IMG/VR virus record: IMGVR_UViG_3300031867_000034
Span: 15,798 to 79,797 of that record
DNA length: 64,000 bases
Reading direction: 5' to 3' (one strand)
From: a virus
Taxonomy: Duplodnaviria > Caudoviricetes
The position numbers were made by a program, and so were the translations under genes. The notes below the pieces were generated by a model, which saw only the letters and a program-made list of their open reading frames with translations, was not told the origin of the DNA and searched no databases. This document shows, piece by piece, positions 1 through 64,000 of the stretch. How positions within the stretch are numbered: position 1 is the first letter of the stretch; every line of letters starts with the position of its first letter.

Positions 1-159
1 GAAACAAACATAAATGGAAGTGGTACAAATGGCACCAATATGGCAAACAATGTTATAATAAATGTATATGGGGCACCGGGGCAAGATGAAGAGGAAATTG
101 CAATAAAGGTGGCAAATGTACTTAGGGATAAAGTTGTTTCAATAGGAGCAATGGGATGA
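1..159 (+). CDS. C-terminal fragment of a probable tail tape measure protein (5' truncated)
   Basis: Open frame from base 1 (…NVIINVYGAPGQDEEEIAIKVANVLRDKVVSIGAMG*). Stop overlaps the next ATG (ATGA). Sits directly upstream of the distal tail gene. Confidence 0.55.
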   Translation, partial: ETNINGSGTNGTNMANNVIINVYGAPGQDEEEIAIKVANVLRDKVVSIGAMG

Positions 160-872
160 ACGATTATTTTGTTTTTAATGGTCTTTCTTCTTCAGATTGT
201 GGGGCATATATAGTTGCAAGCGAACTTGACAATGCCCCACAAAGGGATGTTGAAAAAATAGAAGTACCTGGAAGGAATGGGAGCCTTATTATTGATAATG
301 GGCGGTATAAGGATGATGAACAATCATACAATGGCATTATATATGATTCAAACAGATTTGATGAATATATAAGTGCATTTAGAAGCCTTATTTTATCTGA
401 TGCCGGCTATAAAAGATTGGAAGATACCTTTAAGCCGGATGAATACAGAATGGCTTATTTCAATGGCGATTTTTCACCCAAAACAATCCGCATGTGGAAG
501 AAGATGGGTAAATTTGAAGTAAGATTTACATGTAAACCACAAAGATATTTAAAAATGGGTGAAAAAACAACCGATTTTACCAAGAGCGGAATTTTGTTTA
601 ATCCTTCTTCACAAAATGCAATGCCAATGATAAGAGCCTTTGGATGGGGGCAAATTAATATTGGCGATTATGGAATATATATCGGTCAAAATCAATTGCC
701 TTATGTGGATATTGATTGTGAAAGAATGGATGCCTATTACAATAATATCAATTGCAATAATATGATTTCTTTAGAAAGTGATTTCCCTATCTTAAAACAA
801 GGTGATACAGAAATTACTTTTGATAGAAGTATTACATTGTTGCAAATAGTGCCAAGGTGGTGGATGATATGA
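156..872 (+). CDS. Siphovirus distal tail protein (Dit-like)
   Basis: 238 aa with typical Dit-like motifs (YFVFNG, RDVEKIEVPGRNG, FTCKPQRY, C-terminal PRWW). Lies between tape measure and tail spike. Confidence 0.75.
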   Translation: MNDYFVFNGLSSSDCGAYIVASELDNAPQRDVEKIEVPGRNGSLIIDNGRYKDDEQSYNGIIYDSNRFDEYISAFRSLILSDAGYKRLEDTFKPDEYRMAYFNGDFSPKTIRMWKKMGKFEVRFTCKPQRYLKMGEKTTDFTKSGILFNPSSQNAMPMIRAFGWGQINIGDYGIYIGQNQLPYVDIDCERMDAYYNNINCNNMISLESDFPILKQGDTEITFDRSITLLQIVPRWWMI

Positions 873-2890
873 TACCAACACTATATGAAGAATATGAAAC
901 CGAATATATATCAAATGGAATTGGGCGGTTATCTGATGCCATTTCTTGTGTAATAACACAGAATAAAGCCGGAACATATGAACTTGTTATGCAATATCCT
1001 TTAGATGGCATCCATGCGGAAGAAATAACAAATAATCGCATTATTTATGCGGTTCCGGAACGTGGTAAGAATCCACAACCCTTTAGGATAAGGAATGTTG
1101 AAAAAACACTTAATGGAAGAATGAAGGTAACAGCCAGGCATAATTGTTATGATTTGAATTATTATGCTTGTAAGGAATTTGGGCAAACCGATGTTGTACC
1201 ATATCAAATCACACCGAGCCTTTATGATTCAAGCGATGATTTAATTGGAGTGCTTACGGATTTGATTATGTATAATGTTGAAGTTGGCACAACCAAATGG
1301 ATTTTAACACTTGTTTATCCGTATGATGGTGAATATGCTGAAGATTTAACCATAGGCAATTTTATATTTGCACAACCGGCAATTGGTAGAGATTTAGTAA
1401 TGTTTAATATTACTGAAGTAGAAGAGCCATTAAGTGCAAGTGAAAATTATGTTGTAAAAGCCCAAGCAAACATTGTTCCATATGTTCCAAGTGAATACAA
1501 TAAAATGACAGTAACACAAGCACTTGGATATATAAAATCATATGCAGATTCCATCCAGGATTGCCCATTTACATTTACAGCCGCCCCAACAACCGCCGGT
1601 GATACTTGGGTAACCACACAAAGAACATTTTGGAGTGATGTGCCAAAGCCGGTTAAGCCATTGTTGCAAGGTTCTGAAGGAAGTGTTGTTGATGTGTTTG
1701 GTGGTGAATGGGAATTTGACCATTTTAATTGCATCTTGCATGAACAAAGGGGTTCGGATAATGGTGTACAATACCGATATGGCAAAAACATTACTTCCAT
1801 AAATGAGAGAATCAATATTGATGAAATATATACACATGCATTCTCATTTTGGAAGGGCACAGCATCATCCTCAACCAACACGGAACAAGGCGAATATTAT
1901 ACTAAGATGGGAACTATTCTTAATATCTTAGATTTAGATTTTTCCGCAATGTTCCCCACACAAAGAACACTTATTATTGATGCATCGGATGATTTTGAAT
2001 ATGAGCCAACAGCACAACAGCTTGATGATTTCACCAGGAAATATGTTGCCGATAATTCATCCGGTACACCAACAGTTACAATCGAAGTTTCCATTGTTGA
2101 CCTTGCAAATACAAAGGAATATGAGGATATAGCGGCACTTGAAGAAGTAAACTTGTATGATACAGTTACAATTGTATTTCCAAGGTTCGGAATCAATGTA
2201 AAATCAAAGGTAACAGAGATTGAATATGATGTTTTAAAAGAAAAGAATAATCATGTAATTATTGGTAATGTAACAACCAAATTAGCCAACATTATTGCTA
2301 AGAACAAAAGCGATATAATAAAAACCAAGGCTGATTTGAAGAAATGGGCTGATAAAGCCATGGAAAGAGCCACAGAAGCACTTGCCGGATGGAATGGCGG
2401 AAATATAAGGAAGAATTATAATAAATCTGACCATAAACAGCAATCCATGTATATAATGAATGCAGATAATATGCAAAGTGCCGGAAAAGCCATTAAATTT
2501 GATGGATATGGAATTGGGGTAAGCGGCAACGGGGCAGAAGGCAACTATACTTACATGGTCAATATGTCCGGAGGAGGGTTATATTTTACAGATTCCTTTG
2601 CCCAGGATGGTGATACAAATGCGAGTTTTTTGAAACGTGGTATTATAGTTAAAGGAAAGAGTTATTGGAATCTTAATAGTGGTGAAATCTATATTGAGCC
2701 TATTGGAATAAGAGTAAAGGGCACAGCCAATATTGAAGATAATCTTAATGTTACCGGTGATGCAAGTGTTGGCGGAAGTCTTGTGGTAGGGGGGTATGAT
2801 GTGGCTGAATCATTAGATGGATTAGGTAATATAAACGATGCAATCGAGGATTTAGATAGAAGAGTATCAGCCCTTGAAGGACAGAATTGA
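869..2890 (+). CDS. Tail spike / prophage tail endopeptidase-like (Tal) protein
   Basis: Starts MIPTLYE…GIGRLSDAISC…GTYELVMQYP. Has GGEWEFDHF and RGSDNGVQYRYGKNI motifs typical of Bacillota siphophage baseplate hub proteins. Confidence 0.75.
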   Translation: MIPTLYEEYETEYISNGIGRLSDAISCVITQNKAGTYELVMQYPLDGIHAEEITNNRIIYAVPERGKNPQPFRIRNVEKTLNGRMKVTARHNCYDLNYYACKEFGQTDVVPYQITPSLYDSSDDLIGVLTDLIMYNVEVGTTKWILTLVYPYDGEYAEDLTIGNFIFAQPAIGRDLVMFNITEVEEPLSASENYVVKAQANIVPYVPSEYNKMTVTQALGYIKSYADSIQDCPFTFTAAPTTAGDTWVTTQRTFWSDVPKPVKPLLQGSEGSVVDVFGGEWEFDHFNCILHEQRGSDNGVQYRYGKNITSINERINIDEIYTHAFSFWKGTASSSTNTEQGEYYTKMGTILNILDLDFSAMFPTQRTLIIDASDDFEYEPTAQQLDDFTRKYVADNSSGTPTVTIEVSIVDLANTKEYEDIAALEEVNLYDTVTIVFPRFGINVKSKVTEIEYDVLKEKNNHVIIGNVTTKLANIIAKNKSDIIKTKADLKKWADKAMERATEALAGWNGGNIRKNYNKSDHKQQSMYIMNADNMQSAGKAIKFDGYGIGVSGNGAEGNYTYMVNMSGGGLYFTDSFAQDGDTNASFLKRGIIVKGKSYWNLNSGEIYIEPIGIRVKGTANIEDNLNVTGDASVGGSLVVGGYDVAESLDGLGNINDAIEDLDRRVSALEGQN

Positions 2891-2911
2891 AGAGTATAAA
2901 GGAGGGATAAC

Positions 2912-5320
2912 ATGGCAAGTTATATTGTAACGGATAGGATAAGAGTAAATATTGTTCATAGCTTTGCAGTACCACCAAGAGTAAAGTGTGAGCAATATGA
3001 TGGTGATTATACAAAGCTAATTCAAGCGATTGTTTATAATGGTGATGTTTTGTATAACATTCCAAGTGCTGTTAGACGTATTGTTGTTTCCGGTTTAAAG
3101 CCCGATGGTAATGGCTTTTCTTATGATTGCACATGGAGCGGCAACACAGTTTCTTTCTCACTGATGAGGCAAATGACTGCTGTTAATGGTGATGTGCCAT
3201 GTAATATAACAATGTTTGATTCAGAAAACAATCAAGTTTCATCGGCTGTTTTTGTTCTTGATGTTGAAAAAGCCGCTCTCCCTTCTGATGTCGTGGTATC
3301 ATCTAATGATTTTCAGACTTTTGTTGATTATGTACAAGCGGCAAATTTATATTGGCAATACTCTAAATCTTATGCCGTTGGTAATACCGGTATTAGAAGC
3401 GGAGAAAATACTGATAATAGCCAATATTATGCACACCTTGCAAGGATGTATAATGGTGCCCCACGTAAAGCCGCAACAGCTAGTGCTATGACCGATGTTA
3501 CCAAGATTTATGTATATGTTGGTTCAGAGAGTGGATATAACAATGGGCATTGGTATTTTTACAATGATTCCGAATGGGAAGATGGCGGCGTTTATAATGC
3601 GCAAGGACAGCAAACAGATACAGAATTTATAATACCCGGCATTGCGGCGGATGCGGAGGCTGTTGGCAATATATTAGGGCATGAAACGCTTGCTACACAA
3701 GCACAAACTTTAATTGGTGGAATTAATGAAATTGCTAATCAGCTTGTTACACCACAAATGTTTGGTGCTAAAGGTGATGGAGTTACAGATGATACAGCCG
3801 CTTTTACAGCTTTAATAGCTTATTTAGATAGCCTTATTACTTCAAGAAATATGCATGATTATAGACCTGGTGGATATAAAGGTGGTGTTACACTTCATAT
3901 CCCAAGCGGTACATATATTTTAAGTGAGCCATTTGTAATACCATCTTTTATCAAGGTTGTTGGTGATGGAAATGATAGCACCTTTTTAAAATTTTCATCT
4001 AGTGAGTATGGTATATCATTAGATGGTAAACCATATAACGGCTTAAAAACATATAGTGGCTCTATTAGCGATATTTGTATTGTTATGGATGGCACTGGTA
4101 TTGGTTTATCAAATGCCGAGCTATCTACATCTATAACAAATCAGAACACTATATCGGATGCAGAATTTTCTAATATTCGTATTACTAATGCTAAAGCTGG
4201 TGTACTAATACAAGGTGCTTGGAACTCTTTATTTGACCATATTGTCTGTGAGGGTTGTTCCTTTGGCTTTATCATGGATAGAAATGCGTTTGATGGTGGC
4301 AATAATAATAATAGGCTTATCAATTATATGGGTACAAGTTGTAAAAATTGCGGACTATGGTGTGGTGCAAGTGGCTTGTATACCGAAAATCTAAATGTTG
4401 AAGCCATAGGAAATGTATGGCAAGGGGAATACTCAGATGAAAATATTACAGTAAATGGTAAAACATATTCAACTGAAAATCCTTGTGCTGTATATATTAC
4501 TGGAACTGTTAGAGCAGATTTTATATCACCTTGGTTTGAACGTATTACTACTGTTAATGAAAATATCAATACTTACGCATTTTTATTTGCTAACTTGGAC
4601 TCTGATGCAAATAATTATCCATTAACACGTGTTACTATTGATTCTCCACATTTTAATAATGATGTGTATAGACCAATTAAGTGTGATGGTAGTGCATATT
4701 TATATGTATCTAAAGTGTTTAGAAACCTTGGAGATTATCCTTTAGCAGAACTGACGAATGTTAGCCCTTATGGTATGTATATTTTTAGAGATATGACACA
4801 GTATCAAGCTGATACAGTAACAGCAAGCCCCGTAGCAACTTATAATCAAATTATATTTGAAAATATAAGAGCAGAAATGGGTGTTACTGGTGTTATTAAC
4901 ACATACCTTAATAGTAATTCAAAGGCAACAGTAATTGATAGGTCGTATTACAAATATGCCAGCAATTCAGCTTACAACTGTGAGCAATATAAAGCATTTA
5001 ATACAGGAATTAAAGCAATTAGCCATGTTACTAACAGTGTTGTCAATATGAAAGAATATTATGGTGACAGTAAAGCAATAGGCTTGCCATTAAATGTTGG
5101 TAATGTTCAAGTTTCAAATGGCACAACTACAGTTGATATAATCCACCAAACAGATAAAACAAACTATTGTGTTATGTTTATTGCCGAGGATGCCACAGCC
5201 GCACAAACATTAAAAGAGGGGTATTATATTTCTACAAAGGCATGGAATAAATTTACAGTTACATTTAATCGAGCATTTTCAGCGGATGCCACGTTGCATT
5301 ATTTTGTAATGACTTCATAA
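2912..5320 (+). CDS. Receptor-binding protein: BppU-like N-terminus plus pectate-lyase-like beta-helix (possible depolymerase)
   Basis: N-terminal QYD…GLKPDG BppU-type motif. VTPQMFGAKGDGVTDDTAAF marks the start of a beta-helix domain. Confidence 0.7.
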   Translation: MASYIVTDRIRVNIVHSFAVPPRVKCEQYDGDYTKLIQAIVYNGDVLYNIPSAVRRIVVSGLKPDGNGFSYDCTWSGNTVSFSLMRQMTAVNGDVPCNITMFDSENNQVSSAVFVLDVEKAALPSDVVVSSNDFQTFVDYVQAANLYWQYSKSYAVGNTGIRSGENTDNSQYYAHLARMYNGAPRKAATASAMTDVTKIYVYVGSESGYNNGHWYFYNDSEWEDGGVYNAQGQQTDTEFIIPGIAADAEAVGNILGHETLATQAQTLIGGINEIANQLVTPQMFGAKGDGVTDDTAAFTALIAYLDSLITSRNMHDYRPGGYKGGVTLHIPSGTYILSEPFVIPSFIKVVGDGNDSTFLKFSSSEYGISLDGKPYNGLKTYSGSISDICIVMDGTGIGLSNAELSTSITNQNTISDAEFSNIRITNAKAGVLIQGAWNSLFDHIVCEGCSFGFIMDRNAFDGGNNNNRLINYMGTSCKNCGLWCGASGLYTENLNVEAIGNVWQGEYSDENITVNGKTYSTENPCAVYITGTVRADFISPWFERITTVNENINTYAFLFANLDSDANNYPLTRVTIDSPHFNNDVYRPIKCDGSAYLYVSKVFRNLGDYPLAELTNVSPYGMYIFRDMTQYQADTVTASPVATYNQIIFENIRAEMGVTGVINTYLNSNSKATVIDRSYYKYASNSAYNCEQYKAFNTGIKAISHVTNSVVNMKEYYGDSKAIGLPLNVGNVQVSNGTTTVDIIHQTDKTNYCVMFIAEDATAAQTLKEGYYISTKAWNKFTVTFNRAFSADATLHYFVMTS

Positions 5321-5342
5321 AGAAAACAAAAGGGGCAACCAC

Positions 5343-5358
5343 TATATTTTGTGGTTGC
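5343..5358 (+). terminator. Hairpin between tail and lysis genes (GCAACCAC-N8-GTGGTTGC, ~5335-5358), followed by an extended -10 TGCTATAAT
   Basis: Inverted repeat followed by a T-rich tract. Confidence 0.45.
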
Positions 5359-5426
5359 TTCTTTCCTTTTATGCTATAATTTGCTTAGATAATAGTTGAT
5401 ATTTTGAACATATGGGGGATTTTCTT

Positions 5427-5741
5427 ATGGCAGAACCAAGTTATGTAACACAAAATGAATTTAACCTTGCTACAAAGAGAATAGATGAAGAAAATAAAAG
5501 GCAAAATGAGCGGTTGCAAAGCTTGGAAACAAATTATGCCATTGTAAATCAATTATCTATTCATATGGAGCGGCTTGCATCCAACATGGAGGCTATGGCA
5601 AAAGAACTTGCCAGGCAAGGTTTAAAACTTGATGATTTGGAAATGAAACCATCAAAACGATGGGATTTAATTGTTACATCAATCATTACCGGATTAGCCG
5701 GAGCCTTTATTGGATTACTGATTAAAGGATGGATGCTGTGA
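5427..5741 (+). CDS. Coiled-coil protein with C-terminal TM helix (XhlA-like lysis accessory protein)
   Basis: Heptad-rich N-terminus and hydrophobic C-terminus (LIVTSIITGLAGAFIGLLIKG). First gene of the lysis cassette. Confidence 0.55.
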   Translation: MAEPSYVTQNEFNLATKRIDEENKRQNERLQSLETNYAIVNQLSIHMERLASNMEAMAKELARQGLKLDDLEMKPSKRWDLIVTSIITGLAGAFIGLLIKGWML

Positions 5742-5965
5742 GAAAAAGAAAAAACAAGGTTCCTAAAAAGATTGATAAAATTGTAAAGGGCGTTTGCATC
5801 TATTGGGTAACATTTGTTGCGGTTGCCTGGATTACGTTTTGGGTAAAAGATAGTGTGCCGGATTCTCTTATACAATTTGGGCTTGGGGGTTCAGTATTAG
5901 AACTTGTAATGACGGCTTTAATTGAAATTGCAAGGGATAAATACAACAAAGAAGAAAATGAATAA
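5729..5965 (+). CDS. Small two-TM membrane protein of the lysis cassette
   Basis: Basic N-terminus and two hydrophobic segments. Confidence 0.5.
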   Translation: MDAVRKRKNKVPKKIDKIVKGVCIYWVTFVAVAWITFWVKDSVPDSLIQFGLGGSVLELVMTALIEIARDKYNKEENE

Positions 5966-6006
5966 CATATGCCAAGGATAGTGATTTAAGGAAGAAGGTG
6001 GTTTAA

Positions 6007-6354
6007 TTGACTTGGTTTTTAAACAATTGGAGTTTTCTTGTTGTTGTGGTATGTGCCATTGGGGCAATTGTTATATATCTCAATAGGTTTATTGCCCTTC
6101 CATCCGGCGAACAGCTTAACAAGGTTAAACAATGGCTTTTGTATGCTGTTATTGAGGCGGAAAAGCAATACCAGGGTGGCACCGGGGCATTAAAACTAAG
6201 AGCGGTATATAATGAGTTTTGCAAGGTATTCCCAAGCCTTGTGCCTATTATATCATTTGCGGTATTTTCCGAACTTGTTGATGAAGCATTGGAACAAATG
6301 AGGCATCTTTTAGAAACCAATTTAGATATTGCAAATTATATTGAGGGCGAGTAA
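6007..6354 (+). CDS. Holin (LL-H-like)
   Basis: N-terminal TM helix, then VKQWLLYAVIEAEKQY…G.GALKL…VY motif. Immediately upstream of the endolysin. Confidence 0.7.
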   Translation: MTWFLNNWSFLVVVVCAIGAIVIYLNRFIALPSGEQLNKVKQWLLYAVIEAEKQYQGGTGALKLRAVYNEFCKVFPSLVPIISFAVFSELVDEALEQMRHLLETNLDIANYIEGE

Positions 6355-7020
6355 ATGAGTGTAATGATTTGCCATGCTTCAATAGATGAAAACGGAAGAG
6401 CCAAGGGCGGAAAAGCCGCCGACCAAACCGGAAAAGAAGTGTGCATCCGTACATGGTACAATAAGCCATGGGGATGTGTTATAAGGTTTAAGGATGCCAA
6501 GATGGCGGAAAAGGTTGCCGCTTGCATGGAAATGGCGGCAAAGAATAACCATATTGGCTATGACCAAAACCAAAGAAACACACTTCTTACCAAAGCCAGG
6601 AAATACAATTACAATGTTTCCAAGGTTGCGGAAGATTGCGAAACGGATTGTAGTGCCCTTGTATCTGTTGCTTGCATGTATGCCGGCATTCCGGAAAGTA
6701 TGCTTACACTAAATGGAAATTGTGCCACAACAAGAACATTGCGCCCTATTCTTAAGGCATCCGGCGAAGTGGATGTATTTACAACACCACTTTACACATC
6801 CAAGCCGGATAAGCTGATAAGAGGCGATATTCTTTTAAAAGAAGGGGCACATGTTGCGGTGGTGGTAAAAGGGAATCAAAGCACAAAGAGCCTGGATGAA
6901 ATTGCCAAAGAGGTAATTGCTCTTAAGTGGGGCACCGGCATTGAACGGAAACAGAGATTAAAAGCCGCCGGCTATAATCCGGAGGAAGTACAAAAAAGAG
7001 TTAATGAGTTGTTAAAATGA
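6355..7020 (+). CDS. Endolysin: NlpC/P60-like Cys peptidase plus CW_7 cell-wall-binding repeat
   Basis: TDCSALV…GDILLKEGAHV catalytic Cys/His. C-terminal SLDEIAKEVI..KWG.G.ERKQRLKAAGY..EEVQKRVN is a CW_7 repeat. Confidence 0.8.
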   Translation: MSVMICHASIDENGRAKGGKAADQTGKEVCIRTWYNKPWGCVIRFKDAKMAEKVAACMEMAAKNNHIGYDQNQRNTLLTKARKYNYNVSKVAEDCETDCSALVSVACMYAGIPESMLTLNGNCATTRTLRPILKASGEVDVFTTPLYTSKPDKLIRGDILLKEGAHVAVVVKGNQSTKSLDEIAKEVIALKWGTGIERKQRLKAAGYNPEEVQKRVNELLK

Positions 7021-7078
7021 TAGCTGATATTTCATTAAATCCATGTTATTATTCATGGTACAAAGGAGGGATAATTAC

Positions 7079-7342
7079 ATGGATGAAAAGATGATACCTT
7101 ATATTGCATTTGAGAGTGCCACATCAAGGCAAGAGAGAACCATTAAGCGGCTATGGATATTGTGTTTGGTGCTGATAATAGCACTTCTTGGCACTAATGC
7201 CGGATGGATTTTCTATGAATCACAATGGCAAGTAGTAGAAACAACCACAGTTACACAAGATTTAGATGCGAGTGATGGCGGCGATGCTGTTATAAATGAT
7301 GGGGTGCATATAAATGGCGAGAGCGAGGCAAACAGTAACTAA
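7079..7342 (+). CDS. Single-TM hypothetical protein
   Basis: AGGAGG RBS. Hydrophobic stretch LWILCLVLIIALLG. Confidence 0.6.
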   Translation: MDEKMIPYIAFESATSRQERTIKRLWILCLVLIIALLGTNAGWIFYESQWQVVETTTVTQDLDASDGGDAVINDGVHINGESEANSN

Positions 7343-7448
7343 GAGCAAATCAAGGCAAAAGAAAACCGGCGGCAATTCCGGATATATTCAATGTAACATG
7401 TGTAAAGGTAGCGGAAGAATCCGAAATTGGCATAAGAACAAAAAATGA
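7314..7448 (+). CDS. 44-aa basic protein with a CxxCxGxG motif (not in ORF track)
   Basis: Translates MARARQTVTKSKSRQKKTGGNSGYIQCNMCKGSGRIRNWHKNKK*. Stop overlaps the next ATG. Confidence 0.55.
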   Translation: MARARQTVTKSKSRQKKTGGNSGYIQCNMCKGSGRIRNWHKNKK

Positions 7449-7660
7449 TTGAGTATAGCAATTCAGAGATAACCAGGATAATCAATGAATATATCCATAA
7501 TGAGCGCAACCGGAAATTGCTTTTAAGGCGTTATGTGGATGGCGTAACTTTGGAGAGATTAGCGGAAGAATTTGATTTATCGGTTAGGCAAGCAAAGAAT
7601 ATAATATACAACAATGAAGATGTGATATTTAAGCATCTAGGTAAAGGAAAAGAGCAATGA
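7445..7660 (+). CDS. Sigma-70 region-4-like HTH DNA-binding protein
   Basis: RKLLLRRYVDGVTLERLAEEFDLSVRQAKNII matches the region-4 HTH pattern. Confidence 0.7.
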   Translation: MIEYSNSEITRIINEYIHNERNRKLLLRRYVDGVTLERLAEEFDLSVRQAKNIIYNNEDVIFKHLGKGKEQ

Positions 7661-7791
7661 GTGATAAGCCCATTGCTCTTTTTTGCGTATTTCTATGATT
7701 TATTTGGAGTGTTGTGGGGATATGGAAGGGGGATTCCATAAACTTATATTTATTATATCATAAAATTCTCTTTTGTTAAGTAGTCAATAAT

Positions 7792-7817
7792 TGCCCATTT
7801 ATTTCCTTTTATGGGCA
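7792..7817. promoter_or_regulatory. Operator-like inverted repeat TGCCCAT-N12-ATGGGCA upstream of the accessory cassette
   Basis: Perfect 7-bp inverted repeat 25 bp upstream of ATG 7842. Confidence 0.35.
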
Positions 7818-7841
7818 CTTTTCCCAACCTAAAATTGAATC

Positions 7842-8066
7842 ATGGATATTGTAAGAAATAGTGTAAATAGATTGGTTAGTATCGGATATGGTGATGCCGA
7901 GGCATGGCGCATAGTTAAGGACTTTTTGAAAAATTACTATGGCTCAAAGGAACTAACCGAATTTATCGAAGAAAAGGAAAAAGAGAATGTGGATAGAATA
8001 CAATCCAAGCCCGGTAGGTGCCCGTGTGGGGGATTGTGCGGTTCGTGCAATTGCAAAGGCTCTTAA
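7842..8066 (+). CDS. Hypothetical protein
   Basis: ORF track. The Cys-rich tail overlaps the next gene. Confidence 0.45.
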   Translation: MDIVRNSVNRLVSIGYGDAEAWRIVKDFLKNYYGSKELTEFIEEKEKENVDRIQSKPGRCPCGGLCGSCNCKGS

Positions 8067-8382
8067 TACAACATGGGAAAAGGCATATTTACTTTTAGTT
8101 GTTAATGGCTTTGCTATGGGAGATATGCCAAGTGCAAATAATGTAATAGGCTCAGTATTAAGGCAACATGGTTTTAAAAGGGCAAATATACCAAGCGATT
8201 GCCCAGATTGTTTAACAATCAAAGAATTTTGCAAAGATAATCAACGAGGAATATTTGTAATTGGAACCGGAACACATGTTGTTGCTGTTGATTCCGGAAA
8301 TTACTATGATGCATGGAATAGTGGAAATGAATATGTTTCTTATGTGTGGTATTTGCAAAATCCACCTATTTTCTATATATAG
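7987..8382 (+). CDS. Papain/C39-like cysteine peptidase-fold protein
   Basis: GDCAVRAIAKA (Cys)…THVVAV (His)…YYDAW (Asp) triad spacing. Confidence 0.55.
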   Translation: MWIEYNPSPVGARVGDCAVRAIAKALNTTWEKAYLLLVVNGFAMGDMPSANNVIGSVLRQHGFKRANIPSDCPDCLTIKEFCKDNQRGIFVIGTGTHVVAVDSGNYYDAWNSGNEYVSYVWYLQNPPIFYI

Positions 8383-8411
8383 CACATTTCTTTAAAAAAA
8401 GGAGGCTTTAA

Positions 8412-8903
8412 ATGGCTTATAACAATTTCTATCCACAGTATTATCAACCAATGCAAAATCAAGCATTTCAACAGAACTATCCACAAAATCAAGCATTTCA
8501 GCAACAACCACAAAACTATCAACAACAGAACATGGCGCAGAATATGCCACAGAATCAACCGCAAATACAGAATGGCGGATTTATGCAGATTCCTACCGAG
8601 GAAATGGCAAGGAGTTATCCGGTAGCACCTGGAAATTGCGTTACCTTCAAGATTGAGGGCAAACCGATTGTAATGGAAAAATCTATGGGATTTTCACAGC
8701 TTGAAGCACCAAGGATTGATAGGTATAGACTTGTTCGTGAAGAAGATGCCCCAAATGAGCAAAATTTGCCCCAAAATGAGCCAAAAAATAATCCAACAGA
8801 GAATGAAACCATTAAAGGGTTAAAAGATGAAATAAAGGCTTTAAATGAAGAATTAGAGGATGTTAAAAAGCGGTTACATGAATTGGAGGATGTGGGAGCA
8901 TGA
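8412..8903 (+). CDS. Protein with Q/N/Y-rich low-complexity N-terminus and C-terminal coiled coil
   Basis: First ~55 aa are QNxPQ-type repeats. AGGAGG RBS. Confidence 0.7.
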   Translation: MAYNNFYPQYYQPMQNQAFQQNYPQNQAFQQQPQNYQQQNMAQNMPQNQPQIQNGGFMQIPTEEMARSYPVAPGNCVTFKIEGKPIVMEKSMGFSQLEAPRIDRYRLVREEDAPNEQNLPQNEPKNNPTENETIKGLKDEIKALNEELEDVKKRLHELEDVGA

Positions 8904-9127
8904 ACAACATAAATCAGATTATGAACATGTACCAACAGTTGAGAAGTAATCCAATGCAATTACTTGCAAAGCGCTTTAATTTGCCCCAGGGCATGAACAT
9001 AAATAATCCAAATGATATTATTCAGCATCTTCTTAATACCCAGCAGATTAGCCAACAGCAACTTAATGCGGTTGTTGGAATGAGAGATAATCCATTGATT
9101 CAACAGCTTATGCAAAGGAAATTCTAA
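8900..9127 (+). CDS. Small Q/N/M-rich protein
   Basis: ATGA-coupled to the previous gene. Confidence 0.7.
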   Translation: MNNINQIMNMYQQLRSNPMQLLAKRFNLPQGMNINNPNDIIQHLLNTQQISQQQLNAVVGMRDNPLIQQLMQRKF

Positions 9128-9219
9128 AGCTATTAAGGCAAGTGCGCATAGCCTTGATATACCGGTTATCCATCAAGTGAGGGTAGCCGCTAACCTTATC
9201 AATTAAAGGAGGAAAAATT

Positions 9220-10152
9220 ATGGCATTAACAGATGATAACAACGGACTTGGAGCAACAATGCTTGTTAGCCCTACCAACGGAGTGCCTTACTATGGCGGA
9301 AACATGGGCGGAGGCTTTGGAAACGGCTTTGGCACAGATTGGGGTTGGATTATATTACTTCTTCTCTTTGCCGGAGGCGGATGGGGAAACGGATTCGGCG
9401 GTTATGGCGGCGGACAGCTTGGCTATGATTTCCCATGGCTTATGAACGGACAGCAAGGCATTAACAACAATGTTTCTGATGGATTCCGTGATGCACAGCT
9501 TCACGATTCAGTAACATCGGTTCGTGATGGTATTTCAGCACTTTCCACACAGCTTTGCGGATGTTGCGGCGATATTCAGAACAGCCTTTGCAACGGCTTT
9601 AATGGTGTAAACATGAGTGTAAACAATGCGCAGAATGCCATTGCACAACAGCTTTACACAAATCAGATTGCCGACCTTAACAGAAGTTTTGATGCACAGA
9701 CCGCAACAACAGCCGGCATGAATGCCATTGGCATGAGCCTTCAGAATTGCTGTTGCGAAAACAGAGCCGCAACCGCTGATTTGAAGTACACAATTGCAAC
9801 CGAGAATTGCGCCGATAGAGCCGCACTTTCCGATGGTGTAAGAGATATTATTGCAAATCAGACCGCAAGCACACAGAGAATCCTTGACCAACTTTGCCAG
9901 GATAAGATTGATGCAAAGAATGATGAAATTGCACGACTTAGACAGGAAATTTCAATGAAAGACCTTGCGGCTTCACAAGTGGCGCAGAACGCATTTATTC
10001 AGAATGGATTTGCGAATGAAGTAGACCAACTCTATAATCGTTTGTCAAATTGCCCAGTTCCTACAACTCCGGTTTATGGTAGGACACCTATTTTCACATG
10101 CAATCAGAATCAGTGCGGATGCGGATGTAGCGGAAACACCTTTTTTAACTAA
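9220..10152 (+). CDS. Gly-rich N-terminus / TM segment / Cys-cluster coiled-coil protein of unknown function
   Basis: GGGFGNGFG, WGWIILLLLFAGGGWG, QLCGCC, QNCCCE and terminal CGCGC. Strong RBS. Confidence 0.75.
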   Translation: MALTDDNNGLGATMLVSPTNGVPYYGGNMGGGFGNGFGTDWGWIILLLLFAGGGWGNGFGGYGGGQLGYDFPWLMNGQQGINNNVSDGFRDAQLHDSVTSVRDGISALSTQLCGCCGDIQNSLCNGFNGVNMSVNNAQNAIAQQLYTNQIADLNRSFDAQTATTAGMNAIGMSLQNCCCENRAATADLKYTIATENCADRAALSDGVRDIIANQTASTQRILDQLCQDKIDAKNDEIARLRQEISMKDLAASQVAQNAFIQNGFANEVDQLYNRLSNCPVPTTPVYGRTPIFTCNQNQCGCGCSGNTFFN

Positions 10153-10163
10153 GGAGGTGTGCT

Positions 10164-10619
10164 ATGGCAGAATATGTAACGACAACAGATGCTTTAGTTG
10201 CTCTTAATGGCACTATTCCATTTAGCGGAGTTTCTATCCCATGCAATACCGGAAATGTTGTTCCGCTTGCGGTTGGGATTCTTAATCTCAAAGGTAGCAC
10301 ATCCGGCAGATTCGCAAGATACAATGTAAGGGTGCAAGCAAATGTACAGATTCCGGAGGGTGGCGATGTAACACCAATTGCAATCGGAATTGCAATCAAT
10401 GGTGCGGTTATTCCGGAAAGCGTTGCAATTGTAACACCGGCGGCGGCTGAAGAGTATTGGCACATTAACACAAGTGCGGTTGTAACAATCCCTTGTGGAT
10501 GTTGTGCGACAATATCGGCGGTTTATGTTGATGGTACGGAAGATGATGCGGCAACAACACCAACACCATCCATCCAGGTACGCAGAAATGCATCTATTAC
10601 AATTGAAAGAGTTGCATGA
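10164..10619 (+). CDS. Beta-rich protein, possibly BclA C-terminal/C1q-like jelly roll
   Basis: Alternating hydrophobic beta pattern and a PCGCC motif. Fold is inferred only. Confidence 0.45.
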   Translation: MAEYVTTTDALVALNGTIPFSGVSIPCNTGNVVPLAVGILNLKGSTSGRFARYNVRVQANVQIPEGGDVTPIAIGIAINGAVIPESVAIVTPAAAEEYWHINTSAVVTIPCGCCATISAVYVDGTEDDAATTPTPSIQVRRNASITIERVA

Positions 10620-10636
10620 GGAAAGGAGGGCAAAAC

Positions 10637-11062
10637 ATGGACGCACTTTATGATTTAAAGGACAAATTATGTCAAGAGTTGGAAGAATATGGCGATAAAG
10701 AACTTTCAGCCGGCTCATTGTCAACAATTGATTCCCTTGCGCATACAATCAAGAATCTTGATAAAATCATCGAGAAATACGAAGAAGATGATTATTCCGG
10801 CGCTTATGATGGCTCTTACGATGATGGCAACATGAATAGAAATATGAATGGCACATCACGAAGATATTCTATGCGTAGATATTCCGGAGCAAGAGGCGAT
10901 GGAAGAGGCAGAGGCAGAAATGCAAGGCGTGATTCCATGGGCAGATATTCAAGGGATGGCAAAATGATGGCGCAAGAATTAAGGGAACTTATGGAAGATG
11001 CGCCGGATGAAAGAATCAAAATGGAACTTCAAAAAGTGATTCAGAAGGTAGAGAATATGTAA
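10637..11062 (+). CDS. Helical protein with central R/G/S/Y-rich disordered segment
   Basis: RRYSMRRYSGARGDGRGRGRNARRDSMGRYSRD. AGGAGG RBS. Confidence 0.7.
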   Translation: MDALYDLKDKLCQELEEYGDKELSAGSLSTIDSLAHTIKNLDKIIEKYEEDDYSGAYDGSYDDGNMNRNMNGTSRRYSMRRYSGARGDGRGRGRNARRDSMGRYSRDGKMMAQELRELMEDAPDERIKMELQKVIQKVENM

Positions 11063-11063
11063 T

Positions 11064-11399
11064 ATGATTACGGAAAAGGATTTAAGGGCGGCAATAGCCG
11101 AATGCCAGGGCGCAAGAAACCCAAATGCGAATACATGCATAAAATTGGCGGCATTTTATACCATCTTGAATAATCTTTATCCGGAGCAAAAGGAAGAGCC
11201 GGTTGATGTAGGTTATTCCATTATGCCATCATATGAAGAGTATGTGCCCCAAATACGAGCCGGAAGTGAGTTTATGGATGTTTGCTCACAAAAGCCCATA
11301 ACCGATGTATTAGAGGTGCTAGATGAACATATGGAGGCAATCAAACTTCTTTACCCAAAAGAATATGATTCTATCATTGAGAAAATCAAAGAGATTTAG
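11064..11399 (+). CDS. Hypothetical protein, last gene of the cassette
   Basis: ORF track. Followed by an intrinsic terminator. Confidence 0.7.
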   Translation: MITEKDLRAAIAECQGARNPNANTCIKLAAFYTILNNLYPEQKEEPVDVGYSIMPSYEEYVPQIRAGSEFMDVCSQKPITDVLEVLDEHMEAIKLLYPKEYDSIIEKIKEI

Positions 11400-11428
11400 G
11401 AGGCTAGAAATAGCCTCCTTTTCTTTTT
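11398..11428 (+). terminator. Intrinsic terminator
   Basis: AGGAGGCTA-GAAA-TAGCCTCCT followed by TTTCTTTTT. Confidence 0.8.
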
Positions 11429-11451
11429 ATTTAAAAATACATCAAATAATA

Positions 11452-11492
11452 GTTGACAATCCTATAAAAATAGTTTATATTATAATCAACAA
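11452..11492 (+). promoter_or_regulatory. Sigma-70/SigA early promoter (copy 1)
   Basis: TTGACA-17-TATATT. Near-identical to 17210-17250. Confidence 0.75.
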
Positions 11493-11513
11493 ATGATTTA
11501 GGAGGGCAACAAG

Positions 11514-12289
11514 ATGAAGAGATATAGAGTAGAATTTGAATTTATGTATAGAGATCCGGAAATATCTGATGGCAAGTACCACATAGATTACTTGGATAAC
11601 AATGGTGAGGGATTCACATTACAAGAGGCGGAGGATGTTGCCAAGTTTGTGAGAGCAAGTGAAATTCTTTATATAAAGTGGGCTGAAGTGGTAGAAATGG
11701 AGGGATAACATGTTTTGGATATACGATACTAAGGAAAAGAGAACAGCAACAAGAACCGGATGGAGCATCAGATGCAATGCCGAAAGAGTATGCCAGGCAA
11801 TGAACATTAAGCATGAAGGCATTGAAGAAGTTGATAAGCCGGCAAATGAAAGAAGATTCATAATCAAGGAGGCATGAAATGAAAGTGGCTATTGTAAATC
11901 TTCATGGAATAAAAGATGGCGATAAGGCATATTATAGGAAACTTGGGCTTTGCTATGATTTTGTATCTGATAAAACTATTTCCGGAACGGAATTGACCGA
12001 AGCGGAAGCCATTAATGTTTTGAATCATAAAGACTATTACTTGAAAATGTATGGTGCTGAAAAAATGGTGATTGAATCATAAGGAGGCATGAACATGGTA
12101 AGAATGTATGGCAAATATAAGTGTTGTGAATGTGGTGAAATATTCCGGGAAAGTGAAATAAAGGTGGTGGAAGAGAACCGGGGAGAGTTTTGGGGATTCC
12201 CTTGCACCGAAAGAATGCATTATAGCCCTTGTTGCATGGCAAGTTTTGAAGAGGCTTATGAAGATGAAGAAGAATTGATTGATGAATAA
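11514..12289 (+). other. Cluster of four small early hypothetical genes (11514-11708, 11710-11877, 11879-12082, 12089-12289)
   Basis: Each has an AGGAGG/GGAGGG RBS. The AAGGAGGCATGAA linker occurs twice. The last gene has CxxC motifs. Confidence 0.6.
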
Positions 12290-12351
12290 ATTTAAGGTTG
12301 TACATCATATCAATCAATAGTATAATAGGTGATAGGAAGGAGGCGAAACAC

Positions 12352-12540
12352 ATGGAATTAAAACAGTATTTAGAAGAACATGGAGTGAATCAGCAAGCAC
12401 TTGCAAGGGAATTAAACATTTCCTACCAGGCTTTATATGTTAAGCTGAAGGGCAATGGCAATTTCTCAATCAAGCAAGCCTTGAAGATTAAAGATTTTCT
12501 TAGGCTAACATGGGATGAATTTGTTAAGTTTTTTGGTTGA
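12352..12540 (+). CDS. XRE/Cro-like HTH regulator
   Basis: VNQQALARELNISYQALYVKLKGNGNFS. Promoter TTGTAC-17-TATAAT lies just upstream. Confidence 0.75.
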   Translation: MELKQYLEEHGVNQQALARELNISYQALYVKLKGNGNFSIKQALKIKDFLRLTWDEFVKFFG

Positions 12541-12556
12541 TATGGAAGGGGATTTC

Positions 12557-13174
12557 ATGAACGTATTTGAAACATTGAATAATGCCAATGTAAATGGGCA
12601 TACAGAAGAGAAAAACGGATTAACATATTTATCATGGGCTTGGGCTTGGGCTGAAGTAAAAAAGGCTTTTCCGGAGGCAAATTACACTATTGAGAAATTC
12701 AATGGATTACCATATGTGTATGATGAAAACACCGGTTACATGGTTTATACAACAGTAACCATTGAGGGCATCACGCATGAAATGTGGTTGCCGGTTATGG
12801 ATGGAGCCAACAAGGCTATGAAAGCAAAGCCATATACTTACACTGTAAAAAGGTATGGAAAAGAAGAAGCAAAAACAGTTGCCGCCGCAACAATGTTTGA
12901 TGTAAACAAAGCCATTATGCGGTGCCTTGTAAAGAATCTTGCCATGTTTGGGCTTGGGCTTTATATATATGCCGGAGAAGATTTGCCGGAAGTGGAACAG
13001 AATGCAAATCAAATGGCATATCCTTCCAAGGATGAAATGCTTAAAGAAGTATCAAAGAGTTATCCGGAAGGTTCCAAAAACCTTGCCGCCCTTCTTGGAA
13101 CTTTTGGTGTGGATTCTTTGGATAAAGCAACTGATGAAATGTTAATGGCGGCATATAACAAGGTACATAAATAA
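12557..13174 (+). CDS. Sak3-like (DUF1071) single-strand annealing protein
   Basis: LTYLSWAWAWAEV…HEMWLPVMD…DVNKAIMRCLVKNLAMFGLGLYIYAGEDLP signature. Confidence 0.85.
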   Translation: MNVFETLNNANVNGHTEEKNGLTYLSWAWAWAEVKKAFPEANYTIEKFNGLPYVYDENTGYMVYTTVTIEGITHEMWLPVMDGANKAMKAKPYTYTVKRYGKEEAKTVAAATMFDVNKAIMRCLVKNLAMFGLGLYIYAGEDLPEVEQNANQMAYPSKDEMLKEVSKSYPEGSKNLAALLGTFGVDSLDKATDEMLMAAYNKVHK

Positions 13175-13704
13175 TGGAAAAGATAACCGGAACCGCGCTT
13201 GATATAGTCACATTCTTAATGGGTGATAATGCTGATAAGAAGGCATTGTATGATTTATCCTTACATGAAGAAAAAAAGAAACGCTCTTTGGATTCTAACG
13301 CATATTTTCATGTGCTTGTTGCTAAATTAGCACAAGCACAGAATCCGCCCATAAGCAAAGCCAGGTGCAAAAATATGATGATTGCCGATTATGGGCAAGA
13401 AGAATATATTGATGGGCAAATAGTAGTGCTTAAAAGCAATCTTCCGCCGGAAAAAATGTGCAATGTGGAATATTTGCATACATCATGTGTGAAGATTACG
13501 GAAGAAAATGGCAAGGAAGTGTACTTTTACAAGGTGTATCGAGGCACCCACACTTATGATACAAAGGAAATGGCAAAGCTGATTGATGGAACCATCCAGG
13601 AATGTAAAAATGTGGGAATTGAAACAGCCACACCCAAACAGATTGAAGAAATGCAGAGGCTTTGGGAGCAACATTATTTGAATAAAAAGGAGAATAACAA
13701 ATGA
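13174..13704 (+). CDS. NinB/Orf-like recombination mediator
   Basis: KKRSLDSNAYFHVLV…THTYDTKEMAKLIDGTIQEC..GIET motif. Confidence 0.7.
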   Translation: MEKITGTALDIVTFLMGDNADKKALYDLSLHEEKKKRSLDSNAYFHVLVAKLAQAQNPPISKARCKNMMIADYGQEEYIDGQIVVLKSNLPPEKMCNVEYLHTSCVKITEENGKEVYFYKVYRGTHTYDTKEMAKLIDGTIQECKNVGIETATPKQIEEMQRLWEQHYLNKKENNK

Positions 13705-14168
13705 ATTTGTACGAGATTGAAGATGCTATTTTGGATTGTGTTGATACAGAAACCGGAGATATTCTTGATGTTGAAAGATTGGATGCCCTGGAAATGGAGC
13801 GCAATGCCAAGATTTCCAATATTGCATGTTGGATTAAGGATTTAAGAAGTGATGCCGCCGCTATCAAGACGGAAAAAGATGCTTTGGATAAGCGTATGAA
13901 GGCTAAAGATAATTTGGCGGATAGATTATCAAGTTATCTTGAAAACTTCCTAAATGGGGCAAAATTTGAAGATTCTAGGTGTGCTATATCATACCGCAAG
14001 AGTGAATCAACAGAGATTGCGGAAGATTTGGATTTAAATACATTGCCGGATGATTGCAAGAAAATCACAGTAACCGCCAACAAAACAGCAATTAAAACCG
14101 CTTTAAAGAGTGGTGTGGTAATTGATGGATGCGCCCTTGTTGTAAAGAACAATATTCAAATCAAATGA
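13701..14168 (+). CDS. Siphovirus Gp157 family protein
   Basis: MNLYEI…KISNIACWIKDL…SYRKSES…ANKTAIKTALKSG..IDGC.LV. Confidence 0.8.
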   Translation: MNLYEIEDAILDCVDTETGDILDVERLDALEMERNAKISNIACWIKDLRSDAAAIKTEKDALDKRMKAKDNLADRLSSYLENFLNGAKFEDSRCAISYRKSESTEIAEDLDLNTLPDDCKKITVTANKTAIKTALKSGVVIDGCALVVKNNIQIK

Positions 14169-14452
14169 AAAGCATAATAACCGATGATGATAGGTGCTTT
14201 ATACACCGAATTTATTTATGTATAGATATTCCAGGAACAGAAGAACATCATTGCATACATGGCTTTGCTAATAGAAAATTGGCAGATGAAGATGGTTTAA
14301 CAGTTAAATTGTGCCATACATGCCACCGGTTATTGCATGATAAAGGGTATCACGATAAGGATTTACAAAGATGGGCGCAAGAATCTTGGATGGAACATTA
14401 TGGGAAAACCATAGATGATTTCATAAAAAGATATGGCAAATCATATCTATAA
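14165..14452 (+). CDS. Small HNH-like/His-Cys nuclease-type protein
   Basis: EEHHCIHG…TVKLCHTCH…H…FIKRYGKSYL. Confidence 0.6.
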   Translation: MKSIITDDDRCFIHRIYLCIDIPGTEEHHCIHGFANRKLADEDGLTVKLCHTCHRLLHDKGYHDKDLQRWAQESWMEHYGKTIDDFIKRYGKSYL

Positions 14453-14631
14453 CGTAACTACTCTTTGAGGTAAGGAATTTATCACAGAATCAGACCAAAT
14501 GAGAGCCAATAAAATCCGGGTGATGCAAGTTGCCGGCAAGTTAGAAAACCGACTTATTTTGGGCACAGTTGCAAAAATCACCAAAATATAATTTACCTTG
14601 GCAACTTAATTCATCCGGTGGAAGGAGGGAT

Positions 14632-15030
14632 ATGCATATTACAATTCCACTTGCGCCGATTAGCAAAAAGAATCACTCTCGCATTATTTGGAATAAGGCA
14701 ACAAAAAAGCCAATGATTATTCCATCAAAGCAATATAAGGATTATGAAAAGGCATGTGCGGAATATATACCAAATGTGCCTTTTAATACATATGATTGCC
14801 CGGTTAATGTATGTTGTATATTTTATATGCCAACACGGCGCAAAGTTGATATTTCCAACTTATTAAATGCTATTCTTGATTTATTAGTACATTATGGTGT
14901 AATATTGGATGATAACAGAAATATAGTTTATTCGGTTGATGGTTCAAGGGTTTTGTATGACAAAAACTTTCCGAGAACCGAAATTGAAATAACAGAAATC
15001 GAGGATGCGGAAATATGGGTAAAAAAATAG
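14632..15030 (+). CDS. rusA: RusA-like Holliday junction resolvase
   Basis: RKVDISNLLNAILDLL…GVILDDN..IV…PRTEIEI. Confidence 0.8.
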   Translation: MHITIPLAPISKKNHSRIIWNKATKKPMIIPSKQYKDYEKACAEYIPNVPFNTYDCPVNVCCIFYMPTRRKVDISNLLNAILDLLVHYGVILDDNRNIVYSVDGSRVLYDKNFPRTEIEITEIEDAEIWVKK

Positions 15031-15680
15031 ACCTAACAGGGCAAAGATTTGGTAGGCTTGTTGTTATTGAAGAATCAGAACTTCGTAATAGTAGCGGTAA
15101 TGTAAAGTGGAAATGTAAATGTGATTGTGGGAATATTACTTTTTCAAATGGGTATGATTTAAGAAAAGGTGTTGCGCAATCATGCGGATGTTATAATAGA
15201 GATTTGGTAAAAAAAGATAATCCAAAATATAAAAGACCATTATATTATATTTATCATTCAATGAAATGTAGGTGTTACAATCCAAATGATAGAGCATTCC
15301 ATAATTATGGAGCAAGGGGAATAAAAATTAGTGATAAGTGGAATACATATGAAAAGTTTGAAGAATGGGCATTAGACAAAGGATATAAAAAAGGCTTATG
15401 GCTAGATAGAATTAATAACGATTTGGATTATTCGCCGGATAATTGTAGATGGGCAACACCTAAAGAACAGCAAAACAACAAGCGAACTAATCATTATATA
15501 ACAATTAACAACGATACAAAAACGATACAAGAATGGGCTGAAATATCCGGAATAAAACCCATGACAATAACAAGAAGAATTGAATTGGGATGGAAAAATG
15601 AAGATTTATTAAAACCGGTAAATGCCAGGTATAGCCATCCTTTAGAAATAAAAAGAGCAATGAAGAGTTGTAAATTATAA
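15015..15680 (+). CDS. Free-standing HNH homing endonuclease
   Basis: DLTGQRFGRLVV, WKCKCDCG, YGARGI, LDRINND..YSPDNCRWAT..EQ.NN. Confidence 0.8.
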   Translation: MGKKIDLTGQRFGRLVVIEESELRNSSGNVKWKCKCDCGNITFSNGYDLRKGVAQSCGCYNRDLVKKDNPKYKRPLYYIYHSMKCRCYNPNDRAFHNYGARGIKISDKWNTYEKFEEWALDKGYKKGLWLDRINNDLDYSPDNCRWATPKEQQNNKRTNHYITINNDTKTIQEWAEISGIKPMTITRRIELGWKNEDLLKPVNARYSHPLEIKRAMKSCKL

Positions 15681-15855
15681 ACTAATCATTTATAATGTGA
15701 TATGTGATTGGGTAAATCATGTGCATATGCCTTGTTTGGTACTCGCACTACCGGCAAGGAGTAGAGAACTAAACAAGGCGATTAAAAGCCACTAGGATGC
15801 AATGTGCGAGATTGCATCTTGGTGGTTTTTTATTACCAGTTGGAGAAATGGGGAA

Positions 15856-16641
15856 ATGGCAATTTATAGAAATGTGCAAATGGCTTTTTGGAATGATACA
15901 AAAATTGCTGATGATTTCACAGCAAAAGAAAAATATTTGTATTTGTATTTGCTAACCAATCCACATTCAAATCTATGTGGATGCTATGAAATAAGCATTA
16001 GCCAAATGGCATTGGAAACAGCAATAGAGAAAAAAGAGATTCCGGAACTTATTTCCAGGTTACAAGATGCGCACAAAGTAATTCTTTTTTCTAAAGATAC
16101 AAAAGAGGTTCTTTTATTAAATCATCATAAGTACAATTGGACTTCTTCAGAGAAATTTAGAAAACCATTAGAAAAAGAAATCAATAGTGTAAAAAATGAA
16201 GGTTTTAAGGCTTATCTATTGGATTTATTTAATGGTATTGATACTGTATCTATACCGTATCAATATGGTAGCGATACAACTGTTTCTGTTTCTGATACTG
16301 TTACTGATACTGTTTCTGATACTGAAAAAGAGAAAAAGCCAAAAAAGCAAACTGAACCTAAAGAATCTTATGGCGCACTTGGAAATGTAAAATTGACGAT
16401 TAAGCAATATGAAAAATTGATTGCTGATTATGGTTATGAACTTACTGAAAAAGCCATTGTTTTTTTGGATGGTTATATAGCGGATAAAAAATACAAATCA
16501 TCGGATAACAACCAAGCATTGCGCCGGTGGGTGTTTGATGCTGTTAAGGAGCAAGAACAGAAAAGAGCCAGGATTGCCGGAAATAATAAGCAATCAAATT
16601 ATGATGATGCCATGCAAAGATTTTTGGCAAAAGGAGATTAA
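15856..16641 (+). CDS. Replication initiator (replisome organizer)
   Basis: N-terminal FWND…KYLYLYLLTNPH.NLCG.YEI motif. Internal DTVS repeats. Followed by a helicase-loader-type gene. Confidence 0.75.
   Translation: MAIYRNVQMAFWNDTKIADDFTAKEKYLYLYLLTNPHSNLCGCYEISISQMALETAIEKKEIPELISRLQDAHKVILFSKDTKEVLLLNHHKYNWTSSEKFRKPLEKEINSVKNEGFKAYLLDLFNGIDTVSIPYQYGSDTTVSVSDTVTDTVSDTEKEKKPKKQTEPKESYGALGNVKLTIKQYEKLIADYGYELTEKAIVFLDGYIADKKYKSSDNNQALRRWVFDAVKEQEQKRARIAGNNKQSNYDDAMQRFLAKGD
16239..16324. repeat. Iteron-like TGATACTG(T) repeats inside the initiator gene; probable origin of segment A
   Basis: Four copies, three of them at 12-bp spacing (~16292-16324). Analogous to lambda ori inside O. Confidence 0.5.
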
Positions 16642-16643
16642 GG

Positions 16644-17207
16644 ATGCAAAGAGAAGAGATTGCAAGTGTGCTTAATGTAATCCGTGATACATATGATGTG
16701 AACTTTACGGAACTAACCATGGAAGTTTGGTTTAATGCTCTAAAAGAATTTGATTTTGAGGATGTAAAAAAGGCAACCTTCCAATATATCCGCACCGGAA
16801 AGTTTAAGCCAAAACCGGCAGATATTATAGAGTTGATTGTTGAGAATAAAGCCCCACAGATGCCGGAAGAAATGAGCGCACAAGAGGCATGGTCTTTAGT
16901 ATATAAGGCAATATGCAATAGTGCATATAATTCCATCCAAGAGTATGAGAAGTTGCCGGAAATGGCAAAAAAAGCCATTGGAAGTGCTGATAATCTAAGG
17001 AGCCATGCAATTGATGCGGATTTCAATATGGGTGTGGCACAAAGCCAATTTATAAAGGCGTACAACACTTTATTGGAGCGCAAGAAAAATGATTATGCCA
17101 TGAGGCTTGAAGCTGTTAAGCGTGGTGATTTGTCTATTGAGCAATTAACCCAGGGTGTTATTGAGAAAATGGAAAATAAATTATTGTTAGAAGAAAATAT
17201 AAAATAA
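16644..17207 (+). CDS. Loader/inhibitor of G40P-like helicase loader
   Basis: M.REEI..VL..IR..Y…W…L.EF.FE.VKKA…GKFKPKPADI…AQEAW..V.KAI. Confidence 0.7.
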   Translation: MQREEIASVLNVIRDTYDVNFTELTMEVWFNALKEFDFEDVKKATFQYIRTGKFKPKPADIIELIVENKAPQMPEEMSAQEAWSLVYKAICNSAYNSIQEYEKLPEMAKKAIGSADNLRSHAIDADFNMGVAQSQFIKAYNTLLERKKNDYAMRLEAVKRGDLSIEQLTQGVIEKMENKLLLEENIK

Positions 17208-17209
17208 GT

Positions 17210-17250
17210 GTTGACAATCCTATAAATAAAGTTTATTATAATATCAACAA
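17210..17250 (+). promoter_or_regulatory. Sigma-70/SigA promoter (copy 2)
   Basis: GTTGACAATCCTATAAA…AGTTTA…TTATAAT…CAACAA, a paralog of 11452-11492. Confidence 0.75.
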
Positions 17251-17272
17251 GTAATTTATAGGAGGTATAAAC

Positions 17273-17986
17273 ATGGAACTTTTAGAATTATGGGATTTAT
17301 CAAGAGTACCGCTTTTTGATATGGATGCACCTGGATTTTATGAATTGGCAAGGCTTGAAGCATTTGATAAGGATATATGCAAGATTCCGGGATATATGCC
17401 AATTGAAACAGTTTTAAAGTATAAGGATGCAGAGGTTGAAGAAATTTCATGGCATAATTGCGGCATAGCGGTTAGATTTTACAAGGGTGATGAAGATGAA
17501 GCATAACATGATTAAAAGGGGCATTACAATCAAAAATAAAAAGGGATTATACATTGTTGCTGATGTCGATACAATAGATGGCTTTGCCATCATCCGAGAG
17601 ATTATGAGAAATAAAAAGGGTGAGATATTTTATGGCAAGAATATCTTCATAGGCTTAAAGCAATTGGATGATTATGTGGTTGTATAAGGAGGGCGAAAAT
17701 GTTTGATAAGCAAGAAAAATTAGTGGAGTTTTTTGAAAAGCATGGCATTGAATGCAAATGGATAAACCATGATAAGTACGGATTCAGCCGGCGTTTAATA
17801 TTCACGGCAAAAGATGCGGTATGTGAAATTGAGTGGTTTACCAATTATTCAACAATAATCCTGGATGGTGTGGCACATTATTGGTTCGATAAGATTGATG
17901 ATTCAAACACATATCCATGTGAAGGTGATTGGCTTGAATTTAAATTTGGCAATGAAGAGCATGGGTTACATGTAAGGGTTAAATAA
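17273..17986 (+). other. Three small hypothetical genes (17273-17506, ~17496-17687, 17699-17986)
   Basis: ORF track, with RBSs present. Confidence 0.55.
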
Positions 17987-18004
17987 AATCCGGAGGGCGG
18001 AGAA

Positions 18005-18571
18005 GTGAAAAGAGTTTTGGCATGGGGAATAATTTTTGCATATTTGGCTTTTTTAGGCGTTTTAATTTATCCGGCGGTAAATTCTTCAACAGAAATAAAA
18101 GAAGTGAATTTTGAGCCGATAGAAAAGCAAATCGAGCCATCCAAAGAGATAAACGCACAAGAGATTATGGATGAACTTGTTACGGAATCCCAGGAAGAGC
18201 GGATAAAGGGATTTGAGATTACATACGATGAAGCCCAAATGTTAATGAAGATTGCAATGGCTGAAGCGGAAAGTGATGGCATCCAAGGCAAAGCAATGGT
18301 AATGGCGGTTGTTCTTAATAGGGTGGAAGATGATAGATTCCCGGATAGCATTGAAGAAGTAATATTCCAGGAACATCAATTTTCACCAATATCCGATGGA
18401 AGATATGCAGAGGCACAACCGGATGTGGAGTGCCACTTGGCTTTGGCTGAAATTGAGCGAGGCGAATATGATACAGTTGATGCCTTATATTTTGAGAATG
18501 CGGAAGAAAGTTGGCAATCAAAGAATTGCGAATATCTTGGAACTGTTGGGCATCACCGGTTCTATAAGTGA
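18005..18571 (+). CDS. Membrane-anchored SleB/CwlJ-like cell wall hydrolase (Hydrolase_2)
   Basis: N-terminal TM. LMKIAMAEAE…VMAVVLNRV.D.RFPDSI.EVIFQ..QFS. Confidence 0.8.
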   Translation: MKRVLAWGIIFAYLAFLGVLIYPAVNSSTEIKEVNFEPIEKQIEPSKEINAQEIMDELVTESQEERIKGFEITYDEAQMLMKIAMAEAESDGIQGKAMVMAVVLNRVEDDRFPDSIEEVIFQEHQFSPISDGRYAEAQPDVECHLALAEIERGEYDTVDALYFENAEESWQSKNCEYLGTVGHHRFYK

Positions 18572-19320
18572 GGCAGAATATGAAATGCAATAAAGATTGT
18601 TTTAATTGCACATATAAAGATTGTGAATGGGATGAAAGCAAACTAAAAGACCGGAGCCAATACCACCATGACCGGTATATGAAAAAGAAACTTGGAACAT
18701 GGAATAACACATGCCGGTTTTGTGGAAAAGTTGTTAAAGGTGAAATGATTAGGATTCACAGCAAGAATTATTGCTCAATGGATTGTGTTTTATGCCATTT
18801 GTATGAAATAAATGAGCGGTATATGAGAATTGTTAATGTATGAACTACCATCACCGAAAACATCGGAAATGATTTCTACAATACCTTGCGGTATAGTAAG
18901 GCACATTCACAGTGCCGCTACTCCGTTGGGCAAAACCCTTCGGCATACTTGAAAATGTTATTTGATGCGCTTGCGGCGCTTGGGAACTAACACCTTGTAT
19001 ATTTTACGTGCTATAGGTTCTTGGTTTTTTAGATTCATGGCACAACTCCATATATACAGTTTTCAAGGTTCCAATTATGTTATTCTAACACGAACAATTG
19101 TTTGCGTAAAGCTGAATTTTATAATGCTAAAATGCCGCCGGCGGCTTTTGGTCCATCCGGATAGATACTAAAAAATAAGAAAGGAGAATCTCCCTTCAAT
19201 TTGATAGTGTAAAACCACTATCCGGATGGAAAATATAAAAGGTTGGAGTGAAAATAATTTATTTAATATTATTGGGGATTTTGATTTGGCTTTATAGCCG
19301 GGATTATTAGGAGGATTCTA

Positions 19321-19941
19321 ATGGGAATGACAAGAGAACAGATATTAGAGATTCTTGAAAACTATAAATTGCGCATACCGCCAACAGTTTTCTATGAATT
19401 AAAGGCAGATATTGTGAATTTTGAAGAGCCAACTACTAAGAATAATTTAGCGGTTGATTGTATGTCAAGCAAGATTGCAAAAGAAATGAATCTTGAAGTT
19501 GCAAACATGAAGAAAATTGTGCAAGCCTTATCCTCAGTAACGTCAACAAATAGAGAGTGCGTTGATTGTATATCAAGGGCAGATGCTTTGCGTGTGGCTA
19601 AAAATGAATATTTAAGAGGTTGGCATAATGCACTTTGCAAGGCATTGAGTGAAAAATATTCAATTCATTGTGAAGAAGGCAATTTTAGCGTAATACAAGA
19701 AGAAACTATAACAGGGTTAGGACTATCAATGAATTGTGCATTAGGTAAAGATGCTGAAAGCTATATGAGCACTATGCCCTCAGTAACACCACAAGAGCCA
19801 AAGACAAGGCATTGGATAAAAATCAAACCATATCCTTTACAGATGCACAACTACGAATGTAGTGAGTGTGGTCATGAAACAGATGATAATACAGAAAACT
19901 ATTGTAGCGAATGCGGGGCAAAAATGGAAAGCGAGGGATAA
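19321..19941 (+). CDS. Mosaic nin-region protein with C-terminal Zn ribbon
   Basis: EPTTKN, VDCISRADA and PSVTPQEP blocks shared with 61728-62189. C-terminal CSECG…YCSECGAKM. Confidence 0.65.
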   Translation: MGMTREQILEILENYKLRIPPTVFYELKADIVNFEEPTTKNNLAVDCMSSKIAKEMNLEVANMKKIVQALSSVTSTNRECVDCISRADALRVAKNEYLRGWHNALCKALSEKYSIHCEEGNFSVIQEETITGLGLSMNCALGKDAESYMSTMPSVTPQEPKTRHWIKIKPYPLQMHNYECSECGHETDDNTENYCSECGAKMESEG

Positions 19942-19943
19942 AT

Positions 19944-21264
19944 ATGGCAACATATGAAATCACAGCAGAATTGAATCTGAAAAAGATTATTGCAGAATCA
20001 AGGGAAGTTGCACAAGCCTTAAATGAGTTTGCGGATAATCTTGAACGGATTGAAAAGAAGTATGCAAAGCCACAGGAAAGTGAGGCAGACAATGGGAATA
20101 ACAATCAACATAACTGAGGGCATCAACGACTATGAATTTTATAATGTGCCGAAAAAAGTAGCAAAAGCAATAATTACACTTCTACATGAGTGTGAGAAGG
20201 AAGATAGCACTATTGTTTCAGCTATCAGTGAGAGGTAGAAGATGAAAATGACGATTGAAGAAAGTCTTGAATGGCTTATATCAAGAAAAGAACACTATGA
20301 AATGGATGATAATTGTCAAGAATTAGCGAAAGCCTTAGATATAGCTATAGATACCATGCGTAAGTATCAGAAGATAAGAGAAATAGCTTTTCCATTACAG
20401 TTTTGTTCAACAGACAAACTTGAGCATGAAGCTATTATGAAAATATGTGAGGTATTAGAAGATGGGAATAGTAATTGCACATAGGCGTTGTCCTAAATGT
20501 GGTTGTAAATGTTTTAGAAATATGAATAGGTGTTGGCATTGTGGATATAAGTTTAGACGAGGGGAATGAAAGATGGGAATGTCGATTGAGAAAGCAATAG
20601 AGATAATAAACCATTATTTAGATTATCCCAAAGAAGAAGTAAGAAAAGCCTTATTAGTAGCAATAGAAATCATGCGCAAGTATCAGAAGATAGTCGATAT
20701 AGTTTCCTTGAATGATGAAGAATTTAAACAATGTGGGTTAAAGGAATTAAAGGAAATATTGGAGGTTATAGCTGATGGTAGGAATTAAAAACTTTGTAAT
20801 GCCATATAATTGCTATGATTGTGACCTACACAATTATCATGAGTGTGATTTTACAGGAGAGTCAATAGAAGAGGATTATTGTTGGAACGGAGATAGCAGA
20901 GAAAAGCATTGTCCTCTTAGAGAAGTAGAAGCAATTCCAAAAGACCAATACGAAGCAAGATTAAAGGCTGATATGGTGGCTATGCTTACAGAGTTACAGT
21001 TGGAGATTGAGGAATTAGATACACCGAATAATGGTAGTGCCTATATGGATTGTTCAGAGATTATCCAACAGAAAATAGACAGTTTGAAAGGGGCAGACAA
21101 TGACAGTAAAAGATCTTAAAGAGCAGTTAAACAATTATCCTGATAATTTGGAAGTAATACTCACAAATGATGATGTTTTTCTGCCAGGGTTATACAAGGC
21201 AACCGAAACAAGGCAAGAAGACGGATATTTGTATATTGATACGGATTTTGAAGAGAGGATTTAA
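19944..21264 (+). other. Run of small nin-like genes (19944-20117, 20092-20238, 20242-20484, 20462-20569, 20573-20788, 20775-21119, 21100-21264)
   Basis: Overlapping, translationally coupled ORFs. 20462-20569 (35-aa Zn ribbon) and 21100-21264 were read manually. Confidence 0.6.
20092..20218 (+). repeat. Perfect direct repeat, copy 1 (identical to 63874-64000)
   Basis: 127 bp identical, starting exactly at the ATG of a 48-aa ORF. Upstream flanks differ. Confidence 0.95.
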
Positions 21265-21312
21265 CATGAAGCATTAAATTTGTCCAGGAAGTCCGACTTC
21301 CGGTTAAAAAAA

Positions 21313-21353
21313 ATAAAAAGCCCTTGGGAGCTATCTCTCAAGGGTATTATTTT
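21313..21353 (-). terminator. Terminator ending the leftward operon
   Basis: CCCTTGGGAG-CTAT-CTCTCAAGGG stem with an A-tract on its left (U-tract on the minus strand). Confidence 0.6.
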
Positions 21354-21365
21354 TGTCCTATTAAG

Positions 21366-21671
21366 TTAATCAATCCATCCAGAGTATTCTAAAACTGTTA
21401 TTTGATCGTCTGTTATAGTTTCCGGTGTTCCTGAGTTATACATGATTGCTGCAGCTATATCGTTTATTTGCCAGTCTTCGCAGCCTTGCCAGGTGTAAAC
21501 CATGCCGGTGAACGTCTCAAGATAAACAATGTCATTTGTCCGGTCAATGTCCGTCACTATAAAAGTTTGTGGATATATTGAATCTTCGCCGCTTCTCTTG
21601 GCTTTTACTGTGGTGCTTGTCATAACTAAAATGCTGCTAAGTACTAACAATGCAAATATTATTCTTTTCAT
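21366..21671 (-). CDS. Secreted/lipoprotein-like hypothetical protein
   Basis: N-terminal signal-like hydrophobic stretch. GGAGG RBS. Confidence 0.6.
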   Translation of the reverse strand: MKRIIFALLVLSSILVMTSTTVKAKRSGEDSIYPQTFIVTDIDRTNDIVYLETFTGMVYTWQGCEDWQINDIAAAIMYNSGTPETITDDQITVLEYSGWID

Positions 21672-21684
21672 GGTGTTGGCCTCC

Positions 21685-23541
21685 TTAATAATTTAAAAAA
21701 TCTCTCATTTGATTTGTTGTATATCCGGTAAGATCAGCAGTCTCTTCCTCAATCCGCCCGTTTTTCGTCCTATAGTAACTAATTGCAAAAATATGTCCGT
21801 TTTCTATAAACCAGGTCCCACAATGCAGATCAATCAATTTTGCTATTTGCTTATTTGTTAACTGTCTCATTGTTTGCCTCCAAAATTGCTAAATGCTTTT
21901 TAGCGGTCTTCAGTGTCATTGTCTTAGCATATGAATAATCATAGCTCCATTTATAACCATTTTTTGATGTGCTCATCAGGTATAAGCCCCATTTACCAGG
22001 AACGTCTGCGCCGGTTTGATGTATGACATATCCGTGACAGGTCTTTTCTAGTTCGTATTTTCTCATTTGTTGCCCTTCCTGCCGGTTTTAGGGTTGCCGG
22101 CGCCCTTTTCAATTAGTCCATCCTTACACAATACGGTATGCCGTAAATATCTCTTAAATCAGTGTTGAATGATCTGCAGTAGGCTTCTAGTTTTTCCTTT
22201 GTCTGTCTTATGTACTCCTTAACATATTGCATGTTGTCGATTTCGCTCTCTATCTCGAAAGCATTTCGGAGAAGCTCTTCCCGGTGGATCTTCAGCGATT
22301 CAATAATTTCATTTGCTGGAATCCTTTTTCCGTCCTTCAGTGCTTCAGTCTTGATGTATGCTAAATTGATTCTGTGGCTGTAGCCGTGGCGCTGGTATGT
22401 ATAAATCTCTAAACAATAATCATTTTTGCTGCAAAAAACATTGTTTTCAGTTGCTTCCTTCAGGGCCTTTTCAAGTCTGCAATTATAAACTTTTCCGTCA
22501 AAGCTCTTAATGATCTGAGTTATTGTTGGAATATACTTTGTCGCTTCTCTGTAAGCTGTGGCGCGTTCCTGGGCTTCCTTGTTGGCTGCTTCTATATCTC
22601 CGTAAAATCTCATTTTGTCTCCATTCCTCCGGGAGTCTTTAGCTGCTCCCGGTCAGCTCGTTTTATGTCCTATTAGTAAGCTACTACAGCATATTTGTTA
22701 TTGATTCTTTCAAGGATTTTGACGCCTTCAAAACCTAATGATTTATAATAATCGGCCTTATTCATGGCGCTTGTATAATCGTCTGCGAAGGGGTGCGCGT
22801 CCGGGCAATTGTCACACAGGAGAGCTTCTTCCTTTGTATAGCCGTCTGCGTTGCTTTTATAAAGCTCCATTGATGAAATATTGAAATATTTTGAGGTTGA
22901 TTCAGGTTGTTCCATGATTCCGTGAAGTGTTAGCCCTGTTATCGGATCTTTATCTATAAAATAATAATCAACTTTTACTGGGGTGCCATTCTTGTAAATG
23001 TCGGCATAAATAGCATCATAGTGATAATGCCAGTCAATATTATTTTCTTTAAAAAGCTTTATCATGGCGCTCGCTGCGGTGTATGTGAATGTAAAAGTTA
23101 AGAAGTTCACCGGCTTTTCAACCTTTTCAATGATTCCAGCATCTAACCATGCGCGTGCTGTGACTTCTGATTTTTCAAGCGGCTGATATGCAAAACTTGC
23201 AGCAGTTCCGGCTTTTCTGTATTCCTGAAGATTGTTGTCTCTTGCGATCTGTTCAGCTTTTGCGGTATATACATAATTTGTTTTCATTTGTTTTTTCTCC
23301 TTTTCTTTTAAGTGGTCCGGGGCTTTTAAGTTGCCCCGGTTGATTGTTATTTATGCCAGTTATTAAATTTTTCGATTGCTTCGGCTCTTGTCTCTGCTAT
23401 TATTTTGTCTTGGTAAAGGTCTTCGACTAAGATCCTACAAGATACCTGAGCAGGAAAATAATCGCTTGCGGGCCATTCATAATCTAAAATCAAACTTGCA
23501 AAGGCTCTTGACGCTATACATTCATTTTTTGGATTTAACAT
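21685..23541 (-). other. Leftward operon of hypothetical genes (21685-21870, 21851-22066, 22113-22613, 22673-23287, 23347-23541)
   Basis: ORF track, with RBSs. GC hairpins precede three of the genes. Confidence 0.6.
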
Positions 23542-23639
23542 TTGTTTGTCCTCCTTGTTTTGTCCTATTAGGGTTATTTGGTAAAACCTTCCGCCGGTAT
23601 CGGTCCGGTTGTGATTCTCTCCGGAAGGTGTGAAGGCTT

Positions 23640-24122
23640 TTAACCTTCAAGGGCTTTTTGCTGGTTCTCATATTGTTTGGATTCCCACATGTTGCGAAGG
23701 TCTTCCATGTTATAAACTTTTCCATTTCTCTTGTGGTATTCACCTTCGTGGAAGTACCAGGCCGCTTTTTTTGCTGAAAATCTAAAGTGTAATTCTTTTA
23801 GCTGATCCTTATATTCTTTTGTGTTACCTGTTACCCAGATCCAGAAACCAATCAGCTCAACTATGCAGCCGTTCATTTTTGTAAGTGTTCTAATCAGGTC
23901 GGCGAACTGTTCCGGTGTCTCGTCTGTTTCTTTTTCGTAAGTCTTGCCTTCATGATTCTTATGTACGTTCTTAAGTCTCTTAAATGCTTCCTGGTATTCT
24001 GAAAACATCTGTTTAAACTCTTCAGCGTTTCCGCCGTTGTCTGGGTGAAGATCCTTAGCTAACTTATGGAATGTTGCTTTAACCTCTTCAAGTGTTGTGC
24101 ACTGTGCGAAATATCTTGTCAT
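23640..24122 (-). CDS. J-domain (DnaJ-like) protein
   Basis: EEVKATFHKLAKDLHPDNGG contains the HPD motif. First gene of the leftward operon. Confidence 0.8.
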   Translation of the reverse strand: MTRYFAQCTTLEEVKATFHKLAKDLHPDNGGNAEEFKQMFSEYQEAFKRLKNVHKNHEGKTYEKETDETPEQFADLIRTLTKMNGCIVELIGFWIWVTGNTKEYKDQLKELHFRFSAKKAAWYFHEGEYHKRNGKVYNMEDLRNMWESKQYENQQKALEG

Positions 24123-24186
24123 ATCTTTGTCCTCCTATATGATTTATTTGGTTGGGTTGTTTGTTGTTTGGTTATCTTGTAAGTTA

Positions 24187-24275
24187 ATAATAAAACGTAA
24201 TGCACATTACGTCAATAAGCATATTTAACAAAATGCACATTACGGTTTTGTATATTTTGCATAATGTGCATTATG
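24187..24275. promoter_or_regulatory. Leftward promoter (TTGACG-17-TATTAT on minus) with three palindromic operators
   Basis: CGTAATG-CA-CATTACG (24196-24211), AATGCACATTACG (24232-24244), CATAATG-TG-CATTATG (24260-24275). Confidence 0.65.
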
Positions 24276-24345
24276 ATTATATGGTGTTATATTATCTTTA
24301 GGCGGTAGCTTTTCCCCTGTTTTTATATAGAGGAGGCTATAATAA

Positions 24346-24432
24346 ATGCTTTTATTTACTTATCAAGATATAATTCAGACTTGCTTATTATTAGTTGCTA
24401 TCATTGGAATAATATTGAAGGTTAAGAAATAA
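24346..24432 (+). CDS. 28-aa type I toxin-like peptide (Hol_Tox-like); not in ORF track
   Basis: MLLFTYQDIIQTCLLLVAIIGIILKVKK with AGGAGG RBS. Single TM helix with a basic tail. Confidence 0.75.
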   Translation: MLLFTYQDIIQTCLLLVAIIGIILKVKK

Positions 24433-24437
24433 AGACA

Positions 24438-24530
24438 TTAAAAAACCGCCCCAAAGTTTGGCGACTCAGGCGGTTTTTTAATAAACTGTAACTGTTAACC
24501 AATAGGGGCGAAGCTATCGCCTCTTTGTAA
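24438..24530 (-). ncRNA. Putative antisense antitoxin RNA
   Basis: Minus-strand promoter TTGAAA-17-TATATT (24563-24535). Shared bidirectional terminator at 24438-24481. Confidence 0.6.
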
Positions 24531-24577
24531 TAAAAATATATCATAATGTTAACAATTTTTCAATAAGGGGGTATTAT

Positions 24578-24811
24578 ATGCCAATAGATATAGAAAAAAG
24601 AAATAAGCGCCAATATGCTTGGGCCGTAGAAAATAAAGAGCGGCTTAATGTAATGCTAGACAAGGGAACCAGTGGAAGAATTGATAGTGTACTTACTGCC
24701 GGAGAAACAAGATCAAGCTTTATAAGGGAAGCAATAGAAAAAGAATTGTATTCTAGAGGATCAGAAAAGAAAATAGTAGTAGAAGATCCAGAGCTAAAAA
24801 ATCAAAAATAA
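24578..24811 (+). CDS. Ribbon-helix-helix (Arc-like) regulator
   Basis: KERLNVMLDKG…SSFIREAIEKEL. Confidence 0.65.
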   Translation: MPIDIEKRNKRQYAWAVENKERLNVMLDKGTSGRIDSVLTAGETRSSFIREAIEKELYSRGSEKKIVVEDPELKNQK

Positions 24812-25086
24812 AAAACTTGTGGCATGAAGGGACAGAAAATGTATTATATTGATATTGTGAGAAAGTTAAAAAATCCCCCTACATTTTTTTAACTTTAGTT
24901 GATACCCTCAAAGGCTACACTTTAGAAAGCGGAACGGAAAGCAGCTAATAATATTTTATTAGTTGCTTTTTTGTTTGCACTGGTTCAGGTGCTTCCGTTG
25001 TTCAGGATCATCCGACCAGGAAAAGAGAAAAGAAGCAAAAGAGAAAAAAATTAATAATTGTATAAAAGAACTAAGGATATAAAACT

Positions 25087-25698
25087 ATGGAAGTAAACAA
25101 CAATATTAAAATTGATCCTGAAAAACTAAATAATAAAATTGCTGCTGATCTTCCAGAAGTAAAAAGAACACCAGATGGAAAAATAGATATAAAAGCCATT
25201 GCAATTGGTACAGATGAAAAAGGCCGTTACATTATACCGGATAATATATTTGATGCTTATTTAAAAGAATTGCCTCCGGGAACTGGTAACGCTTCAAAAA
25301 CTTTTAGAGCTTACAACGGCGGCAAATTAGCACAGCTTGAAAATGATCCAGAAGAGGCTTCAAAGCGTGGAAAAGTTGGAGCACCAGCGAGTAACAAGAC
25401 GCAAGCGACACGACGAAGTATTAAGGAAATACTTGAAGAATTAAGCAAAATGACAGTTACAGCGGAAGAAGCGGAAGAATACGGATTAAAAGAAGGTACA
25501 ACGCTATTAGAGGCGGCGAACCTGGCACAGATCCGGCGAGCCATGAAGGGCGATACAAAAGCCGCCGAATATATTAGAGATACACTTGGAGAAAAACCCA
25601 CAGATAAAATTGATGCTTCAGTAACAGCCCTAACACCTGAAGACAAGGAAATGTTAGAGCGAGTATCTAAAAGACTTCAGGAAGATCCGAAAGCATAA
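25087..25698 (+). CDS. terS: Terminase small subunit (probable)
   Basis: RRSIKEILEEL…AQIRRAMKGDTKAAEYIRDTLGEKPTDKI, typical of Bacillota TerS C-termini. Confidence 0.6.
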   Translation: MEVNNNIKIDPEKLNNKIAADLPEVKRTPDGKIDIKAIAIGTDEKGRYIIPDNIFDAYLKELPPGTGNASKTFRAYNGGKLAQLENDPEEASKRGKVGAPASNKTQATRRSIKEILEELSKMTVTAEEAEEYGLKEGTTLLEAANLAQIRRAMKGDTKAAEYIRDTLGEKPTDKIDASVTALTPEDKEMLERVSKRLQEDPKA

Positions 25699-26126
25699 CC
25701 CTAATAGGACATACCACAATATATTGTGTTTTGTTCAGGATCATATATAAAAGTGTTCGATTGAAATAGAGTATAAAATACTTGAAAGCTAGATGAATAC
25801 TAGCGTTGAATGTATTTAAAAGTGTTCGATACTTATTCGCATAATTTAACATTTTGCGAAATAGTTTAAGACGATCAGTCGAAAGGTCAGAAGGTCAGAA
25901 GGTCAGAAGCCCAACGGCCCACAATATAAAACACGGATCATATATAGATGTATCTCTTTTTTATAGCGGTATATATAGCGGCGCTGCTGCAGATCTGCGG
26001 CGGTGGTGGGGCTACCCCTCCCCCATGCGCCCCAGTTGGCGAAATTTTTTTCGGGACTCCAAATGTCCACTACAAAATTTTTACCAAAAATGAAACTGTT
26101 AACACTTAATAATAGAGATAAACAAA

Positions 26127-26441
26127 ATGGCTTTAAATCAGCTTATTCCGCAATTGAATAGAAGTAGTGTTCAACCTTGGAATAATAGTAATGCATTGAC
26201 TATAAGAAAAGAGTTGGCGAATGTTCCGAGGATGGATGCTGAGTATGATTCATATTTAGATACATTGGTTAACTACAGTGCATTAAGCCCAGAAACATTG
26301 AGGATGTTGACTCAAATGGGAGTAAACAGACCTGAGACTGATGCAGTGCTTGGATATGGTGAAGATGATGCAAATGATGAATTAAACAGCATGATTTCGT
26401 TGTATAGGTATTATTTGGAGAATCTTGCCCCACAACGATAA
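26127..26441 (+). CDS. Hypothetical protein
   Basis: ORF track, 104 aa. Confidence 0.55.
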   Translation: MALNQLIPQLNRSSVQPWNNSNALTIRKELANVPRMDAEYDSYLDTLVNYSALSPETLRMLTQMGVNRPETDAVLGYGEDDANDELNSMISLYRYYLENLAPQR

Positions 26442-26628
26442 TCTTGGCATATTAAGTTTCCTTCAGGGCGTTTTGGTGTCAAAGCCAGGGCGCCTTTTAG
26501 CTTGTCATTTTTTGGTAAGCTCCTTTCGGATTGGGTTGGACAAGAGCGTGTCAAAGCGCTTTTGTCTATTAAAGTTTTGATGGAGCAAGGAACACTATTT
26601 CTTAAAAAATGGGTGGATGTGAACCTAG

Positions 26629-26904
26629 ATGAAAACTACAGTGCTTGGAATAAGACTAAATGAATATCAGAGAGATAAGCTTAAAGGAATTGCGAAAGAG
26701 AACGGCGTTATTGAGGCTGAGCTTGTTCGTATTTTGTTAGATAGGCTTATTGAAGGAAAGATACAGATAAGAAACACTGCTGTTTTTGATGGTGCAGATA
26801 TCAGTGGACTTGTAAAGCTGGCAGACAAAAAAGGAATCAGTGTTCAATTATTGATAGATGCAATTGTGGAGCAGTTGAATGAGTCTAGCGGAAATAAGAG
26901 ATAA
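26629..26904 (+). CDS. Probable RHH-type DNA-binding protein
   Basis: TTVLGIRLNEYQRDKLKGIAKENG..EAELVRILL. Confidence 0.55.
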   Translation: MKTTVLGIRLNEYQRDKLKGIAKENGVIEAELVRILLDRLIEGKIQIRNTAVFDGADISGLVKLADKKGISVQLLIDAIVEQLNESSGNKR

Positions 26905-28381
26905 AGAAATAGAGTATTGTTCGCAGCATATTGTTTATTTTGTTGAGGAATATGGGCATATTGAGGATAGAAACAGCCCTGAGATAGTTGTTAAGTTCAA
27001 TCTTTGGGATGAACAGAGACAGGCCCTTAAGGATATGCTGGCACATAAATGGACAATAATACTCAAAGCTAGACAGCTTGGTATTTCTTGGCTTGTATTG
27101 CATTATGCTTGTTGGCTGATGCTTACCCATACAGGAAGATCCATTATTGGACTTTCAAAATCAGAGACAGAGGCTAAAGAGCTTGTTCGTAGAATGGTGC
27201 TTATTCTTAGGAATATGAGGGCACTTGTCAGAGAAAAGACGGATAAGACAGGCTGGGATGGTGCTTGGTTTGATTGGAATGCCTTGTCGGTAACTATTCA
27301 CTTTCCAGGTAAAAGCGATAGTACATTTCAGTGCTTTGCTTCTGGTGAGAATGCTGCAAGATCATTTACAGCGGACCTTATTATATTTGATGAATGGGCG
27401 TTTCAGCAATTTGATAGGTCAATTTGGACTGCTGCACTCCCGGTTGTAAATAGACCGCTTTCTGGTCAAGTAATAGGCGTTTCTACTATAGCAAGAGGCT
27501 CATTGTTTGAAGAGTTGTATACGACTCCAGACAATGGGTTTTTTAAGATATTTATTCCTTGGTATGCAGATCCTACACGTACACAGGAATGGTACGACAA
27601 TACAATGAAGCTTTCAGGAAAAGCGGCTATGTGGGCTGAGTACCCAGCAACAGTAGAGGAAGCATTAGAAGTACCTGGTGGAAGATTTTTTGAAGAGGTT
27701 TCAGATAGTTCCATTCTGTCAGATACGAGGTTGACACAGAATATAGTCTGCTATGTGGCTATGGACTATGGACTGGATATGTTGGCAGCTTATTGGATTA
27801 TTAGGGATGTATTTGGTAATTCTCAGATCATTCATGAAGAGCATGAGCCAAATTTGATTATAAGTGCTGCTGCCGACAGAATTTTAAGAGTCACACAGGA
27901 ACTTATTGAAAGAGAAGAGATAACAAGGGTTGAAGATTATCTTGCACCGCCGGATTTATGGAATAGGTCACAAGAAACCGGTAAATCAAGGGCTATTTTG
28001 TTTGCTGAAGCCGGATTAAACCTTACAAAAGTAAACAATGATATGAAGGCTGGCTGTATGGCTATCAAGGAAAATACAGCGCATGGTGAAGGTCAGAAGT
28101 CAAAACTCACTATTTATAAGAATTGTGCGCCTAATCTTTTGAATAGCCTAAAGAAAATACAGCATGATGATAAAAAGCCTGACATATATGCTAAAGATCC
28201 CCATGATTTAACGCATTCTGTTGATGGACTTAGGTATTATTGCATCTTTTGGACGCATGGTGGAAAGGTTCAGAAAGAGAATAAACGTAAAAAATGGCGT
28301 AAAGATCAGTGGGAAGACTATAAAAACGCTAATCTGAAGGATAAACAATACCTAATTAGTATATGGGGAGAACCTTACTAA
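26879..28381 (+). CDS. terL: Terminase large subunit
   Basis: Walker A IILKARQLGISW, Walker B LIIFDEWAF, nuclease AMDYG…HSVDGLRY. Confidence 0.92.
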   Translation: MSLAEIRDKEIEYCSQHIVYFVEEYGHIEDRNSPEIVVKFNLWDEQRQALKDMLAHKWTIILKARQLGISWLVLHYACWLMLTHTGRSIIGLSKSETEAKELVRRMVLILRNMRALVREKTDKTGWDGAWFDWNALSVTIHFPGKSDSTFQCFASGENAARSFTADLIIFDEWAFQQFDRSIWTAALPVVNRPLSGQVIGVSTIARGSLFEELYTTPDNGFFKIFIPWYADPTRTQEWYDNTMKLSGKAAMWAEYPATVEEALEVPGGRFFEEVSDSSILSDTRLTQNIVCYVAMDYGLDMLAAYWIIRDVFGNSQIIHEEHEPNLIISAAADRILRVTQELIEREEITRVEDYLAPPDLWNRSQETGKSRAILFAEAGLNLTKVNNDMKAGCMAIKENTAHGEGQKSKLTIYKNCAPNLLNSLKKIQHDDKKPDIYAKDPHDLTHSVDGLRYYCIFWTHGGKVQKENKRKKWRKDQWEDYKNANLKDKQYLISIWGEPY

Positions 28382-30327
28382 TGTTCGAGAGGCTAAAAAG
28401 AATGATAAAAAAGAACATAGAAACACCTAAAGACGTATCAATGTGGGCTAAAAGGCTTGAATTTGCTAAAAATCAGTATAATAGCGAACTTAAGAACATG
28501 AAAACCTATGAAAAGTACTATGAAGGTACCAGGGATGTTCAGCCGGACGCTAATAGGGGTATTACACCAAGCAAAAAAGCCACAAATGTACGTAATATTG
28601 TGTATGAGCTGATTGAATCTCAGGTTGACTCTTCAATTCCTATGCCAAAGATTAGGGCCATTCACCCTGAAGATGATGAACTTGCCAAGAAAATGGAAAA
28701 ATTTCTTGAAAACAAGGTAAAAACATGTGGTCTTACACTTGTAAATGATGCTCAGGAAAGAACAGTACCTATTATTGGTGGTGATTTCATGAGAGTTGAG
28801 TGGGATCAGAGAAGAGGTTTACATTCAGAAATTGGAGATTTAAAGATAACAGAGCTTCATCCTAAGAAAATAATTCCACAGGTCGGAGTTATTGATTTTG
28901 ATGAAATGGATTACTTCTTTATTCAGGAACTAATGACAAAGAAAACTGTAAAAAGAGTTTATGGTGAGGATGTTTCTGATTGTGAGAATGATTATCCTGA
29001 TATGACAGAGGACCTTGAAGGTGCTTCTACAAATGAAGATCTTGTAACTGTAAATACCGCATTCTACCGCAATGATGATGGTGGAGTCGGTATTTTTGTT
29101 TGGTGTGATTATGTAAAACTTCTTGATCTTGATGAATATGAGGCCAGATATCTTGATAGATGTGCTAAATGTGGCGCAGTTATGGTTAATGGTGTCTGTC
29201 CAGAATGTGGATCTAAGAAAGCCAAGAAATCTAAAGAGGATTATGAAGAACTGGTTGATGCTATTGAAGTCACTGTAACAGATGGTACAAAGCGTCAGAT
29301 TCCGGCTGTAGATATTACTCAGGAGCCTATGATAGATGAAATGGGAAATCCTGTTCTTAATGAATTTGGACAGCCTCAGATGAAGGTGGAACATACTAAA
29401 AAGAAGATACCATATTATAGACCTAACATTTATCCGGTCGTTCTTAGAAAAAATATCACTGCTCAGAATAAATTTGTTGGTGGTAGTGACGTAGCTGTTG
29501 TAATAGATCAGCAAGATACTATTAAAAAGCTTGGAACAAAGATAAATGAAAAGTTGCTAAAAGGTGGCTCCTATATAACTCTTCCTGAAGGAATAGAAAT
29601 AGAAAAAGATGGAGAAGAGCTAAATATTATCCGCTTAAGAAATCCAGCAGATAAATCTATGATAGATACGCTTACTCTTCAGCCTAATGTGCAGAACGAC
29701 CAAAACTATTTGGAAATCAATTATTCCTGGGCGAAGTCCTCACTTGGAATTACAGATGCTTTCCAGGGTAAATATGATGCTTCTGCAAGATCTGGTACTG
29801 CTAAGCAGTATTCAATCAATCAGGCTGCCGGACGTTTGGATTCTAAGAGAACACTTAAAAATGAAGCTTATGCAAAGCTTTATGAGGTTATGTTTAAGTT
29901 TTGGCTGGCCTTTTCTGATAGTCCTTCTGAGATTACAAGTGTTAATTCTGAAGGAACTGCAGAACATGAGACACTTGATAGAAAAGAGTTTTTAAGGCTT
30001 GACAGTGCCGGTGAATTTTACTGGAATGATGAATTTATATTCGAGACTGATCCTACATCAACACTTATGCAGAATAGAGAAGCTATGTGGAATCAGACAG
30101 ATATGAAATTACAGTCCGGTGCTTTTGGTCCTGTTGGTGATCTTGAAACAGCTAGAGCATATTGGACTATCATGAAGGCTAATGGTTATCCAAGTGCATC
30201 TGTTGTTTTGAATATTATAGAAGAAAGAATACAGAAACAACAGGAACAGGCTGCACAGATGGAAGCATTATCGGCTCAGCCTATGCCGGAGGAAGGAGGC
30301 TTGCAAGGTGAAATGCCCCTTATGTAA
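28381..30327 (+). CDS. Portal protein (podovirus-type) with Zn-ribbon insertion
   Basis: Follows terL with a TAATG overlap. 648 aa. Contains CAKCG…CPECG. Confidence 0.8.
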   Translation: MFERLKRMIKKNIETPKDVSMWAKRLEFAKNQYNSELKNMKTYEKYYEGTRDVQPDANRGITPSKKATNVRNIVYELIESQVDSSIPMPKIRAIHPEDDELAKKMEKFLENKVKTCGLTLVNDAQERTVPIIGGDFMRVEWDQRRGLHSEIGDLKITELHPKKIIPQVGVIDFDEMDYFFIQELMTKKTVKRVYGEDVSDCENDYPDMTEDLEGASTNEDLVTVNTAFYRNDDGGVGIFVWCDYVKLLDLDEYEARYLDRCAKCGAVMVNGVCPECGSKKAKKSKEDYEELVDAIEVTVTDGTKRQIPAVDITQEPMIDEMGNPVLNEFGQPQMKVEHTKKKIPYYRPNIYPVVLRKNITAQNKFVGGSDVAVVIDQQDTIKKLGTKINEKLLKGGSYITLPEGIEIEKDGEELNIIRLRNPADKSMIDTLTLQPNVQNDQNYLEINYSWAKSSLGITDAFQGKYDASARSGTAKQYSINQAAGRLDSKRTLKNEAYAKLYEVMFKFWLAFSDSPSEITSVNSEGTAEHETLDRKEFLRLDSAGEFYWNDEFIFETDPTSTLMQNREAMWNQTDMKLQSGAFGPVGDLETARAYWTIMKANGYPSASVVLNIIEERIQKQQEQAAQMEALSAQPMPEEGGLQGEMPLM

Positions 30328-30511
30328 TTCTGAAATGAGAATAAAAGCTACCGACTATGTTATGAATGAAGGAAAGCTTTTTACTAAGCAGATTCTTACA
30401 TGTCGAAAAAAGGATTGTCCTAACAGTGGTAAAGATGTGAAGACAATCTACACACCTATGATAGTCTCTGAAGACGCTGAGGCTAAAGAAGAGGTTACTG
30501 CATCCGAATAG
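30308..30511 (+). CDS. Small Zn-ribbon protein
   Basis: MKCPLC…CRKKDC. Confidence 0.6.
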   Translation: MKCPLCNSEMRIKATDYVMNEGKLFTKQILTCRKKDCPNSGKDVKTIYTPMIVSEDAEAKEEVTASE

Positions 30512-30578
30512 GGTGCTTTTTTTATACCTAAAATTCGCAGTGAATAGCGTAAAAATCCAAAAAAGAAAGGAATTGAAT

Positions 30579-31448
30579 ATGAAAGAAAAAGACCTTTTAG
30601 CTATGAATCTTCAGTTTTTTGCTGAAGGTGATGAAGCTGAGGCAGAAGGCGCAAACGAGACTGAAGCCGCCGATCAGTCACAGGAAACCGCTGAAGGTAC
30701 TGAGACTGTTTCAAATGAAGGCGAACAGACTGAGGAAGCCGCCGAACCTCAAACACAGTCACCAGAAACCAACGCAGCGTTCGCAAATATGCGTAGACAG
30801 ATGGAAGCAGCTAATAGAAGACTTGCTGACATTGATGCTATGTATGCGCAACAGTTCGGACAGTATACAAATCCTGAAACCGGACAGCCAATCAGGAGCG
30901 CAAAGGACTATATGGATGCTATGGCAGCCCAGCAGAGAGTACAGGCAAGGGAACAGCTTAAAGCAAACAATATTGATCCTTCCTTGATTGACAACATGAT
31001 TGCTAATTCGCCAGCCGTAAGACAGGCAGAAGCAGCAACAGCAGAACTAAATGGAATAAGGGCACAACAGATGATTGAGGCAGACTATATAGAAGTTTTA
31101 AAGTTTGATCCTTCATTGTCAAGCAAAGAGGACATTTTAAATGATCCTTCTTATGTGAGTGTAGTTGATTATGTTCGTACACATCCTGGAATGAGATTTA
31201 GTGATGCTTATAAACTTGTAAACTTTGACAGGCTTTCAAATTCTAAGAGTGAAGCGGCTAAACAGTCAGCTATAAATCAGGTAAAAAGCAAGAATCACCT
31301 TGCGACAGGTGCCGCACTTAATGTTGGCACAGCTCCGGAGGATATTCCGGCTAATATGTTGGAAACCTTTAAAGAGAGATTTCCTGAAAAGAGTGATAAA
31401 GAATTGAAAGCCCTATACAACCAGGTGATTAAATCACAGAAAGGGTAA
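30579..31448 (+). CDS. Capsid scaffolding protein
   Basis: MNLQFFAE motif (Prp-protease-type site), acidic N-terminus, position before the capsid gene. Confidence 0.8.
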   Translation: MKEKDLLAMNLQFFAEGDEAEAEGANETEAADQSQETAEGTETVSNEGEQTEEAAEPQTQSPETNAAFANMRRQMEAANRRLADIDAMYAQQFGQYTNPETGQPIRSAKDYMDAMAAQQRVQAREQLKANNIDPSLIDNMIANSPAVRQAEAATAELNGIRAQQMIEADYIEVLKFDPSLSSKEDILNDPSYVSVVDYVRTHPGMRFSDAYKLVNFDRLSNSKSEAAKQSAINQVKSKNHLATGAALNVGTAPEDIPANMLETFKERFPEKSDKELKALYNQVIKSQKG

Positions 31449-31451
31449 ATT

Positions 31452-32477
31452 ATGGCAGTTACAGTTAGAGATAATACAAAGAATGGCGATCAGTGGAATG
31501 AGTGGGCAACCATCCTTGATGCTAAGATTTATGATGCTGATGCACAGCAGAACAAGTATGATGACCTTGTAAAAGATATTGTAGTAGAAAAGAAGTCTAA
31601 GAGATGGGGCGAGAAGTCCACAGTAATGGGCGGTCTTGGAGATTACGATATCAAGGACGAAGGTCAGGACGCAGCAGAGGACAGCTACGCAGAGGGCTAC
31701 GCAAAATTTATTGCGCACAATACCTTCTCAAAGAGCGTAGTTATCTCAAAGGAAATGAGAGACGATAATCAGTGGGATGAAGCAGAACAGAAGGTTGTTA
31801 ATCTTGTTCAGGCTTCTAAGAGAACAAGAGCTAAGTTCGTTACTGCTGCACTTGCTGCTTCAATCGGATCAACAACTACAATGACTTTTGGTGGAAAATC
31901 AGGACTTGACATTGCTTGCGCTGATGCACTTGCACTTTTCAATTCTGCACATCCTCTTAAGAACGCTGGACAGGGCGTTACACAGGGTAATCATTTCTCA
32001 AATGTACTCGGCAGCAACACTGTTGTTCTTAACAAGGTTGCTAACGCTATGAGAAACTTCAAGGATGATCGTGGAGAGGTTCTTGGTTTCACAGCAGATA
32101 CTATTATCTGCCCTGGTAATGATCCAGAGTATGAGGATTTCATTAAGAGAGTAATCGGATCTGACGGTGAAGTTGGTTCAAACAACAACGATATCAACAC
32201 ACAGAGAGGCCGCTGGAAACTCATTGTAAATCCTCTTTGGACACCTACAATCAGTGCAACCAATCATCCTCTTATTATCATGTCAAGCGAAGCTCTTAAG
32301 GAACTTCAGGGAACAAAGCTTTATAGCCGTACTCCACTTGATGTTGAGAACGAGGTTAAGGTTGAGTCCAGAAACATGGTATACAACGGATTTGAGAGAT
32401 ATTCTCTTGCATTCACAAACTGGCGCCATGTTGCACTTATCGGATCATCTGATGCTGATGCTCAGGCTCTTGCTTGA
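31452..32477 (+). CDS. Major capsid protein (HK97 fold)
   Basis: 341 aa after the scaffold gene. DALALFNSAHPL and GFERYSLAFTNWRHV are typical of Mu-gpT-like capsid proteins. Confidence 0.85.
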   Translation: MAVTVRDNTKNGDQWNEWATILDAKIYDADAQQNKYDDLVKDIVVEKKSKRWGEKSTVMGGLGDYDIKDEGQDAAEDSYAEGYAKFIAHNTFSKSVVISKEMRDDNQWDEAEQKVVNLVQASKRTRAKFVTAALAASIGSTTTMTFGGKSGLDIACADALALFNSAHPLKNAGQGVTQGNHFSNVLGSNTVVLNKVANAMRNFKDDRGEVLGFTADTIICPGNDPEYEDFIKRVIGSDGEVGSNNNDINTQRGRWKLIVNPLWTPTISATNHPLIIMSSEALKELQGTKLYSRTPLDVENEVKVESRNMVYNGFERYSLAFTNWRHVALIGSSDADAQALA

Positions 32478-32494
32478 TCTGTAAGAAATGTTTA

Positions 32495-32524
32495 GGGGCC
32501 GGATTAAATTCCGGCTCCTTTATT
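32495..32524 (+). terminator. Intrinsic terminator after the capsid gene
   Basis: GGGGCCGGA-TTAAAT-TCCGGCTCC followed by TTTATT. Confidence 0.7.
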
Positions 32525-32539
32525 AATAGGAGAAAAGAC

Positions 32540-32701
32540 ATGTTAAAAGTTGGAGATAGGCTAACAGTTGATGGACAGCTCGTAGAAGTTACCTATGTAA
32601 TGAATGAGAAGTCTTATGGTTATAAGCCTGTTAAGGAAGAAAAAACTGTTGAAACTGAGACAGAGGAAATAGCTCCCAAAAGGAGAAAAAGAAAGGTATA
32701 A
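32540..32701 (+). CDS. Small structural/accessory protein
   Basis: RBS AGGAG. Basic C-terminus. Confidence 0.55.
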   Translation: MLKVGDRLTVDGQLVEVTYVMNEKSYGYKPVKEEKTVETETEEIAPKRRKRKV

Positions 32702-32704
32702 AGC

Positions 32705-33673
32705 ATGACTACCTGGTTTGATATAAAGTTTACAACTTTACAGAAAATGTTTTCCATTACAGGATCACAGAAAACTATTCCTAATGATTCTGCGACAATG
32801 GAATATGTTAATGCTATGCCACAGGCATGTAATGAGGCGCTTCAGCTTCTTTCTACTTCTGGAAAATTCATCATAAAGGAATACCAATATGTGAATTATC
32901 CTTTTGAGAACATGCTTGGTAAGGATATGTTTCTGACATACTCCATAGTAAATGATTATAAAATCTTTTCAGTTGATGGGGCTAAGGCATATTATTTTAA
33001 GATATTCGGTAAACCTACTTCCTGTAAGCTTTATGTCGGTGATAAAGAGGTTATAAACTTCTATCCTGAAGACAATACGATTGATTCTAAAGTCTTTACT
33101 ACATTCAAGGGTAACATTACTTATCCTGCTTGGGGAGAAGATGAAGAGGAAAGCACCATTGTTAAGATTGTGATAGAGGCTAAAACCCCTGTTAATGTGA
33201 CAAATATGTGCTTTTATGACTGCGAGTTTGAGTCTGATAATGACGTACCACAGTATGAAAAGTATATCAAGATAAAGATGGATGATGTTCTGTCAGACTT
33301 CTACCAGCTTGCACCGGCTGAGTTATATGATCTTGGCATGTCTGGTGATGATTATATTGTGGCTAATAAATATTTTCAGGAAGCAGACAAGACGCTTGTT
33401 ATTCCTAGAAGTGAACAGGGAATATTTATTATTCACTATAGAGCATATCCACAGCAGATTACTTTAGAGACACCTGATGATGAAGAATTATCACTTGATC
33501 CGGAAGTCGCTGCATTACTTCCTTTATATATGGCTTCACAGCTATATAAAGATGATGATAACGCTATAGCTACAATTTACAGAAATGAATTTGAGGTAGG
33601 GCGTGACGCATTATCGCAAGGGGCATTGATACCTAAAAAAGAAAAATTTGTAACGTCTAGTGGGTGGGCATAA
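32705..33673 (+). CDS. Head-tail adaptor-like protein
   Basis: Position after capsid. C-terminal LLPLYMASQLYKDDD.A.ATIYRNEFE motif. Confidence 0.6.
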   Translation: MTTWFDIKFTTLQKMFSITGSQKTIPNDSATMEYVNAMPQACNEALQLLSTSGKFIIKEYQYVNYPFENMLGKDMFLTYSIVNDYKIFSVDGAKAYYFKIFGKPTSCKLYVGDKEVINFYPEDNTIDSKVFTTFKGNITYPAWGEDEEESTIVKIVIEAKTPVNVTNMCFYDCEFESDNDVPQYEKYIKIKMDDVLSDFYQLAPAELYDLGMSGDDYIVANKYFQEADKTLVIPRSEQGIFIIHYRAYPQQITLETPDDEELSLDPEVAALLPLYMASQLYKDDDNAIATIYRNEFEVGRDALSQGALIPKKEKFVTSSGWA

Positions 33674-35670
33674 TGGCTATTACATTTAATATTCCTTCAA
33701 GTCCAGCTAAACAAGTTTATCAAAGTGAGAATTTTCTTGGAGCAGATTTTACTTCTGAAGCTTCTACTGTAGATGATACTAAATCACCTAATGTAGAAAA
33801 CATGATAAGATCTGTTCCAGGCAAAATCCGGAAAAGGATGGGCTATAAGCTGTTTGCTGATTATGGCGAATGTATCTATGGTGTTCACCATCTTTCAACA
33901 ACAGATGTATGGCTTATTCATGCTGGTAATAAACTTTATAATTTGACAGCGCCAAAAGGTTCTAAGTGGATAGATCATGTGAACAACTATATTGTGGATC
34001 ATGATACACCACCAAACAATATCCTTTTTCAGACTGGTGATGTAAGCATTACTCTTGTTTATACCGGAATGGCTGAGCATAGATCTGTTAGTTTTCAGCT
34101 TAATCAGAAATTGGTTATCCTTGATGGAACAAAGATAAGAGTATATGACGGAAGTACTGTTCAGCCTATAGAAGATATTGCTTATATTCCTACACTTACT
34201 ATTGCTAAGGATTATACTGGTGGTGGTACGGATTATGAGCCGCTTAATCTTTTGCAACCAGCATTTATAGAACTGTTCTATGTTAAAAGCGATCAGGCCA
34301 GTGTTAAGACGTTTCAATTATCATTTGGCGATCTTGACTCTACAACAGTAAAAGCATGGCTTCTAGATAGTAATGGTAATTGGGTTGAAAAGACAGAAGG
34401 TACACATTTTAGTGTTAATAGATCAACAGGAGTTGTTACCTTTACCGCTGCGCCAGGGGCAAGTCCTATAACCGGTGAAGATAATGTAAAAATACAGGCT
34501 TATCGTACTGTTAGTGGTTATGCTGACAGAATAAACCATTGTACTATTGGTGCTATGTTCGGTGTTAATGGTGCTGGTGATAGGCTGTTTGTATCAGGTA
34601 ATCCGGATCAGGGTGTTAATTCTGATGGTGACTTATATACCTTTATCAATTGTGACTGGTGGAGTCAGCAATATGATCCTACTTATTTTGCTGATGTGTG
34701 GTATTCAAAACTTGGTTCAGATACTTCCGCAATTATGGGATATTCAATCATAAACAACTACCTTGCAGCACATAAAGATAGTAATGAGCTTACACAGTCA
34801 ATACTTATTCGTGAAGGCGATCTTGTAGATGATGAACCAGTATTCAAGTTAATAAATACTCTTCAGGGAGCCGGAGCTATTTCTAAGTATTGTTTTTCAT
34901 ACTTGGCAACAGAGCCGGTTTTTTTGACTCGATTAGGAATATTTGCTGTTACTGCACAGGATATAACCGGTGAAAAATATGCACAGGACAGAAGCTATTA
35001 TCTTGAAGGAAAACTTTTGAAAGAGGACAACTTAGAGAATGCTATAGCTTATTCCTGGAAAGATTATTATATGTTGGCAATAAACGATCATTTATATATT
35101 CTTGATGGTTTGCAGCCAATACATACAGATAGATCTAGGCCATATGCTACTAGACAGTACGTAGGATTTTACTTTACAAATATTCCAGCTAATACAATCT
35201 TTGAAATCAATGGAGATTTATACTTTGGATCTTCTGATGGAAAAGTATTTAAGTGGTATACGGATGATAAAGCCTTGGATTCCTACAATGATAATGGTGA
35301 AGCAATAAGAGCCGTATGGGAAACAGCAGATATATCAGAAAAGTTATTTTATAAGAAGAAAACCTATAGATATGTAGCTTTAAGATGTATGCCAGAGATT
35401 GCTTCTTCTGTTCAGATATGGGCGCAGAAGGAAGGTCAATGGACAGAGCTTAAGGATGATAAGTCAACTCTTAAGTATTTCTCTTATGAAAACTTACAGT
35501 ATTCCAAGTTGACATATTCCTGTAATAGAACTCAAAAAGTTACAGCTACAAAGATAAGGCTTAAGAAACTGGACCATGTGAGATTTAGATTTATAAATGA
35601 TCTGTTGAATGAGCCTTTAGGCATAAATGATTTTGCTGTTGAATACACACAGGCCGGAAATGTTAGATAA
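33673..35670 (+). CDS. Tail nozzle/stabilisation protein (P22 gp10-like)
   Basis: ~665-aa beta-rich protein at the podoviral nozzle position. No tape-measure gene in this segment. Confidence 0.6.
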   Translation: MAITFNIPSSPAKQVYQSENFLGADFTSEASTVDDTKSPNVENMIRSVPGKIRKRMGYKLFADYGECIYGVHHLSTTDVWLIHAGNKLYNLTAPKGSKWIDHVNNYIVDHDTPPNNILFQTGDVSITLVYTGMAEHRSVSFQLNQKLVILDGTKIRVYDGSTVQPIEDIAYIPTLTIAKDYTGGGTDYEPLNLLQPAFIELFYVKSDQASVKTFQLSFGDLDSTTVKAWLLDSNGNWVEKTEGTHFSVNRSTGVVTFTAAPGASPITGEDNVKIQAYRTVSGYADRINHCTIGAMFGVNGAGDRLFVSGNPDQGVNSDGDLYTFINCDWWSQQYDPTYFADVWYSKLGSDTSAIMGYSIINNYLAAHKDSNELTQSILIREGDLVDDEPVFKLINTLQGAGAISKYCFSYLATEPVFLTRLGIFAVTAQDITGEKYAQDRSYYLEGKLLKEDNLENAIAYSWKDYYMLAINDHLYILDGLQPIHTDRSRPYATRQYVGFYFTNIPANTIFEINGDLYFGSSDGKVFKWYTDDKALDSYNDNGEAIRAVWETADISEKLFYKKKTYRYVALRCMPEIASSVQIWAQKEGQWTELKDDKSTLKYFSYENLQYSKLTYSCNRTQKVTATKIRLKKLDHVRFRFINDLLNEPLGINDFAVEYTQAGNVR

Positions 35671-35682
35671 TGGAGGTATAAG

Positions 35683-36282
35683 ATGGCTTTTGAAAAAATA
35701 AAGGATTCTGAGAGAACTGGAAAAGGTAATGTTGGACTTCCAGATACACCGGCGCTTACAACCTCAGAAATGCAAGAACAGATGGATTCACTACCAAATC
35801 TTGCACTTGATAAATTAAATGAACTTATTGACGCTTTGAATGTAGAAACAGCGGCAGTTAATATTGGGGCTTCTGTCCCTACAGGAATTAGCGCTCAACC
35901 TAACATACAGTCTATTTTAAATGCTATGGTACTAAATTTAGCGTTGAATACTCAGAGTAGACATACTCATGCTAATAAATCTGCATTGGATAGTATTACA
36001 CAGGAAGCGCTTGATGATTATAACAGATTATCTATGCTGCTTACTGCAATACTTTCAGTAGAAACAACTATTACAAAAAATAATACTGCTGTTCCTACTT
36101 CCGGTGCAGTGGTGGATTTTGTAGATACTTATGATTTCAAAGCGAAAATATTAGCTACTGCTTATCCTGTAGGTTGCGTGTTTAGTACTACAGGGACAAG
36201 TCCAACAACATTATTTGGTGGAACATGGAACCTTGTAGATACAGACGATCAAGGAATTAAAAGATATGTTCGTACAGCTTAA
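35683..36282 (+). CDS. Tail-associated protein
   Basis: C-terminal AYPVGCVF…SPTTLFGGTW fibre-type motif. Confidence 0.55.
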   Translation: MAFEKIKDSERTGKGNVGLPDTPALTTSEMQEQMDSLPNLALDKLNELIDALNVETAAVNIGASVPTGISAQPNIQSILNAMVLNLALNTQSRHTHANKSALDSITQEALDDYNRLSMLLTAILSVETTITKNNTAVPTSGAVVDFVDTYDFKAKILATAYPVGCVFSTTGTSPTTLFGGTWNLVDTDDQGIKRYVRTA

Positions 36283-36293
36283 GGAGGTACAAA

Positions 36294-37178
36294 ATGTCTG
36301 ATATTGCGATTAGCTCATTACCAACGATAACTACTGTAGGAGATAATTATTATATTCCAGTAGATGATGGTTCGACTTCTAGTAAAATAACAGTCAAAAA
36401 ATTCAATGAAACAGGGGCAAGTTCAGCGGCACAGTCAGCGGCTGCAGCGGCTCAATCTGCTTCAGATGCAGATGATGCTAAGGTTGCTGCTGTTCAGGCT
36501 AAAAATGATACACAGGCACTTATTAGTTCTGCTCAGACTATTGTTTCTGATGCTCAGACATATGCAAATAGCGCTTCTAGTAGTGCTAATACAGCAACTA
36601 CAGGAGCAAATACAGCTACAGCACAGGCAGCTATAGCAACACAGGCAGCTACACAGGCTGGTACTTATGCTCAGAACGTTGATAGTTTTGCTAAGACAGC
36701 TAAATCATGGGCTGTCGGAGGGACCGGCACAAGACAGCAAGAGGACACGGATAATTCGCAGTATTACTCACGGCAAGCTCATAACGCAGAAATAAATGCT
36801 TCTGCTAGTGAACAGGCGGCAGCTACTTCCGAAAGTAACGCAGCGACTTATGCTTCAAGCGCTGGTACTTCAGAGAATAATGCAAGTAGTTATAAGGACG
36901 CAGCAGCTAATAGCGCAGCAGCGGCAGCCGGATATGCTTCTAATGCAAACACTTCAAGAGGAATAGCGCAGAACTCAGCCAATGACGCAGCAAGCGCTAA
37001 AACAGATGCAGAACAGGCAGCCTTAGATGCACAGAACGCTTTAGCAAGTATAAATGCAATTATTGGCGATCCGCAATTTACAGTGGATTTCAACACTGGA
37101 TTGTTAATGTATAACTCAAATACATTTACATTCCTGATAAACACAACAACAGGCAACTTAGAATGGGAGGTAGCTTAA
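36294..37178 (+). CDS. Ala/Ser-rich coiled-coil tail fibre protein
   Basis: SAAAAAQSA-type repeats. AKSWAVGGTGTRQQEDTDNSQYY motif also present in the segment A fibre. Confidence 0.65.
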   Translation: MSDIAISSLPTITTVGDNYYIPVDDGSTSSKITVKKFNETGASSAAQSAAAAAQSASDADDAKVAAVQAKNDTQALISSAQTIVSDAQTYANSASSSANTATTGANTATAQAAIATQAATQAGTYAQNVDSFAKTAKSWAVGGTGTRQQEDTDNSQYYSRQAHNAEINASASEQAAATSESNAATYASSAGTSENNASSYKDAAANSAAAAAGYASNANTSRGIAQNSANDAASAKTDAEQAALDAQNALASINAIIGDPQFTVDFNTGLLMYNSNTFTFLINTTTGNLEWEVA

Positions 37179-37179
37179 A

Positions 37180-39297
37180 ATGATTAGTGCCGGAAGAGTT
37201 TTACTTATGCCAAAAGGCGATTATGATCCTACCACTACTTATGAAATGCTTGATATTGTTTCATATAACGGAAGTTCATATATCGCAAAAAGCACAACAA
37301 TAGGTAACTTGCCAACGAACACAACATATTGGCAGTTATCAGCATATGGGGGACAGGCCGCCAATCTTGCTGGAAACTTTGCACCACTTGAAACAACAGA
37401 GTATGCGTCAAGGGCATATGCGATTGATGATATCTTTGTTGACAAGGATAGCCAGTTAGTAATTGCGACAACGACAATTAATATTGGTGACGAAATAGAG
37501 ATTGGCTCTAATTGTGATGCAACAACCATGGCTGAACTTTTAGATGCCATTGAAAATCGCTATGATGCGTTAGATCAGAGGAATAGAAAGTTAGTCGGAA
37601 TTAACCCTATTACTATACAGACAGACCTTCATCTACTTGCTCCTGGTGAATATTTCAAGAAACTCACAAACTTTTATGTAACCAATGCTCCTACTGGAAT
37701 AAATCAGGTTCCTGCCGCAATATTTAGACTGACAGTTGAAAGCGGCCTTGACGAAAGCGGTTCCTCGCTGCTTCTTACCTTAAGGACAATAGAGGGTGAA
37801 ATCTATACACAGGCTTATGATGGTTCAGTATGGAGTGATTGGAGAAAGGCCGGTGACGTTGATAGTTCCGATCTTGGAACCGCCGCAGCAAAGGATAGTA
37901 CCAATGAAGTAACAAGCGATAGCACAGACCTTGTAGAGTCAGGTGCAGTTTATACGGAAATTCAGACTTTAACGAACCAAGTTAAAGATATGAATAATGT
38001 GCTTGGAGCGAAGAACATCTTACCGGATAACTATAAAACACAAACATTAGGAAACACTGTTGAAATAACTGCATTAGGTGAAGGAGCTTTTAAAGTTAAT
38101 GGAACAGCTAATGCCACTGGGAATTATCAAGTGTTACCTGCTTGGAACTATTCAACAAATGCTTTTAAAAAGTATGTGGGAAAAGAAGTTATTCTATCCG
38201 CAACTAATAGTGATATTGTGCCAGTAGGAGTATTCCTTGTTGATAGTAATAATTCAACACTTGTTAATCTAAATACGTGGGGAAATGAGAAGAAAACTGT
38301 TCTTGATGGAAGTGTAAAATATAGTGTTTATATACAGCTTACAAGCGGTACAACATATGACAATGTTATCGTTAGGCCTATGATCCGCCTTGCATCAATA
38401 CAGGATGATACCTATGTTCCATACTCTATGACAAACCAAGAAATAACACCTTATGTGCAGGCTATATCAAATCCTAACCTCTTAGATAATCCTTGGTTTA
38501 CTGTGAATCAGAGGGGAGAGAGTAGTTATACACAAGAGACATCTTATGCTTATACTGTAGATAGATGGCAAATGTACAACATGGCATTAAGTGTCTTGAG
38601 TGATGGAATAACATTGACACCGAACGCCTCAACACTTTGTGTTTTTTCTCAGTCTATTGAAAATTTTGATGAATTAATAGGAAAAACAGTGACCATTTCA
38701 GCTGTAATTAATGGTCAACTATACTCAGCAACCGGAATTTTTCCATCTAAGCCATCATCTGGTGAGAATAAAATTAGCGTTTCTTTTGGATTAAATAGAT
38801 TACAATTAACGTTTAATGCTTCAAACAGTTATCCAAAATTTGAAATAGTAACTTACGATACAACAGCAATTTCTATCAAAGCCGTCAAACTTGAATTAGG
38901 CTCAGTATCAACTCTTGCAATGGACACAGCACCAAACTATGCAACAGAGTTGTTGAAATGTCAGAGGTATTTTAACGCTATAAAAACAAGTAGTAGCCAA
39001 AATGATTGGTTTGCAATAGGATTAGCAGTTAGTGGTTCTGCTGACTTTGTCTTGAACGTACCTCCAATGAGGACAGTACCTACAGTGACTTATAATAATT
39101 TGTCTGTTTCAGATGGAAGAGTTCCAGTAAAAGCAATAACTGCTGTTAGAACAATTCATGCTGACATCAATAATCAAGCAATACATTTTCCTGTAAATTA
39201 TGACAATAGTTCGCCTTATTCTGAAAGTACATTACCAGTAGGATTACGGGGTGAAGCTGGCGGTAATTCATATATATATCTATCAGCAGACCTATAA
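37180..39297 (+). CDS. Tail fibre / receptor-binding protein
   Basis: KGDYDPTTTYEMLDIVSYNGSSY N-terminus. NPNLLDNPWFTVNQRG…YTVDRW and ELLKCQRYF C-terminal modules. Confidence 0.7.
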   Translation: MISAGRVLLMPKGDYDPTTTYEMLDIVSYNGSSYIAKSTTIGNLPTNTTYWQLSAYGGQAANLAGNFAPLETTEYASRAYAIDDIFVDKDSQLVIATTTINIGDEIEIGSNCDATTMAELLDAIENRYDALDQRNRKLVGINPITIQTDLHLLAPGEYFKKLTNFYVTNAPTGINQVPAAIFRLTVESGLDESGSSLLLTLRTIEGEIYTQAYDGSVWSDWRKAGDVDSSDLGTAAAKDSTNEVTSDSTDLVESGAVYTEIQTLTNQVKDMNNVLGAKNILPDNYKTQTLGNTVEITALGEGAFKVNGTANATGNYQVLPAWNYSTNAFKKYVGKEVILSATNSDIVPVGVFLVDSNNSTLVNLNTWGNEKKTVLDGSVKYSVYIQLTSGTTYDNVIVRPMIRLASIQDDTYVPYSMTNQEITPYVQAISNPNLLDNPWFTVNQRGESSYTQETSYAYTVDRWQMYNMALSVLSDGITLTPNASTLCVFSQSIENFDELIGKTVTISAVINGQLYSATGIFPSKPSSGENKISVSFGLNRLQLTFNASNSYPKFEIVTYDTTAISIKAVKLELGSVSTLAMDTAPNYATELLKCQRYFNAIKTSSSQNDWFAIGLAVSGSADFVLNVPPMRTVPTVTYNNLSVSDGRVPVKAITAVRTIHADINNQAIHFPVNYDNSSPYSESTLPVGLRGEAGGNSYIYLSADL

Positions 39298-39314
39298 GAA
39301 AGGAGTTCTATATT

Positions 39315-39602
39315 ATGGAAGAAATCTTACAAGAAATAGAAGAACCTAAGTCAAGAGTATTTATACTCACAGACGATAACAACAGAATAACAAGGATTGA
39401 GGGAGAATACACACTCCCTCAAGACCTTACAAATTGGATTCAGATAGATGAGGGCTATGGCGATAAGTACAACCTAGCACAGACTCACTACCTCGAAAAA
39501 GGCTTAACAACAGATGATGGCATTTATCAGTATAAGTACGAAAACGAAGAAGTTGCAGAGCGTACAGAGGAAGAAATTGATGCTGATAGAAAAAGCAGGT
39601 AG
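39315..39602 (+). CDS. Tail fibre assembly/chaperone-like protein
   Basis: Small acidic ORF directly after the fibre gene. Confidence 0.5.
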   Translation: MEEILQEIEEPKSRVFILTDDNNRITRIEGEYTLPQDLTNWIQIDEGYGDKYNLAQTHYLEKGLTTDDGIYQYKYENEEVAERTEEEIDADRKSR

Positions 39603-39656
39603 CACAGTTCGTTATCAAAGAAGTAATCACAACAGAGGAATACAAGGAGATTACAG

Positions 39657-40160
39657 GTGAGGATTACGAATAAGACAGCTAAGTGGATTATTATAATTTA
39701 TACAATCATAGTATCTGTGATTATCTTTTCTTTGCCTGTCGAAGCAACAGAGTTTCCTGAGTTGTCACAAGAGGCAAAAGAGAAATATATCACTAACCTC
39801 ACAAATTGCATATCAAAAGAGCTTGAATTACAGACCACTCCTAAACTTTATTTTTACAGTTGTGAAGAGTGGCCTGTGATAGCCAGCTACTATGACGGAC
39901 TAGATTACATTTATGTGAATATTGGTGCTATAACTTCTTATGAAGAGGCAGTAAAAACAATTGCGCATGAAATTCGCCATGATTACCAATATGAACACAT
40001 GAATGATGATACAGACTATGGAAGAGCTGTAAAAGCAAATAAGCAAAATTATGTGTCCTACTATAATGATTTAGAGGCATATAACAATCAGTTCATAGAA
40101 CAGGATGCAAAAGACTATGCTGACGGCTACACAAAGAAATATTTTAACTTAGTTCGTTAA
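39657..40160 (+). CDS. Membrane-anchored HExxH metallopeptidase-like protein
   Basis: N-terminal TM. TIAHEIRHDYQ…EQDA motif. Confidence 0.6.
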   Translation: MRITNKTAKWIIIIYTIIVSVIIFSLPVEATEFPELSQEAKEKYITNLTNCISKELELQTTPKLYFYSCEEWPVIASYYDGLDYIYVNIGAITSYEEAVKTIAHEIRHDYQYEHMNDDTDYGRAVKANKQNYVSYYNDLEAYNNQFIEQDAKDYADGYTKKYFNLVR

Positions 40161-40245
40161 AGGTTACATTTTTTTACGAAGCAAATCAATTCATTTTTGG
40201 GGGCTATCATTCAAAGTGGTAGCTCCTTTTTATTGGAGGCGTAGC

Positions 40246-40683
40246 ATGAAAAACGGTCAAGTATTATCTATGGTTCTTGGAGTATTGGGAGCATTCTTTA
40301 CAACATTATTTGGGGGTTGGGACACTGGGTTGGCTACACTAATAATATTTATGGCAATAGACTACATTACCGGATTGATCGTAGCTGGTGTATTTAAACA
40401 GAGTAGAAAATCAGAATCAGGAGCACTTGAAAGTAAAGCCGGTTGGAAAGGGTTATGCAGAAAATGTGTAACTCTTTTATTTGTTCTGATTGCATATCGG
40501 TTGGATCTTCTTATTGGTACAGCATATATACGTGATGCAGTTATCATAGCTTTTTGTGCTAATGAGCTGATATCTATTGTTGAGAATGCTGGTCTTATGG
40601 GTATTCCGTTACCGGCAGTTATTACAAAGGCAATTGAAGTGCTAAGGAGTAAGGCTGATTTTGAGGATGAAGCACATGAATGA
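40246..40683 (+). CDS. Holin (Phage_holin_4_1/TcdE-like)
   Basis: FGGWD…MAIDYITG…S..GWKGL.RK…NELISIVENAGLMGIPLP. Confidence 0.85.
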   Translation: MKNGQVLSMVLGVLGAFFTTLFGGWDTGLATLIIFMAIDYITGLIVAGVFKQSRKSESGALESKAGWKGLCRKCVTLLFVLIAYRLDLLIGTAYIRDAVIIAFCANELISIVENAGLMGIPLPAVITKAIEVLRSKADFEDEAHE

Positions 40684-41467
40684 AGTACAAGGAATTGATG
40701 TTAGTCATCATAATGGAGTTATTGATTGGAAAAAAGTAGCTGCAAGTGGTAAGAAATTCGCTGTTTTGAAATGCCAGTATGAAGCACAGAGTCATAGAAA
40801 AGATGATTGTTTTGAAACAAACTATAAAGGTTGCGAAGAAAATGGAATTGCCAGAGGTGTATATATTTATATTGCTAGGACTTCTATGGCTGATCCTGTT
40901 CAGGATGCTAAATCTCTTTTGGCACACCTTAATGGTCGCAAGCTTGAATATGGTATATGGCTTGACTTGGAAGATAAAACAGTGGATGTAAAAGGTAAAG
41001 CATACATAAGGGATCTTGCTTATCAGTATACAGATATCTTTATTAAAGCCGGATATTATGTTGGTATTTATTGTAATCGTGATTGGTACATAAGACTTAT
41101 CCATGATAATCTGAAACGTGATTTTGATTTTTGGATAGCAAGATATCCAAAACATGATAAGGGTGTTTACAATGAGCATTCAACCTTGAAGCCCAGTGTG
41201 AATATGGCTGTTGCTTGGCAGTATTCAAGCAAAGGTTCCGTTCCTGGAATAAAAGGAAATGTAGACCTTGATGTAGATTATGATGGTATTGTAAGTCTTA
41301 TGGCTTCTACGCCAATAAGAAAAACTAATGAAGAAATAGCAAAAGAAGTCATAGAAGGTAAGTGGGGAACAGGATTTACTAACCCTACAAGAAAAGAACT
41401 ACTGACAAGGGCCGGATATGATTACAACGTAATACAAAAAATAGTTAATAATATGTTGATTAAATAA
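40676..41467 (+). CDS. Endolysin: GH25 muramidase plus CW_7 repeat
   Basis: GIDVSHHNG.IDW, WLDLED, WQYSSKG.V.GI.GNVDLD. C-terminal EEIAKEVIEGKWG. Confidence 0.88.
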   Translation: MNEVQGIDVSHHNGVIDWKKVAASGKKFAVLKCQYEAQSHRKDDCFETNYKGCEENGIARGVYIYIARTSMADPVQDAKSLLAHLNGRKLEYGIWLDLEDKTVDVKGKAYIRDLAYQYTDIFIKAGYYVGIYCNRDWYIRLIHDNLKRDFDFWIARYPKHDKGVYNEHSTLKPSVNMAVAWQYSSKGSVPGIKGNVDLDVDYDGIVSLMASTPIRKTNEEIAKEVIEGKWGTGFTNPTRKELLTRAGYDYNVIQKIVNNMLIK

Positions 41468-41481
41468 AGGAGGATATAAAC

Positions 41482-42585
41482 ATGGCTTTAGGAACAGCGT
41501 ATATGACCGCAGATGGTGGAGGTAGTTCTAGTAAAAAGAAATTTGATATTGATGTATCAGGGATTAGAAACACTTTAACAAACCCTTCAAAGAGACTTCA
41601 ACTTCAGACTCAGATGGATCTTCAGGGCTTTAATGGTGGATCTGGAAGTTACCCAGGGGCAAGTGGTTCAAGTTTATCTGGTTCAAGTGGTCGCTCTGGT
41701 GGTTCAGGTGGTTCAAGTTCAGGTGGTTCAGATTCTTATTCTGCTGAGTCTTATTCTGCGCCGGCTTTTGATTGGGCTGCTTATTATGCGGAGCTTCAGA
41801 GACAGGCACAGGAAAGAGCTAATGCAGCATATGAGCGTAATATGGAAAGAATAGCAAGTGCTTATAATTCTGCTTATGGTAGCCTTTCAGGAAATTATGA
41901 TTCTACTGTTAATAGATTGAATGCTGCAAGAGATAAATCTATGAGTGATGTTAACGCAGATGCAGAAAACTCACTCAGAGAAGCATATATCAACAATATG
42001 CTTTCAAAGAAAAACCTTAATCAGAGACTTTCTGCTATGGGTTATAATGGCGGTGCTACAGAGTCTACAATGGCTAGTCTTAATAATAACTATGGCAATT
42101 CAAGAACAGGCATAAATCAGACACTTAATGATAATATTGCTAACCTTGATGCTACATATGGTGATAATCTTGCTTCAGCACTTCAGAGCTTCAATTCTGC
42201 TAAGGCTAATCTTGATCTTCAGAGAATGCAACTTGAAATGCAAGCTGAAAATGCTAGACAGAACGCAGAAGCAAGCTCAATGTCAGGTGCTATGAGTATT
42301 GATGGTTCTTATATGTCAGCGCTTCAGGCGGCACTTGCTAATCAGAGCAATTATACATACAACCAGTCACAGGCAACTAATGACTTCGTTGCTGGACAGG
42401 CTCAACAGGCCGCTAGTGCTTCAGAAGGTGCAAATTACTCTAAGTACTTAGCACAGGCACAGTTACAGGCTTCACAGGGAGCTAATGCAAATACAATTAG
42501 AAACACCTTGTTTAATGCGGTTTCTAATGGTGATCTTGATATCAATTCTCTTTATAACATTCTTGCACAGTTAAGGGCAGCTTAA
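41482..42585 (+). CDS. Probable ejection (internal virion) protein
   Basis: Gly/Ser linker plus long Ala/Gln/Asn helical region. Precedes the giant ORF. Confidence 0.55.
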   Translation: MALGTAYMTADGGGSSSKKKFDIDVSGIRNTLTNPSKRLQLQTQMDLQGFNGGSGSYPGASGSSLSGSSGRSGGSGGSSSGGSDSYSAESYSAPAFDWAAYYAELQRQAQERANAAYERNMERIASAYNSAYGSLSGNYDSTVNRLNAARDKSMSDVNADAENSLREAYINNMLSKKNLNQRLSAMGYNGGATESTMASLNNNYGNSRTGINQTLNDNIANLDATYGDNLASALQSFNSAKANLDLQRMQLEMQAENARQNAEASSMSGAMSIDGSYMSALQAALANQSNYTYNQSQATNDFVAGQAQQAASASEGANYSKYLAQAQLQASQGANANTIRNTLFNAVSNGDLDINSLYNILAQLRAA

Positions 42586-42616
42586 TAGCTGTCCTTTTCT
42601 ATTGGGAGGCTTATAG

Positions 42617-45600
42617 ATGGCTAAACAGTCAATGAAACAGCAGATATATCAATCAATAGCAAATAGTCAGGTACAAAAGGTAATGTCTCAGAAAAGAGAT
42701 CAGGAGATTGCACAGTTACAAGCTGATTATGATGCTTGGGCTAAACAGCAAGCAGAAATACAGCAGTTACAGGCAGATTATGACGCATGGTTAAAAGAGA
42801 ATAATCCTCAGCCTGTTCAGACTCAGCCAGTACAACAGGCTACTGTTAATGAGATTAAACAGCAGATACCTTCTATTGCTGATTATGATAAGACAGCAGA
42901 TAATTTGCAGTACAGACAGGCCAAGAGGAATATCGCATTAAGAGATAAGCAGCGTGAGGACTACCAGCGTCAGCAGCAGATGGAACAGGAACTTGCTGAT
43001 CCAAGATATGCTGAAAAAGAAAAGAAAAAGACAGAATTTAAGCAACTATCTAATCTTGCAGATTATCAGGCTGCTATGGATGCTCAGAAAAAGCAGACTC
43101 AAAACAACTATGATGATTTAGTGTCTACTGTTCAGAATATGGAAAAAGCTGATAAGTGGCTTGATCCGTCCTATAAGTTGTCTAAGGAAGAGGAAAAGGA
43201 AGCTAAGAAGGTTGCTGAGACTGAGCTTGCAAAACTGAAGGGCAGAAGTCTTACAGATGAAGAAAAGGCAAGAAAGCAGACTTTTGAGGACCTTAAGACC
43301 AAGACAAGCAATTTTAGATCTTTTGCTGTTGGTGCTGCTGATAAGGCATTGGATTACGGAAAGTTTATTTTACAGGGTGTGGCTGATACTCAGTCAAGAC
43401 AATTAGCGGCTCAGAATGAAACGGCTCAGGCTATGGGTGTTAATACTGGTTTAACTAATGAAGAGTTAAGCGGTATTGATGAAGAGACAAAAGAAAACAT
43501 TCAGAGGCTAAATGATAGTACTGCTGATATTGTCCAGAATGTTAAGACTCAAAGTCCTAGAGCATATGGTCGCGGTCAAATGTCTACACAGCTTGCAGCA
43601 TACATGCTTACTAATCCGGCTTTTGATTCTTTGGGTACTGCTGTAAATGCTGGTAGAATAGGTTCTTTTGCTGCTAATCAGGTCGGACAAAATGCTCAGG
43701 ATCTTGTACTAGAAGAATTACCAATGCTTCAAAAGGCTATGAATGATGGTGATATATCTGAGGAAGAGAGAAATGAGATTTTAAAGACCGCCGGCTATAA
43801 TGCTGTTGGTAATCTTATTCCTGGTATTGCTATGGAAGGTGTTAATAGTGTTATTGCTAAAAGGGCGGCTGATGCTGCGTCCAATGAAGCATTCAGGCAG
43901 AATGTAAAGCAAGGCGCTGATTATCTTGAATACATCAATAAGAATGGTATCACTGGCCTTGAACCAAAGGCTAATGAAATTCCACAGATAGATCCTACCA
44001 CTGCAGCTAATAATGATTTTACTAGGCTGATGAATGAATACAACAATACATTCAAGGATGATTCTGCCATGAGAAATATTTATAGCGAAGAGGATCTTGA
44101 TGGTAGTCTTAACAAGCAACTTTCTGAGGCATTAGCAGATAATTCAAAGGCTTCTGTAAAAAAACCACAAATTGATAATATCAATGCTGCGCTTGATAAG
44201 GTGAATGCTGGAAGAACTACATATATTAAAGATTTTTATGAAGGCCCTAAACCAGTTTCTTTAGGTAATTCAGAACGTATAGAAATAGCTCCTGATACAT
44301 ATAACAGGGCATTGGATATTTACAATAAGGCAAAACAGGATGGCTCCTTTGGTCCTAGGCTCAGGCAGTATGTAAAACAGTTATATGAATCAAAGTATAA
44401 AGATCCGAAATATGGGCGAGTTATTTTAAATAACGTTTCTTTTAATGATGGTGATTATGTTGTTGAAATTGGTCACAGAGCTTTAAAAGAAGCTATTGAT
44501 AAAGGACATTTATCACCAGAGAAAATTGCTACACTTGAAAAACTGGATGATCTTCTAGCAGATAGTGAGTTCATTGATAGCGGTTTACCCAAATATCATG
44601 GAACAACTAATAAGTCACAACTTGTAAGATATGATTATTTTGAAACACCTATAACAATTAATGGAAAGAATTATATAGTTGGATTTGATGTAGAAGTAAA
44701 TAAAGGTGGTAATAGATATAAAACACATAAGGTAGTAAATGAAATAAACCTCATCCCTACTGAGGGACAAGGTTTAACTTCAAATATTACTGAGACCACC
44801 GCATCCAAGGGATTAACGGATGGAATTGGGGTAACACCCGATCGCATAACGGGGATCCCTACTCAGCAGTTAGAAAGATCTCTTTCTAACTCAAACATAG
44901 CAGATGCTATCTCAGAAGTCAATAAAAAATCTGTAAAGAATATTGACATGCCACAAGATGCTCAGGAAAAGATATTATCTGACTTTGAGCAGATTTATAA
45001 CAGCATGGATGATATGAATGCTGCGGCTGAAGCTTCCGGAAACGCTAAGGCAATTGAGAAGTTTGAAAAACTGCAGCAGTCAGTATTTGAGTATGAGGAC
45101 TCTGTCTGGAAGTCTGAAAGTCTGGATGATGTTAATAAAGCTAAGAAAAAAGCGGATGCAGCTAGACAGGCTTTTGTACGTGAAATGCAGAAGACAGATC
45201 CTAACTATAGGGCTAGTCTTACCGGCACTAAGCTTGGCAATGCTGAGTTTAGACGTACTTCAACAGCACCAACAGATAGCGCATTGTTGGATGAAATTGT
45301 TGATGATATGGTTAAACAGGATATGGATAATCCTAATCGTTTTGTTAAAGATGCAAACAAAACCGATATTCCTGTTAATGCTCCTGTTAGCGGTAATGGT
45401 GAACTTGAAATACACACTATACATGGTAGAAATGGTAGAGAGATTTACCAAGTTGTATCAAGGGAAGGAGATTTACTAACTCCGGTTGAGCCTGGAAAGA
45501 CTTTCAACACAAGGGAAGAAGCAGAGAAAGCTATAGATCAGTACAGAACAATGGCTGAGTCTATAAGCAAACCTAAGAGCGACATTATCACATCTGAGCC

Positions 45601-48600
45601 TATCGAGCCAGGAAAGTATGAGATACCAGATACACCGGAGAACGCGCCTAAAGATGTTCCTCCTGTTGATGGTATGAAAGAACGCGGAACATCTAAACAT
45701 ATCCGTAATGATGGCACTCCAATGAGGATGGAAGGCGTATCGGACGAAGTAGTATCAGACTTTAAAGACAATCCAGATATGTATAAGGCGCTTAAAAACT
45801 CTGATACATTATCTAAGGCTGAGAAAATCTATAATGAGAGTTCAGATGCTTTAGTTGACTTTAGAGATATGGTTAGAAACCATGATCCCGCTGCCCTTCC
45901 ATTAGGACACCAACTTGCTAAAGATTATTCTGCTGCCGGAAATCACGAAGCTGCTGCTCAGATTTATAGAGAAATGGGAGAACAGCTTACAAAAGCCGGT
46001 CAATTCTCACAAGCGGCAGCAATTAATATGATGAAGAATGATCCTCTTACCGCAAGAGCCTATTTTGAACGCGAATTAGATGCGTTAAATAAAGCCGGCG
46101 CTGACAAGTATGGTAAGAAGTGGAAAGATTTTGTGTTAACAGATGAAGAGCGAGCATTATTTGACAAAATCGCTCCTGGCGATTCTGAAGCCATTAAAAA
46201 TGCAATAGATAAAATAGGCGTCAGAATTGAGAAAGAATATCCGGCTTCTGCATGGGAAAAGGTCCTTGAATTTAGAAGAGTAGCCATGTTATTTAACACT
46301 AGGACTATTGTTAGAAATACATTGGCTAACCCTCCTACAGCGGCACTGCGATATGTTTCTGATAGGATTGAAGCTCTAGGCCAATATGCAGCACACTTAA
46401 TCGATCCGGACTTTGAGGTTACACAAGCAATTCGCGGAAGTAACCTAGAAACAAGAAAACTTGCAAAGGAGGTATATAATTCCAGCAAAGTTAAATCTTT
46501 GTTAGAAGGCGGAACAGGACGTTTATCTGAGATTCCTTCAGTTGGTGATTATGCCAAGTCGAAGCAGATGTTTAAAGGCGGATTTGTTTCTGACTGGGTT
46601 AACAAAATGACTAATGGTGGCGTTGAAAAGCTTAACGCAAAACTCGGTAAGGAGAACGCAAAGTCTTTACTTGAACTAACTAGAAGTTCTGCTTATAAAG
46701 CCCTTGAAGTTACTGATAACCCAATGGTCCGTGAAAACTTTATATCAAGACTTGGAAGTTACATACGCGCAAAAGGAATAAAAAATGCCGCAGACGTTCC
46801 AGACGAAGCTATATTGATGGCTTACGAAGAAGCAATGAAAGCTACTTATAAAGATAATAGCTTTATGGTTCAGGCTATTCGTAATTTTAAAAGCGGCATA
46901 GAAAGAACTGGAAACCATATTATTCCTGGTTTGGGTGATATGGCAAGTCAGGCTTTGATTCCTTACGTTCAGGCACCGGGAAATATTGCTGCAAGAACAA
47001 TAGACTATAGCGGCATAGGTTTTGGTAAAGGTATCGCCAAGATTGTTAAAGGCGCTTCTGCAAATGATGTAAAGATGATATCTAAAGGCATTGAAGAAGC
47101 TTCTAAGGGAGCAACAGGATCGTTAATGGCAGCGCTTGGATATGCTCTTTATAAATCTGGTGTCATAACAGGTACTTATTCTAATGACAACGATCAAAAA
47201 GCCTTTGAGAAAAAGAATGGATTTAGAGAGTTTGCTTTTAGATATAAGGTAAATGGACAGACAAAATATGACACTATAGACTGGATGCAACCATTTGTTG
47301 ATACAATTATGCCTGGCGTTTTGTTAGCTCAAGCAATAGAAAATTCTGATAAGTACGATTCAGATATTCTAAGATATTTTGGATTTGAAGGAACAAAACT
47401 AGGCAAAGTAACAGGCGTGGCAAAAGAAGGAGTAAAGAAGAATGTCAATTACTTCTTTGATTCAACGCCGCTTAAAAACCTTGGAGAACTGTTTAAAGGC
47501 AATTATGGTAAAGAAACAGATTTAGCTGGTAATTTATGGGAAAATACAGTTGAAGATTTTGCAAGTGCATTAGTCCCAGCCGGAGTAAACGCCGTTACAA
47601 AGTCTGTTGATCCAATACAAAGGCAAACATACGACCCTAGCAATGCGTTTGGAACTTTTGTAAATGGTGTTGCTGCAAAGTTACCTAAAGTATCTGAGGC
47701 TTTGCCAGTTAAGTATGATACCTGGGGGCAGCCAATGACTTATGGCAATAGCAAGGGTGAGGCTGCTTTTGCAAAGATGTTATATCCTGGCGAACACACA
47801 AGTGATAAGGCAGATGAAACAGATAAAGAGCTTAATCGCTTGTTTGAAACAACAGGTAGCAACGCAGTATTCCCTCAAGTCGCCCCAAGTAAAGTAAATG
47901 GTGAGAAAATCAATAATAAAGAAGTCTCTCAGTATCAACAGGACGTAGGTGTTCGTAACAAATTACTGGTAGATGGTTTTATTAATTCCAGTTATTATGA
48001 TGCTTTAGAAGACACAGACAAGGCCGATAAAATCGCTAAATTATATGGTGTTTCAAAAGCTATTACGGAGCGCGATAAGTTTGGCAAGGAAGTGTCTGAA
48101 AATAGCGAATACAAAAAAGCTATTGAAGCATATGATGAAGCTGGTGGTGGAGAAAAGGGTGTAGATGCAGTAATTAACCATTATACAGCTAAAAAAATAA
48201 CAGATGATGCCGGTATAAATGCAAATTCAAAGGTTGCTGAACAGGTCCAAGATGCCGTTGCAAATGGAAATATGCAAGAAGCACAGAAAATAGCAAAGAA
48301 TGAAGGCCAAAAATTAGATATGTATGAGAAATATGGTCTTGATAACAATTCTACTTCTAAAAAGGTTTATGAAGACTATGGAGAAAGTGGATTGAAAGAT
48401 CTTTCAGCTATGAAATCAAAAGGCTTGGGAGCAACAGCAACTTATGTTTATGAAAGCGCCAAAAAAGAAGTGAGTTCTTCCGAATTACCATCTATTGAAA
48501 CTTTTGCTAGTACCTACAAAAAGATTGATAACTATGGTAATTCTAATGGCTCTGTAAATCAAAAAGAATTTCTTGCATATGCTAAGAAAAACAATCTTTC

Positions 48601-48700
48601 AGAAAGCGAAGCACAGAAACAAGCGCAACTATACGGAGATTGGAAACAAATTCCATATTTAAAGAAAGATGGATCCTGGGGATTCCATAAAGCTAAATAA
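42617..48700 (+). CDS. 2,027-aa ejection/polyvalent protein with an LPD3/BECR-like domain at ~44240-44755
   Basis: Largest ORF, at the end of the podoviral late operon. Domain YDYFETPITINGKNYIVGFDVE…YKTHKV resembles polyvalent-protein RelE-fold modules. Confidence 0.65.
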   Translation: MAKQSMKQQIYQSIANSQVQKVMSQKRDQEIAQLQADYDAWAKQQAEIQQLQADYDAWLKENNPQPVQTQPVQQATVNEIKQQIPSIADYDKTADNLQYRQAKRNIALRDKQREDYQRQQQMEQELADPRYAEKEKKKTEFKQLSNLADYQAAMDAQKKQTQNNYDDLVSTVQNMEKADKWLDPSYKLSKEEEKEAKKVAETELAKLKGRSLTDEEKARKQTFEDLKTKTSNFRSFAVGAADKALDYGKFILQGVADTQSRQLAAQNETAQAMGVNTGLTNEELSGIDEETKENIQRLNDSTADIVQNVKTQSPRAYGRGQMSTQLAAYMLTNPAFDSLGTAVNAGRIGSFAANQVGQNAQDLVLEELPMLQKAMNDGDISEEERNEILKTAGYNAVGNLIPGIAMEGVNSVIAKRAADAASNEAFRQNVKQGADYLEYINKNGITGLEPKANEIPQIDPTTAANNDFTRLMNEYNNTFKDDSAMRNIYSEEDLDGSLNKQLSEALADNSKASVKKPQIDNINAALDKVNAGRTTYIKDFYEGPKPVSLGNSERIEIAPDTYNRALDIYNKAKQDGSFGPRLRQYVKQLYESKYKDPKYGRVILNNVSFNDGDYVVEIGHRALKEAIDKGHLSPEKIATLEKLDDLLADSEFIDSGLPKYHGTTNKSQLVRYDYFETPITINGKNYIVGFDVEVNKGGNRYKTHKVVNEINLIPTEGQGLTSNITETTASKGLTDGIGVTPDRITGIPTQQLERSLSNSNIADAISEVNKKSVKNIDMPQDAQEKILSDFEQIYNSMDDMNAAAEASGNAKAIEKFEKLQQSVFEYEDSVWKSESLDDVNKAKKKADAARQAFVREMQKTDPNYRASLTGTKLGNAEFRRTSTAPTDSALLDEIVDDMVKQDMDNPNRFVKDANKTDIPVNAPVSGNGELEIHTIHGRNGREIYQVVSREGDLLTPVEPGKTFNTREEAEKAIDQYRTMAESISKPKSDIITSEPIEPGKYEIPDTPENAPKDVPPVDGMKERGTSKHIRNDGTPMRMEGVSDEVVSDFKDNPDMYKALKNSDTLSKAEKIYNESSDALVDFRDMVRNHDPAALPLGHQLAKDYSAAGNHEAAAQIYREMGEQLTKAGQFSQAAAINMMKNDPLTARAYFERELDALNKAGADKYGKKWKDFVLTDEERALFDKIAPGDSEAIKNAIDKIGVRIEKEYPASAWEKVLEFRRVAMLFNTRTIVRNTLANPPTAALRYVSDRIEALGQYAAHLIDPDFEVTQAIRGSNLETRKLAKEVYNSSKVKSLLEGGTGRLSEIPSVGDYAKSKQMFKGGFVSDWVNKMTNGGVEKLNAKLGKENAKSLLELTRSSAYKALEVTDNPMVRENFISRLGSYIRAKGIKNAADVPDEAILMAYEEAMKATYKDNSFMVQAIRNFKSGIERTGNHIIPGLGDMASQALIPYVQAPGNIAARTIDYSGIGFGKGIAKIVKGASANDVKMISKGIEEASKGATGSLMAALGYALYKSGVITGTYSNDNDQKAFEKKNGFREFAFRYKVNGQTKYDTIDWMQPFVDTIMPGVLLAQAIENSDKYDSDILRYFGFEGTKLGKVTGVAKEGVKKNVNYFFDSTPLKNLGELFKGNYGKETDLAGNLWENTVEDFASALVPAGVNAVTKSVDPIQRQTYDPSNAFGTFVNGVAAKLPKVSEALPVKYDTWGQPMTYGNSKGEAAFAKMLYPGEHTSDKADETDKELNRLFETTGSNAVFPQVAPSKVNGEKINNKEVSQYQQDVGVRNKLLVDGFINSSYYDALEDTDKADKIAKLYGVSKAITERDKFGKEVSENSEYKKAIEAYDEAGGGEKGVDAVINHYTAKKITDDAGINANSKVAEQVQDAVANGNMQEAQKIAKNEGQKLDMYEKYGLDNNSTSKKVYEDYGESGLKDLSAMKSKGLGATATYVYESAKKEVSSSELPSIETFASTYKKIDNYGNSNGSVNQKEFLAYAKKNNLSESEAQKQAQLYGDWKQIPYLKKDGSWGFHKAK

Positions 48701-48748
48701 AACAAAGCCTCTACTCAGAAATGGGTAGGGGCTTATTTTATTGTATTA

Positions 48749-48988
48749 TGCACACAAAAGTGCACATGAAATTTAAAAAAGGCGCTAATCAAGGCACTTC
48801 CAACCTATTTGCTGAAGTGTTCGATTCTCGTCAGCAGCTTTATTATATTAAAGCCGGTAATCAAGGGAAATGTTATTCAAATCCGCTTGGTTACCGGCTT
48901 TTTTAGTTCTATTTATTGAAGCTGATTTTTTGATTTTAGAAGTGATTTTTAATAAAAAATGCACACAAGTGCACACGAAAGTGCACAC
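48749..48988. other. attP: core GTTCGATTCTCGTCAGCAGCT (48819-48839, tRNA 3' end-like) with (G)TGCACAC arm-site repeats
   Basis: Core equals T-loop + T-stem 3' arm + acceptor 3' arm + discriminator. Arm repeats at 48749, 48760, 48960, 48969 and 48981. Adjacent to the integrase 3' end. Confidence 0.75.
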
Positions 48989-48994
48989 GTTTTT

Positions 48995-50062
48995 TTATGC
49001 TTTCTTTTTCTTGTATTGTTCCTTGAAAGTATCTTCAATGTAGTTATTGGCTATCTGAGTATATTTCTTTCTATTAGAAGTAAGAGTATTGTCGTAAACC
49101 CTTTTCAATACAGTAGATTCATTCTTCCATCCACCGACTTCTTCAACATATTTCTGTGGTATTCCTATATCAGTTCTGAAACTTGCAGCATAATGTCTGA
49201 GACTGTGGAAGGAACATTTTAATCCTAATTTGTCTCTTAAGTGTTGGAAGTTGCTAGTGATCTGATTAGGATTAAGTCCAAAAACATAGCTTTCAGGATC
49301 TTCAGAAACAGGAAAAGTATCTATTATGAATTTTGGTAATTGCACACATCTGTTACTACCTGAAGTTTTGGGAAAATCCTTGTAAATAAAGCCTTCGTCA
49401 GTCTGTACAACATCAGCGTGAACATAAACAGTGCACATGTCCCTGGATATATCTTTTTGTTTGAGTGCTGCTATTTCTCCACGCCTTAAGCTACCAAAAG
49501 CGGCTACGCCGATAACGGGCTTCATTATATCGCTTGCGTTGTCCAGAAGCATTTTTACATCATCAACATCCGGTGAGACAACATTTGCTGGTTTAGGTTG
49601 GGGATATCTGAGCTTGAATTTTTTATCACATCCGGCATAATCCAAAGCTGACAATAAGAATGATATCCTTGTTTGTATTGTCTTCTTAGTTATAGATATG
49701 CTCCATTCGTTAATGATTGGCTGTATATCGGACGTTTTTATGTCATATACAGAAATATATGATATGGATTCAAAAAGCGGTAAAAAACGCTTATAATCGT
49801 ATATCGTACGTGGTGAAAGAACCTTCTCTCTGTCTTTAATATAAAGCTTTAAAGCATTCTCAACAGTATAATTATTTTCTTCATCTTCTGCATTTAAAGT
49901 CCACTCTCTAGCTTTTAATTCAGATAGATCTCTGGCTTTTCTCCAATCATTACCACATTCTTTTGGATGTACAGTAAAAGACTTCCGGATCAGTTTCCCA
50001 TTTATCTTTTTGTTGGCTTGTGTTCGCCATGCTCCGCTTGGGAGTTTGATTGCTTTTGCCAT
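48995..50062 (-). CDS. int: Tyrosine integrase
   Basis: SLRRGEIAAL, FHSLRHYAAS, GGW…RVY catalytic residues. Confidence 0.93.
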   Translation of the reverse strand: MAKAIKLPSGAWRTQANKKINGKLIRKSFTVHPKECGNDWRKARDLSELKAREWTLNAEDEENNYTVENALKLYIKDREKVLSPRTIYDYKRFLPLFESISYISVYDIKTSDIQPIINEWSISITKKTIQTRISFLLSALDYAGCDKKFKLRYPQPKPANVVSPDVDDVKMLLDNASDIMKPVIGVAAFGSLRRGEIAALKQKDISRDMCTVYVHADVVQTDEGFIYKDFPKTSGSNRCVQLPKFIIDTFPVSEDPESYVFGLNPNQITSNFQHLRDKLGLKCSFHSLRHYAASFRTDIGIPQKYVEEVGGWKNESTVLKRVYDNTLTSNRKKYTQIANNYIEDTFKEQYKKKKA

Positions 50063-50078
50063 AATAGCACCTTTCTGA

Positions 50079-50522
50079 TTATGAACTCATTATATTTAAC
50101 AACATATCAATGTTTGTGGCAAAATCATTTATAATGCCTGCTTCGTAGCGATTAAGATATTCCTGGCACTCTGCTACAATCTGCTTCTCGTTCTTATCAA
50201 TGATGGCTTTTATTAAAGATGCGTAAACGTTATTTTCTGTATGAAAAGGATGAAGCCATTCTCTCTTTACAGGAAACATTTTTAGATAATGCAATCCGTG
50301 GCGATTGTAGTCTTTGGTTGTAGATCTTGGTGGTAATGGAAAATACTGATTCTTTGGAGCACTCTTTGAAATATTTGAGCGAAGGGGAATAGCGAAATCA
50401 TATCTTGAGCCCTTATATTTCAATCTGATAACCAGTGCTGAAGGCCTATCTGCCTTTTGAAGCATTTCAGGATCTTTGGAATATCCTTTCAATGCAGTCT
50501 TATCTATAGTTATTAGTCGCAT
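50079..50522 (-). CDS. ToxN/AbiQ/TenpN-like type III toxin (endoRNase)
   Basis: PEML.K..RP…FAIPLRSNI…GLHYLKMFPV pattern. Upstream terminator and pseudoknot RNA. Confidence 0.7.
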   Translation of the reverse strand: MRLITIDKTALKGYSKDPEMLQKADRPSALVIRLKYKGSRYDFAIPLRSNISKSAPKNQYFPLPPRSTTKDYNRHGLHYLKMFPVKREWLHPFHTENNVYASLIKAIIDKNEKQIVAECQEYLNRYEAGIINDFATNIDMLLNIMSS

Positions 50523-50540
50523 ATTTCCTCCAATACAAAA

Positions 50541-50564
50541 GGGAGACTACCGAAGTAATCTCCC
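50541..50564 (-). terminator. Terminator between antitoxin RNA and toxin
   Basis: GGGAGAUUAC-UUCG-GUAGUCUCCC-UUUU on the minus strand. Confidence 0.85.
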
Positions 50565-50565
50565 C

Positions 50566-50658
50566 TACACATGAACGATATTCTACGCTATGCACCCCGT
50601 CGTCCACGGAAGCTAAACATACACGTCTGTTATATTCTAGCCGTAACAGTCGGCTTCT
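50566..50658 (-). ncRNA. Putative type III antitoxin RNA with two H-type pseudoknots
   Basis: Promoter TTGAAA-17-TATTCT (50693-50665). Two units share UAGAAUAU and A(C/U)GUGUA. Confidence 0.65.
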
Positions 50659-50821
50659 AAGAGAAGAATACCTTATTATTTCTGTTTTTTCAACAACATG
50701 ATATGGTGTTAACACCAAGGGTATAAATACTATATGTTGCGTTTTTTGTTTTGTCTATCACAATTTTGTGAAACATGAGAGGGGAGCATTTATGCTTTTG
50801 CCAATGTAGACCTCCTTTATT

Positions 50822-51823
50822 TTAATTAAAAGGTAATTCTTCATCTATGTCGTCTGGAATAGTCATAAACGCATCAACTTTATTCCACGCTTGCAATATG
50901 TTGCTATTAAAAAAGACTGAATGACTTCCGCATATTGGGCAATAACGCGCATTAGAAGGCAATATAATATTACAATTAGAATTAGAACAAGCATTTATTA
51001 AACGCGTACCACAAATTTGGCAGAAATGACCTTCAATAGCAGTTTCTTCATTTCCGCATATAGGACATTTTAGTAACTTATTTTCCGTATTAACTGCTAG
51101 CATTGGATATTTCATGTTATCGCCATTACCCCATTCCATTTTGTGTCCGCATATAATACATATAGAGCTTTTTTGAATTGAACCATATCCACAAATGGGA
51201 CACACTTTTTTATAAAAGAAATTGCTAAATATTTTAAGTATTCTGTCCGTGAATCCTAATTTAGCGTAATTAGCATAATCTAATTCTAAAAAAGAAAGTC
51301 TTGTAGCTGCTGCTAAATAAGATATTCCAAAAATAGAACAAATATTATCTAAAGACTGGTCTTTCAAATGTTTAATCATGCTTACTGGGACAAGTACATT
51401 CCTCGCGAAAGCATTGGCTTCATTTTCAAGAACTTTATATTCTTTAAAAGAAAGACTACTAAATTCATTTTTAGGGATTACAACTGTTTTTTCATATTTG
51501 GCCAGGTGCCCTAAATAAACATGCCCTATTTCATGCATTAGAGTAAAACGAACTCTTCCTTCAATGAGGGTATCATTATAATAGATAATACAATCATGGC
51601 CATCATAAAAAGTTATTGCGTCTTTGGTATGTAATTTTGCACATACTTCGTCAACTGTTATATCGTTTTGTCTTGCAACATTAGAATATGTCTCTAGATC
51701 TAAGCCTATTTCATGTATTATATCAATAGGATTTACCGGAAAAGAATTAATATTAAAGTCTTCAAGAAATTCACAGGCGCGCTTGCTGCAATAATAATAA
51801 TCTGCATAAAAAGGAATGTTCAT
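50822..51823 (-). CDS. ImmA/IrrE-family metallopeptidase with C-terminal Zn ribbons
   Basis: RVRFTLMHEIGH…ENEANAFARNVL. Multiple CPICG motifs. Confidence 0.85.
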   Translation of the reverse strand: MNIPFYADYYYCSKRACEFLEDFNINSFPVNPIDIIHEIGLDLETYSNVARQNDITVDEVCAKLHTKDAITFYDGHDCIIYYNDTLIEGRVRFTLMHEIGHVYLGHLAKYEKTVVIPKNEFSSLSFKEYKVLENEANAFARNVLVPVSMIKHLKDQSLDNICSIFGISYLAAATRLSFLELDYANYAKLGFTDRILKIFSNFFYKKVCPICGYGSIQKSSICIICGHKMEWGNGDNMKYPMLAVNTENKLLKCPICGNEETAIEGHFCQICGTRLINACSNSNCNIILPSNARYCPICGSHSVFFNSNILQAWNKVDAFMTIPDDIDEELPFN

Positions 51824-52164
51824 TAATTATTTTTCCGCTTATTATCTTTATACATTTTTATCATGTTTACTACAAAGCTTTGATCATCTTCCGACATGTC
51901 TTGCATTTCTCTAGCAGCGGATCTTATCAGAGAAGAAACTTCTGATGTTTCAGAACTTAGACCTTCAGTACCCATTAATTCACCCGCAGAAACATCAAAG
52001 ATTTCTGCAAACTGCATAATTTTACTTTGAGGCAAATCTATGTCGCCTTTTTCTATTTTTGCAATAGAAGAACGATCAGTATAGTTTGCCTTTTTAGCTA
52101 ATTCTTCTTGTGACCAACCATGCATAATGCGATATTTTTTTATGTTCTTATATAATTCAAGCAT
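51823..52164 (-). CDS. CI-like XRE repressor
   Basis: WSQEELAKKANYTDRSSIAKIEKG. Divergent from the cro-like gene. Confidence 0.88.
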   Translation of the reverse strand: MLELYKNIKKYRIMHGWSQEELAKKANYTDRSSIAKIEKGDIDLPQSKIMQFAEIFDVSAGELMGTEGLSSETSEVSSLIRSAAREMQDMSEDDQSFVVNMIKMYKDNKRKNN

Positions 52165-52221
52165 CTTTTCACCTCTAATTCATAATACAATTAATGTTTT
52201 TAATAATCAACAAAAACGTGC

Positions 52222-52272
52222 TTGACAATCAACACGTAATGTTGTAATTTATGATTAGTGAATTAAAATCAC
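52222..52272 (+). promoter_or_regulatory. Lytic promoter TTGACA-17-TAATTT with palindromic operator GTGAATTAAAATCAC (second copy GTGATTTAAAATCAC at 52491-52505)
   Basis: Direct sequence reading. Confidence 0.6.
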
Positions 52273-52286
52273 GCAAGGAGGAAGCA

Positions 52287-52499
52287 ATGACTAACGGGAA
52301 AATGTTGAGAGATAAGATAGACTCTTTAGGTATTAGTATAACTTTTCTGGCCAATAAAATCGGTTGTTCGCGCGGACACGTGTATGACATTATAGGCGGA
52401 ACAGAATGTACAGCATCCGAAATAATAAAGTTTTCAGAAGCATTGGGCCTTACTAAAAGAGAAAGAGACAATATTTTTTTGCAAAAAAGAGTGATTTAA
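52287..52499 (+). CDS. Cro-like HTH protein
   Basis: GISITFLANKIGCSRGHVYDII. Confidence 0.8.
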   Translation: MTNGKMLRDKIDSLGISITFLANKIGCSRGHVYDIIGGTECTASEIIKFSEALGLTKRERDNIFLQKRVI

Positions 52500-52528
52500 A
52501 ATCACATTTACAAAGAGGGAGGGGGACT

Positions 52529-53236
52529 ATGAACGAACTAAAAACATTCAACTTTGATACTCAGACAGTATCAGCAAGGGAGTTACACGAACAACTCAAC
52601 ATTGAAACACCTTTTCACAAATGGTTTCCAAGAATGTGTGAGTACGGATTTACAGAAGGTACAGACTTTTGGACAAAAATGTCCGAAAGTACCGGAGGTA
52701 GACCAGCAACTGAATATGAAGTCTCAATCGACATGGCAAAAGAAATCTGCATGATCCAGAGAACACCGGAAGGCAAGAGAGTAAGAGAGTACCTTATCCA
52801 GCTTGAAAGAGCATGGAATACACCAGAGCTTGTAATGGCTAGAGGGCTTCAAGCGTCACAGAAGCTATTGGAAGAGAGCCAGCAGAAAATCAAACTGCTA
52901 ACTGCAGAAAATGAGCGCATGAAGCCCAAGGAAATATTTGCAGATGCAGTAACAGCCTCAGATAGCTCGATTCTTGTAAGAGAGTTGGCAAAGATACTCA
53001 GACAGAATGGTGTGGAAATAGGTGAAAAGAGGCTATATAAATGGCTGCGTGATAATGGCTACATCATTAAAGGTACTACACAACCTACACAAAGGGCTAT
53101 GGAAATGGGGCTGTTTGAGGTTATCGAAAGAACAACTCAGAGAGCAGATCTTCCACCAATAGTAACACGAACAACAAAAGTTACCGGCAAAGGACAGCAA
53201 TACTTCATTAATAAGTTTTTATCTAAAGCATCATAA
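52529..53236 (+). CDS. Antirepressor (AntA/AntB plus KilAC domain)
   Basis: VSARELHEQL…DMAKEICMIQRT; KPKEIFADAV…ILVRELAK…TKVTGKGQQYFINKFL. Confidence 0.9.
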   Translation: MNELKTFNFDTQTVSARELHEQLNIETPFHKWFPRMCEYGFTEGTDFWTKMSESTGGRPATEYEVSIDMAKEICMIQRTPEGKRVREYLIQLERAWNTPELVMARGLQASQKLLEESQQKIKLLTAENERMKPKEIFADAVTASDSSILVRELAKILRQNGVEIGEKRLYKWLRDNGYIIKGTTQPTQRAMEMGLFEVIERTTQRADLPPIVTRTTKVTGKGQQYFINKFLSKAS

Positions 53237-53507
53237 ATATATAAAAATACCCACCGATTCAGCCTGGAAAACTTCATCAGTGGGCATTGTCTAAAAAAAA
53301 GACACGTCTATTATAGCGTGCCTGGAAAGAAGGTACAAGTGAAAAATAACCTAACAGATGAACAAGTAAAAGCCATCCTGAAGCTGGGGAACAGAGTTGT
53401 TTTGTTGTCCGGGGCTGTAGCCATCATAGGCTTAACAGGAATAAGCGGCCTTATTGCTGTAAGTATACTGGCGTTTTTCTACTTATTAATTACGAAAGCG
53501 TGATTTT

Positions 53508-53726
53508 ATGAATGAAGATAATTTTAGAGCTTTAGTCCGAAAGTACATGGAATTACGCCATGTAAGACGATTAGAGGATTTAAGGCAACACACAACACTA
53601 TCTACAGGAACATTTTCTAAGTACTGGAATAATCCGAGGCTGTTTCCTTTAGGGGAAGCGGCAGCAATTTTTAACTATTTGAAAATTCCATACGAGGAAA
53701 GAGGACAGGTTTTATTTAAAGCTTAA
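53508..53726 (+). CDS. Small HTH-like protein
   Basis: LEDLRQHTTLSTGTFSKYWNNP. Confidence 0.55.
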   Translation: MNEDNFRALVRKYMELRHVRRLEDLRQHTTLSTGTFSKYWNNPRLFPLGEAAAIFNYLKIPYEERGQVLFKA

Positions 53727-53742
53727 GGGAGCAAATGAGAGT

Positions 53743-54318
53743 ATGAAAAAAAGTAAGGGGAAATATCTATGGATTATCAACGATATCTTTATATTTGCGT
53801 TGGTGTTATTAGTATGGGCCAGCGCAGTATTCCTAGCAAATTCAGAAGAAACAGAGCTAATTGAATATGAATACGTACCGACAAGAAAAGCCATTAACAC
53901 AGAGCCTATTGAAAGTATGGATATAGAACACACTCACATGGATGATGTGCAGATGGATATTGTTGAGCTGTCTTATGAAGATGCACAACTTTTAATGAAG
54001 ATAGCACAGGCCGAAGCCGGTAATCAGGGAACAGATGGAATGTGGCTTGTTATGTCGGTGGTTTACAACAGGGTAAACAATCCGGAATTTCCAGATAGTT
54101 ACTATGATGTGATTTACCAGCCGTATCAATTCTATACAGATGGGATAGGTTTAACAGAGATTAGTCCTGAATGTCATGAAGCCCTGGCAAGGATTGAAAA
54201 AGGTGATATAGCACCGGAGATAGTAGCTTTTGAAAAGGTCACAAATAACAGCTTGGAAAAGTATTTCTGCAGTGCCTTTAATTATCGGGACCATCAATTT
54301 TATACAGCAAAGGAATGA
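53743..54318 (+). CDS. Membrane-anchored SleB/CwlJ-like cell wall hydrolase (Hydrolase_2)
   Basis: LLMKIAQAEAG…VMSVVYNRV..PEFPDS..DVIYQP.QF. Homolog of 18005-18571. Confidence 0.8.
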   Translation: MKKSKGKYLWIINDIFIFALVLLVWASAVFLANSEETELIEYEYVPTRKAINTEPIESMDIEHTHMDDVQMDIVELSYEDAQLLMKIAQAEAGNQGTDGMWLVMSVVYNRVNNPEFPDSYYDVIYQPYQFYTDGIGLTEISPECHEALARIEKGDIAPEIVAFEKVTNNSLEKYFCSAFNYRDHQFYTAKE

Positions 54319-54568
54319 AACATGAAACAGAAAATAACCATTACAAGAAAAGAAGCAGACAACAAAATAACTGCAGCATTTTATTCTGCTTGTAACGGAG
54401 ATTATACGAAGTTGTTTGAATGGGAAGTAGTTAAGAAAGCAATTCTAAAAGAATTGTTTTCAGATAAAAAGGATCATGCCGTCACATGATCCTAAATGGT
54501 TGAGTTGAATGATCACCAGTCCTTCGCCTCAACCTCATTATAACAAATTTATAAGGAGGAAAAAAGTT

Positions 54569-54757
54569 ATGGAAAATGACAAAGAATTACAAGCAGTAAA
54601 AGACAGATGTGGAATAAATCTGTTGTCTTACATTGTCAGATCTACTGTTGAACGTGGCTATGATGCTGTAACAGTTGATAGACTGAATGACATTTTACTG
54701 CTGACAGAAGGTAAGGTTATTGATCCTAAAACAATGAGAGAAATGGAGGTCATCTAA
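54569..54757 (+). CDS. Hypothetical protein
   Basis: AAGGAGG RBS. Confidence 0.55.
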   Translation: MENDKELQAVKDRCGINLLSYIVRSTVERGYDAVTVDRLNDILLLTEGKVIDPKTMREMEVI

Positions 54758-55239
54758 TGACACTGTACGACTTACAAGGTCAGTTCCTAGCACTGTATGA
54801 ACTGGCAACATCCGAAGATGATGAACAGGCTTTTTTAGATACTTTGGAAGCCCTGAAGGGTGAATTAGAAGTAAAGGCATCTGACTGTGTTCATGTAATC
54901 AAGCAACTTGAAATGGAAGAAATAGAGTGCGACAGGGCTATTGAAACATTTGAAGCTAAGAAAGAAATAAGATCCAGGAATATTAAGAAGATTAAAAATG
55001 CACTTATACAGGCTATGGATATTGCCGGAGTAAAAGAACTGTCAGCCGAAGATTATAAGCTAAAAATTGCTAATAATGGTGGCCTAAAGCCATTAAAGAT
55101 TGATGGTGATGTACCTGATAACTTCCAGAAGATAGTTTATGAACCGGACAATAAAAAGATCAGAGAAGCACTTAACGAAGGTAAGAAATTAGATTTTGCT
55201 CACTTAGAAGATCGTGGAAGACATTTGAGTATTAAATAG
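54757..55239 (+). CDS. Siphovirus Gp157 family protein
   Basis: MTLYDL…ELEVKA…YKLKIANNGG.KPL..DG.VP…PDNKKIREAL. Confidence 0.8.
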   Translation: MTLYDLQGQFLALYELATSEDDEQAFLDTLEALKGELEVKASDCVHVIKQLEMEEIECDRAIETFEAKKEIRSRNIKKIKNALIQAMDIAGVKELSAEDYKLKIANNGGLKPLKIDGDVPDNFQKIVYEPDNKKIREALNEGKKLDFAHLEDRGRHLSIK

Positions 55240-55251
55240 GAGGATAAAAAC

Positions 55252-55917
55252 ATGGGTGTTCCAGTACTTGTAATTGGAAAATCAGGATCAGGAAAAAGCT
55301 CTAGCCTAAGAAACTGCATAGGGAATGACAATTATAACGTGATAAACGTTTTAGCTAAGCCTTTTCCATTTAAAGGAAAAATAAAAAGCGTTAATACAGA
55401 TGATTACCAGCAAGTCATGAGGTGTCTTATACAATCTCAGGCCAAGAGCATTGTTATAGATGATGCTGGATATCTGATAACAAATATGTTTATGAACGGA
55501 CATTCTAACGCCGGCGCCGGTAATGCAGTTTTTTCTTTTTATAACAAAATCGGAGATCATTTCTGGAATCTTATTGAGTTTATAAAGAAGTCTGTTCCTG
55601 AAGGAAAGATTGTTTATATATTCATGCACGAAGACACAGATGATTTTGGAAATATCAAACCCAAAACAATAGGAAAGTTGCTTGATGAAAAAGTCTGTAT
55701 TGAAGGTATGTTCACCATTGTACTTAGGTGCGTTATTGAGAATGGTAAGCATCTATTTGTCACTCAAACAACAGAAAGGGATGTTGCTAAAACTCCTATA
55801 GGAATGTTTGAGGACTTGAAAATAGATAATGATTTGGCTTTGGTAGACAAGGCAATCAGAGAATATTACGAGATACCGGACGTTGTAGTGCCGGAAAAGA
55901 AGGAGGAAAAGAAATGA
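55252..55917 (+). CDS. Phage AAA-family NTP-binding protein (Sak4-like)
   Basis: Walker A GKSGSGKS, IVIDD, KPKTIGKLLDEK.CIEGMFTIV. Confidence 0.85.
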   Translation: MGVPVLVIGKSGSGKSSSLRNCIGNDNYNVINVLAKPFPFKGKIKSVNTDDYQQVMRCLIQSQAKSIVIDDAGYLITNMFMNGHSNAGAGNAVFSFYNKIGDHFWNLIEFIKKSVPEGKIVYIFMHEDTDDFGNIKPKTIGKLLDEKVCIEGMFTIVLRCVIENGKHLFVTQTTERDVAKTPIGMFEDLKIDNDLALVDKAIREYYEIPDVVVPEKKEEKK

Positions 55918-56498
55918 TTGGACAGTTCAAAGATTACGACAAGACACAGGCTTATGAAGACTATCAGACACTTCCAAAGGGTGGCTATGTTGTAAAGATT
56001 ATGGGTGTATCTCAGGAGACAAACAGCAACGGAGCTTATCTTAAGATTGGCTGTGATATTGCTGAAGGTGAGTACAAGGATTTCTACTCAGAGTCTTACA
56101 GAAATGATAAAAGAGAAAATAAAAAGTGGGGCTGCAATTTCCTGTTAAGTCTTCCAAAGGATGATGGATCTGAAAAAGATGGATGGACCAAGAGAAGCTT
56201 TAAGACCTTTACAGAAGCCCTTGAAGAGTCTAACGAAGGTTATCACTTTGACTGGGACGAAGAGAAGTTTAAAGGAAAGCTTATCGGTGGACTGTTTAAC
56301 GAACAGGACTACAGCAAGGCTGATGGATCAATTGGAACAGCTACCAGAATGAAGCGTGTTTGTTCTGTTCAGAAGATCAGAGAGGGTAATTATAAACTTC
56401 CTGATGATGAAAAGATTACACCTACAAATAATGCAAGTGTTGGAACTGATTTTATGAGTATTCCTGATGGCATTGACGAGGAATTACCTTTTAAATGA
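55914..56498 (+). CDS. DUF669-like single-stranded DNA-binding protein
   Basis: LPKGGYVVKI… with acidic tail DFMSIPDGIDEELPF. Confidence 0.7.
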   Translation: MIGQFKDYDKTQAYEDYQTLPKGGYVVKIMGVSQETNSNGAYLKIGCDIAEGEYKDFYSESYRNDKRENKKWGCNFLLSLPKDDGSEKDGWTKRSFKTFTEALEESNEGYHFDWDEEKFKGKLIGGLFNEQDYSKADGSIGTATRMKRVCSVQKIREGNYKLPDDEKITPTNNASVGTDFMSIPDGIDEELPFK

Positions 56499-56520
56499 TC
56501 CGGTATAGTTGGGGGACTTT

Positions 56521-57063
56521 ATGCAGCCATTTGATGAAAAAGAAATGCTTGAATCTATGGTTATCTGTGTAGATACCAGAGAACAACCTACTGCTAGAAG
56601 TAAAAAAAGATATGAGTCTTTTGGGGCACCTTATGAACGTAGAACATTGTCCTACGGAGATTATACCTATAATGCAAAACTTCCTAGCGGTAAATGGCTG
56701 TTTAACGAGAATGAGACAATAAGCGGCTTTGCTACTTGTGAAAGAAAAATGAGTCTTGATGAACTGGCAAGCTGCTTGACTCATTCAAGAGATAGGTTTG
56801 AGCGAGAATTTAAAAGAGCTAAGGACCATAACGCCAGGATATTTTTACTGATAGAAAATGCTACTTGGGAGAACTTGTTAAACGGAAAATACAGAAGCAA
56901 GTTTAACCCTAAAGCTTTTTTCGCTTCATTGTGTGCTTGGCTTGTTAGATATGATCTGCAGCTTGTTTTCTGTAAAGAAGAAACTTCAGGCCAGATTATA
57001 AAGGAACTTCTGTACAGGGATTTAAAAGAACGCATAGAGCGTGGTGAGTTTGATGAATGTTGA
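56521..57063 (+). CDS. ERCC4-domain nuclease
   Basis: VDTREQ, L.YGDY, ERK.SLDEL…RFEREF, LLIE. Confidence 0.85.
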   Translation: MQPFDEKEMLESMVICVDTREQPTARSKKRYESFGAPYERRTLSYGDYTYNAKLPSGKWLFNENETISGFATCERKMSLDELASCLTHSRDRFEREFKRAKDHNARIFLLIENATWENLLNGKYRSKFNPKAFFASLCAWLVRYDLQLVFCKEETSGQIIKELLYRDLKERIERGEFDEC

Positions 57064-57538
57064 AGATATAAAAAACCAATATTCAATGAAAGAAATTCTT
57101 GATAGGTGTGGTATTCAGGTAGACAGACACGGCTTTTGTAATTGCCCTTTGCATAAAGGTGATCGAACTGCATCAATGAAAGTATATGAAAAAGACTTTT
57201 ATTGTTTTGGATGTGGTAAAGGTGGAGACTTTATTACTTTTGTAAAGCTATATCAAGGTCTTAATTTTCAGGAAGCATGTGAGTGGATATCCGGCGAAAC
57301 ACTAACAAGAAAAACAAAAAGACAGTTGGCAGTTGCCCAGATCAAGAGAAGAGAAAAGGAGAATGCTTTAAAGCGTACTAAAGAGGAATTAAAACAAGTG
57401 AATGATTCTTTTAGCGGTTTATGGCATTCTCTTTTAACTTCTGAGCCATTTAGTGACGAATGGACAGAAAACTATAACAAGTGGCAATTGCTATGTTACA
57501 AACAAGAACAACTATTAACAGAGTTGGGGGTTATATGA
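57053..57538 (+). CDS. CHC2 zinc-finger (primase Zn-binding) protein
   Basis: CPLH.GDRTASM.VY…FYCFGCG.GGD.I.FV. Confidence 0.85.
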   Translation: MNVEDIKNQYSMKEILDRCGIQVDRHGFCNCPLHKGDRTASMKVYEKDFYCFGCGKGGDFITFVKLYQGLNFQEACEWISGETLTRKTKRQLAVAQIKRREKENALKRTKEELKQVNDSFSGLWHSLLTSEPFSDEWTENYNKWQLLCYKQEQLLTELGVI

Positions 57539-59415
57539 CACAAGAAACAATAGAAGTAATGTCGAAAGACCAATTACTTAGCAAAGAAACCCTGATTGAG
57601 ATATTTGAGGAAGAGTCTGAAGCTGATAAGCAACTTTTACTAATTGCCATGACTGACAGGGCAAAAGAGCTTAAGTGTGTACAGGCTGTTAAATCATTTA
57701 TAAAGGCTTTTACTGATGACGTTAAGGCAGCTTCAAAATCAGACAGACATATGAATAATCAGACTGATTTTGGATATGTGAATGGTGAGCTTAACTGTGG
57801 TAACTGGATTGCGGATAACAATGGTATAAGGGTACTTACTATTTTTGGTGAGAAATTAGCATGTTATCATCCGATACTTCCGGTTGAACGTCTGTACAAC
57901 ATAGAGACTAAGACAGAAAAAATCACATTAGCATATCTAAGGGACAAGGACTGGAAGGAGATAACAGTCGATAAAGGGCTGATTGCAAGTTCTTCTAAGA
58001 TTGTTAAACTTGCAGACTATGGTGTAGCGGTGACTTCTGAAACAGCTAAATCATTGGTGCAGTACTTATGTGATATAGAGAACATGAATCCTATAAAGCT
58101 TAAGAACAGTACTAGCAAATTTGGTTGGCATGGAAAAGACTTTATACCTTATGACAAGAGTGTTGTTTTTGATGATGAATCCAGATTTAAAGATTTAGCT
58201 AGTTCCTTGAATGAGCGTGGCAGCTTTGAGATTTGGCTAGAGCTGACAAGGAAGATACGCAAAAACACTAAACACTACGAACCACAAGTATATTTAGCGG
58301 CCTCTTTTGCCAGTGTCCTAGTAAGTAGGCTTAATATGCTTCCTTTTATCGTCAATCTGTGGGGGAGTACTGGAAAAGGTAAAACAGTAGCGCTTATGTT
58401 GGCTGCATCTGTTTGGGCTGATCCAGGAGAAAACAAGTATATCACTGACAGCTATGCAACACAGAATGCTTTTGAGATAAGGCTGGATATATTAAATCAT
58501 CTGCCACTTCTTATGGATGATCTATCAAAGGTCAGGGATAAGCTCAACGACAACTTTACAGACTTGATATATCTTCTCTGTTCAGGAAAAGGAAAAGACA
58601 GAAGTAATGTCGATTTAGGGCTGAACAAGGTTAAAACATGGAGTAATACCATTCTTTCAAACATGGAAAGGCCGCTTGCTACAGACACCATGAAGGGCGG
58701 CGCCATCAATAGAATACTGGATTTTGAAATGCAAGATGGTTACATATTTGAAAATGGTAATGCTGTTGTAGAGGTCCTTAAAGACAACTATGGTTTTGCC
58801 GGAGTTAAGTTTATTGACATAGTAAAAGAACTTCCTATAGAAGTACTTAACAACATTAGGAAAGACTTTGAGCAGAAGATCAAGGAAGAGGCCAAGAAAC
58901 AGAACTCAGAGAAGGAAGAAAAGCAGATACTTCCAATGTCTTTACTTCTGACAGCGGATAAGATAGCCACTGATTATATTTTTGAGGATGGCATTTATTT
59001 GGATCTTCCTACAATGGTGAGCCAGCTTAAGGATGTGAATGAAGTATCTGAGGGACAAAGGGCTTATAACGCCATCATGGACTATAAGGAAATGTACGCC
59101 GGAAGATTTAGCGCTGAAAATGAGTTTAAAGCTGAGTCCTGGGGATTTGAAAAGGATGGTTTTTTAAATATTATTCCCACAGTCCTTAAGGATATAGCAG
59201 CAAAAGAGAACTTTTCTGTTAAGGCTTTTTGCTCCTGGGCAAAATCAAAAGATATTTTAAAAGCTAACAATTCTAAAAATCAAAATGTTGTAGGTGTAAA
59301 TGGAAAAACAAAAAGATTTTATACTATCAAAACAGATTATACACCTGAAAGCAGCATGAATACTGGGGATGATGGCTTTGAAGATGCTATACAAGAAGAG
59401 TTACCTTTTAATTGA
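57535..59415 (+). CDS. DUF927 primase-associated SF3-like helicase
   Basis: Walker A WGSTGKGKT, LPLLMDD, GKGKDRSN. Confidence 0.8.
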   Translation: MTQETIEVMSKDQLLSKETLIEIFEEESEADKQLLLIAMTDRAKELKCVQAVKSFIKAFTDDVKAASKSDRHMNNQTDFGYVNGELNCGNWIADNNGIRVLTIFGEKLACYHPILPVERLYNIETKTEKITLAYLRDKDWKEITVDKGLIASSSKIVKLADYGVAVTSETAKSLVQYLCDIENMNPIKLKNSTSKFGWHGKDFIPYDKSVVFDDESRFKDLASSLNERGSFEIWLELTRKIRKNTKHYEPQVYLAASFASVLVSRLNMLPFIVNLWGSTGKGKTVALMLAASVWADPGENKYITDSYATQNAFEIRLDILNHLPLLMDDLSKVRDKLNDNFTDLIYLLCSGKGKDRSNVDLGLNKVKTWSNTILSNMERPLATDTMKGGAINRILDFEMQDGYIFENGNAVVEVLKDNYGFAGVKFIDIVKELPIEVLNNIRKDFEQKIKEEAKKQNSEKEEKQILPMSLLLTADKIATDYIFEDGIYLDLPTMVSQLKDVNEVSEGQRAYNAIMDYKEMYAGRFSAENEFKAESWGFEKDGFLNIIPTVLKDIAAKENFSVKAFCSWAKSKDILKANNSKNQNVVGVNGKTKRFYTIKTDYTPESSMNTGDDGFEDAIQEELPFN

Positions 59416-59611
59416 TTTACACCTTTACACCTTTTACAAGCCAAAATATAAGACCTATATAAGAGATATGTTTTTTTAGAACTCAAAAAATAGTATAACC
59501 CTACGTGTGTATACAAAATAAGTGTAAAAAGTGTAAAAGGTGTAAAACATCAGATAATATCAAGCGTTTCGCTCATTCATAAAGTGTAAATCAGGTGTAA
59601 ATAGGTGTAAA
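59416..59611. repeat. Iteron-like TTTACAC/GTGTAAA array; probable origin of segment B
   Basis: Two or three TTTACAC followed by six GTGTAAA in opposite orientation, non-coding, right after the helicase. Confidence 0.65.
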
Positions 59612-59625
59612 AAAAGGGGGATTTT

Positions 59626-59883
59626 ATGGAAACAGAAGTATTCAAACAAAAAGTATACGGCCCATATTCTGACGCCTGGAAGATCCTTAAGCTAATACAA
59701 TTCGCCGGACAATCCAAGGATGATGATGAAAAGTGGCAGATGTATATGAAAGAAATAGATAAATTCGATAAGAAATATCCAGACAATAGATTCAAAGACA
59801 CTCTTGTGAAGATGCTTATTGATGCTGGGGATGATATAGCAAAGATGAATGGGGGACAGACAGATGCAATACAGAAGACCTAA
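59626..59883 (+). CDS. Hypothetical protein
   Basis: ORF track. Confidence 0.55.
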   Translation: METEVFKQKVYGPYSDAWKILKLIQFAGQSKDDDEKWQMYMKEIDKFDKKYPDNRFKDTLVKMLIDAGDDIAKMNGGQTDAIQKT

Positions 59884-60271
59884 AAAGAAAAGCCCATATT
59901 ATGTAGAGCCGGAGTTATTTGATAATGTGGTTACTTTCTGTAGGTGTTATCCGGTTTGGGTGAAAGAACTGCAAACACTTCCAGATTCCAGCAAGGCTAT
60001 AACATACGATCAGGATAAAGTGCAGACTTCAGGAGGCTATAACTCTACTGAAGCATTAGCAATAAAAAGGGTTGAGCTAGAGCATAAAGTTGATCTGATA
60101 CGAACAACAGCAATGATTAGCAGTCCGGATTTGTGGGAGTGGATTATAAAAGGCACTACAGAAAAAGGCGTGACTATAAATGATCTTATTGCCCAGGGAA
60201 TGCCATGTAATAAAAACCATTACGCAAAAATAAAGGCGTATTTCTATTATCTGCTTAGTAGGAGGATTTGA
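59864..60271 (+). CDS. ArpU/RinA-like late transcription regulator
   Basis: VVTFCRCYP.W…KVDLIRTTA…LWEWIIKG…YYLL. Confidence 0.6.
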   Translation: MQYRRPKKKSPYYVEPELFDNVVTFCRCYPVWVKELQTLPDSSKAITYDQDKVQTSGGYNSTEALAIKRVELEHKVDLIRTTAMISSPDLWEWIIKGTTEKGVTINDLIAQGMPCNKNHYAKIKAYFYYLLSRRI

Positions 60272-60566
60272 GGATGTTGACAAACAAAGAAAGATTAAGA
60301 GCCTTAATTGGCAATTTGAAAAATTGGAGCTGGGACGTTGAGCCTTAATACAGAATCGAGAAAGAAGATGCTGAGGCGTTGTTAGAGCATTTTCAACAGG
60401 AGGATAAAAAGGATGCCGAAGATATGTCTTGAATGTAAATATGGCGTTGTTGGGAAATATCAAAAAGTTTATAAGGGGCGTCCTATTGGTTGTGATAGTC
60501 CTGGAACGTATTGTTCACAAAATGGGGAAGGTCCATGCGGTATGTTTGAACCGAAGGAGGATAAAA

Positions 60567-61731
60567 ATGAAGTGCGGTCACAGTGATTGTTTTACATGTC
60601 CTTTCCCTGATTGTATCGGTGAACCTTCTGCACCTAAATCAAAAAGCGGTAGAAAACCTTTATCACCAGAGGAAAGAGCTGAACGAAGGCGGCTTTATTG
60701 TAGAGAATATTACAAAAACAATCCAGATAAGTTTCATGAAAGATACATGAAAAAGTCTGAAGGTACAGTAAAAAAACGCTATAAGGATTACAAGAAAAGA
60801 AAAATGTCTAATTATGGTTATTTATTATCATTAGATCAGGAAGCACTAGGACATTACTTATGCAGCATTATGGATGAAAAAACAGAAGCTTCTTGTTCAG
60901 GGTGTCCAATGCTAGACAGGTGCGGTAAGAATCATAATGGATGGATTGATTGGTTAGGAGAACTACACAATGATGTCCTTTAGAGAGGTTATGAAATGTT
61001 ATATATGAGAACAACTATGGATGCCTTAGAACTGCCTATAGCAGTCGCAGAAAGCCCTACAGAGCTTGCAAGAATGCTAGGAACTAAACAAAGTGTAGTA
61101 TCAAGCAGCATATCGCATAAGCGTAAAGGCTGGTATAGAGTGCCAGAGTCACAAGAAACAGACTGGTACCCTGATAATGATGGTGGCTTATGGAGGTTTA
61201 ACAAAGATGGATGTGTGGAGTACAAAGATTGATGATAGACACTGACATGAACAAAATACTAATAATCTTTGGATTTATCGCCCTGTTGGGGTGGATAACT
61301 ATATTGATGGAGGATAAGTGATGGCAAAAATATACATGGCAGTCAGGCATTATCCAGATAGACGCAGGCCTTGTTTGGTGCTAGAGATCGGTAATCAAGG
61401 ACTTGTAATTGCTACTTTCAGAAATGAGCGAATGGCAAAGGCATGGAAAAAGGCTTTAAATTGCGGTGTTGCGATTGCTTTTGAGAACAAAGATATTGAT
61501 ACACTTGATGATTTGATGGAAGGGGAATAAATGGGTAGATACGACGAAAAATGCGCTTATGATGCTATTCAAGATAAGATGGCAGAGTACAGAGACCAGC
61601 AGAAAGAAGCAATGAGAAGTGCTTGTGAGAATTGCGATAGTCATACAACGAAAGGTTGTTTATACTATGACGAAGAACAGGAAACTTTTGACTATGAGGA
61701 ATGTTTCAGAGACACAGGAGGTTGGGAATGA
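60567..61731 (+). other. Small nin-like hypothetical genes (60567-60983, 60996-61232, 61321-61530, 61531-61731)
   Basis: ORF track, with RBSs. Several are Cys-rich. Confidence 0.55.
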
Positions 61732-62189
61732 ATAGAGAAGAAGCAATTTATTTTGCAAACTGCCTTAAAAATAACTATACCGTTGATCTTAATGATATGG
61801 AAGCGTTTTGTGATATGGCGATCAAGGCACTTGAGCAAGAGCCAACTACTAAGAATGATTTAGGAGTTGATTGTATATCAAGAGCAGATGCAATTCAGGC
61901 TATGCAAGATACAGCCAAGAAGCTAACAAATGAAGATACAATAAACGGCTTATGCGGAGCAGTAGCAATATTGTTTGATTTTCCCTCAGTAACACCACAA
62001 GAGCCAAGAAAAGGCGAATGGCTTAGAATGTCTGATTTATCAGAACAAGAGGACGATAGATATAAATGTTCTCGTTGTGGGAATGTTGTACATCATAAGA
62101 ACAAAATAGATTTATATACTTTCAATAGTTGGTGTGGAAGATGCGGAAGTGATAATGGTATACATATACATTGTGAGGTAGAAGAATGA
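61728..62189 (+). CDS. Mosaic nin-region protein with Zn ribbon
   Basis: Shares DNA blocks with 19321-19941. Confidence 0.65.
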   Translation: MNREEAIYFANCLKNNYTVDLNDMEAFCDMAIKALEQEPTTKNDLGVDCISRADAIQAMQDTAKKLTNEDTINGLCGAVAILFDFPSVTPQEPRKGEWLRMSDLSEQEDDRYKCSRCGNVVHHKNKIDLYTFNSWCGRCGSDNGIHIHCEVEE

Positions 62190-62464
62190 CAAGAGAAGAA
62201 GCCGTTGCAGTATTAAAAGCATTTATGGAAAATCCGTTATTTGGTGATACGCATAAAGCCGCTTTTAATATAGCGATACATGATATTAAAGCCTATCACA
62301 AATGGAATTTGAATGAATTGGTCTTAACTCAAAAAGAAAATGAGCAAGAGCCTATTCTTGACAAGATAGATGAAATAATCACAGATGCCCTTGATAAGAG
62401 TACAGACCAAAAGGAAAGTCAAACACTTAGATGGGTATTAGATAAGATAAGCGAGGTAATGTAA
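62186..62464 (+). CDS. Hypothetical protein
   Basis: MTREEA…EQEPILDKI. Confidence 0.55.
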   Translation: MTREEAVAVLKAFMENPLFGDTHKAAFNIAIHDIKAYHKWNLNELVLTQKENEQEPILDKIDEIITDALDKSTDQKESQTLRWVLDKISEVM

Positions 62465-62979
62465 TGGAGTTGACAGAGCAGGAACTTAATAATGAAGTCT
62501 GGAAAGATATAAAAGGCTATGAGGGATTGTACCAAGTCAGCAATATGGGAAGAGTGAAAAGTGTTGCAAGAACAGTTACTTGGAAAAATCAGAGTGTAAA
62601 AAGATATAAGGAACGAATAATGAAAACACGGCAGAAACAAGGTTATGTTTCTGTTTGCCTTTTTAAAGATGATATACGCCGGGATTTCAAGGTTCATAGA
62701 TTAGTTGCAGAAGCATTTATATCTAACCCTAACAATCTTCCGTTTATAAATCATATTGATGAAAACAAACTGAACAATAAAGTTGAGAACTTGGAATGGT
62801 GTAGCCGTGAATATAACAACAACTATGGACAAAGAAATGGAAAGATAAGCATGACTCAAAAGAAGAATAGGCTTCTAAAAATGGTAAGTGAACATTCAAT
62901 ATCATTAGATGGAAATAAGTATATTTCTATACCGATACTTCAAAAGTTAATCGAAGATGTATATAACTTTTACGGATGA
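62464..62979 (+). CDS. NUMOD4-HNH homing endonuclease
   Basis: EVWKDIKGYEGLYQVSNMGRVKS; VHRLVAEAFI.NP…INHIDENKLNN.VENLEWC. Confidence 0.9.
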   Translation: MELTEQELNNEVWKDIKGYEGLYQVSNMGRVKSVARTVTWKNQSVKRYKERIMKTRQKQGYVSVCLFKDDIRRDFKVHRLVAEAFISNPNNLPFINHIDENKLNNKVENLEWCSREYNNNYGQRNGKISMTQKKNRLLKMVSEHSISLDGNKYISIPILQKLIEDVYNFYG

Positions 62980-63281
62980 TTACTATATCGACAAATACAA
63001 GGCAGAAAGTGAGGAATACAATGGCTGACATAGAATTAGTAATTAAGATACCAGAAAAAGTGTATAAAGCAATATGCGACAAAAATGCGTTAGGTTGCGA
63101 TATTGGTGACATCAAAAATATTATTCGTAATGGTACACCACTTCCAAAAGTACATGGAAAGTTGTTTGATGAAAATGAGATAAAGAAAGAAGCTATAAGG
63201 TGTGAGTGGAGTAGAGCCATGTATGATAAACTTGACCACACACTATCTTATATGAAACCAATCATAGAAGCAGATAAGTAG
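62976..63281 (+). CDS. Hypothetical protein
   Basis: IELVIKIPE…IRNGTPLPK.HG.L.D motif common in phage nin regions. Confidence 0.55.
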   Translation: MITISTNTRQKVRNTMADIELVIKIPEKVYKAICDKNALGCDIGDIKNIIRNGTPLPKVHGKLFDENEIKKEAIRCEWSRAMYDKLDHTLSYMKPIIEADK

Positions 63282-63321
63282 AACAATTAAATGTTTACAA
63301 ATGAAAGGTGACTAAAAAAGA

Positions 63322-63714
63322 ATGATTGAATTATATCCTACCAAATGCAATATATGCGGAGGGAAAGTAGAATATACATCAAATGCAAAAATTTATGGAA
63401 GACAATACGGAAGTGGTTATTGTTATCTATGTAAAGAATGTGGAGCGTTTGTTGGTACTCATAAACCAAGACCTAGACAGGCAATGGGAATATTAGCTGA
63501 TGCTAAAATGCGAGATTTAAGAATGCAATGCCATGAGTTATTTGACTCAATATGGAGAAATAACAAACATCCAGTAGCAAAAAGACGTAAAACTTATGCT
63601 TGGTTGGCAGAGAAATTAGATATACCTGTATATGAATGTCATTTTGGATATATGGATAGAGATATGTTGAATAAAGCATTAAATATATTAAAAGCAGATA
63701 AGGAGCAGGAATGA
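63322..63714 (+). CDS. DUF3268-like zinc-finger protein
   Basis: CNICGG…CYLC..CGAFVGTH…A.GILAD…R..CH..FD.IW…CHFG. Confidence 0.75.
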   Translation: MIELYPTKCNICGGKVEYTSNAKIYGRQYGSGYCYLCKECGAFVGTHKPRPRQAMGILADAKMRDLRMQCHELFDSIWRNNKHPVAKRRKTYAWLAEKLDIPVYECHFGYMDRDMLNKALNILKADKEQE

Positions 63715-63899
63715 GCAAATATTCTGTTGAAGATACAGACAATCCAAAACTCAAAGTGCTTATAGAGGAAATGGCATATCTTGAATGGATTAACAGAGCT
63801 TTAAAACAACAGGTACAGATAAATGAGAATAGGCTTGCAGAAATTGATAAAGAGCTAGTTAAGGAGCAGGAAGATGGGAATAACAATCAACATAACTGA
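63711..63899 (+). CDS. Hypothetical coiled-coil protein
   Basis: ORF track. Its 3' end overlaps the repeat. Confidence 0.5.
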   Translation: MSKYSVEDTDNPKLKVLIEEMAYLEWINRALKQQVQINENRLAEIDKELVKEQEDGNNNQHN

Positions 63900-64000
63900 G
63901 GGCATCAACGACTATGAATTTTATAATGTGCCGAAAAAAGTAGCAAAAGCAATAATTACACTTCTACATGAGTGTGAGAAGGAAGATAGCACTATTGTTT
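63874..64000 (+). repeat. Perfect direct repeat, copy 2 (truncated by window end)
   Basis: Identical to 20092-20218. Confidence 0.95.

Follow-up and report, generated by a model that had tools for sequence, protein, structure and literature searches.

A 79,797-bp viral record in IMG/VR (IMGVR_UViG_3300031867_000034) carries the genes of two tailed phages, here called A and B, next to a long perfect direct repeat, raising the question of how two phage genomes came to lie on one contig. The sequence analyzed here, referred to as the window, is a 64,000-nt stretch corresponding to contig positions 15798-79797, and the end of the window is also the end of the contig. In the original prediction, B was described from the window alone as a complete podovirus-like genome nested in a siphovirus genome, produced either by a real phage-phage co-integration or by an assembler walking through a shared repeat.

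To clarify the arrangement, the repeats were mapped over the whole contig. The predicted repeat is exact: window positions 20092-20218 and 63874-64000 are 100% identical over 127 nt at a spacing of 43,782, and to the left of the repeat the two copies match at chance level (7-12/30 nt). In addition, the first 127 nt of the contig are identical to window positions 20550-20676 (contig 1-127 = 36347-36473), and contig positions 79671-79797 equal 35889-36015 over exactly 127 nt. Both contig ends, that is, overlap internal sites by exactly 127 nt, and no further long repeats were found in the contig besides these two overlaps. With the repeat at the right end termed V1 and the opening 127-mer termed V2, the contig is ordered V2 - phage A - V1 - 331 nt - V2 - phage B - V1, giving circle sizes of 36,346 bp for A and 43,782 bp for B. 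The window is divided as follows.

1-20091, plus strand: right-hand 20 kb of phage A (contig 15798-35888), from PHROG matches and collinearity with the 37.7-kb relative G002
20092-20218, plus strand: left copy of V1, the 127-nt repeat, a vertex at which the A edge and the B edge would both end
20092-20676, plus strand: full common segment of 585 bp (V1 + 331 nt + V2), from the exact repeat extents
20550-20676, plus strand: V2, internal copy of the opening 127-mer of the contig, an exact match
20677-63873, plus strand: body of phage B, 43,197 bp (43,782 bp as a circle with the shared segment), from PHROG and Pfam matches and collinearity with the relatives G004 and G001
63874-64000, plus strand: right copy of V1, final 127 nt of the contig, at which the B edge would come back to the vertex visited at 20092

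Phage A possesses one full set of phage modules based on PHROG matches. Its part in the window contains tail genes, an endolysin, a minus-strand regulatory block, Sak, NinB, an HNH endonuclease, a DnaD-like replisome organiser and small ORFs. The remaining genes, from the terminase to the tape-measure position, are located upstream of the window (contig 1-15797); contig 4-16 kb is occupied by terminase, portal, head and tail genes. Since the genes missing from the window are found at the contig start, A is an uninterrupted, circularly permuted genome set in front of B, and it is siphovirus-like. No integrase or serine recombinase was found in A and no host DNA flanks it; searches also returned no Pfam family for its minus-strand block, and none found relatives for the 206-aa gene that precedes the repeat.

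The genes of phage B were annotated with PHROG and Pfam as follows.

26879-28381, plus strand: terminase
28363-30327, plus strand: portal
31452-32477, plus strand: capsid
33664-39297, plus strand: structural and fibre proteins
40661-41467, plus strand: endolysin
42617-48700, plus strand: 2027-aa LPD3-domain protein
48995-50062, minus strand: tyrosine integrase, the sole one
50822-51823, minus strand: ImmA-like protein
51823-52164, minus strand: repressor
52529-53236, plus strand: Ant (anti-repressor)
listed between Ant and the primase/helicase: Gam, Sak4 and a nuclease (recombination)
57481-59415, plus strand: primase/helicase
62464-62979, plus strand: HNH protein

As predicted, the 43,782 bp hold one set of temperate-phage modules, comprising terminase, portal, capsid, fibres, endolysin, integrase, repressor, anti-repressor, recombination and primase/helicase. 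B is a complete temperate tailed-phage genome, because it has one of each module and its size fits that of complete relatives (43,782 bp versus 44.7 and 45.3 kb). It is possibly podovirus-like; among the subset of B ORFs tested, no match to a major-tail or tape-measure PHROG was detected. A tRNA scan for a clue to attP/attB found none, and megablast searches against GenBank phages with 24 kb of B and 20 kb of A gave no match.

The two halves have little in common outside the shared segment. Only 7 of the 61 A proteins have a partial-or-better match in B, and the endolysins of A and B are 52% identical over 46 aa in the C-terminal domain. The contrast in GATC sites on which the original prediction had drawn was also borne out: A has 2 sites where 115 are expected, and B has 145 for an expectation of 144. 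The relatives follow the same division, with no GATC site in G002 and 197 in G004; depletion of GATC was found in 21 of 79 A-type loci and in 0 of 39 B-type loci. IMG/VR and CheckV list the contig as a single virus record with 100% completeness, which would suit one genuine ~80-kb phage with two sets of virion genes. However, such a phage would need two unrelated sets of every module: the contig has two terminases, portals, capsid genes, endolysins and replication modules of unrelated types, its halves match stand-alone genomes of 37.7 and 45.3 kb, and the GATC composition shifts sharply at the junction. This explanation was rejected and deserves next to no credence.

The contig layout likewise contradicts the nesting of B in A. 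Viewed over the 64 kb of the window only, A lies before B and B is bounded by a direct repeat, as would be seen if B had entered A as a prophage within a prophage or by site-specific insertion. On the contig, however, nothing follows the second repeat copy. The original prediction expected the sequence beyond 64,000 to return to phage A genes, but the contig stops there and the remainder of A lies before the window; A is collinear with an uninterrupted relative and is not split. As the original prediction had argued, the junction is not the work of the integrase, the sole copy of which lies ~29 kb away, and the repeat is no att core but belongs to a coding stretch of 585 bp that A and B share. 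Together with the lack of a recombinase and of a host flank in A, these features led to the rejection of insertion, which is very improbable.

The original prediction had also placed the junction in a shared 48-aa gene. This gene is indeed included, but the sharing extends beyond it, over an 80-aa gene and half-way into a third small gene, so that the stretch common to A and B is 585 bp rather than 127 (600 bp with one mismatch). The 48-aa gene lies at 20092-20238 and the 80-aa gene at 20242-20484; of the third, a 71-aa gene at 20573-20788, the stretch contains the first ~35 codons. V1 begins exactly at the ATG of the 48-aa gene, and the right edge falls just past a conserved MRKYQKI motif, which is present in three small ORFs. 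No Pfam family was found in the three ORFs of the segment. Exact 26- and 32-nt probes from it had no match in IMG/VR or JGI metagenome contigs, from which the record itself was excluded.

The common 585 bp is most likely real biology, namely an exchange of a small-gene cassette by recombination, and the 100% identity over its length suggests that the event was very recent; a few variant sites within it may have been collapsed by the assembler. Phage mosaicism at gene boundaries and conserved linkers is familiar from modular theory and from lambdoid and dairy phages. The present cassette resembles it in being identical and sharply bounded, by a start codon on the left and MRKYQKI on the right, in otherwise unrelated genomes. 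It differs in its partners, which are of unlike virion type and GATC usage, and in its 100% identity over 585 bp.

Taken together, the contig very probably combines the genomes of two separate rumen phages (~36 kb and ~44 kb), strung together by a short-read assembler through the shared 585 bp. This reading is supported by the exact k-sized overlaps, by the completeness of both halves and by the self-closure of both genome types in relatives, and it corresponds to the second option of the original prediction. The JGI metagenome workflow uses metaSPAdes with k = 33,55,77,99,127 (doi 10.1101/2020.09.30.320929). The 127-nt overlaps equal the final k of this workflow, suggesting that k = 127 was used for this contig. 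The record would then trace a single assembler path across a figure-8 de Bruijn graph of two phages from the same rumen-type sample. Both genomes would be circular or circularly permuted, and the 585-bp stretch of small early genes is longer than k and could not be bridged by short reads. In the graph, a single shared edge would be accompanied by two long ones, both leading from V2 to V1. If the assembler wrote out the A edge, the shared edge and the B edge, the contig would open with the 127-mer V2 and close with the 127-mer V1. A and B would be physically separate molecules.

The relatives are consistent with an assembler join of two circles, their self-closure being seen in different strains whose proteins are 70-95% identical to those of A and B. 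The A-type genome G002 (37,734 bp, 96% complete) is collinear with A from end to end and joins the right-end genes of A (contig 31.6-34.6 kb) to the left-end genes (contig 0.65-4 kb, followed by the terminase) over ~3.8 kb of small ORFs. The B-type genome G004 from IMG/VR (45,267 bp, 100% complete, with a 127-nt direct terminal repeat) puts the right-end genes of B, from the primase/helicase onward, beside the left-end genes of B, and it contains no structural, lysis or replication genes of A. A third genome, G001, a distant B-type phage at the protein level, is also collinear with B; a DNA search for the junction region in it returned nothing. Relative contigs are up to 45.6 kb for the B type and mostly 34-46 kb for the A type, with none near 80 kb, and in the same 90% protein clusters the longest contigs measure 42.2 kb for the B terminase and 34.8 kb for the A portal. 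By exact-protein cluster look-up, the junction-flanking proteins were found on this contig alone, and neither the probe scans nor the protein clusters yielded an independent assembly of exactly these two strains.

The first option of the original prediction, a real phage-phage co-integrate, would arise by recombination in the 585 bp in a co-infected cell. The product would be a circle of 80,128 bp, or else a mixed concatemer, and each of its two junctions would consist of the shared segment. Identity over 585 bp is ample for homologous recombination, and lambda-type co-integrates or heterodimers form in this way between circular replicons. Recombination genes are present in each phage, with Sak and NinB on the A side and Gam, Sak4 and a nuclease on the B side, and the likeness of the endolysin C-termini hints at a common host. 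The predicted structure, in which each genome is flanked by direct copies of the shared segment as in lambda-type co-integrates, is that of the contig, though an assembly artefact predicts the same layout. An 80,128-bp molecule would yield an identical graph and contig. For the same reason the contig is not positive evidence for fusion, as short reads cannot separate a fused molecule from two circles, and the option gained no positive support here: the k-sized overlaps at both contig ends are marks of an assembler, and none of 119 relative loci (80 with the A terminase and 39 with the B portal) combines structural modules of both types. Unlike known co-integrates, the fused molecule is here a predicted one. 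At 80 kb, it would be about twice as long as every complete relative of either type, so its packaging by either capsid would be unexpected, and such intermediates would be minority species beside the parental genomes. A real co-integrate is therefore unlikely. It is quite unlikely, in particular, that the contig is a genuine recombination intermediate of siphovirus-like and podovirus-like rumen phages fused through a 585-bp early-gene cassette; if true, it would directly capture the movement of modules from one virion type to another and between genomes whose GATC strategies are opposite.

An assembler join also has close parallels among known artefacts. Two circular replicons sharing a segment longer than both k and the insert size give figure-8 graphs, from which a single path uses each unique edge once. 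The present contig agrees with such inter-genome repeat chimeras without apparent difference and is a textbook case with both vertices kept at the contig ends. Concatenated IMG/VR contigs with k-mer terminal overlaps, known from CheckV (PMC8116208), are alike in an overlap equal to the final k, in a length ~2x that expected and in a graph cycle that short reads cannot resolve. In the CheckV concatemers, however, the same genome is repeated head to tail and is detected by a k-mer frequency >1 (PMC8116208), whereas in the present record the joined genomes differ and the link is an inter-genome repeat. The k-mer frequency consequently stays close to 1, and the record is counted as 100% complete.

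In summary, the main relevance of this finding lies in data hygiene more than in biology. The 79.8-kb, 100% complete IMG/VR record should be split into genomes of 36.3 kb and 43.8 kb. Joins of different genomes escape the CheckV k-mer-frequency test, which catches only same-genome repeats (PMC8116208), and a simple flag for them would be a terminal k-mer (127 nt) that is found again in the interior of the contig. The biological weight is small, amounting to ordinary phage mosaicism between two ordinary rumen phages, and the 100% identical cassette is usable evidence that A and B meet in the same host population.

The window carries, as originally predicted, an exact direct repeat: positions 20092-20218 are identical to 63874-64000 (127 nt, 100% identity, spacing 43,782). 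The left flanks of the two copies match at 7-12 of 30 positions, the chance level, and the right copy is a mere contig end, because the window closes at the last base of the IMG/VR virus record (contig 15798-79797 of 79,797 bp). Self-comparison of the whole contig revealed a further identical pair of exactly 127 nt, contig 1-127 and contig 36347-36473 (window 20550-20676), followed by one mismatch, 14 further matches and then divergence; no further long repeats were found in this comparison. With the two repeats termed V1 and V2, the siphovirus-like phage A and the temperate phage B, the contig reads V2, A body, V1, 331 nt, V2, B body, V1.

Repeats and bodies of the contig
Contig 35889-36015 and 79671-79797: V1, 127-mer
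Contig 1-127 and 36347-36473: V2, 127-mer
Contig 128-35888: A body
Contig 36474-79670: B body

This order corresponds to a single pass through a figure-8 assembly graph in which the A and B edges each lead from V2 to V1 and the edge common to both leads from V1 to V2, with the k-sized vertices retained on each edge. The implied circles would measure 36,346 bp (A) and 43,782 bp (B), with 585 identical bases in common. The JGI metagenome workflow employs metaSPAdes at k = 33,55,77,99,127, the final k being 127 (doi 10.1101/2020.09.30.320929). The direct terminal repeat of the B-type relative G004 from IMG/VR (IMGVR_UViG_3300028887_000013, loci L142-L144) is also exactly 127 nt long; the k-sized mark therefore occurs in this collection, and, given that length, the "direct terminal repeat" of G004 is the k-overlap of a circular assembly path rather than a repeat of biological origin.

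Genes of phage A (contig 1-35888) were annotated by PHROG, and the modules of both phages are listed in contig order.

Phage A
Small ORFs, ParB-like protein
Packaging and head: terminase large subunit, portal, head morphogenesis protein, scaffold, major head protein
GIY-YIG homing endonuclease, major tail protein, 640-aa ORF at the tape-measure position
Tail proteins, endolysin
Minus strand: block without family matches
Sak, NinB, HNH endonuclease, DnaD-like replisome organiser
Small ORFs leading into V1

Phage B
Small ORFs, terminase, portal, capsid
Large structural protein, fibre-like proteins, endolysin
Window 42617-48700: 2027-aa protein with LPD3 domain
Tyrosine integrase, the sole one on the contig
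ImmA-like protease, repressor, Ant
Gam, Sak4, nuclease, primase/helicase, HNH endonuclease
Small ORFs leading into V1

No integrase or serine recombinase was detectable in A. Outside the shared segment, only 7 of the 61 predicted A proteins match anything in B, all partially and at 27-57% identity; the two genomes are unrelated apart from that segment. The only recognisable domain of the 2027-aa B protein is LPD3 (large polyvalent protein-associated; residues 582-701), and counterparts with 28-34% identity are present in G004 and in G001, another B-type relative; it is possibly ejected or polyvalent. The GIY-YIG gene of A (contig 11463-12140, before the window) lies between the head and tail genes. 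The close A-type relative G002 lacks it at this position, and a distantly related one (30% identity) separates its terminase from its portal (L145, ~24046-24606 of G002); two other relatives (L020, L027) have one at A's position. These genes resemble mobile endonucleases that move about inside the structural module. HNH endonuclease genes with 48% identity lie between the scaffold and capsid genes of A (contig 8874-9416, before the window) and near the right end of B (window 62464-62979), and represent another small mobile element common to both.

All contig proteins were mapped onto 80 loci around A-terminase relatives and 39 around B-portal relatives, and the whole records of G002 and G004 were compared gene by gene. 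None of the 80 + 39 loci mixes A and B structural modules. Most A-type contigs measure 34-46 kb and a single one measures 55 kb; no B-type contig exceeds 45.6 kb. All of A is matched collinearly, at 70-99% protein identity, by G002 (37,734 bp, 96% complete), which links the right-end genes of A (contig 31599-34640) to the left-end genes (653, 1360, 1565, 3008 and terminase 4013) across ~3.8 kb of variable small ORFs, a link also visible at the DNA level. No structural, lysis or replication genes of A were found in G004 (45,267 bp, terminal repeat, 100% complete), where the A-labelled matches are short and confined to small ORFs; here, the B right-end genes (contig 71049-76793, including the primase/helicase) directly adjoin the B left-end small genes, followed by the terminase. 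The more distant G001, also of B type, is complete at 44,696 bp. In the protein-cluster look-up, members of the B-terminase cluster (90% identity) occur on contigs of up to 42,171 bp and those of the A-portal cluster on contigs of up to 34,826 bp, and the exact proteins are recorded on this contig only.

In view of these relatives, B does not interrupt A; A is a complete, circularly permuted genome standing in front of B. The predicted nesting of B within A is thus not supported, A being uninterrupted and the contig ending at the right V1 copy, and nested or single-genome readings, even taken together, are very improbable. Had recombination within the 585 bp produced a real co-integrate of 80,128 bp, the graph and the contig would be identical. 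Four points speak against such a co-integrate as the predominant molecule: both genome types occur stand-alone at half its size, none of the relatives shows the fused arrangement, its size is about double the length of any complete A-type or B-type relative, and the contig ends are assembler marks rather than biological ends. The co-integrate put forward in the original prediction is therefore unlikely; the evidence supports the other option given there, that the assembler walked through a shared repeat, and allows it to be put in precise terms. In all likelihood, A and B are separate genomes joined by the assembler, and the joined arrangement is not a real genomic structure.

According to the CheckV authors, some IMG/VR contigs far exceed the expected length and contain the same genome repeated; they regard these as probable assembly artefacts and detect them by k-mer frequency (PMC8116208). 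Unlike such contigs, two different genomes are joined here at an inter-genome repeat, a join to which the k-mer-frequency test is blind, and the record is listed as 100% complete despite it.

GATC occurs twice in A (contig 2622 and 27350) versus 115 expected sites, and 145 times in B versus 144 expected; the corresponding values are 0 versus 120 in G002 and 197 versus 164 in G004. Observed/expected ratios below 0.2 were found in 21 of 79 A-type loci versus 0 of 39 B-type loci. The GATC contrast follows lineage. The switch is located at the shared segment, which fits two genomes with separate histories, and a fused molecule is also compatible with it. Avoidance is near total in A and total in G002 (L145+L146), and only about one quarter of the more distant A-type relatives are depleted, suggesting that the A/G002 sublineage has been exposed to a GATC-cutting restriction system, which B tolerates or evades by other means.

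The shared segment occupies the same position in both phages, between the replication/small-ORF region and the packaging genes. It starts at the ATG of a 48-aa gene, upstream of which each phage has its own ribosome-binding site, runs on through an 80-aa gene and stops ~35 codons into a third small gene, directly after the motif MRKYQKI. No Pfam families were found in these three ORFs. This motif is found again in the 80-aa gene and in both forms of the third gene, that of A and that of B; these three small ORFs have a conserved KAL..AI..MRKYQKI block in common (window 20318-20389 and 20634-20705, and, before the window, contig 85-154). Since the identical segment stops right after it, the motif resembles a joint at which recombination has combined halves of small genes. 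Most of the weak homologues of the third gene and its downstream neighbour were seen in B-type relatives, at the corresponding position, faintly suggesting that the cassette is native to the B lineage. The endolysins of A (window 6355-7020) and B (40661-41467) have unrelated catalytic parts and a common C-terminal domain (52% identity over 46 aa; phrog_7698 and phrog_16241 in both), probably a cell-wall-binding module, which hints at a host common to both phages. The start-codon and motif boundaries, with 100% identity between them (an upper bound for the 331-nt middle, where a few variant sites may have been collapsed during assembly), look like the pattern of a recent recombinational exchange between co-infecting phages. 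What is left as real biology is most likely an ordinary exchange of a cassette, of very recent date, between two rumen phages that are unrelated to each other.

Follow-up and report, generated by a model that had tools for sequence, protein, structure and literature searches.

A predicted antisense RNA gene overprinted on the linker that follows LPD3 in a giant phage virion protein

When a linker follows an LPD3 domain in a giant phage protein, what might its DNA encode besides peptide? The question is raised by a 64,000-nt stretch of a Caudoviricetes genome (IMG/VR record IMGVR_UViG_3300031867_000034; hereafter the window), in which the ORF list and its translation place the gene of a giant virion protein of the polyvalent or ejection type, 2027 aa in length, at 42617..48700 on the plus strand. 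An earlier note on this DNA had seen in the gene a putative injected RNase followed by a nested antisense promoter and a structured RNA. Here, we propose that the linker DNA probably holds a complete gene of its own, for a cis-antisense small RNA which would restrain the LPD3-bearing gene; that the RNA is made, and what it does, we infer.

The giant gene and its LPD3 domain

The gene stands after an endolysin gene and before an integrase gene, in a temperate phage whose integrase, M78 peptidase, HTH repressor and antirepressor genes adjoin it. Its overall build is mosaic: a variable cassette slot, occupied among the relatives by LPD3, by MuF_C or by domains of unknown kind, precedes the linker, the homology breakpoints of mosaic relatives are concentrated at the linker itself, and a linker peptide, S-x-N-I-A-D-x-I-x-N-V-N-K, is conserved. 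An initial protein scan of IMG/VR returned no relatives, the INPHARED phages hold no match to the window in DNA or protein, a protein-alignment scan of GTDB genomes gave no match, and a scan with the promoter pattern described below found a single true relative (L018). The only lead to a named host is a relative in a Butyrivibrio prophage, from which the promoter motif is absent.

LPD3, together with its conserved last strand HKVVNE, occupies 44360..44743 on the plus strand (Pfam PF18798, match to aa 582-701, nt 44360-44719), with an E-value of 8e-9 and 36.1 bits for the whole protein and 42.9 bits for the domain alone, the curated cut-off being 27. It is the sole Pfam match in the giant protein; neither PBECR nor any other RNase family was detected there by Pfam at E up to 10. 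An RNase nature of the domain, which the earlier note had drawn from the established RNase activity of RelE/BECR folds, is itself not established: the function of LPD3 is described as elusive, and in polyvalent proteins the BECR RNases are a separate set, the PBECR families (Iyer et al. 2017, PMC5512222). AlphaFold models of the LPD3 region (pLDDT 81.6 and 81.9) were compared with known folds by VIA-align, the best row being CdiA-CT (7m5f_C; Z 5.1, rmsd 3.2, 86 aligned), followed by 6cp9_A (4.5), BrnT (4.3), and then RelE, colicin D and XendoU; a model of the LPD3 core gives the same order of BECR toxins with Z of at most 3.9, and any Z below 8 may reflect just a common arrangement. A Foldseek search of the PDB with the LPD3 model returned NTF2-like noise only, and a PDB sequence search with LPD3 gave no match below E 0.35. 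Across 15 sequences the domain keeps an invariant K, R-Y-D-Y-F-E-T-P, D-V-E-V, N, Y and H; Atlas feature scores to PBECR3 clusters are 0.84-0.85, a lead only, and two proteins (P0111 and P0112) hold LPD3 and PBECR domains together. Judging from these models, that LPD3 may be an RNase is weakly supported.

A conserved promoter and a covarying structure on the minus strand

Direct reading and a promoter scan place, on the minus strand of the linker, a -35 box TTGACT (TTGACA in most relatives) at 44917..44922 and, 17 bp from it, an extended -10 element made of TGC and TATGTT at 44894..44902. The nested promoter had been noticed before, in the same boxes (TTGACT 44922-44917, 17-bp spacer, TATGTT 44899-44894, TG just upstream), and its conservation in relatives bears it out. 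As a bare pattern within the window it is unremarkable: it scores 9/12, and 12 kb hold 37 sites of that kind where 40.1 would be expected; alone the predicted promoter is no better than chance, and it is the comparison with relatives that makes it convincing. Minus-strand TTGAC(A/T/C), a 17-bp spacer and TAnnnT are found in 12/12 giant-gene relatives having the linker motif, although protein identity is 30-60%, and the identical pattern recurs in 18/18 informative, more distant LPD3 loci, the distance behind the domain being about 95-200 nt over both sets. The distant loci, independent and drawn from IMG/VR (31-38% identity, GC 42-64%), carry TTGACN, 16-18 bp and TAnnnT some 95-140 nt past the domain against a background of 7 further hits in about 61 kb, and in every case checked the spacer measures 17 bp. 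Within the 6-kb genes, TTGAC(A/T)-17-TAnnnT occurs nowhere but at the linker site in 9/11 and is absent from the other two, in which the -10 box ends in C.

This conservation goes beyond the needs of coding. Among the 10 close relatives V-N-K is always encoded as GTC-AAT-AAA, the valine in the -35 region is GTC in 12/12, a codon that supplies only 4-17% of valines in these genes, and synonymous-codon identity is maximal at the extended -10 element (0.82 vs 0.53 overall). Hexamers and spacing outlast the turnover of the peptide (NVNK, NVNG, NVKN, EVNT, GVKG, DVNA), the 17-bp spacing and TAnnnT surviving across at least 14 different spacer sequences. In the stand-alone LPD3 genes L056 and L057 the ORF ends at 2079 and the promoter runs from 2112 to 2084, hence in intergenic DNA, where protein coding cannot explain its conservation. 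The check that the earlier note had proposed, antisense -35 and -10 boxes after LPD3 with reduced synonymous variation, gives a positive answer at all LPD3 loci open to examination.

Since distant relatives of LPD3 share the arrangement, domain and RNA look like a single functional unit. The promoter also occurs without LPD3 in four lineages (L005, L007/L008, L009, where it follows MuF_C, and L018) and is missing from relatives P0009, P0011, P0012, P0015, P0017, P0020 and P0077, so that the link with LPD3 is strong, not absolute; the conserved promoter is followed by at least five or six predicted transcript bodies unrelated to one another. This promoter marks the right-hand edge, itself constant, of the slot in which LPD3, MuF_C and other domains are exchanged, which is of interest for the evolution of polyvalent proteins. 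In type it resembles a plain housekeeping-sigma promoter with no recognisable control site, and nothing shows that expression is restricted to lysogens, as had been supposed.

Promoter geometry would put the start of the transcript near 44887, and the predicted RNA, of about 150 nt, opens with a 10-bp 5' hairpin, P1, at 44869..44892 on the minus strand (helix 1, 88% of cells paired); this hairpin had been recognised before, one base off, at 44868-91. A central domain follows at 44789..44867 on the minus strand, derived from RNAalifold and pair counts, in which a closing stem, P2, surrounds the hairpin arms P3-P4 and P5-P6; P2 covaries from CUGAG/CUCAG to UUGAG/CUCAA, and helices 2-6 are 87-97% paired, with compensatory double changes in 14 of their pairs. 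The terminator scan places a 14-bp terminator hairpin, P7, at 44745..44776 on the minus strand (helix 7, 94% paired), its inner pairs being wholly replaced between relatives and its two minus-strand G.U pairs being C.A mismatches on the plus strand. Terminator scan and alignment set the predicted 3' end in the U-rich tail UUUCAUUUAC at 44735..44744 on the minus strand, which derives from the VVNE codons that end LPD3; tails such as GGUCCAUUUUUA and similar ones at distant loci likewise come from the last LPD3 codons, and an equivalent hairpin and tail are present in all lineages. Hairpin and U-tail together exist only on the minus strand, no T-run following the hairpin on the plus strand. The earlier note had overlooked this terminator-like element (14-bp hairpin at 44776-44745 with its U-rich tail).

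The structure predicted for an RNA of this locus is real as a sequence feature, not a product of chance, and conserved. On the minus strand the stretch 44735-44893 reaches -59.6 kcal/mol (z -6.7), on the plus strand -55.0 (z -6.4); 0/200 shuffles fold as well, and it is the only strongly structured stretch within the 6-kb gene. The helices covary in two independent alignments. In the first (A1), 91.8% of 49 pairs are paired vs 82% in shuffles, 18/49 being compensatory, and slid controls reach 40-50%; in the second (A6, nine distant loci), 88% of 24 pairs are paired vs 72%, 14/24 being compensatory; 0/500 shuffles match the observed value in either, counts which are not probabilities because the sequences in each alignment are related. 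The minus strand is preferred throughout, with consensus energies of -49.9 vs -31.1 on the plus strand in A1 and -32.5 vs -21.2 in A6, where the minus fold is better for every single sequence, and with G.U vs A.C cells at 33:5 and 17:5, respectively, strand statistics that are biased towards the strand used for structure prediction.

Several other identities for the element were considered. The CATCC (44802-06) and GGATG (44818-22) stem with AGGGAT at 44808-13, and the ATCCCT copies at 44753 and 44855, are present as the earlier note had them; the alternative pseudoknots it had derived from their complementarity are rejected, given that the complementarity and the ATCCCTACT repeat are confined to the window and absent from aligned homologues. 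A mobile palindromic insert (MITE- or RPE-like) flanked by a 9-bp target duplication, the two copies of ATCCCTACT, is discarded as well, the element being single-copy in window and genome and the repeat lacking in homologues. A known RNA family is rejected since no Rfam 15 covariance model matches at E up to 1 in window positions 42000-50000 and nine related loci, and a small minus-strand protein since no conserved ORF or ribosome-binding site is found on that strand, one locus (L007) having no ORF of 12 or more codons. The covariance model R1 recovers just its six training loci, and scans of GTDB genomes and JGI metagenomes with the type-1 terminator pattern gave chance hits only.

Possible roles of the RNA

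On present sequence evidence, the RNA of the window is best read as belonging, in enlarged form, to a family of antisense RNAs found together with LPD3 in many phage lineages. Host RNA polymerase would make it constitutively, and it would pair with the sense mRNA where the segment coding for LPD3 ends on its 3' side, pairing probably beginning loop to loop because the mRNA folds as a mirror image. The expected outcome is a lowered output of the LPD3 protein wherever late transcription is weak, namely in lysogens, early after entry or under leaky read-through, with duplex cleavage, translation block and polymerase collision as candidate routes; the action is modelled on that of lambda OOP on cII and of Bacillus SR4 or RatA on toxin mRNAs overlapping at their 3' ends. 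A dedicated antisense RNA would imply that LPD3 expression must be kept in check, hinting at a harmful activity, and, LPD3 being widespread in polyvalent proteins of phages and conjugative elements, it may offer a handle on the domain. More generally, a full RNA gene inside a protein linker can dictate the amino-acid sequence of the linker, and such genes escape gene finders as well as RNA-motif searches restricted to intergenic regions. Against the cis-antisense reading speak the difficulty of seeing how a 150-nt RNA could usefully control a 6-kb late gene in lytic growth, the score of just 9/12 for the promoter of the window itself, and the -10 boxes of two relatives, which end in C.

The RNA could instead be directed at the protein. 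The broad form of the earlier proposal, with LPD3 as a BECR-like RNase delivered by injection and the overprinted RNA as its dedicated antidote, hence a toxin and RNA-antitoxin module within one virion-polyprotein frame, strikes us as unlikely. Its specific form, an RNA that binds and neutralises the protein in type III-like fashion or serves as its decoy or guide, the mRNA not being the target, is quite improbable. It would agree with the company that the RNA keeps with LPD3 in distant lineages and behind stand-alone LPD3 genes, with the switching of the RNA body together with the cassette, the promoter remaining attached to the module downstream, with best fold matches to CdiA-CT, BrnT, RelE and colicin D toxins, and with the invariant K, R, D, E, Y and H of LPD3. 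Yet those matches are weak (Z of at most 5.1) and Pfam sees no PBECR family, the RNA has none of the tandem repeats typical of type III antitoxins, and the promoter is found behind MuF_C and unknown domains too. Moreover, RNA sequence and shape vary widely, from type 1 to a simple hairpin, among lineages with similar LPD3, a variation more in keeping with an RNA that pairs with its own template than with one recognised by a protein surface that is conserved. Ordinary antisense control, exerted on the sense mRNA, would suit the layout at least as well as a protein-binding antidote or guide. Were the antidote reading true, the linker peptide would merely reflect a promoter and the reverse-complemented last strand of LPD3, and cassette exchange in polyvalent proteins would move toxin and antidote jointly. 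As an antidote or an immunity determinant, the RNA would give temperate phages a new way to carry dangerous injected effectors safely.

Immunity itself is a further, scarcely likely, role: the prophage RNA would destroy the giant-gene mRNA of incoming relatives, the body types being immunity specificities. The temperate gene neighbourhood, the unrelated bodies behind one conserved promoter and the precedent of STnc6030, antisense to an injection gene (PMC7067206), speak for superinfection exclusion, but the layout recurs behind stand-alone LPD3 genes, where phage exclusion is not obvious, and the RNA is tied to one domain and not to any essential late gene. It is very unlikely that no antisense transcript exists at all, the hairpins acting in the sense mRNA (pausing, processing) or in DNA (as a recombination site) and the boxes being a by-product of the linker peptide, e.g. 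of a protease site. The plus strand does fold well, breakpoints do gather at the linker and the peptide is kept; against this, the minus strand is preferred in every comparison, the U-tail is confined to it, and hexamers and 17-bp spacing survive full turnover of spacer and peptide, also outside ORFs. Least credible is a trans-acting small RNA merely housed in a tolerant linker and directed at host or other phage genes. A structured RNA with its own predicted promoter and terminator would suit such a role, and prophage small RNAs working in trans are known (reviewed in PMC12197685), but a trans target would demand a conserved seed, and between lineages only the fold and the position relative to LPD3 are kept, not the sequence.

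Comparison with known systems

The cis-antisense reading has partial counterparts among characterised RNAs. In ToxIN-like type III systems the antitoxin consists of same-strand tandem RNA repeats upstream of the toxin; here the predicted RNA sits opposite the coding strand and past the domain, in one copy and free of repeats, an arrangement other than type III. The Bacillus subtilis type I pairs txpA/RatA, bsrG/SR4 and yonT/SR6 are convergent RNAs overlapping at their 3' ends, and likewise involve an antisense RNA over the coding 3' end of its partner in Firmicutes prophage DNA. Along the same line, the terminator arm and U-tail in the window coincide with the last LPD3 codons, and the stand-alone LPD3 genes L056 and L057 display exactly the Bacillus convergent layout. 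Type I toxins are small hydrophobic peptides, whereas LPD3, a soluble alpha/beta domain, comprises about 125-175 aa within a protein of 2027 aa or, in L057, of 541 aa.

The domain of the window is a bona fide LPD3 (PF18798) in a giant phage protein of the polyvalent type; no RNA partner of LPD3 is described in PMC5512222, and here a predicted RNA accompanies it. STnc6030 of the Salmonella prophage BTP1, a precedent for the cis-antisense reading, is antisense to a DNA-injection gene, its exclusion function being shown by experiment (PMC7067206). The likeness is that of a prophage RNA antisense to a late-region DNA-injection gene, STnc6030 being lysogen-expressed and base-pairing and the present RNA a prediction from sequence; STnc6030 differs in that it measures 786 nt, extends over two genes, is not reported to have a conserved fold or to form a family, and belongs to a Gram-negative P22-like phage (PMC7067206).

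The other phage counterpart is lambda OOP, with which the predicted RNA has in common that it is a short countertranscript of a temperate phage, with a constitutive promoter and a terminator end, complementary to the 3' end of a coding segment. The action of OOP depends on RNase III. OOP, a 77-nt antisense RNA directed at the 3' part of cII, is transcribed from promoter pO (PMC7067206, PMC12197685). It lies mostly beyond the cII ORF, in the immunity region, whereas the present RNA gene is overprinted in frame in its entirety, with its promoter, on a protein linker within a late virion gene; the predicted RNA is twice as long as OOP, has seven helices, and is linked in many lineages with a protein domain.

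Genomic setting of the giant gene

The element is located within a 2027-aa open reading frame (42617-48700, plus strand) encoding a giant ejection-type protein. Terminase, portal, capsid, tail and endolysin genes precede it; genes for an integrase, an M78 (ImmA/IrrE-like) peptidase, an HTH repressor and an antirepressor follow, which makes this a temperate phage. This gene order is common to relatives, whose contigs measure 41-45 kb. One of them (L022) is a Butyrivibrio sp. AE2032 prophage whose giant gene borders directly on host DNA; attP therefore probably lies at 48600-49000, a region between giant gene and integrase in which both strands have very strong structure (z down to -7.7). A 13-bp terminator is found between the same two genes, at 48705-48734.

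The IMG/VR record is 79.8 kb long, and the window is its right-hand 64 kb. An exact 127-nt repeat occurs at 20092-20218 and 63874-64000, the second copy being the very end of the record, and diverged copies (79-91%) of 19424-19823 are found again at 61837-62029. Since one full temperate-phage genome is contained in the 43,782 bp between the 127-nt copies, a size in keeping with the relatives' contigs, the record may be an assembly join, 127 being a word size that assemblers commonly use, or else two phages in a co-integrate. A 68-nt intergenic block, repeated at 11433-11500 and 17191-17258 (79% identical), carries TTGACA, about 17 bp and TATATT/TATAAT; the two copies are likely to be real early promoters belonging to the same phage as the embedded promoter, with which they share the -35 box. 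A 147-aa reading frame between integrase and M78 peptidase (50079-50522, minus strand) has no Pfam match. In the relative L006, a 259-aa PemK-toxin-family gene (7029-7808, minus strand) takes the integrase's place directly after the giant gene.

An antisense promoter in a mosaic protein

The sole Pfam domain seen in the giant protein is LPD3 (aa 582-701, nt 44360-44719), and a PHROGs search of the protein gave no domain. Protein search returned 143 relatives; DNA was compared for eleven of these and for L018, obtained by pattern scan. The giant proteins are mosaics (window 42617-48700, L002-L009, L022-L024): about 450 conserved aa at the N-terminus are followed by a cassette slot, next by the linker that houses the RNA gene, and lastly by conserved modules. 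The slot is occupied by LPD3, MuF_C (P0008, aa 568-659) or unknown domains, and pairwise homology begins or ends inside the linker, at aa about 708-776. Downstream of the linker, identity is 92% in some pairs that are only 53% identical upstream of it; in one such pair (L002 vs L007) the change in identity lies a few bases at most from where the RNA is predicted to begin.

The motifs listed in the earlier note, including the minus-strand promoter TTGACT (44922-44917), 17 bp, TATGTT (44899-44894), were all found by direct reading and scan; the 10-bp hairpin placed at the transcript's start is also present, one base away from where it had been put, at 44869-44892. By itself the bare promoter pattern has no meaning, for it occurs at 37 sites in 12 kb with 40 expected by chance. 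All 12 sequences with the linker motif nevertheless carry minus-strand TTGACA, a 17-bp spacer and TAnnnT, mostly with TGn before it, save that the -10 box of L004 and L006 reads TATATC and that TTGACT replaces TTGACA in the window and L018. Within each 6-kb gene the pattern is present at the linker only in 9 of 11, and nowhere in the two TATATC genes. The valine at the -35 box is always encoded by GTC, a codon making up only 4-17% of valines in these genes, and the reduced synonymous variation anticipated in the earlier note is indeed seen, synonymous-codon identity at identical amino acids peaking at 0.82 over the promoter vs 0.53 overall. Relatives with a different linker (P0009, P0011, P0012, P0015, P0017, P0020, P0077) have no promoter motif; the giant protein can therefore do without it.

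The predicted RNA and its family

A scan identified a 14-bp minus-strand hairpin (44776-44745) followed by a U-rich tail; with this terminator, the promoter and the folded stretch make up a complete unit of about 150 nt. It is single-copy and has no Rfam match, and no conserved small reading frame was found on the minus strand. Unlike the bare promoter pattern, the structure is meaningful: a sliding scan of the giant gene singled out 44735-44893 as its one strongly structured stretch (minus strand -59.6 kcal/mol, z -6.7; plus strand -55.0, z -6.4). Six elements (A1: window, L002-L006) are alignable from promoter to tail, and RNAalifold on them predicts seven helices with 49 pairs, 18 of which show compensatory double changes; 91.8% of cells are paired, vs 82% in shuffles (0/500 reach it) and 40-50% with slid partners. 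The alternative pseudoknots suggested earlier are not conserved in this alignment. From one relative to the next the terminator's inner stem is wholly different, and so is the peptide encoded there (IPTEG, VPVTE, TPITDGA, EPLNKA, others); as judged from this comparison, the stronger constraint there is RNA, not protein. In L007/L008, L009, L018, L023 and L024 the promoter is kept and the transcribed bodies, 64-125 nt, are unrelated; in each the two ends of the body pair with one another, the 3' partner lying directly ahead of the U-tail.

The functional molecule is most likely the minus-strand transcript, because the A1 consensus folds at -49.9 kcal/mol as minus strand vs -31.1 as plus strand (mean single-sequence energies -62.8 vs -53.2), because G.U outnumber A.C cells 33 to 5, a count biased by predicting the structure on the minus strand, and because hairpin and U-tail occur on that strand only. 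For the last reason no termination of sense transcription is expected.

With the LPD3 alignment (A3), 19 further IMG/VR loci were fetched (31-38% identity, GC 42-64%). The antisense -35/-10 boxes that the earlier note proposed to look for behind such domains are there in 18/18 informative loci, as minus-strand TTGACN, 16-18 bp, TAnnnT about 95-140 nt after the domain; every checked locus has TTGACA, TTGACC or TTGACT with a 17-bp spacer, and the pattern occurs only seven times elsewhere in about 61 kb. Peptides across the boxes vary (NVNG, NVKN, EVNT, GVKG, DVNA), and at least 14 different spacers exist over all loci. The predicted transcripts are long imperfect hairpins whose 3' arm and U-tail are made of the codons for the final strand of LPD3 (GGUCCAUUUUUA and the like). 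Nine of them (A6) can be aligned and share 24 pairs, 14 compensatory, with 88% paired vs 72% in shuffles, the minus strand folding better than the plus in every sequence; these nine have no Rfam match. The LPD3 protein of L056/L057 has just 541 aa and its stop at 2079; since the promoter there (2112 to 2084) is intergenic, no demand of protein coding can account for its being conserved. The elements are arranged as for a convergent, 3'-overlapping antisense RNA. This stand-alone protein ending in LPD3, with the promoter just past the stop (L057 454-2112, also L056), is the simplest form of the module. The RNA of the window is a larger form of this LPD3-linked antisense family: its terminator hairpin is the counterpart of the simple hairpin's base, and helices P1-P6 are additions.

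Possible function and known relatives

The earlier note regarded the LPD3 domain as a putative RNase. It has been described as a domain of elusive function, outside the potentially enzymatic LPDs and distinct from PBECR RNases (Iyer et al. 2017, PMC5512222). Two AlphaFold models (pLDDT 81.6 and 81.9) have helices packed against a long twisted sheet; with Foldseek there was no PDB match, and among viral models only other LPD3 domains matched. An exhaustive aligner ranked BECR-type toxins on top, namely CdiA-CT 7m5f_C (Z 5.1, rmsd 3.2, 86 aligned), CdiA-CT 6cp9_A (4.5) and BrnT (4.3), then RelE, colicin D, XendoU and ParE, with the same order and Z at most 3.9 for a core model, values so low that, by the aligner's own warning, they may mean only a common arrangement. 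Invariant residues in fifteen LPD3 sequences (K, R-Y-D-Y-F-E-T-P, D-V-E-V, N, Y, H) suggest an enzyme; RNase activity is a plausible candidate. That the RNA directly neutralises an LPD3 toxin is unlikely. Exclusion of superinfecting relatives, the RNA body types being specificities, comes next and is likewise doubtful; it is quite improbable that there is no transcript and that the conserved feature is a sense-mRNA or DNA structure or a linker peptide motif, which fits the evidence poorly, and action in trans is the least probable.

The best-supported reading, and a reasonably probable one, is that of a cis-antisense regulatory RNA. The host's polymerase would transcribe it from the constitutive-looking promoter. 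Its pairing partner would be the sense mRNA, contacted along the 3' edge of the LPD3-coding segment, where that mRNA is predicted to fold into mirror-image hairpins of a shape fitting loop-loop initiation; pairing would lower expression when late transcription is low.

No published description of LPD3 paired with an antisense RNA was found in the literature, and Rfam was likewise empty. The nearest precedents are lambda OOP, the Bacillus type I 3'-overlap antitoxins and STnc6030 of BTP1, the latter being antisense to a DNA-injection gene (PMC7067206). By its predicted architecture the element is an antisense countertranscript, a known kind; what is unusual, as far as the compared loci tell, is that the whole of it is overprinted, in frame, on the linker of a protein, and that many phage lineages couple it to a protein domain.

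What the first reader, a model, noticed from the sequence alone, without database searches (positions are those of the whole stretch)
50079..50693. Type III-like toxin with an antitoxin of two sequence-divergent, structure-conserved pseudoknots
Seen (minus strand): promoter, then unit 1 AGCCG-A-CUGUUA-CGGCU-AGAAUA-UAACAG-ACGUGUA (S1 AGCCG/CGGCU, S2 CUGUUA/UAACAG), then unit 2 …UUCCGU-GGACGA-CGGGG…AGAAUA-UCGUUC-AUGUGUA (S2 GGACGA/UCGUUC), then a UUCG terminator, then a ToxN/TenpN-like ORF. Established: ToxIN/CptIN/TenpIN antitoxins are near-identical tandem pseudoknot repeats and confer abortive infection. Here the stems are wholly different while AGAAUA and AYGUGUA are kept, so repeat-based finders would miss it. 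Inference: a variant type III family carried as a prophage defence moron next to int; the two RNAs might neutralise different toxins.
Basis: partly seen in the sequence, partly recalled or inferred. Interest (0 to 1): 0.8.

Follow-up and report, generated by a model that had tools for sequence, protein, structure and literature searches.

The report
Phage-borne TenpIN-like type III toxin-antitoxin
A temperate phage carries, next to its integrase, a predicted RNA-cutting toxin held in check by an upstream RNA made of two unlike pseudoknots. It is a real but unannotated branch of a known defence system, and unlike repeats of this kind were already published for its closest relatives.

Summary
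On the minus strand a promoter-like site is followed by a 36-nt pseudoknot (50655-50620), a 54-nt pseudoknot (50619-50566), a UUCG-loop terminator and a 147-aa ORF (50522-50079).

The ORF is a remote TenpN homologue:
- NCBIfam TenpIN gives E 8e-11 but 42 bits, against a cut-off of 90.
- hhalign against canonical TenpN gives 90.6% probability.
- The catalytic PLRS Arg-Ser motif is kept.
- The AlphaFold model (pLDDT 92) has ToxN, AbiQ and CptN as its five best PDB matches.

The two-unit RNA recurs upstream of homologues in 60 other distinct loci, with strong covariation: unit-1 S2 covaries at 6 of 6 pairs, unit-2 S2 at 5 of 6. Each unit resembles its counterpart in other genomes more than its own neighbour. 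More distant relatives carry classic tandem arrays of the unit-2 type.

Best reading: a type III toxin-antitoxin of tenpIN kind, sitting as a moron in a phage lysogeny module.

The novelty claim is overstated. Non-identical tenpI repeats that Tandem Repeats Finder misses, both of them functional, were published in 2025 and 2026. What is new is an unannotated toxin clade, a distinct RNA family with no Rfam match, and a conserved short-plus-long pair. The idea that the two RNAs serve different toxins has no support.

The parts
50665..50693 (-). Promoter-like site TTGAAA-17-TATTCT
   Evidence: Consensus scan, 9 of 12 matches. Relatives in the window's subclade have -10 boxes about 11-13 nt before S1. 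Not verified by any transcript data.
50620..50655 (-). Antitoxin unit 1, a 36-nt H-type pseudoknot. S1 is 50654-50651 with 50643-50640. L1 is 50650. S2 is 50649-50644 with 50632-50627. The loop AGAAUA is 50638-50633. The 3' tail ACGUGUA is 50626-50620.
   Evidence: Sequence. Covariation in 61 loci: S2 has double changes at 6 of 6 pairs and is 100% paired; the 4-bp S1 is 97.5% paired.
50566..50619 (-). Antitoxin unit 2, a 54-nt pseudoknot with an extra hairpin. The 5' tail UGUUUAGCUU is 50619-50610 (its last two bases also start S1). S1 is 50611-50607 with 50599-50595. L1 is 50606. S2 is 50605-50600 with 50578-50573. P3 is 50594-50586. AGAAUA is 50584-50579. The tail AUGUGUA is 50572-50566.
   Evidence: Sequence. 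S2 has double changes at 5 of 6 pairs and is 99.5% paired; P3 at 3 of 4 pairs; S1 is 99.7% paired. The same unit type forms classic tandem arrays in L038, 57 nt x 3.1 at 96%.
50535..50566 (-). Intrinsic terminator between the RNA and the toxin gene (12-bp stem, UUCG loop, T-run)
   Evidence: Terminator scan. It is also the dominant hairpin in the minimum-free-energy fold. A hairpin plus T-run sits at this position in relatives.
50079..50522 (-). Toxin gene, 147 aa, TenpN-like endoribonuclease. RBS GGAGG at 50531-50527.
   Evidence: NCBIfam TenpIN E 8.2e-11, 42.3 bits, cut-off 90. hhalign against canonical TenpN 90.6%, E 1.3e-6. AF2 pLDDT 92.2. The top five PDB matches are ToxN, AbiQ and CptN, TM 0.54-0.73. 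P46, R48, S49 and N50 are invariant.
48995..50062 (-). Context: tyrosine integrase. It starts 16 nt after the toxin stop, on the same strand.
   Evidence: Pfam Phage_integrase E 9e-9. PHROG 1 integrase E 2e-37.
50822..52164 (-). Context: ImmA/IrrE-type M78 metallopeptidase with zinc ribbons (50822-51823) and an XRE-type repressor (51823-52164), upstream on the same strand
   Evidence: Pfam Peptidase_M78, DZR and HTH_3. PHROG repressor families. Divergent Cro-like and Ant genes at 52251-53236.

Best explanation
This is a type III (protein toxin, RNA antitoxin) toxin-antitoxin module of the tenpIN kind, carried in the lysogeny region of a temperate phage.

Proposed mechanism:
1. One promoter transcribes the two RNA units. 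Most transcripts stop at the UUCG terminator and a minority read through into the toxin gene, so RNA exceeds toxin.
2. The 147-aa protein is a ToxN-fold endoribonuclease with an Arg48-Ser49 active site.
3. It cuts the precursor at the conserved ...AYNUGUA | UGUUUA... junction, and probably after the second AYNUGUA.
4. Each released pseudoknot keeps its 3' tail in the active-site groove of one toxin molecule. Both units therefore act as inhibitors of the same toxin, most likely in a closed 2 protein : 2 RNA ring like E. coli TenpIN.
5. When phage infection or transcription shut-off stops RNA supply, free toxin cleaves cellular and phage RNA. This gives abortive infection or exclusion that benefits the lysogen.

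The two units have mutually non-complementary S2 stems. I infer that this lets each knot fold on its own and removes long direct repeats from the phage genome.

Shown by computation: the fold, the homology, the RNA structure, the operon layout and the linkage of RNA to toxin. Inferred: toxicity, the cleavage site, the stoichiometry and the defence phenotype.
For: Toxin:
- TenpIN HMM E 8e-11.
- Profile-profile match to canonical TenpN 90.6% over 109 columns, sharing the PE(M/L)..K.RP, VP(L/F)RS.I and G(L).Y.K motifs.
- PLRS matches the mutationally validated TenpN P53-L54-R55-S56 (PMC13682666; invariant residues).
- The AF2 model has pLDDT 92. Its five best PDB matches are all type III toxins (2xd0 TM 0.73, 7d8o, 4glk, 4ato, 4rmo); MazF and CcdB score far lower.

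RNA:
- In 61 distinct loci 95% of cells are paired, against 83% when shuffled and at most 49% when the partners are slid.
- 17 of 26 pairs show double changes. The covariation score is 0.444 against at most 0.111 when slid.
- There are 22 different unit-1 S2 helices and 14 different unit-2 S2 helices. Cognate pairing is 6 of 6; cross-unit pairing is about 2.6 of 6, which is random.
- The topology (1-nt L1, A-rich loop across S1) matches the published tenpI and cptI architecture.
- A terminator lies between the RNA and the toxin.

Linkage:
- The covariance model hits only directly upstream of toxin genes, on the toxin strand, in 620 kb. This includes loci that were not used to build it (L016, L086, L095-L100, L104, L106). 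The one exception is in L042.

Relatives:
- Some relatives have textbook arrays of the unit-2 type (L038 57 nt x 3.1 at 96%, L093).

Both units under selection:
- Unit 1 to unit 1 identity between genomes is 0.76, and unit 2 to unit 2 is 0.82.
- Unit 1 to unit 2 identity is 0.625 within a locus and 0.618 between loci, so there is no concerted evolution.

Precedent:
- Both non-identical E. coli tenpI repeats rescue and co-purify with the toxin.

Context:
- Integrase, repressor, ImmA and Ant genes in a virus record.
- Homologues lie beside restriction-like and other TA genes.
Against: - There is no experimental evidence for toxicity, processing, binding or phage defence.
- The toxin is well below the NCBIfam TenpIN cut-off (42 against 90 bits). 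It has no Pfam or PADLOC match.
- The RNA shares no sequence with canonical tenpI, and the model does not hit the canonical array in L103.
- Unit 1 lacks the conserved 5' tail UGUUUAAC of unit 2. In most relatives a 5' hairpin takes its place, so a symmetric closed ring is not assured.
- In L057 the region before the conserved cleavage junction shows only a simple hairpin on inspection. That hints unit 1 could be dispensable as an inhibitor.
- The sequence after unit 2 is not conserved, so a second cleavage there is unproven.
- The shuffle statistics are inflated by the relatedness of the sequences.
Confidence: 0.62

Rival explanations
1. [quoted passage not shown] Unit 1 is a helper. It is a structured 5' module that supplies the upstream cleavage junction (ACGUGUA|UGUUUA) giving unit 2 its correct 5' tail, and it may protect the transcript's 5' end.
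For: - Only unit 2 has both single-stranded tails that contact the toxin in solved complexes.
- The unit-2 type alone forms the arrays in L038 and L093.
- Unit 1 has no UGUUUAAC tail and is preceded by a hairpin in most loci.
- In L057 the region before the junction shows only a plain hairpin on inspection.
- Classic loci often hold about 1.9-2.2 repeats, which is just enough to release one full unit (Blower 2012).
Against: - Unit 1 keeps the full pseudoknot with 6 of 6 covarying S2 pairs, the AGAAUA loop and the AYGUGUA tail across 61 loci. That is more than a cleavage site would need.
- In E. coli TenpIN each non-identical repeat rescues on its own.
- A 36-nt pseudoknot is enough for ToxI. 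This rests on established knowledge, not on a test here.
Confidence: 0.25
2. The structured RNA is a cis-acting leader, a riboswitch-like or protein-dependent attenuator. It controls read-through into the ORF and integrase and has no antitoxin role.
For: A structured RNA followed by an intrinsic terminator ahead of a gene is the usual layout of attenuators. The integrase starts 16 nt after the ORF and may depend on the same read-through.
Against: - No alternative antiterminator pairing is conserved. The terminator sequence varies freely while the knots are conserved.
- The element is a duplicated unit, and it forms multi-copy tandem arrays in relatives.
- The downstream protein is a ToxN-fold TenpN homologue.
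- Most homologous loci have no integrase downstream.
Confidence: 0.04
3. The module is an inactive relic: the protein no longer cuts RNA, or the RNA no longer binds it.
For: The subthreshold family score. Nothing has been tested experimentally.
Against: - The ORF is intact, with invariant catalytic residues and 53% mean column identity across 28 homologues.
- The model has high confidence.
- The RNA helices are maintained by compensatory change.
- At least 522 species genomes carry relatives.
Confidence: 0.05
4. The antitoxin is a small protein encoded by the 72-codon ORF 50718-50500, which overlaps the RNA region. That would make this a type II-like system.
For: The ORF exists in the window.
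Against: - In 30 of 61 loci no reading frame is open across the region.
- The length of the region modulo 3 varies: 35 loci at 1, 20 at 2 and 6 at 0.
- Variation follows base-pairing, not codons.
Confidence: 0.01

Closest known systems
TenpIN type III toxin-antitoxin (Photorhabdus luminescens; E. coli/Klebsiella/Salmonella system with cryo-EM structure, PMC13682666; survey PMC12283969)
   Same: - Closest toxin family by HMM and by profile comparison, with the same PLRS Arg-Ser catalytic motif.
- Same operon order: promoter, RNA units, terminator, toxin.
- Two non-identical units that Tandem Repeats Finder misses.
- H-type pseudoknot with a 1-nt L1 and an A-rich loop along S1.
- Unit 2's length (54 nt) falls in the tenpI range of 39-57 nt.
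- Also found in phages.
   Different: - The toxin scores 42 bits against a cut-off of 90. Ten sampled family members score 20-42 bits or not at all, and none reaches the cut-off. BLASTP aligns only 43 residues to a canonical TenpN.
- RefSeq calls members of this clade hypothetical proteins.
- The RNA sequence is unrelated. Canonical tenpI in L103 has a 7-bp S1, a short S2 and an AAAAUAAAA loop, and the covariance model does not hit it.
- Here S1 (4-5 bp) is shorter than S2 (6 bp).
- The units differ by 18 nt in length (36 against 54), compared with 3 nt in E. coli. They share 59% of 34 core positions, compared with the published 'up to 35% variation'.
- The short-plus-long pairing is conserved across families and phyla.
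CptIN (Eubacterium rectale, PDB 4RMO)
   Same: Predicted fold match TM 0.66. The RNA is a pseudoknot with a single-nucleotide L1 and an A-rich loop making A-minor contacts, in a 2:2 ring. It is also found in gut Firmicutes.
   Different: The window protein has no CptIN HMM match at E <= 1, and only some clade members score 19-27 bits. cptI repeats are near-identical, 40-48 nt.
ToxIN / AbiQ-antiQ (Pectobacterium, E. coli, Lactococcus; PDB 2XD0, 7D8O, 4GLK)
   Same: Best structural matches, TM 0.65-0.73. ToxI is 36 nt, the same length as unit 1. Same general logic of self-processing and inhibition.
   Different: No Pfam ToxN_toxin match. ToxI repeats are near-identical, have a different knot with balanced loops, and form a 3:3 triangle.

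Membership tests
Type III toxin-antitoxin systems (general) | Toxin with the ToxN/AbiQ/CptN endoribonuclease fold | tested here: met
   AF2 pLDDT 92.2. Foldseek top five are 2xd0, 7d8o, 4glk, 4ato and 4rmo, probability 1.00, TM 0.54-0.73. This is a prediction, not a solved structure.
Type III toxin-antitoxin systems (general) | Array of RNA units forming pseudoknots directly upstream of the toxin gene | tested here: met
   Two H-type pseudoknots supported by covariation in 61 loci. The units are non-identical, so no tandem repeat is detected.
Type III toxin-antitoxin systems (general) | Rho-independent terminator between the RNA and the toxin gene, under a single upstream promoter | tested here: met
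   The terminator is at 50566-50539. The promoter is a consensus match only, at a conserved position.
Type III toxin-antitoxin systems (general) | The toxin processes the RNA precursor and is inhibited by the processed RNA; the toxin alone is toxic | not testable with these tools
   Needs expression, rescue and RNA end-mapping experiments.
tenpIN family | Toxin reaches the curated TenpIN model cut-off (NCBIfam NF047358, 90 bits) | tested here: not met
   42.3 bits for the window protein. Ten clade members score 20-42 bits or not at all. A canonical TenpN in the same genome as L005 scores 174 bits.
tenpIN family | Significant sequence homology to TenpN, including the catalytic Arg-Ser | tested here: met
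   E 8.2e-11. hhalign 90.6%, E 1.3e-6. P46-L47-R48-S49 corresponds to TenpN P53-L54-R55-S56.
tenpIN family | tenpI-type RNA: 39-57-nt repeats, S1 longer than S2, long A-rich L2 | tested here: inconclusive
   Unit 2 (54 nt) fits the length range but unit 1 (36 nt) does not. S1 is shorter than S2. The loop AGAAUA is A-rich but short. There is no sequence or model match to a canonical tenpI array.
toxIN family | Match to the Pfam ToxN_toxin family; 31-62-nt near-identical ToxI repeats | tested here: not met
   No Pfam hit other than a chance DUF1033 at E 0.15. The repeats are not near-identical.
cptIN family | Match to the NCBIfam CptIN model (NF047359) | tested here: not met
   No match at E <= 1 for the window protein. 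Some relatives give weak hits of 19-27 bits.

The most novel reading that the evidence does not exclude
The two units are not interchangeable repeats but subfunctionalised parts of an obligately asymmetric antitoxin. One is a short, 5'-capped pseudoknot. The other is a longer pseudoknot with both tails and an extra tetraloop hairpin. Together with two toxin molecules they would form a 2:1:1 ribonucleoprotein, or unit 1 would act as a dedicated processing or nucleation module. On this reading the toxin clade is a fourth sequence family of type III systems, widespread in gut bacteria and their phages. Toxin-less copies of the RNA beside integrases (L042) would then be decoys or attachment sites.
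Probability: 0.3. Interest if true: 0.65.

Novelty: new variant of a known kind. Interest (0 to 1): 0.45.

Why it matters
- The clade is large: relatives were confirmed in at least 522 of the species genomes scanned, plus phages and Enterococcus conjugative plasmids. It spans Lachnospiraceae, Oscillospiraceae, Negativicutes, Erysipelotrichaceae, Coriobacteriia and Bacilli.
- Public annotation calls these proteins hypothetical. Pfam, PADLOC and Rfam have no entry for the protein or the RNA.
- This gives a covariation-backed consensus structure for a tenpI-like antitoxin. Blower et al. 2012 could not align tenpI, and the 2025 survey could not define antitoxin boundaries in about 20 of 42 viral operons.
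- Non-identity of repeats here is an old, maintained state rather than decay. That bears on why type III antitoxins are repeated at all.
- Practically, a covariance model such as R1 could find these loci where repeat-based pipelines fail. That would improve defence-system annotation in gut microbiome and prophage genomes.

Tried and rejected
- Rfam scan at E <= 10: only chance-level hits.
- Tandem Repeats Finder on the window region: nothing.
- PADLOC: no hit for the toxin.
- Sequence searches of the PDB with the protein and with the family profile: only chance hits. The fold search was needed.
- tblastn against GenBank phages: no match.
- Supplementary tables of the 2025 tenpIN survey are not held. 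I could not check whether any member of this clade is among its 722 sequences.
- Earlier notes of this scan near the site held nothing relevant.
- A genome-language-model preprint that mentions type III TA uses them only as a repeat benchmark.
- Nested minimum-free-energy folding recovers S1 and the terminator but cannot show pseudoknots.
- The 72-codon ORF over the RNA was rejected as a protein antitoxin.
- A conserved integrase neighbour was rejected. Only about 7 of 93 loci have a related integrase downstream.
- The weak TTCT/AGAA hairpin before unit 1 in the window overlaps the -10 box and is probably not the P0 hairpin seen in relatives.
- Complex prediction was not used, because it does not model protein-RNA pairs.

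Full report
**What is in the sequence**

Read on the minus strand, the region holds the following, in order:
- a promoter-like TTGAAA-17-TATTCT (50693-50665);
- a 36-nt unit, AGCCG-A-CUGUUA-CGGCU-AGAAUA-UAACAG-ACGUGUA (50655-50620);
- a 54-nt unit, UGUUUAGCU-UCCG-U-GGACGA-CGGGG-UGCAUAGCGU-AGAAUA-UCGUUC-AUGUGUA (50619-50566);
- a 12-bp terminator hairpin with a UUCG loop and a T-run (50566-50539);
- a GGAGG ribosome-binding site;
- a 147-codon ORF (50522-50079).

The shared motif AGAAUAU-N5-AYNUGUA occurs exactly twice in the 64-kb window, both times here. Tandem Repeats Finder reports nothing and Rfam has no match.

**The protein**

- It has no Pfam or PADLOC match.
- It matches the NCBIfam TenpIN toxin model at E 8.2e-11, but at 42.3 bits against a curated cut-off of 90.
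- A profile of 28 homologues aligns with a profile of canonical TenpN proteins at 90.6% probability (E 1.3e-6, 109 columns). Shared motifs are PE(M/L)..K.RP, VP(L/F)RS.I and G(L).Y.K.
- The invariant P46-L47-R48-S49 corresponds to TenpN P53-L54-R55-S56. In that protein R55A and S56A abolish toxicity (PMC13682666).
- AlphaFold2 gives a confident model (pLDDT 92.2).
- The five best PDB matches are all type III toxins: ToxN 2xd0 (TM 0.73), ToxN 7d8o, AbiQ 4glk, ToxN 4ato and CptN 4rmo. MazF and CcdB follow far behind.

**The RNA**

The toxin has hundreds of unnamed homologues:
- 281 protein clusters at 90% identity;
- 307 clusters at 50% identity;
- at least 522 confirmed stretches in species-representative genomes;
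- 13 viral contigs.

I aligned the upstream region of 60 distinct loci with the window's (A2) and counted pairs for the pseudoknotted structure.
- Overall, 95% of cells are paired. The figure is 83% in shuffles and at most 49% when partners are slid.
- 17 of 26 pairs change on both sides. The covariation score is 0.444 against at most 0.111 when slid.
- Unit-1 S2 covaries at 6 of 6 pairs and is 100% paired.
- Unit-2 S2 covaries at 5 of 6 pairs and is 99.5% paired.
- Unit-1 S1 is a conserved 4-bp GCCG/CGGC. The window's fifth pair is not conserved.
- Unit-2 S1 is a near-invariant (U/C)UCCG/CGGGG.
- Unit 2 carries an extra hairpin, P3, capped by GNRA or UUCG loops in relatives. It covaries at 3 of 4 pairs.

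The shuffle control is inflated by relatedness, but the slide control and the number of distinct helices are not. There are 22 distinct S2 helices for unit 1 and 14 for unit 2.

Half of the loci have no open frame across the region, and its length varies out of frame. The overlapping 72-codon ORF is therefore not a gene.

**Linkage and relatives**

A covariance model of the pair (R1) hits only immediately upstream of toxin genes, on the toxin strand, in 620 kb. This includes loci that were not used to build it. The window's own hit is by construction.

More distant relatives carry textbook arrays of the unit-2 type:
- 57 nt x 3.1 copies at 96% identity in an Erysipelotrichaceae genome (L038);
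- 54 nt x 2.1 copies in a viral contig (L093);
- A-B-A arrays in another virus (L092) and in Enterococcus faecalis conjugative plasmids (L101).

**The unlike pair is an old and maintained state**

Identity over the 34 core positions:

| Comparison | Identity |
|---|---|
| Unit 1 to unit 1, between genomes | 0.76 |
| Unit 2 to unit 2, between genomes | 0.82 |
| Unit 1 to unit 2, same locus | 0.625 |
| Unit 1 to unit 2, different loci | 0.618 |

Cognate S2 arms pair 6 of 6. Cross-unit arms pair about 2.6 of 6, which is random.

In most relatives a covarying 4-6-bp hairpin sits at the transcript's 5' end, just before unit 1. The window's subclade lacks it.

**Context**

The window is part of a 79.8-kb IMG/VR virus record with a single copy of the toxin. 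On the same strand lie an XRE repressor, an ImmA/IrrE-type M78 peptidase, the RNA-toxin module and a tyrosine integrase that starts 16 nt after the toxin stop. Cro-like and Ant genes diverge from this block. This is the classic position of a prophage moron.

Elsewhere, homologues lie beside SNF2 helicase and methyltransferase genes, RelB/PIN, MazF-like and Uma2 genes. Only a few have a related integrase downstream.

**Mechanism**

[quoted passage not shown] The RNA is made in excess because of the terminator. The toxin cuts at the conserved AYNUGUA|UGUUUA junction. The processed knots hold the toxin inactive, probably in a 2:2 ring like E. coli TenpIN. Loss of RNA supply during infection frees the RNase.

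I put 0.62 on this with both units acting as inhibitors. I put 0.25 on the variant in which only unit 2 inhibits and unit 1 serves processing or 5' protection.

Arguments for the variant:
- Unit 1 lacks the 5' tail.
- In one lineage (L057) the position of unit 1 shows only a plain hairpin on inspection.

Arguments against the variant:
- The full knot of unit 1 is conserved.
- Both E. coli repeats rescue independently.

A cis-regulatory leader, an inactive relic and a small-protein antitoxin are all unlikely.

**Comparison with what is known**

That is out of date.
- PMC12283969 (2025) reports tenpI repeats with up to 35% variation that Tandem Repeats Finder misses, including in phages.
- PMC13682666 (October 2026) shows two non-identical E. 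coli repeats, both functional, in a 2:2 cryo-EM complex with an H-type knot, a 1-nt L1 and an A-rich loop.

The principle is therefore published. What differs here:
- The toxin clade fails the TenpIN cut-off. Ten sampled relatives score 20-42 bits or not at all, and RefSeq calls members hypothetical.
- One Anaerovibrio genome holds both a canonical TenpIN (174 bits, 52-nt x 2.1 near-identical repeats) and a member of this clade.
- The RNA is unrelated in sequence to that canonical tenpI, and R1 does not hit it.
- The stem proportions are reversed: S1 is shorter than S2.
- The units differ by 18 nt and share 59% of core positions.
- The short-plus-long pairing is conserved across phyla.

None of the 25 tenpIN hosts of Blower et al. 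2012 belongs to the groups found here. I could not check the 2025 list of 722 sequences.

**Verdict**

This is a real, well-supported type III module, best filed as a new variant of a known kind. It works like TenpIN, but by the curated criterion it is not a member of that family. The suggestion that the two RNAs serve different toxins has no support. Interest is moderate: useful for annotation and for understanding antitoxin repeats, but not surprising to a specialist after the 2025-2026 papers.

Noticed in passing
L042:6582-6679 (second copy) versus L042:3852-3949: A Eubacteriales contig has a second copy of the two-unit RNA, about 94% identical over the RNA itself. Similarity stops sharply at both ends. 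No toxin gene follows; a tyrosine integrase gene starts at 6827. Between the two copies lie the toxin, an M78 peptidase, a MazF-like gene and a Uma2 nuclease gene. It could be an attachment-site duplication or a toxin-less decoy antitoxin.
   Followed up: partly
L103:1306-1414 and L106 (same Anaerovibrio slackiae genome as L005): One genome carries both a canonical TenpIN (toxin 174 bits; 52-nt repeats x 2.1 at 94% identity) and a member of the clade studied here (46 bits). The two kinds coexist, and their RNAs are unrelated in sequence.
   Followed up: partly
L101:2290-2450 (Enterococcus faecalis conjugative plasmid NZ_CP144765.1): Eight E. faecalis conjugative plasmids encode a toxin 36-37% identical to the window's, annotated as hypothetical protein. 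In the one read here it is preceded by an A-B-A array of three pseudoknot-like units and a terminator, next to DNA methyltransferase genes.
   Followed up: partly
Upstream of unit 1 in most loci of alignment A2 (for example L012, L023, L037, L090): A short hairpin (4-6 bp, often with a GNRA-like loop) sits 6-8 nt after a TATAAT box and directly abuts unit 1. Its stem sequences differ between loci. It is absent from the window's subclade.
   Followed up: partly
L048, L049, L051, L053, L077 (Oscillospiraceae and Ruminococcus): These loci have two or three long units with large, variable hairpin inserts in place of P3. They score only 27-41 bits with the model, so they represent a further architectural variant of the antitoxin.
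   Followed up: no
window 50822-51823 (-): The ImmA/IrrE-type M78 peptidase of the lysogeny module is fused to several zinc ribbons. It matches the PADLOC capP model at E 6e-18 over residues 14-177.
   Followed up: no
L096, L097, L099 (contigs carrying P0085, the most abundant homologue listed): The module lies beside an SNF2/ResIII helicase, a DUF4391 protein and an N6_N4 methyltransferase. In L095 it lies near a RelB/PIN pair and transposase fragments. This looks like a defence-island setting.
   Followed up: no
window 42617-48700 (+): A 2027-aa ORF ends about 300 nt from the end of the integrase gene. It has no PHROG match at E <= 0.001.
   Followed up: no
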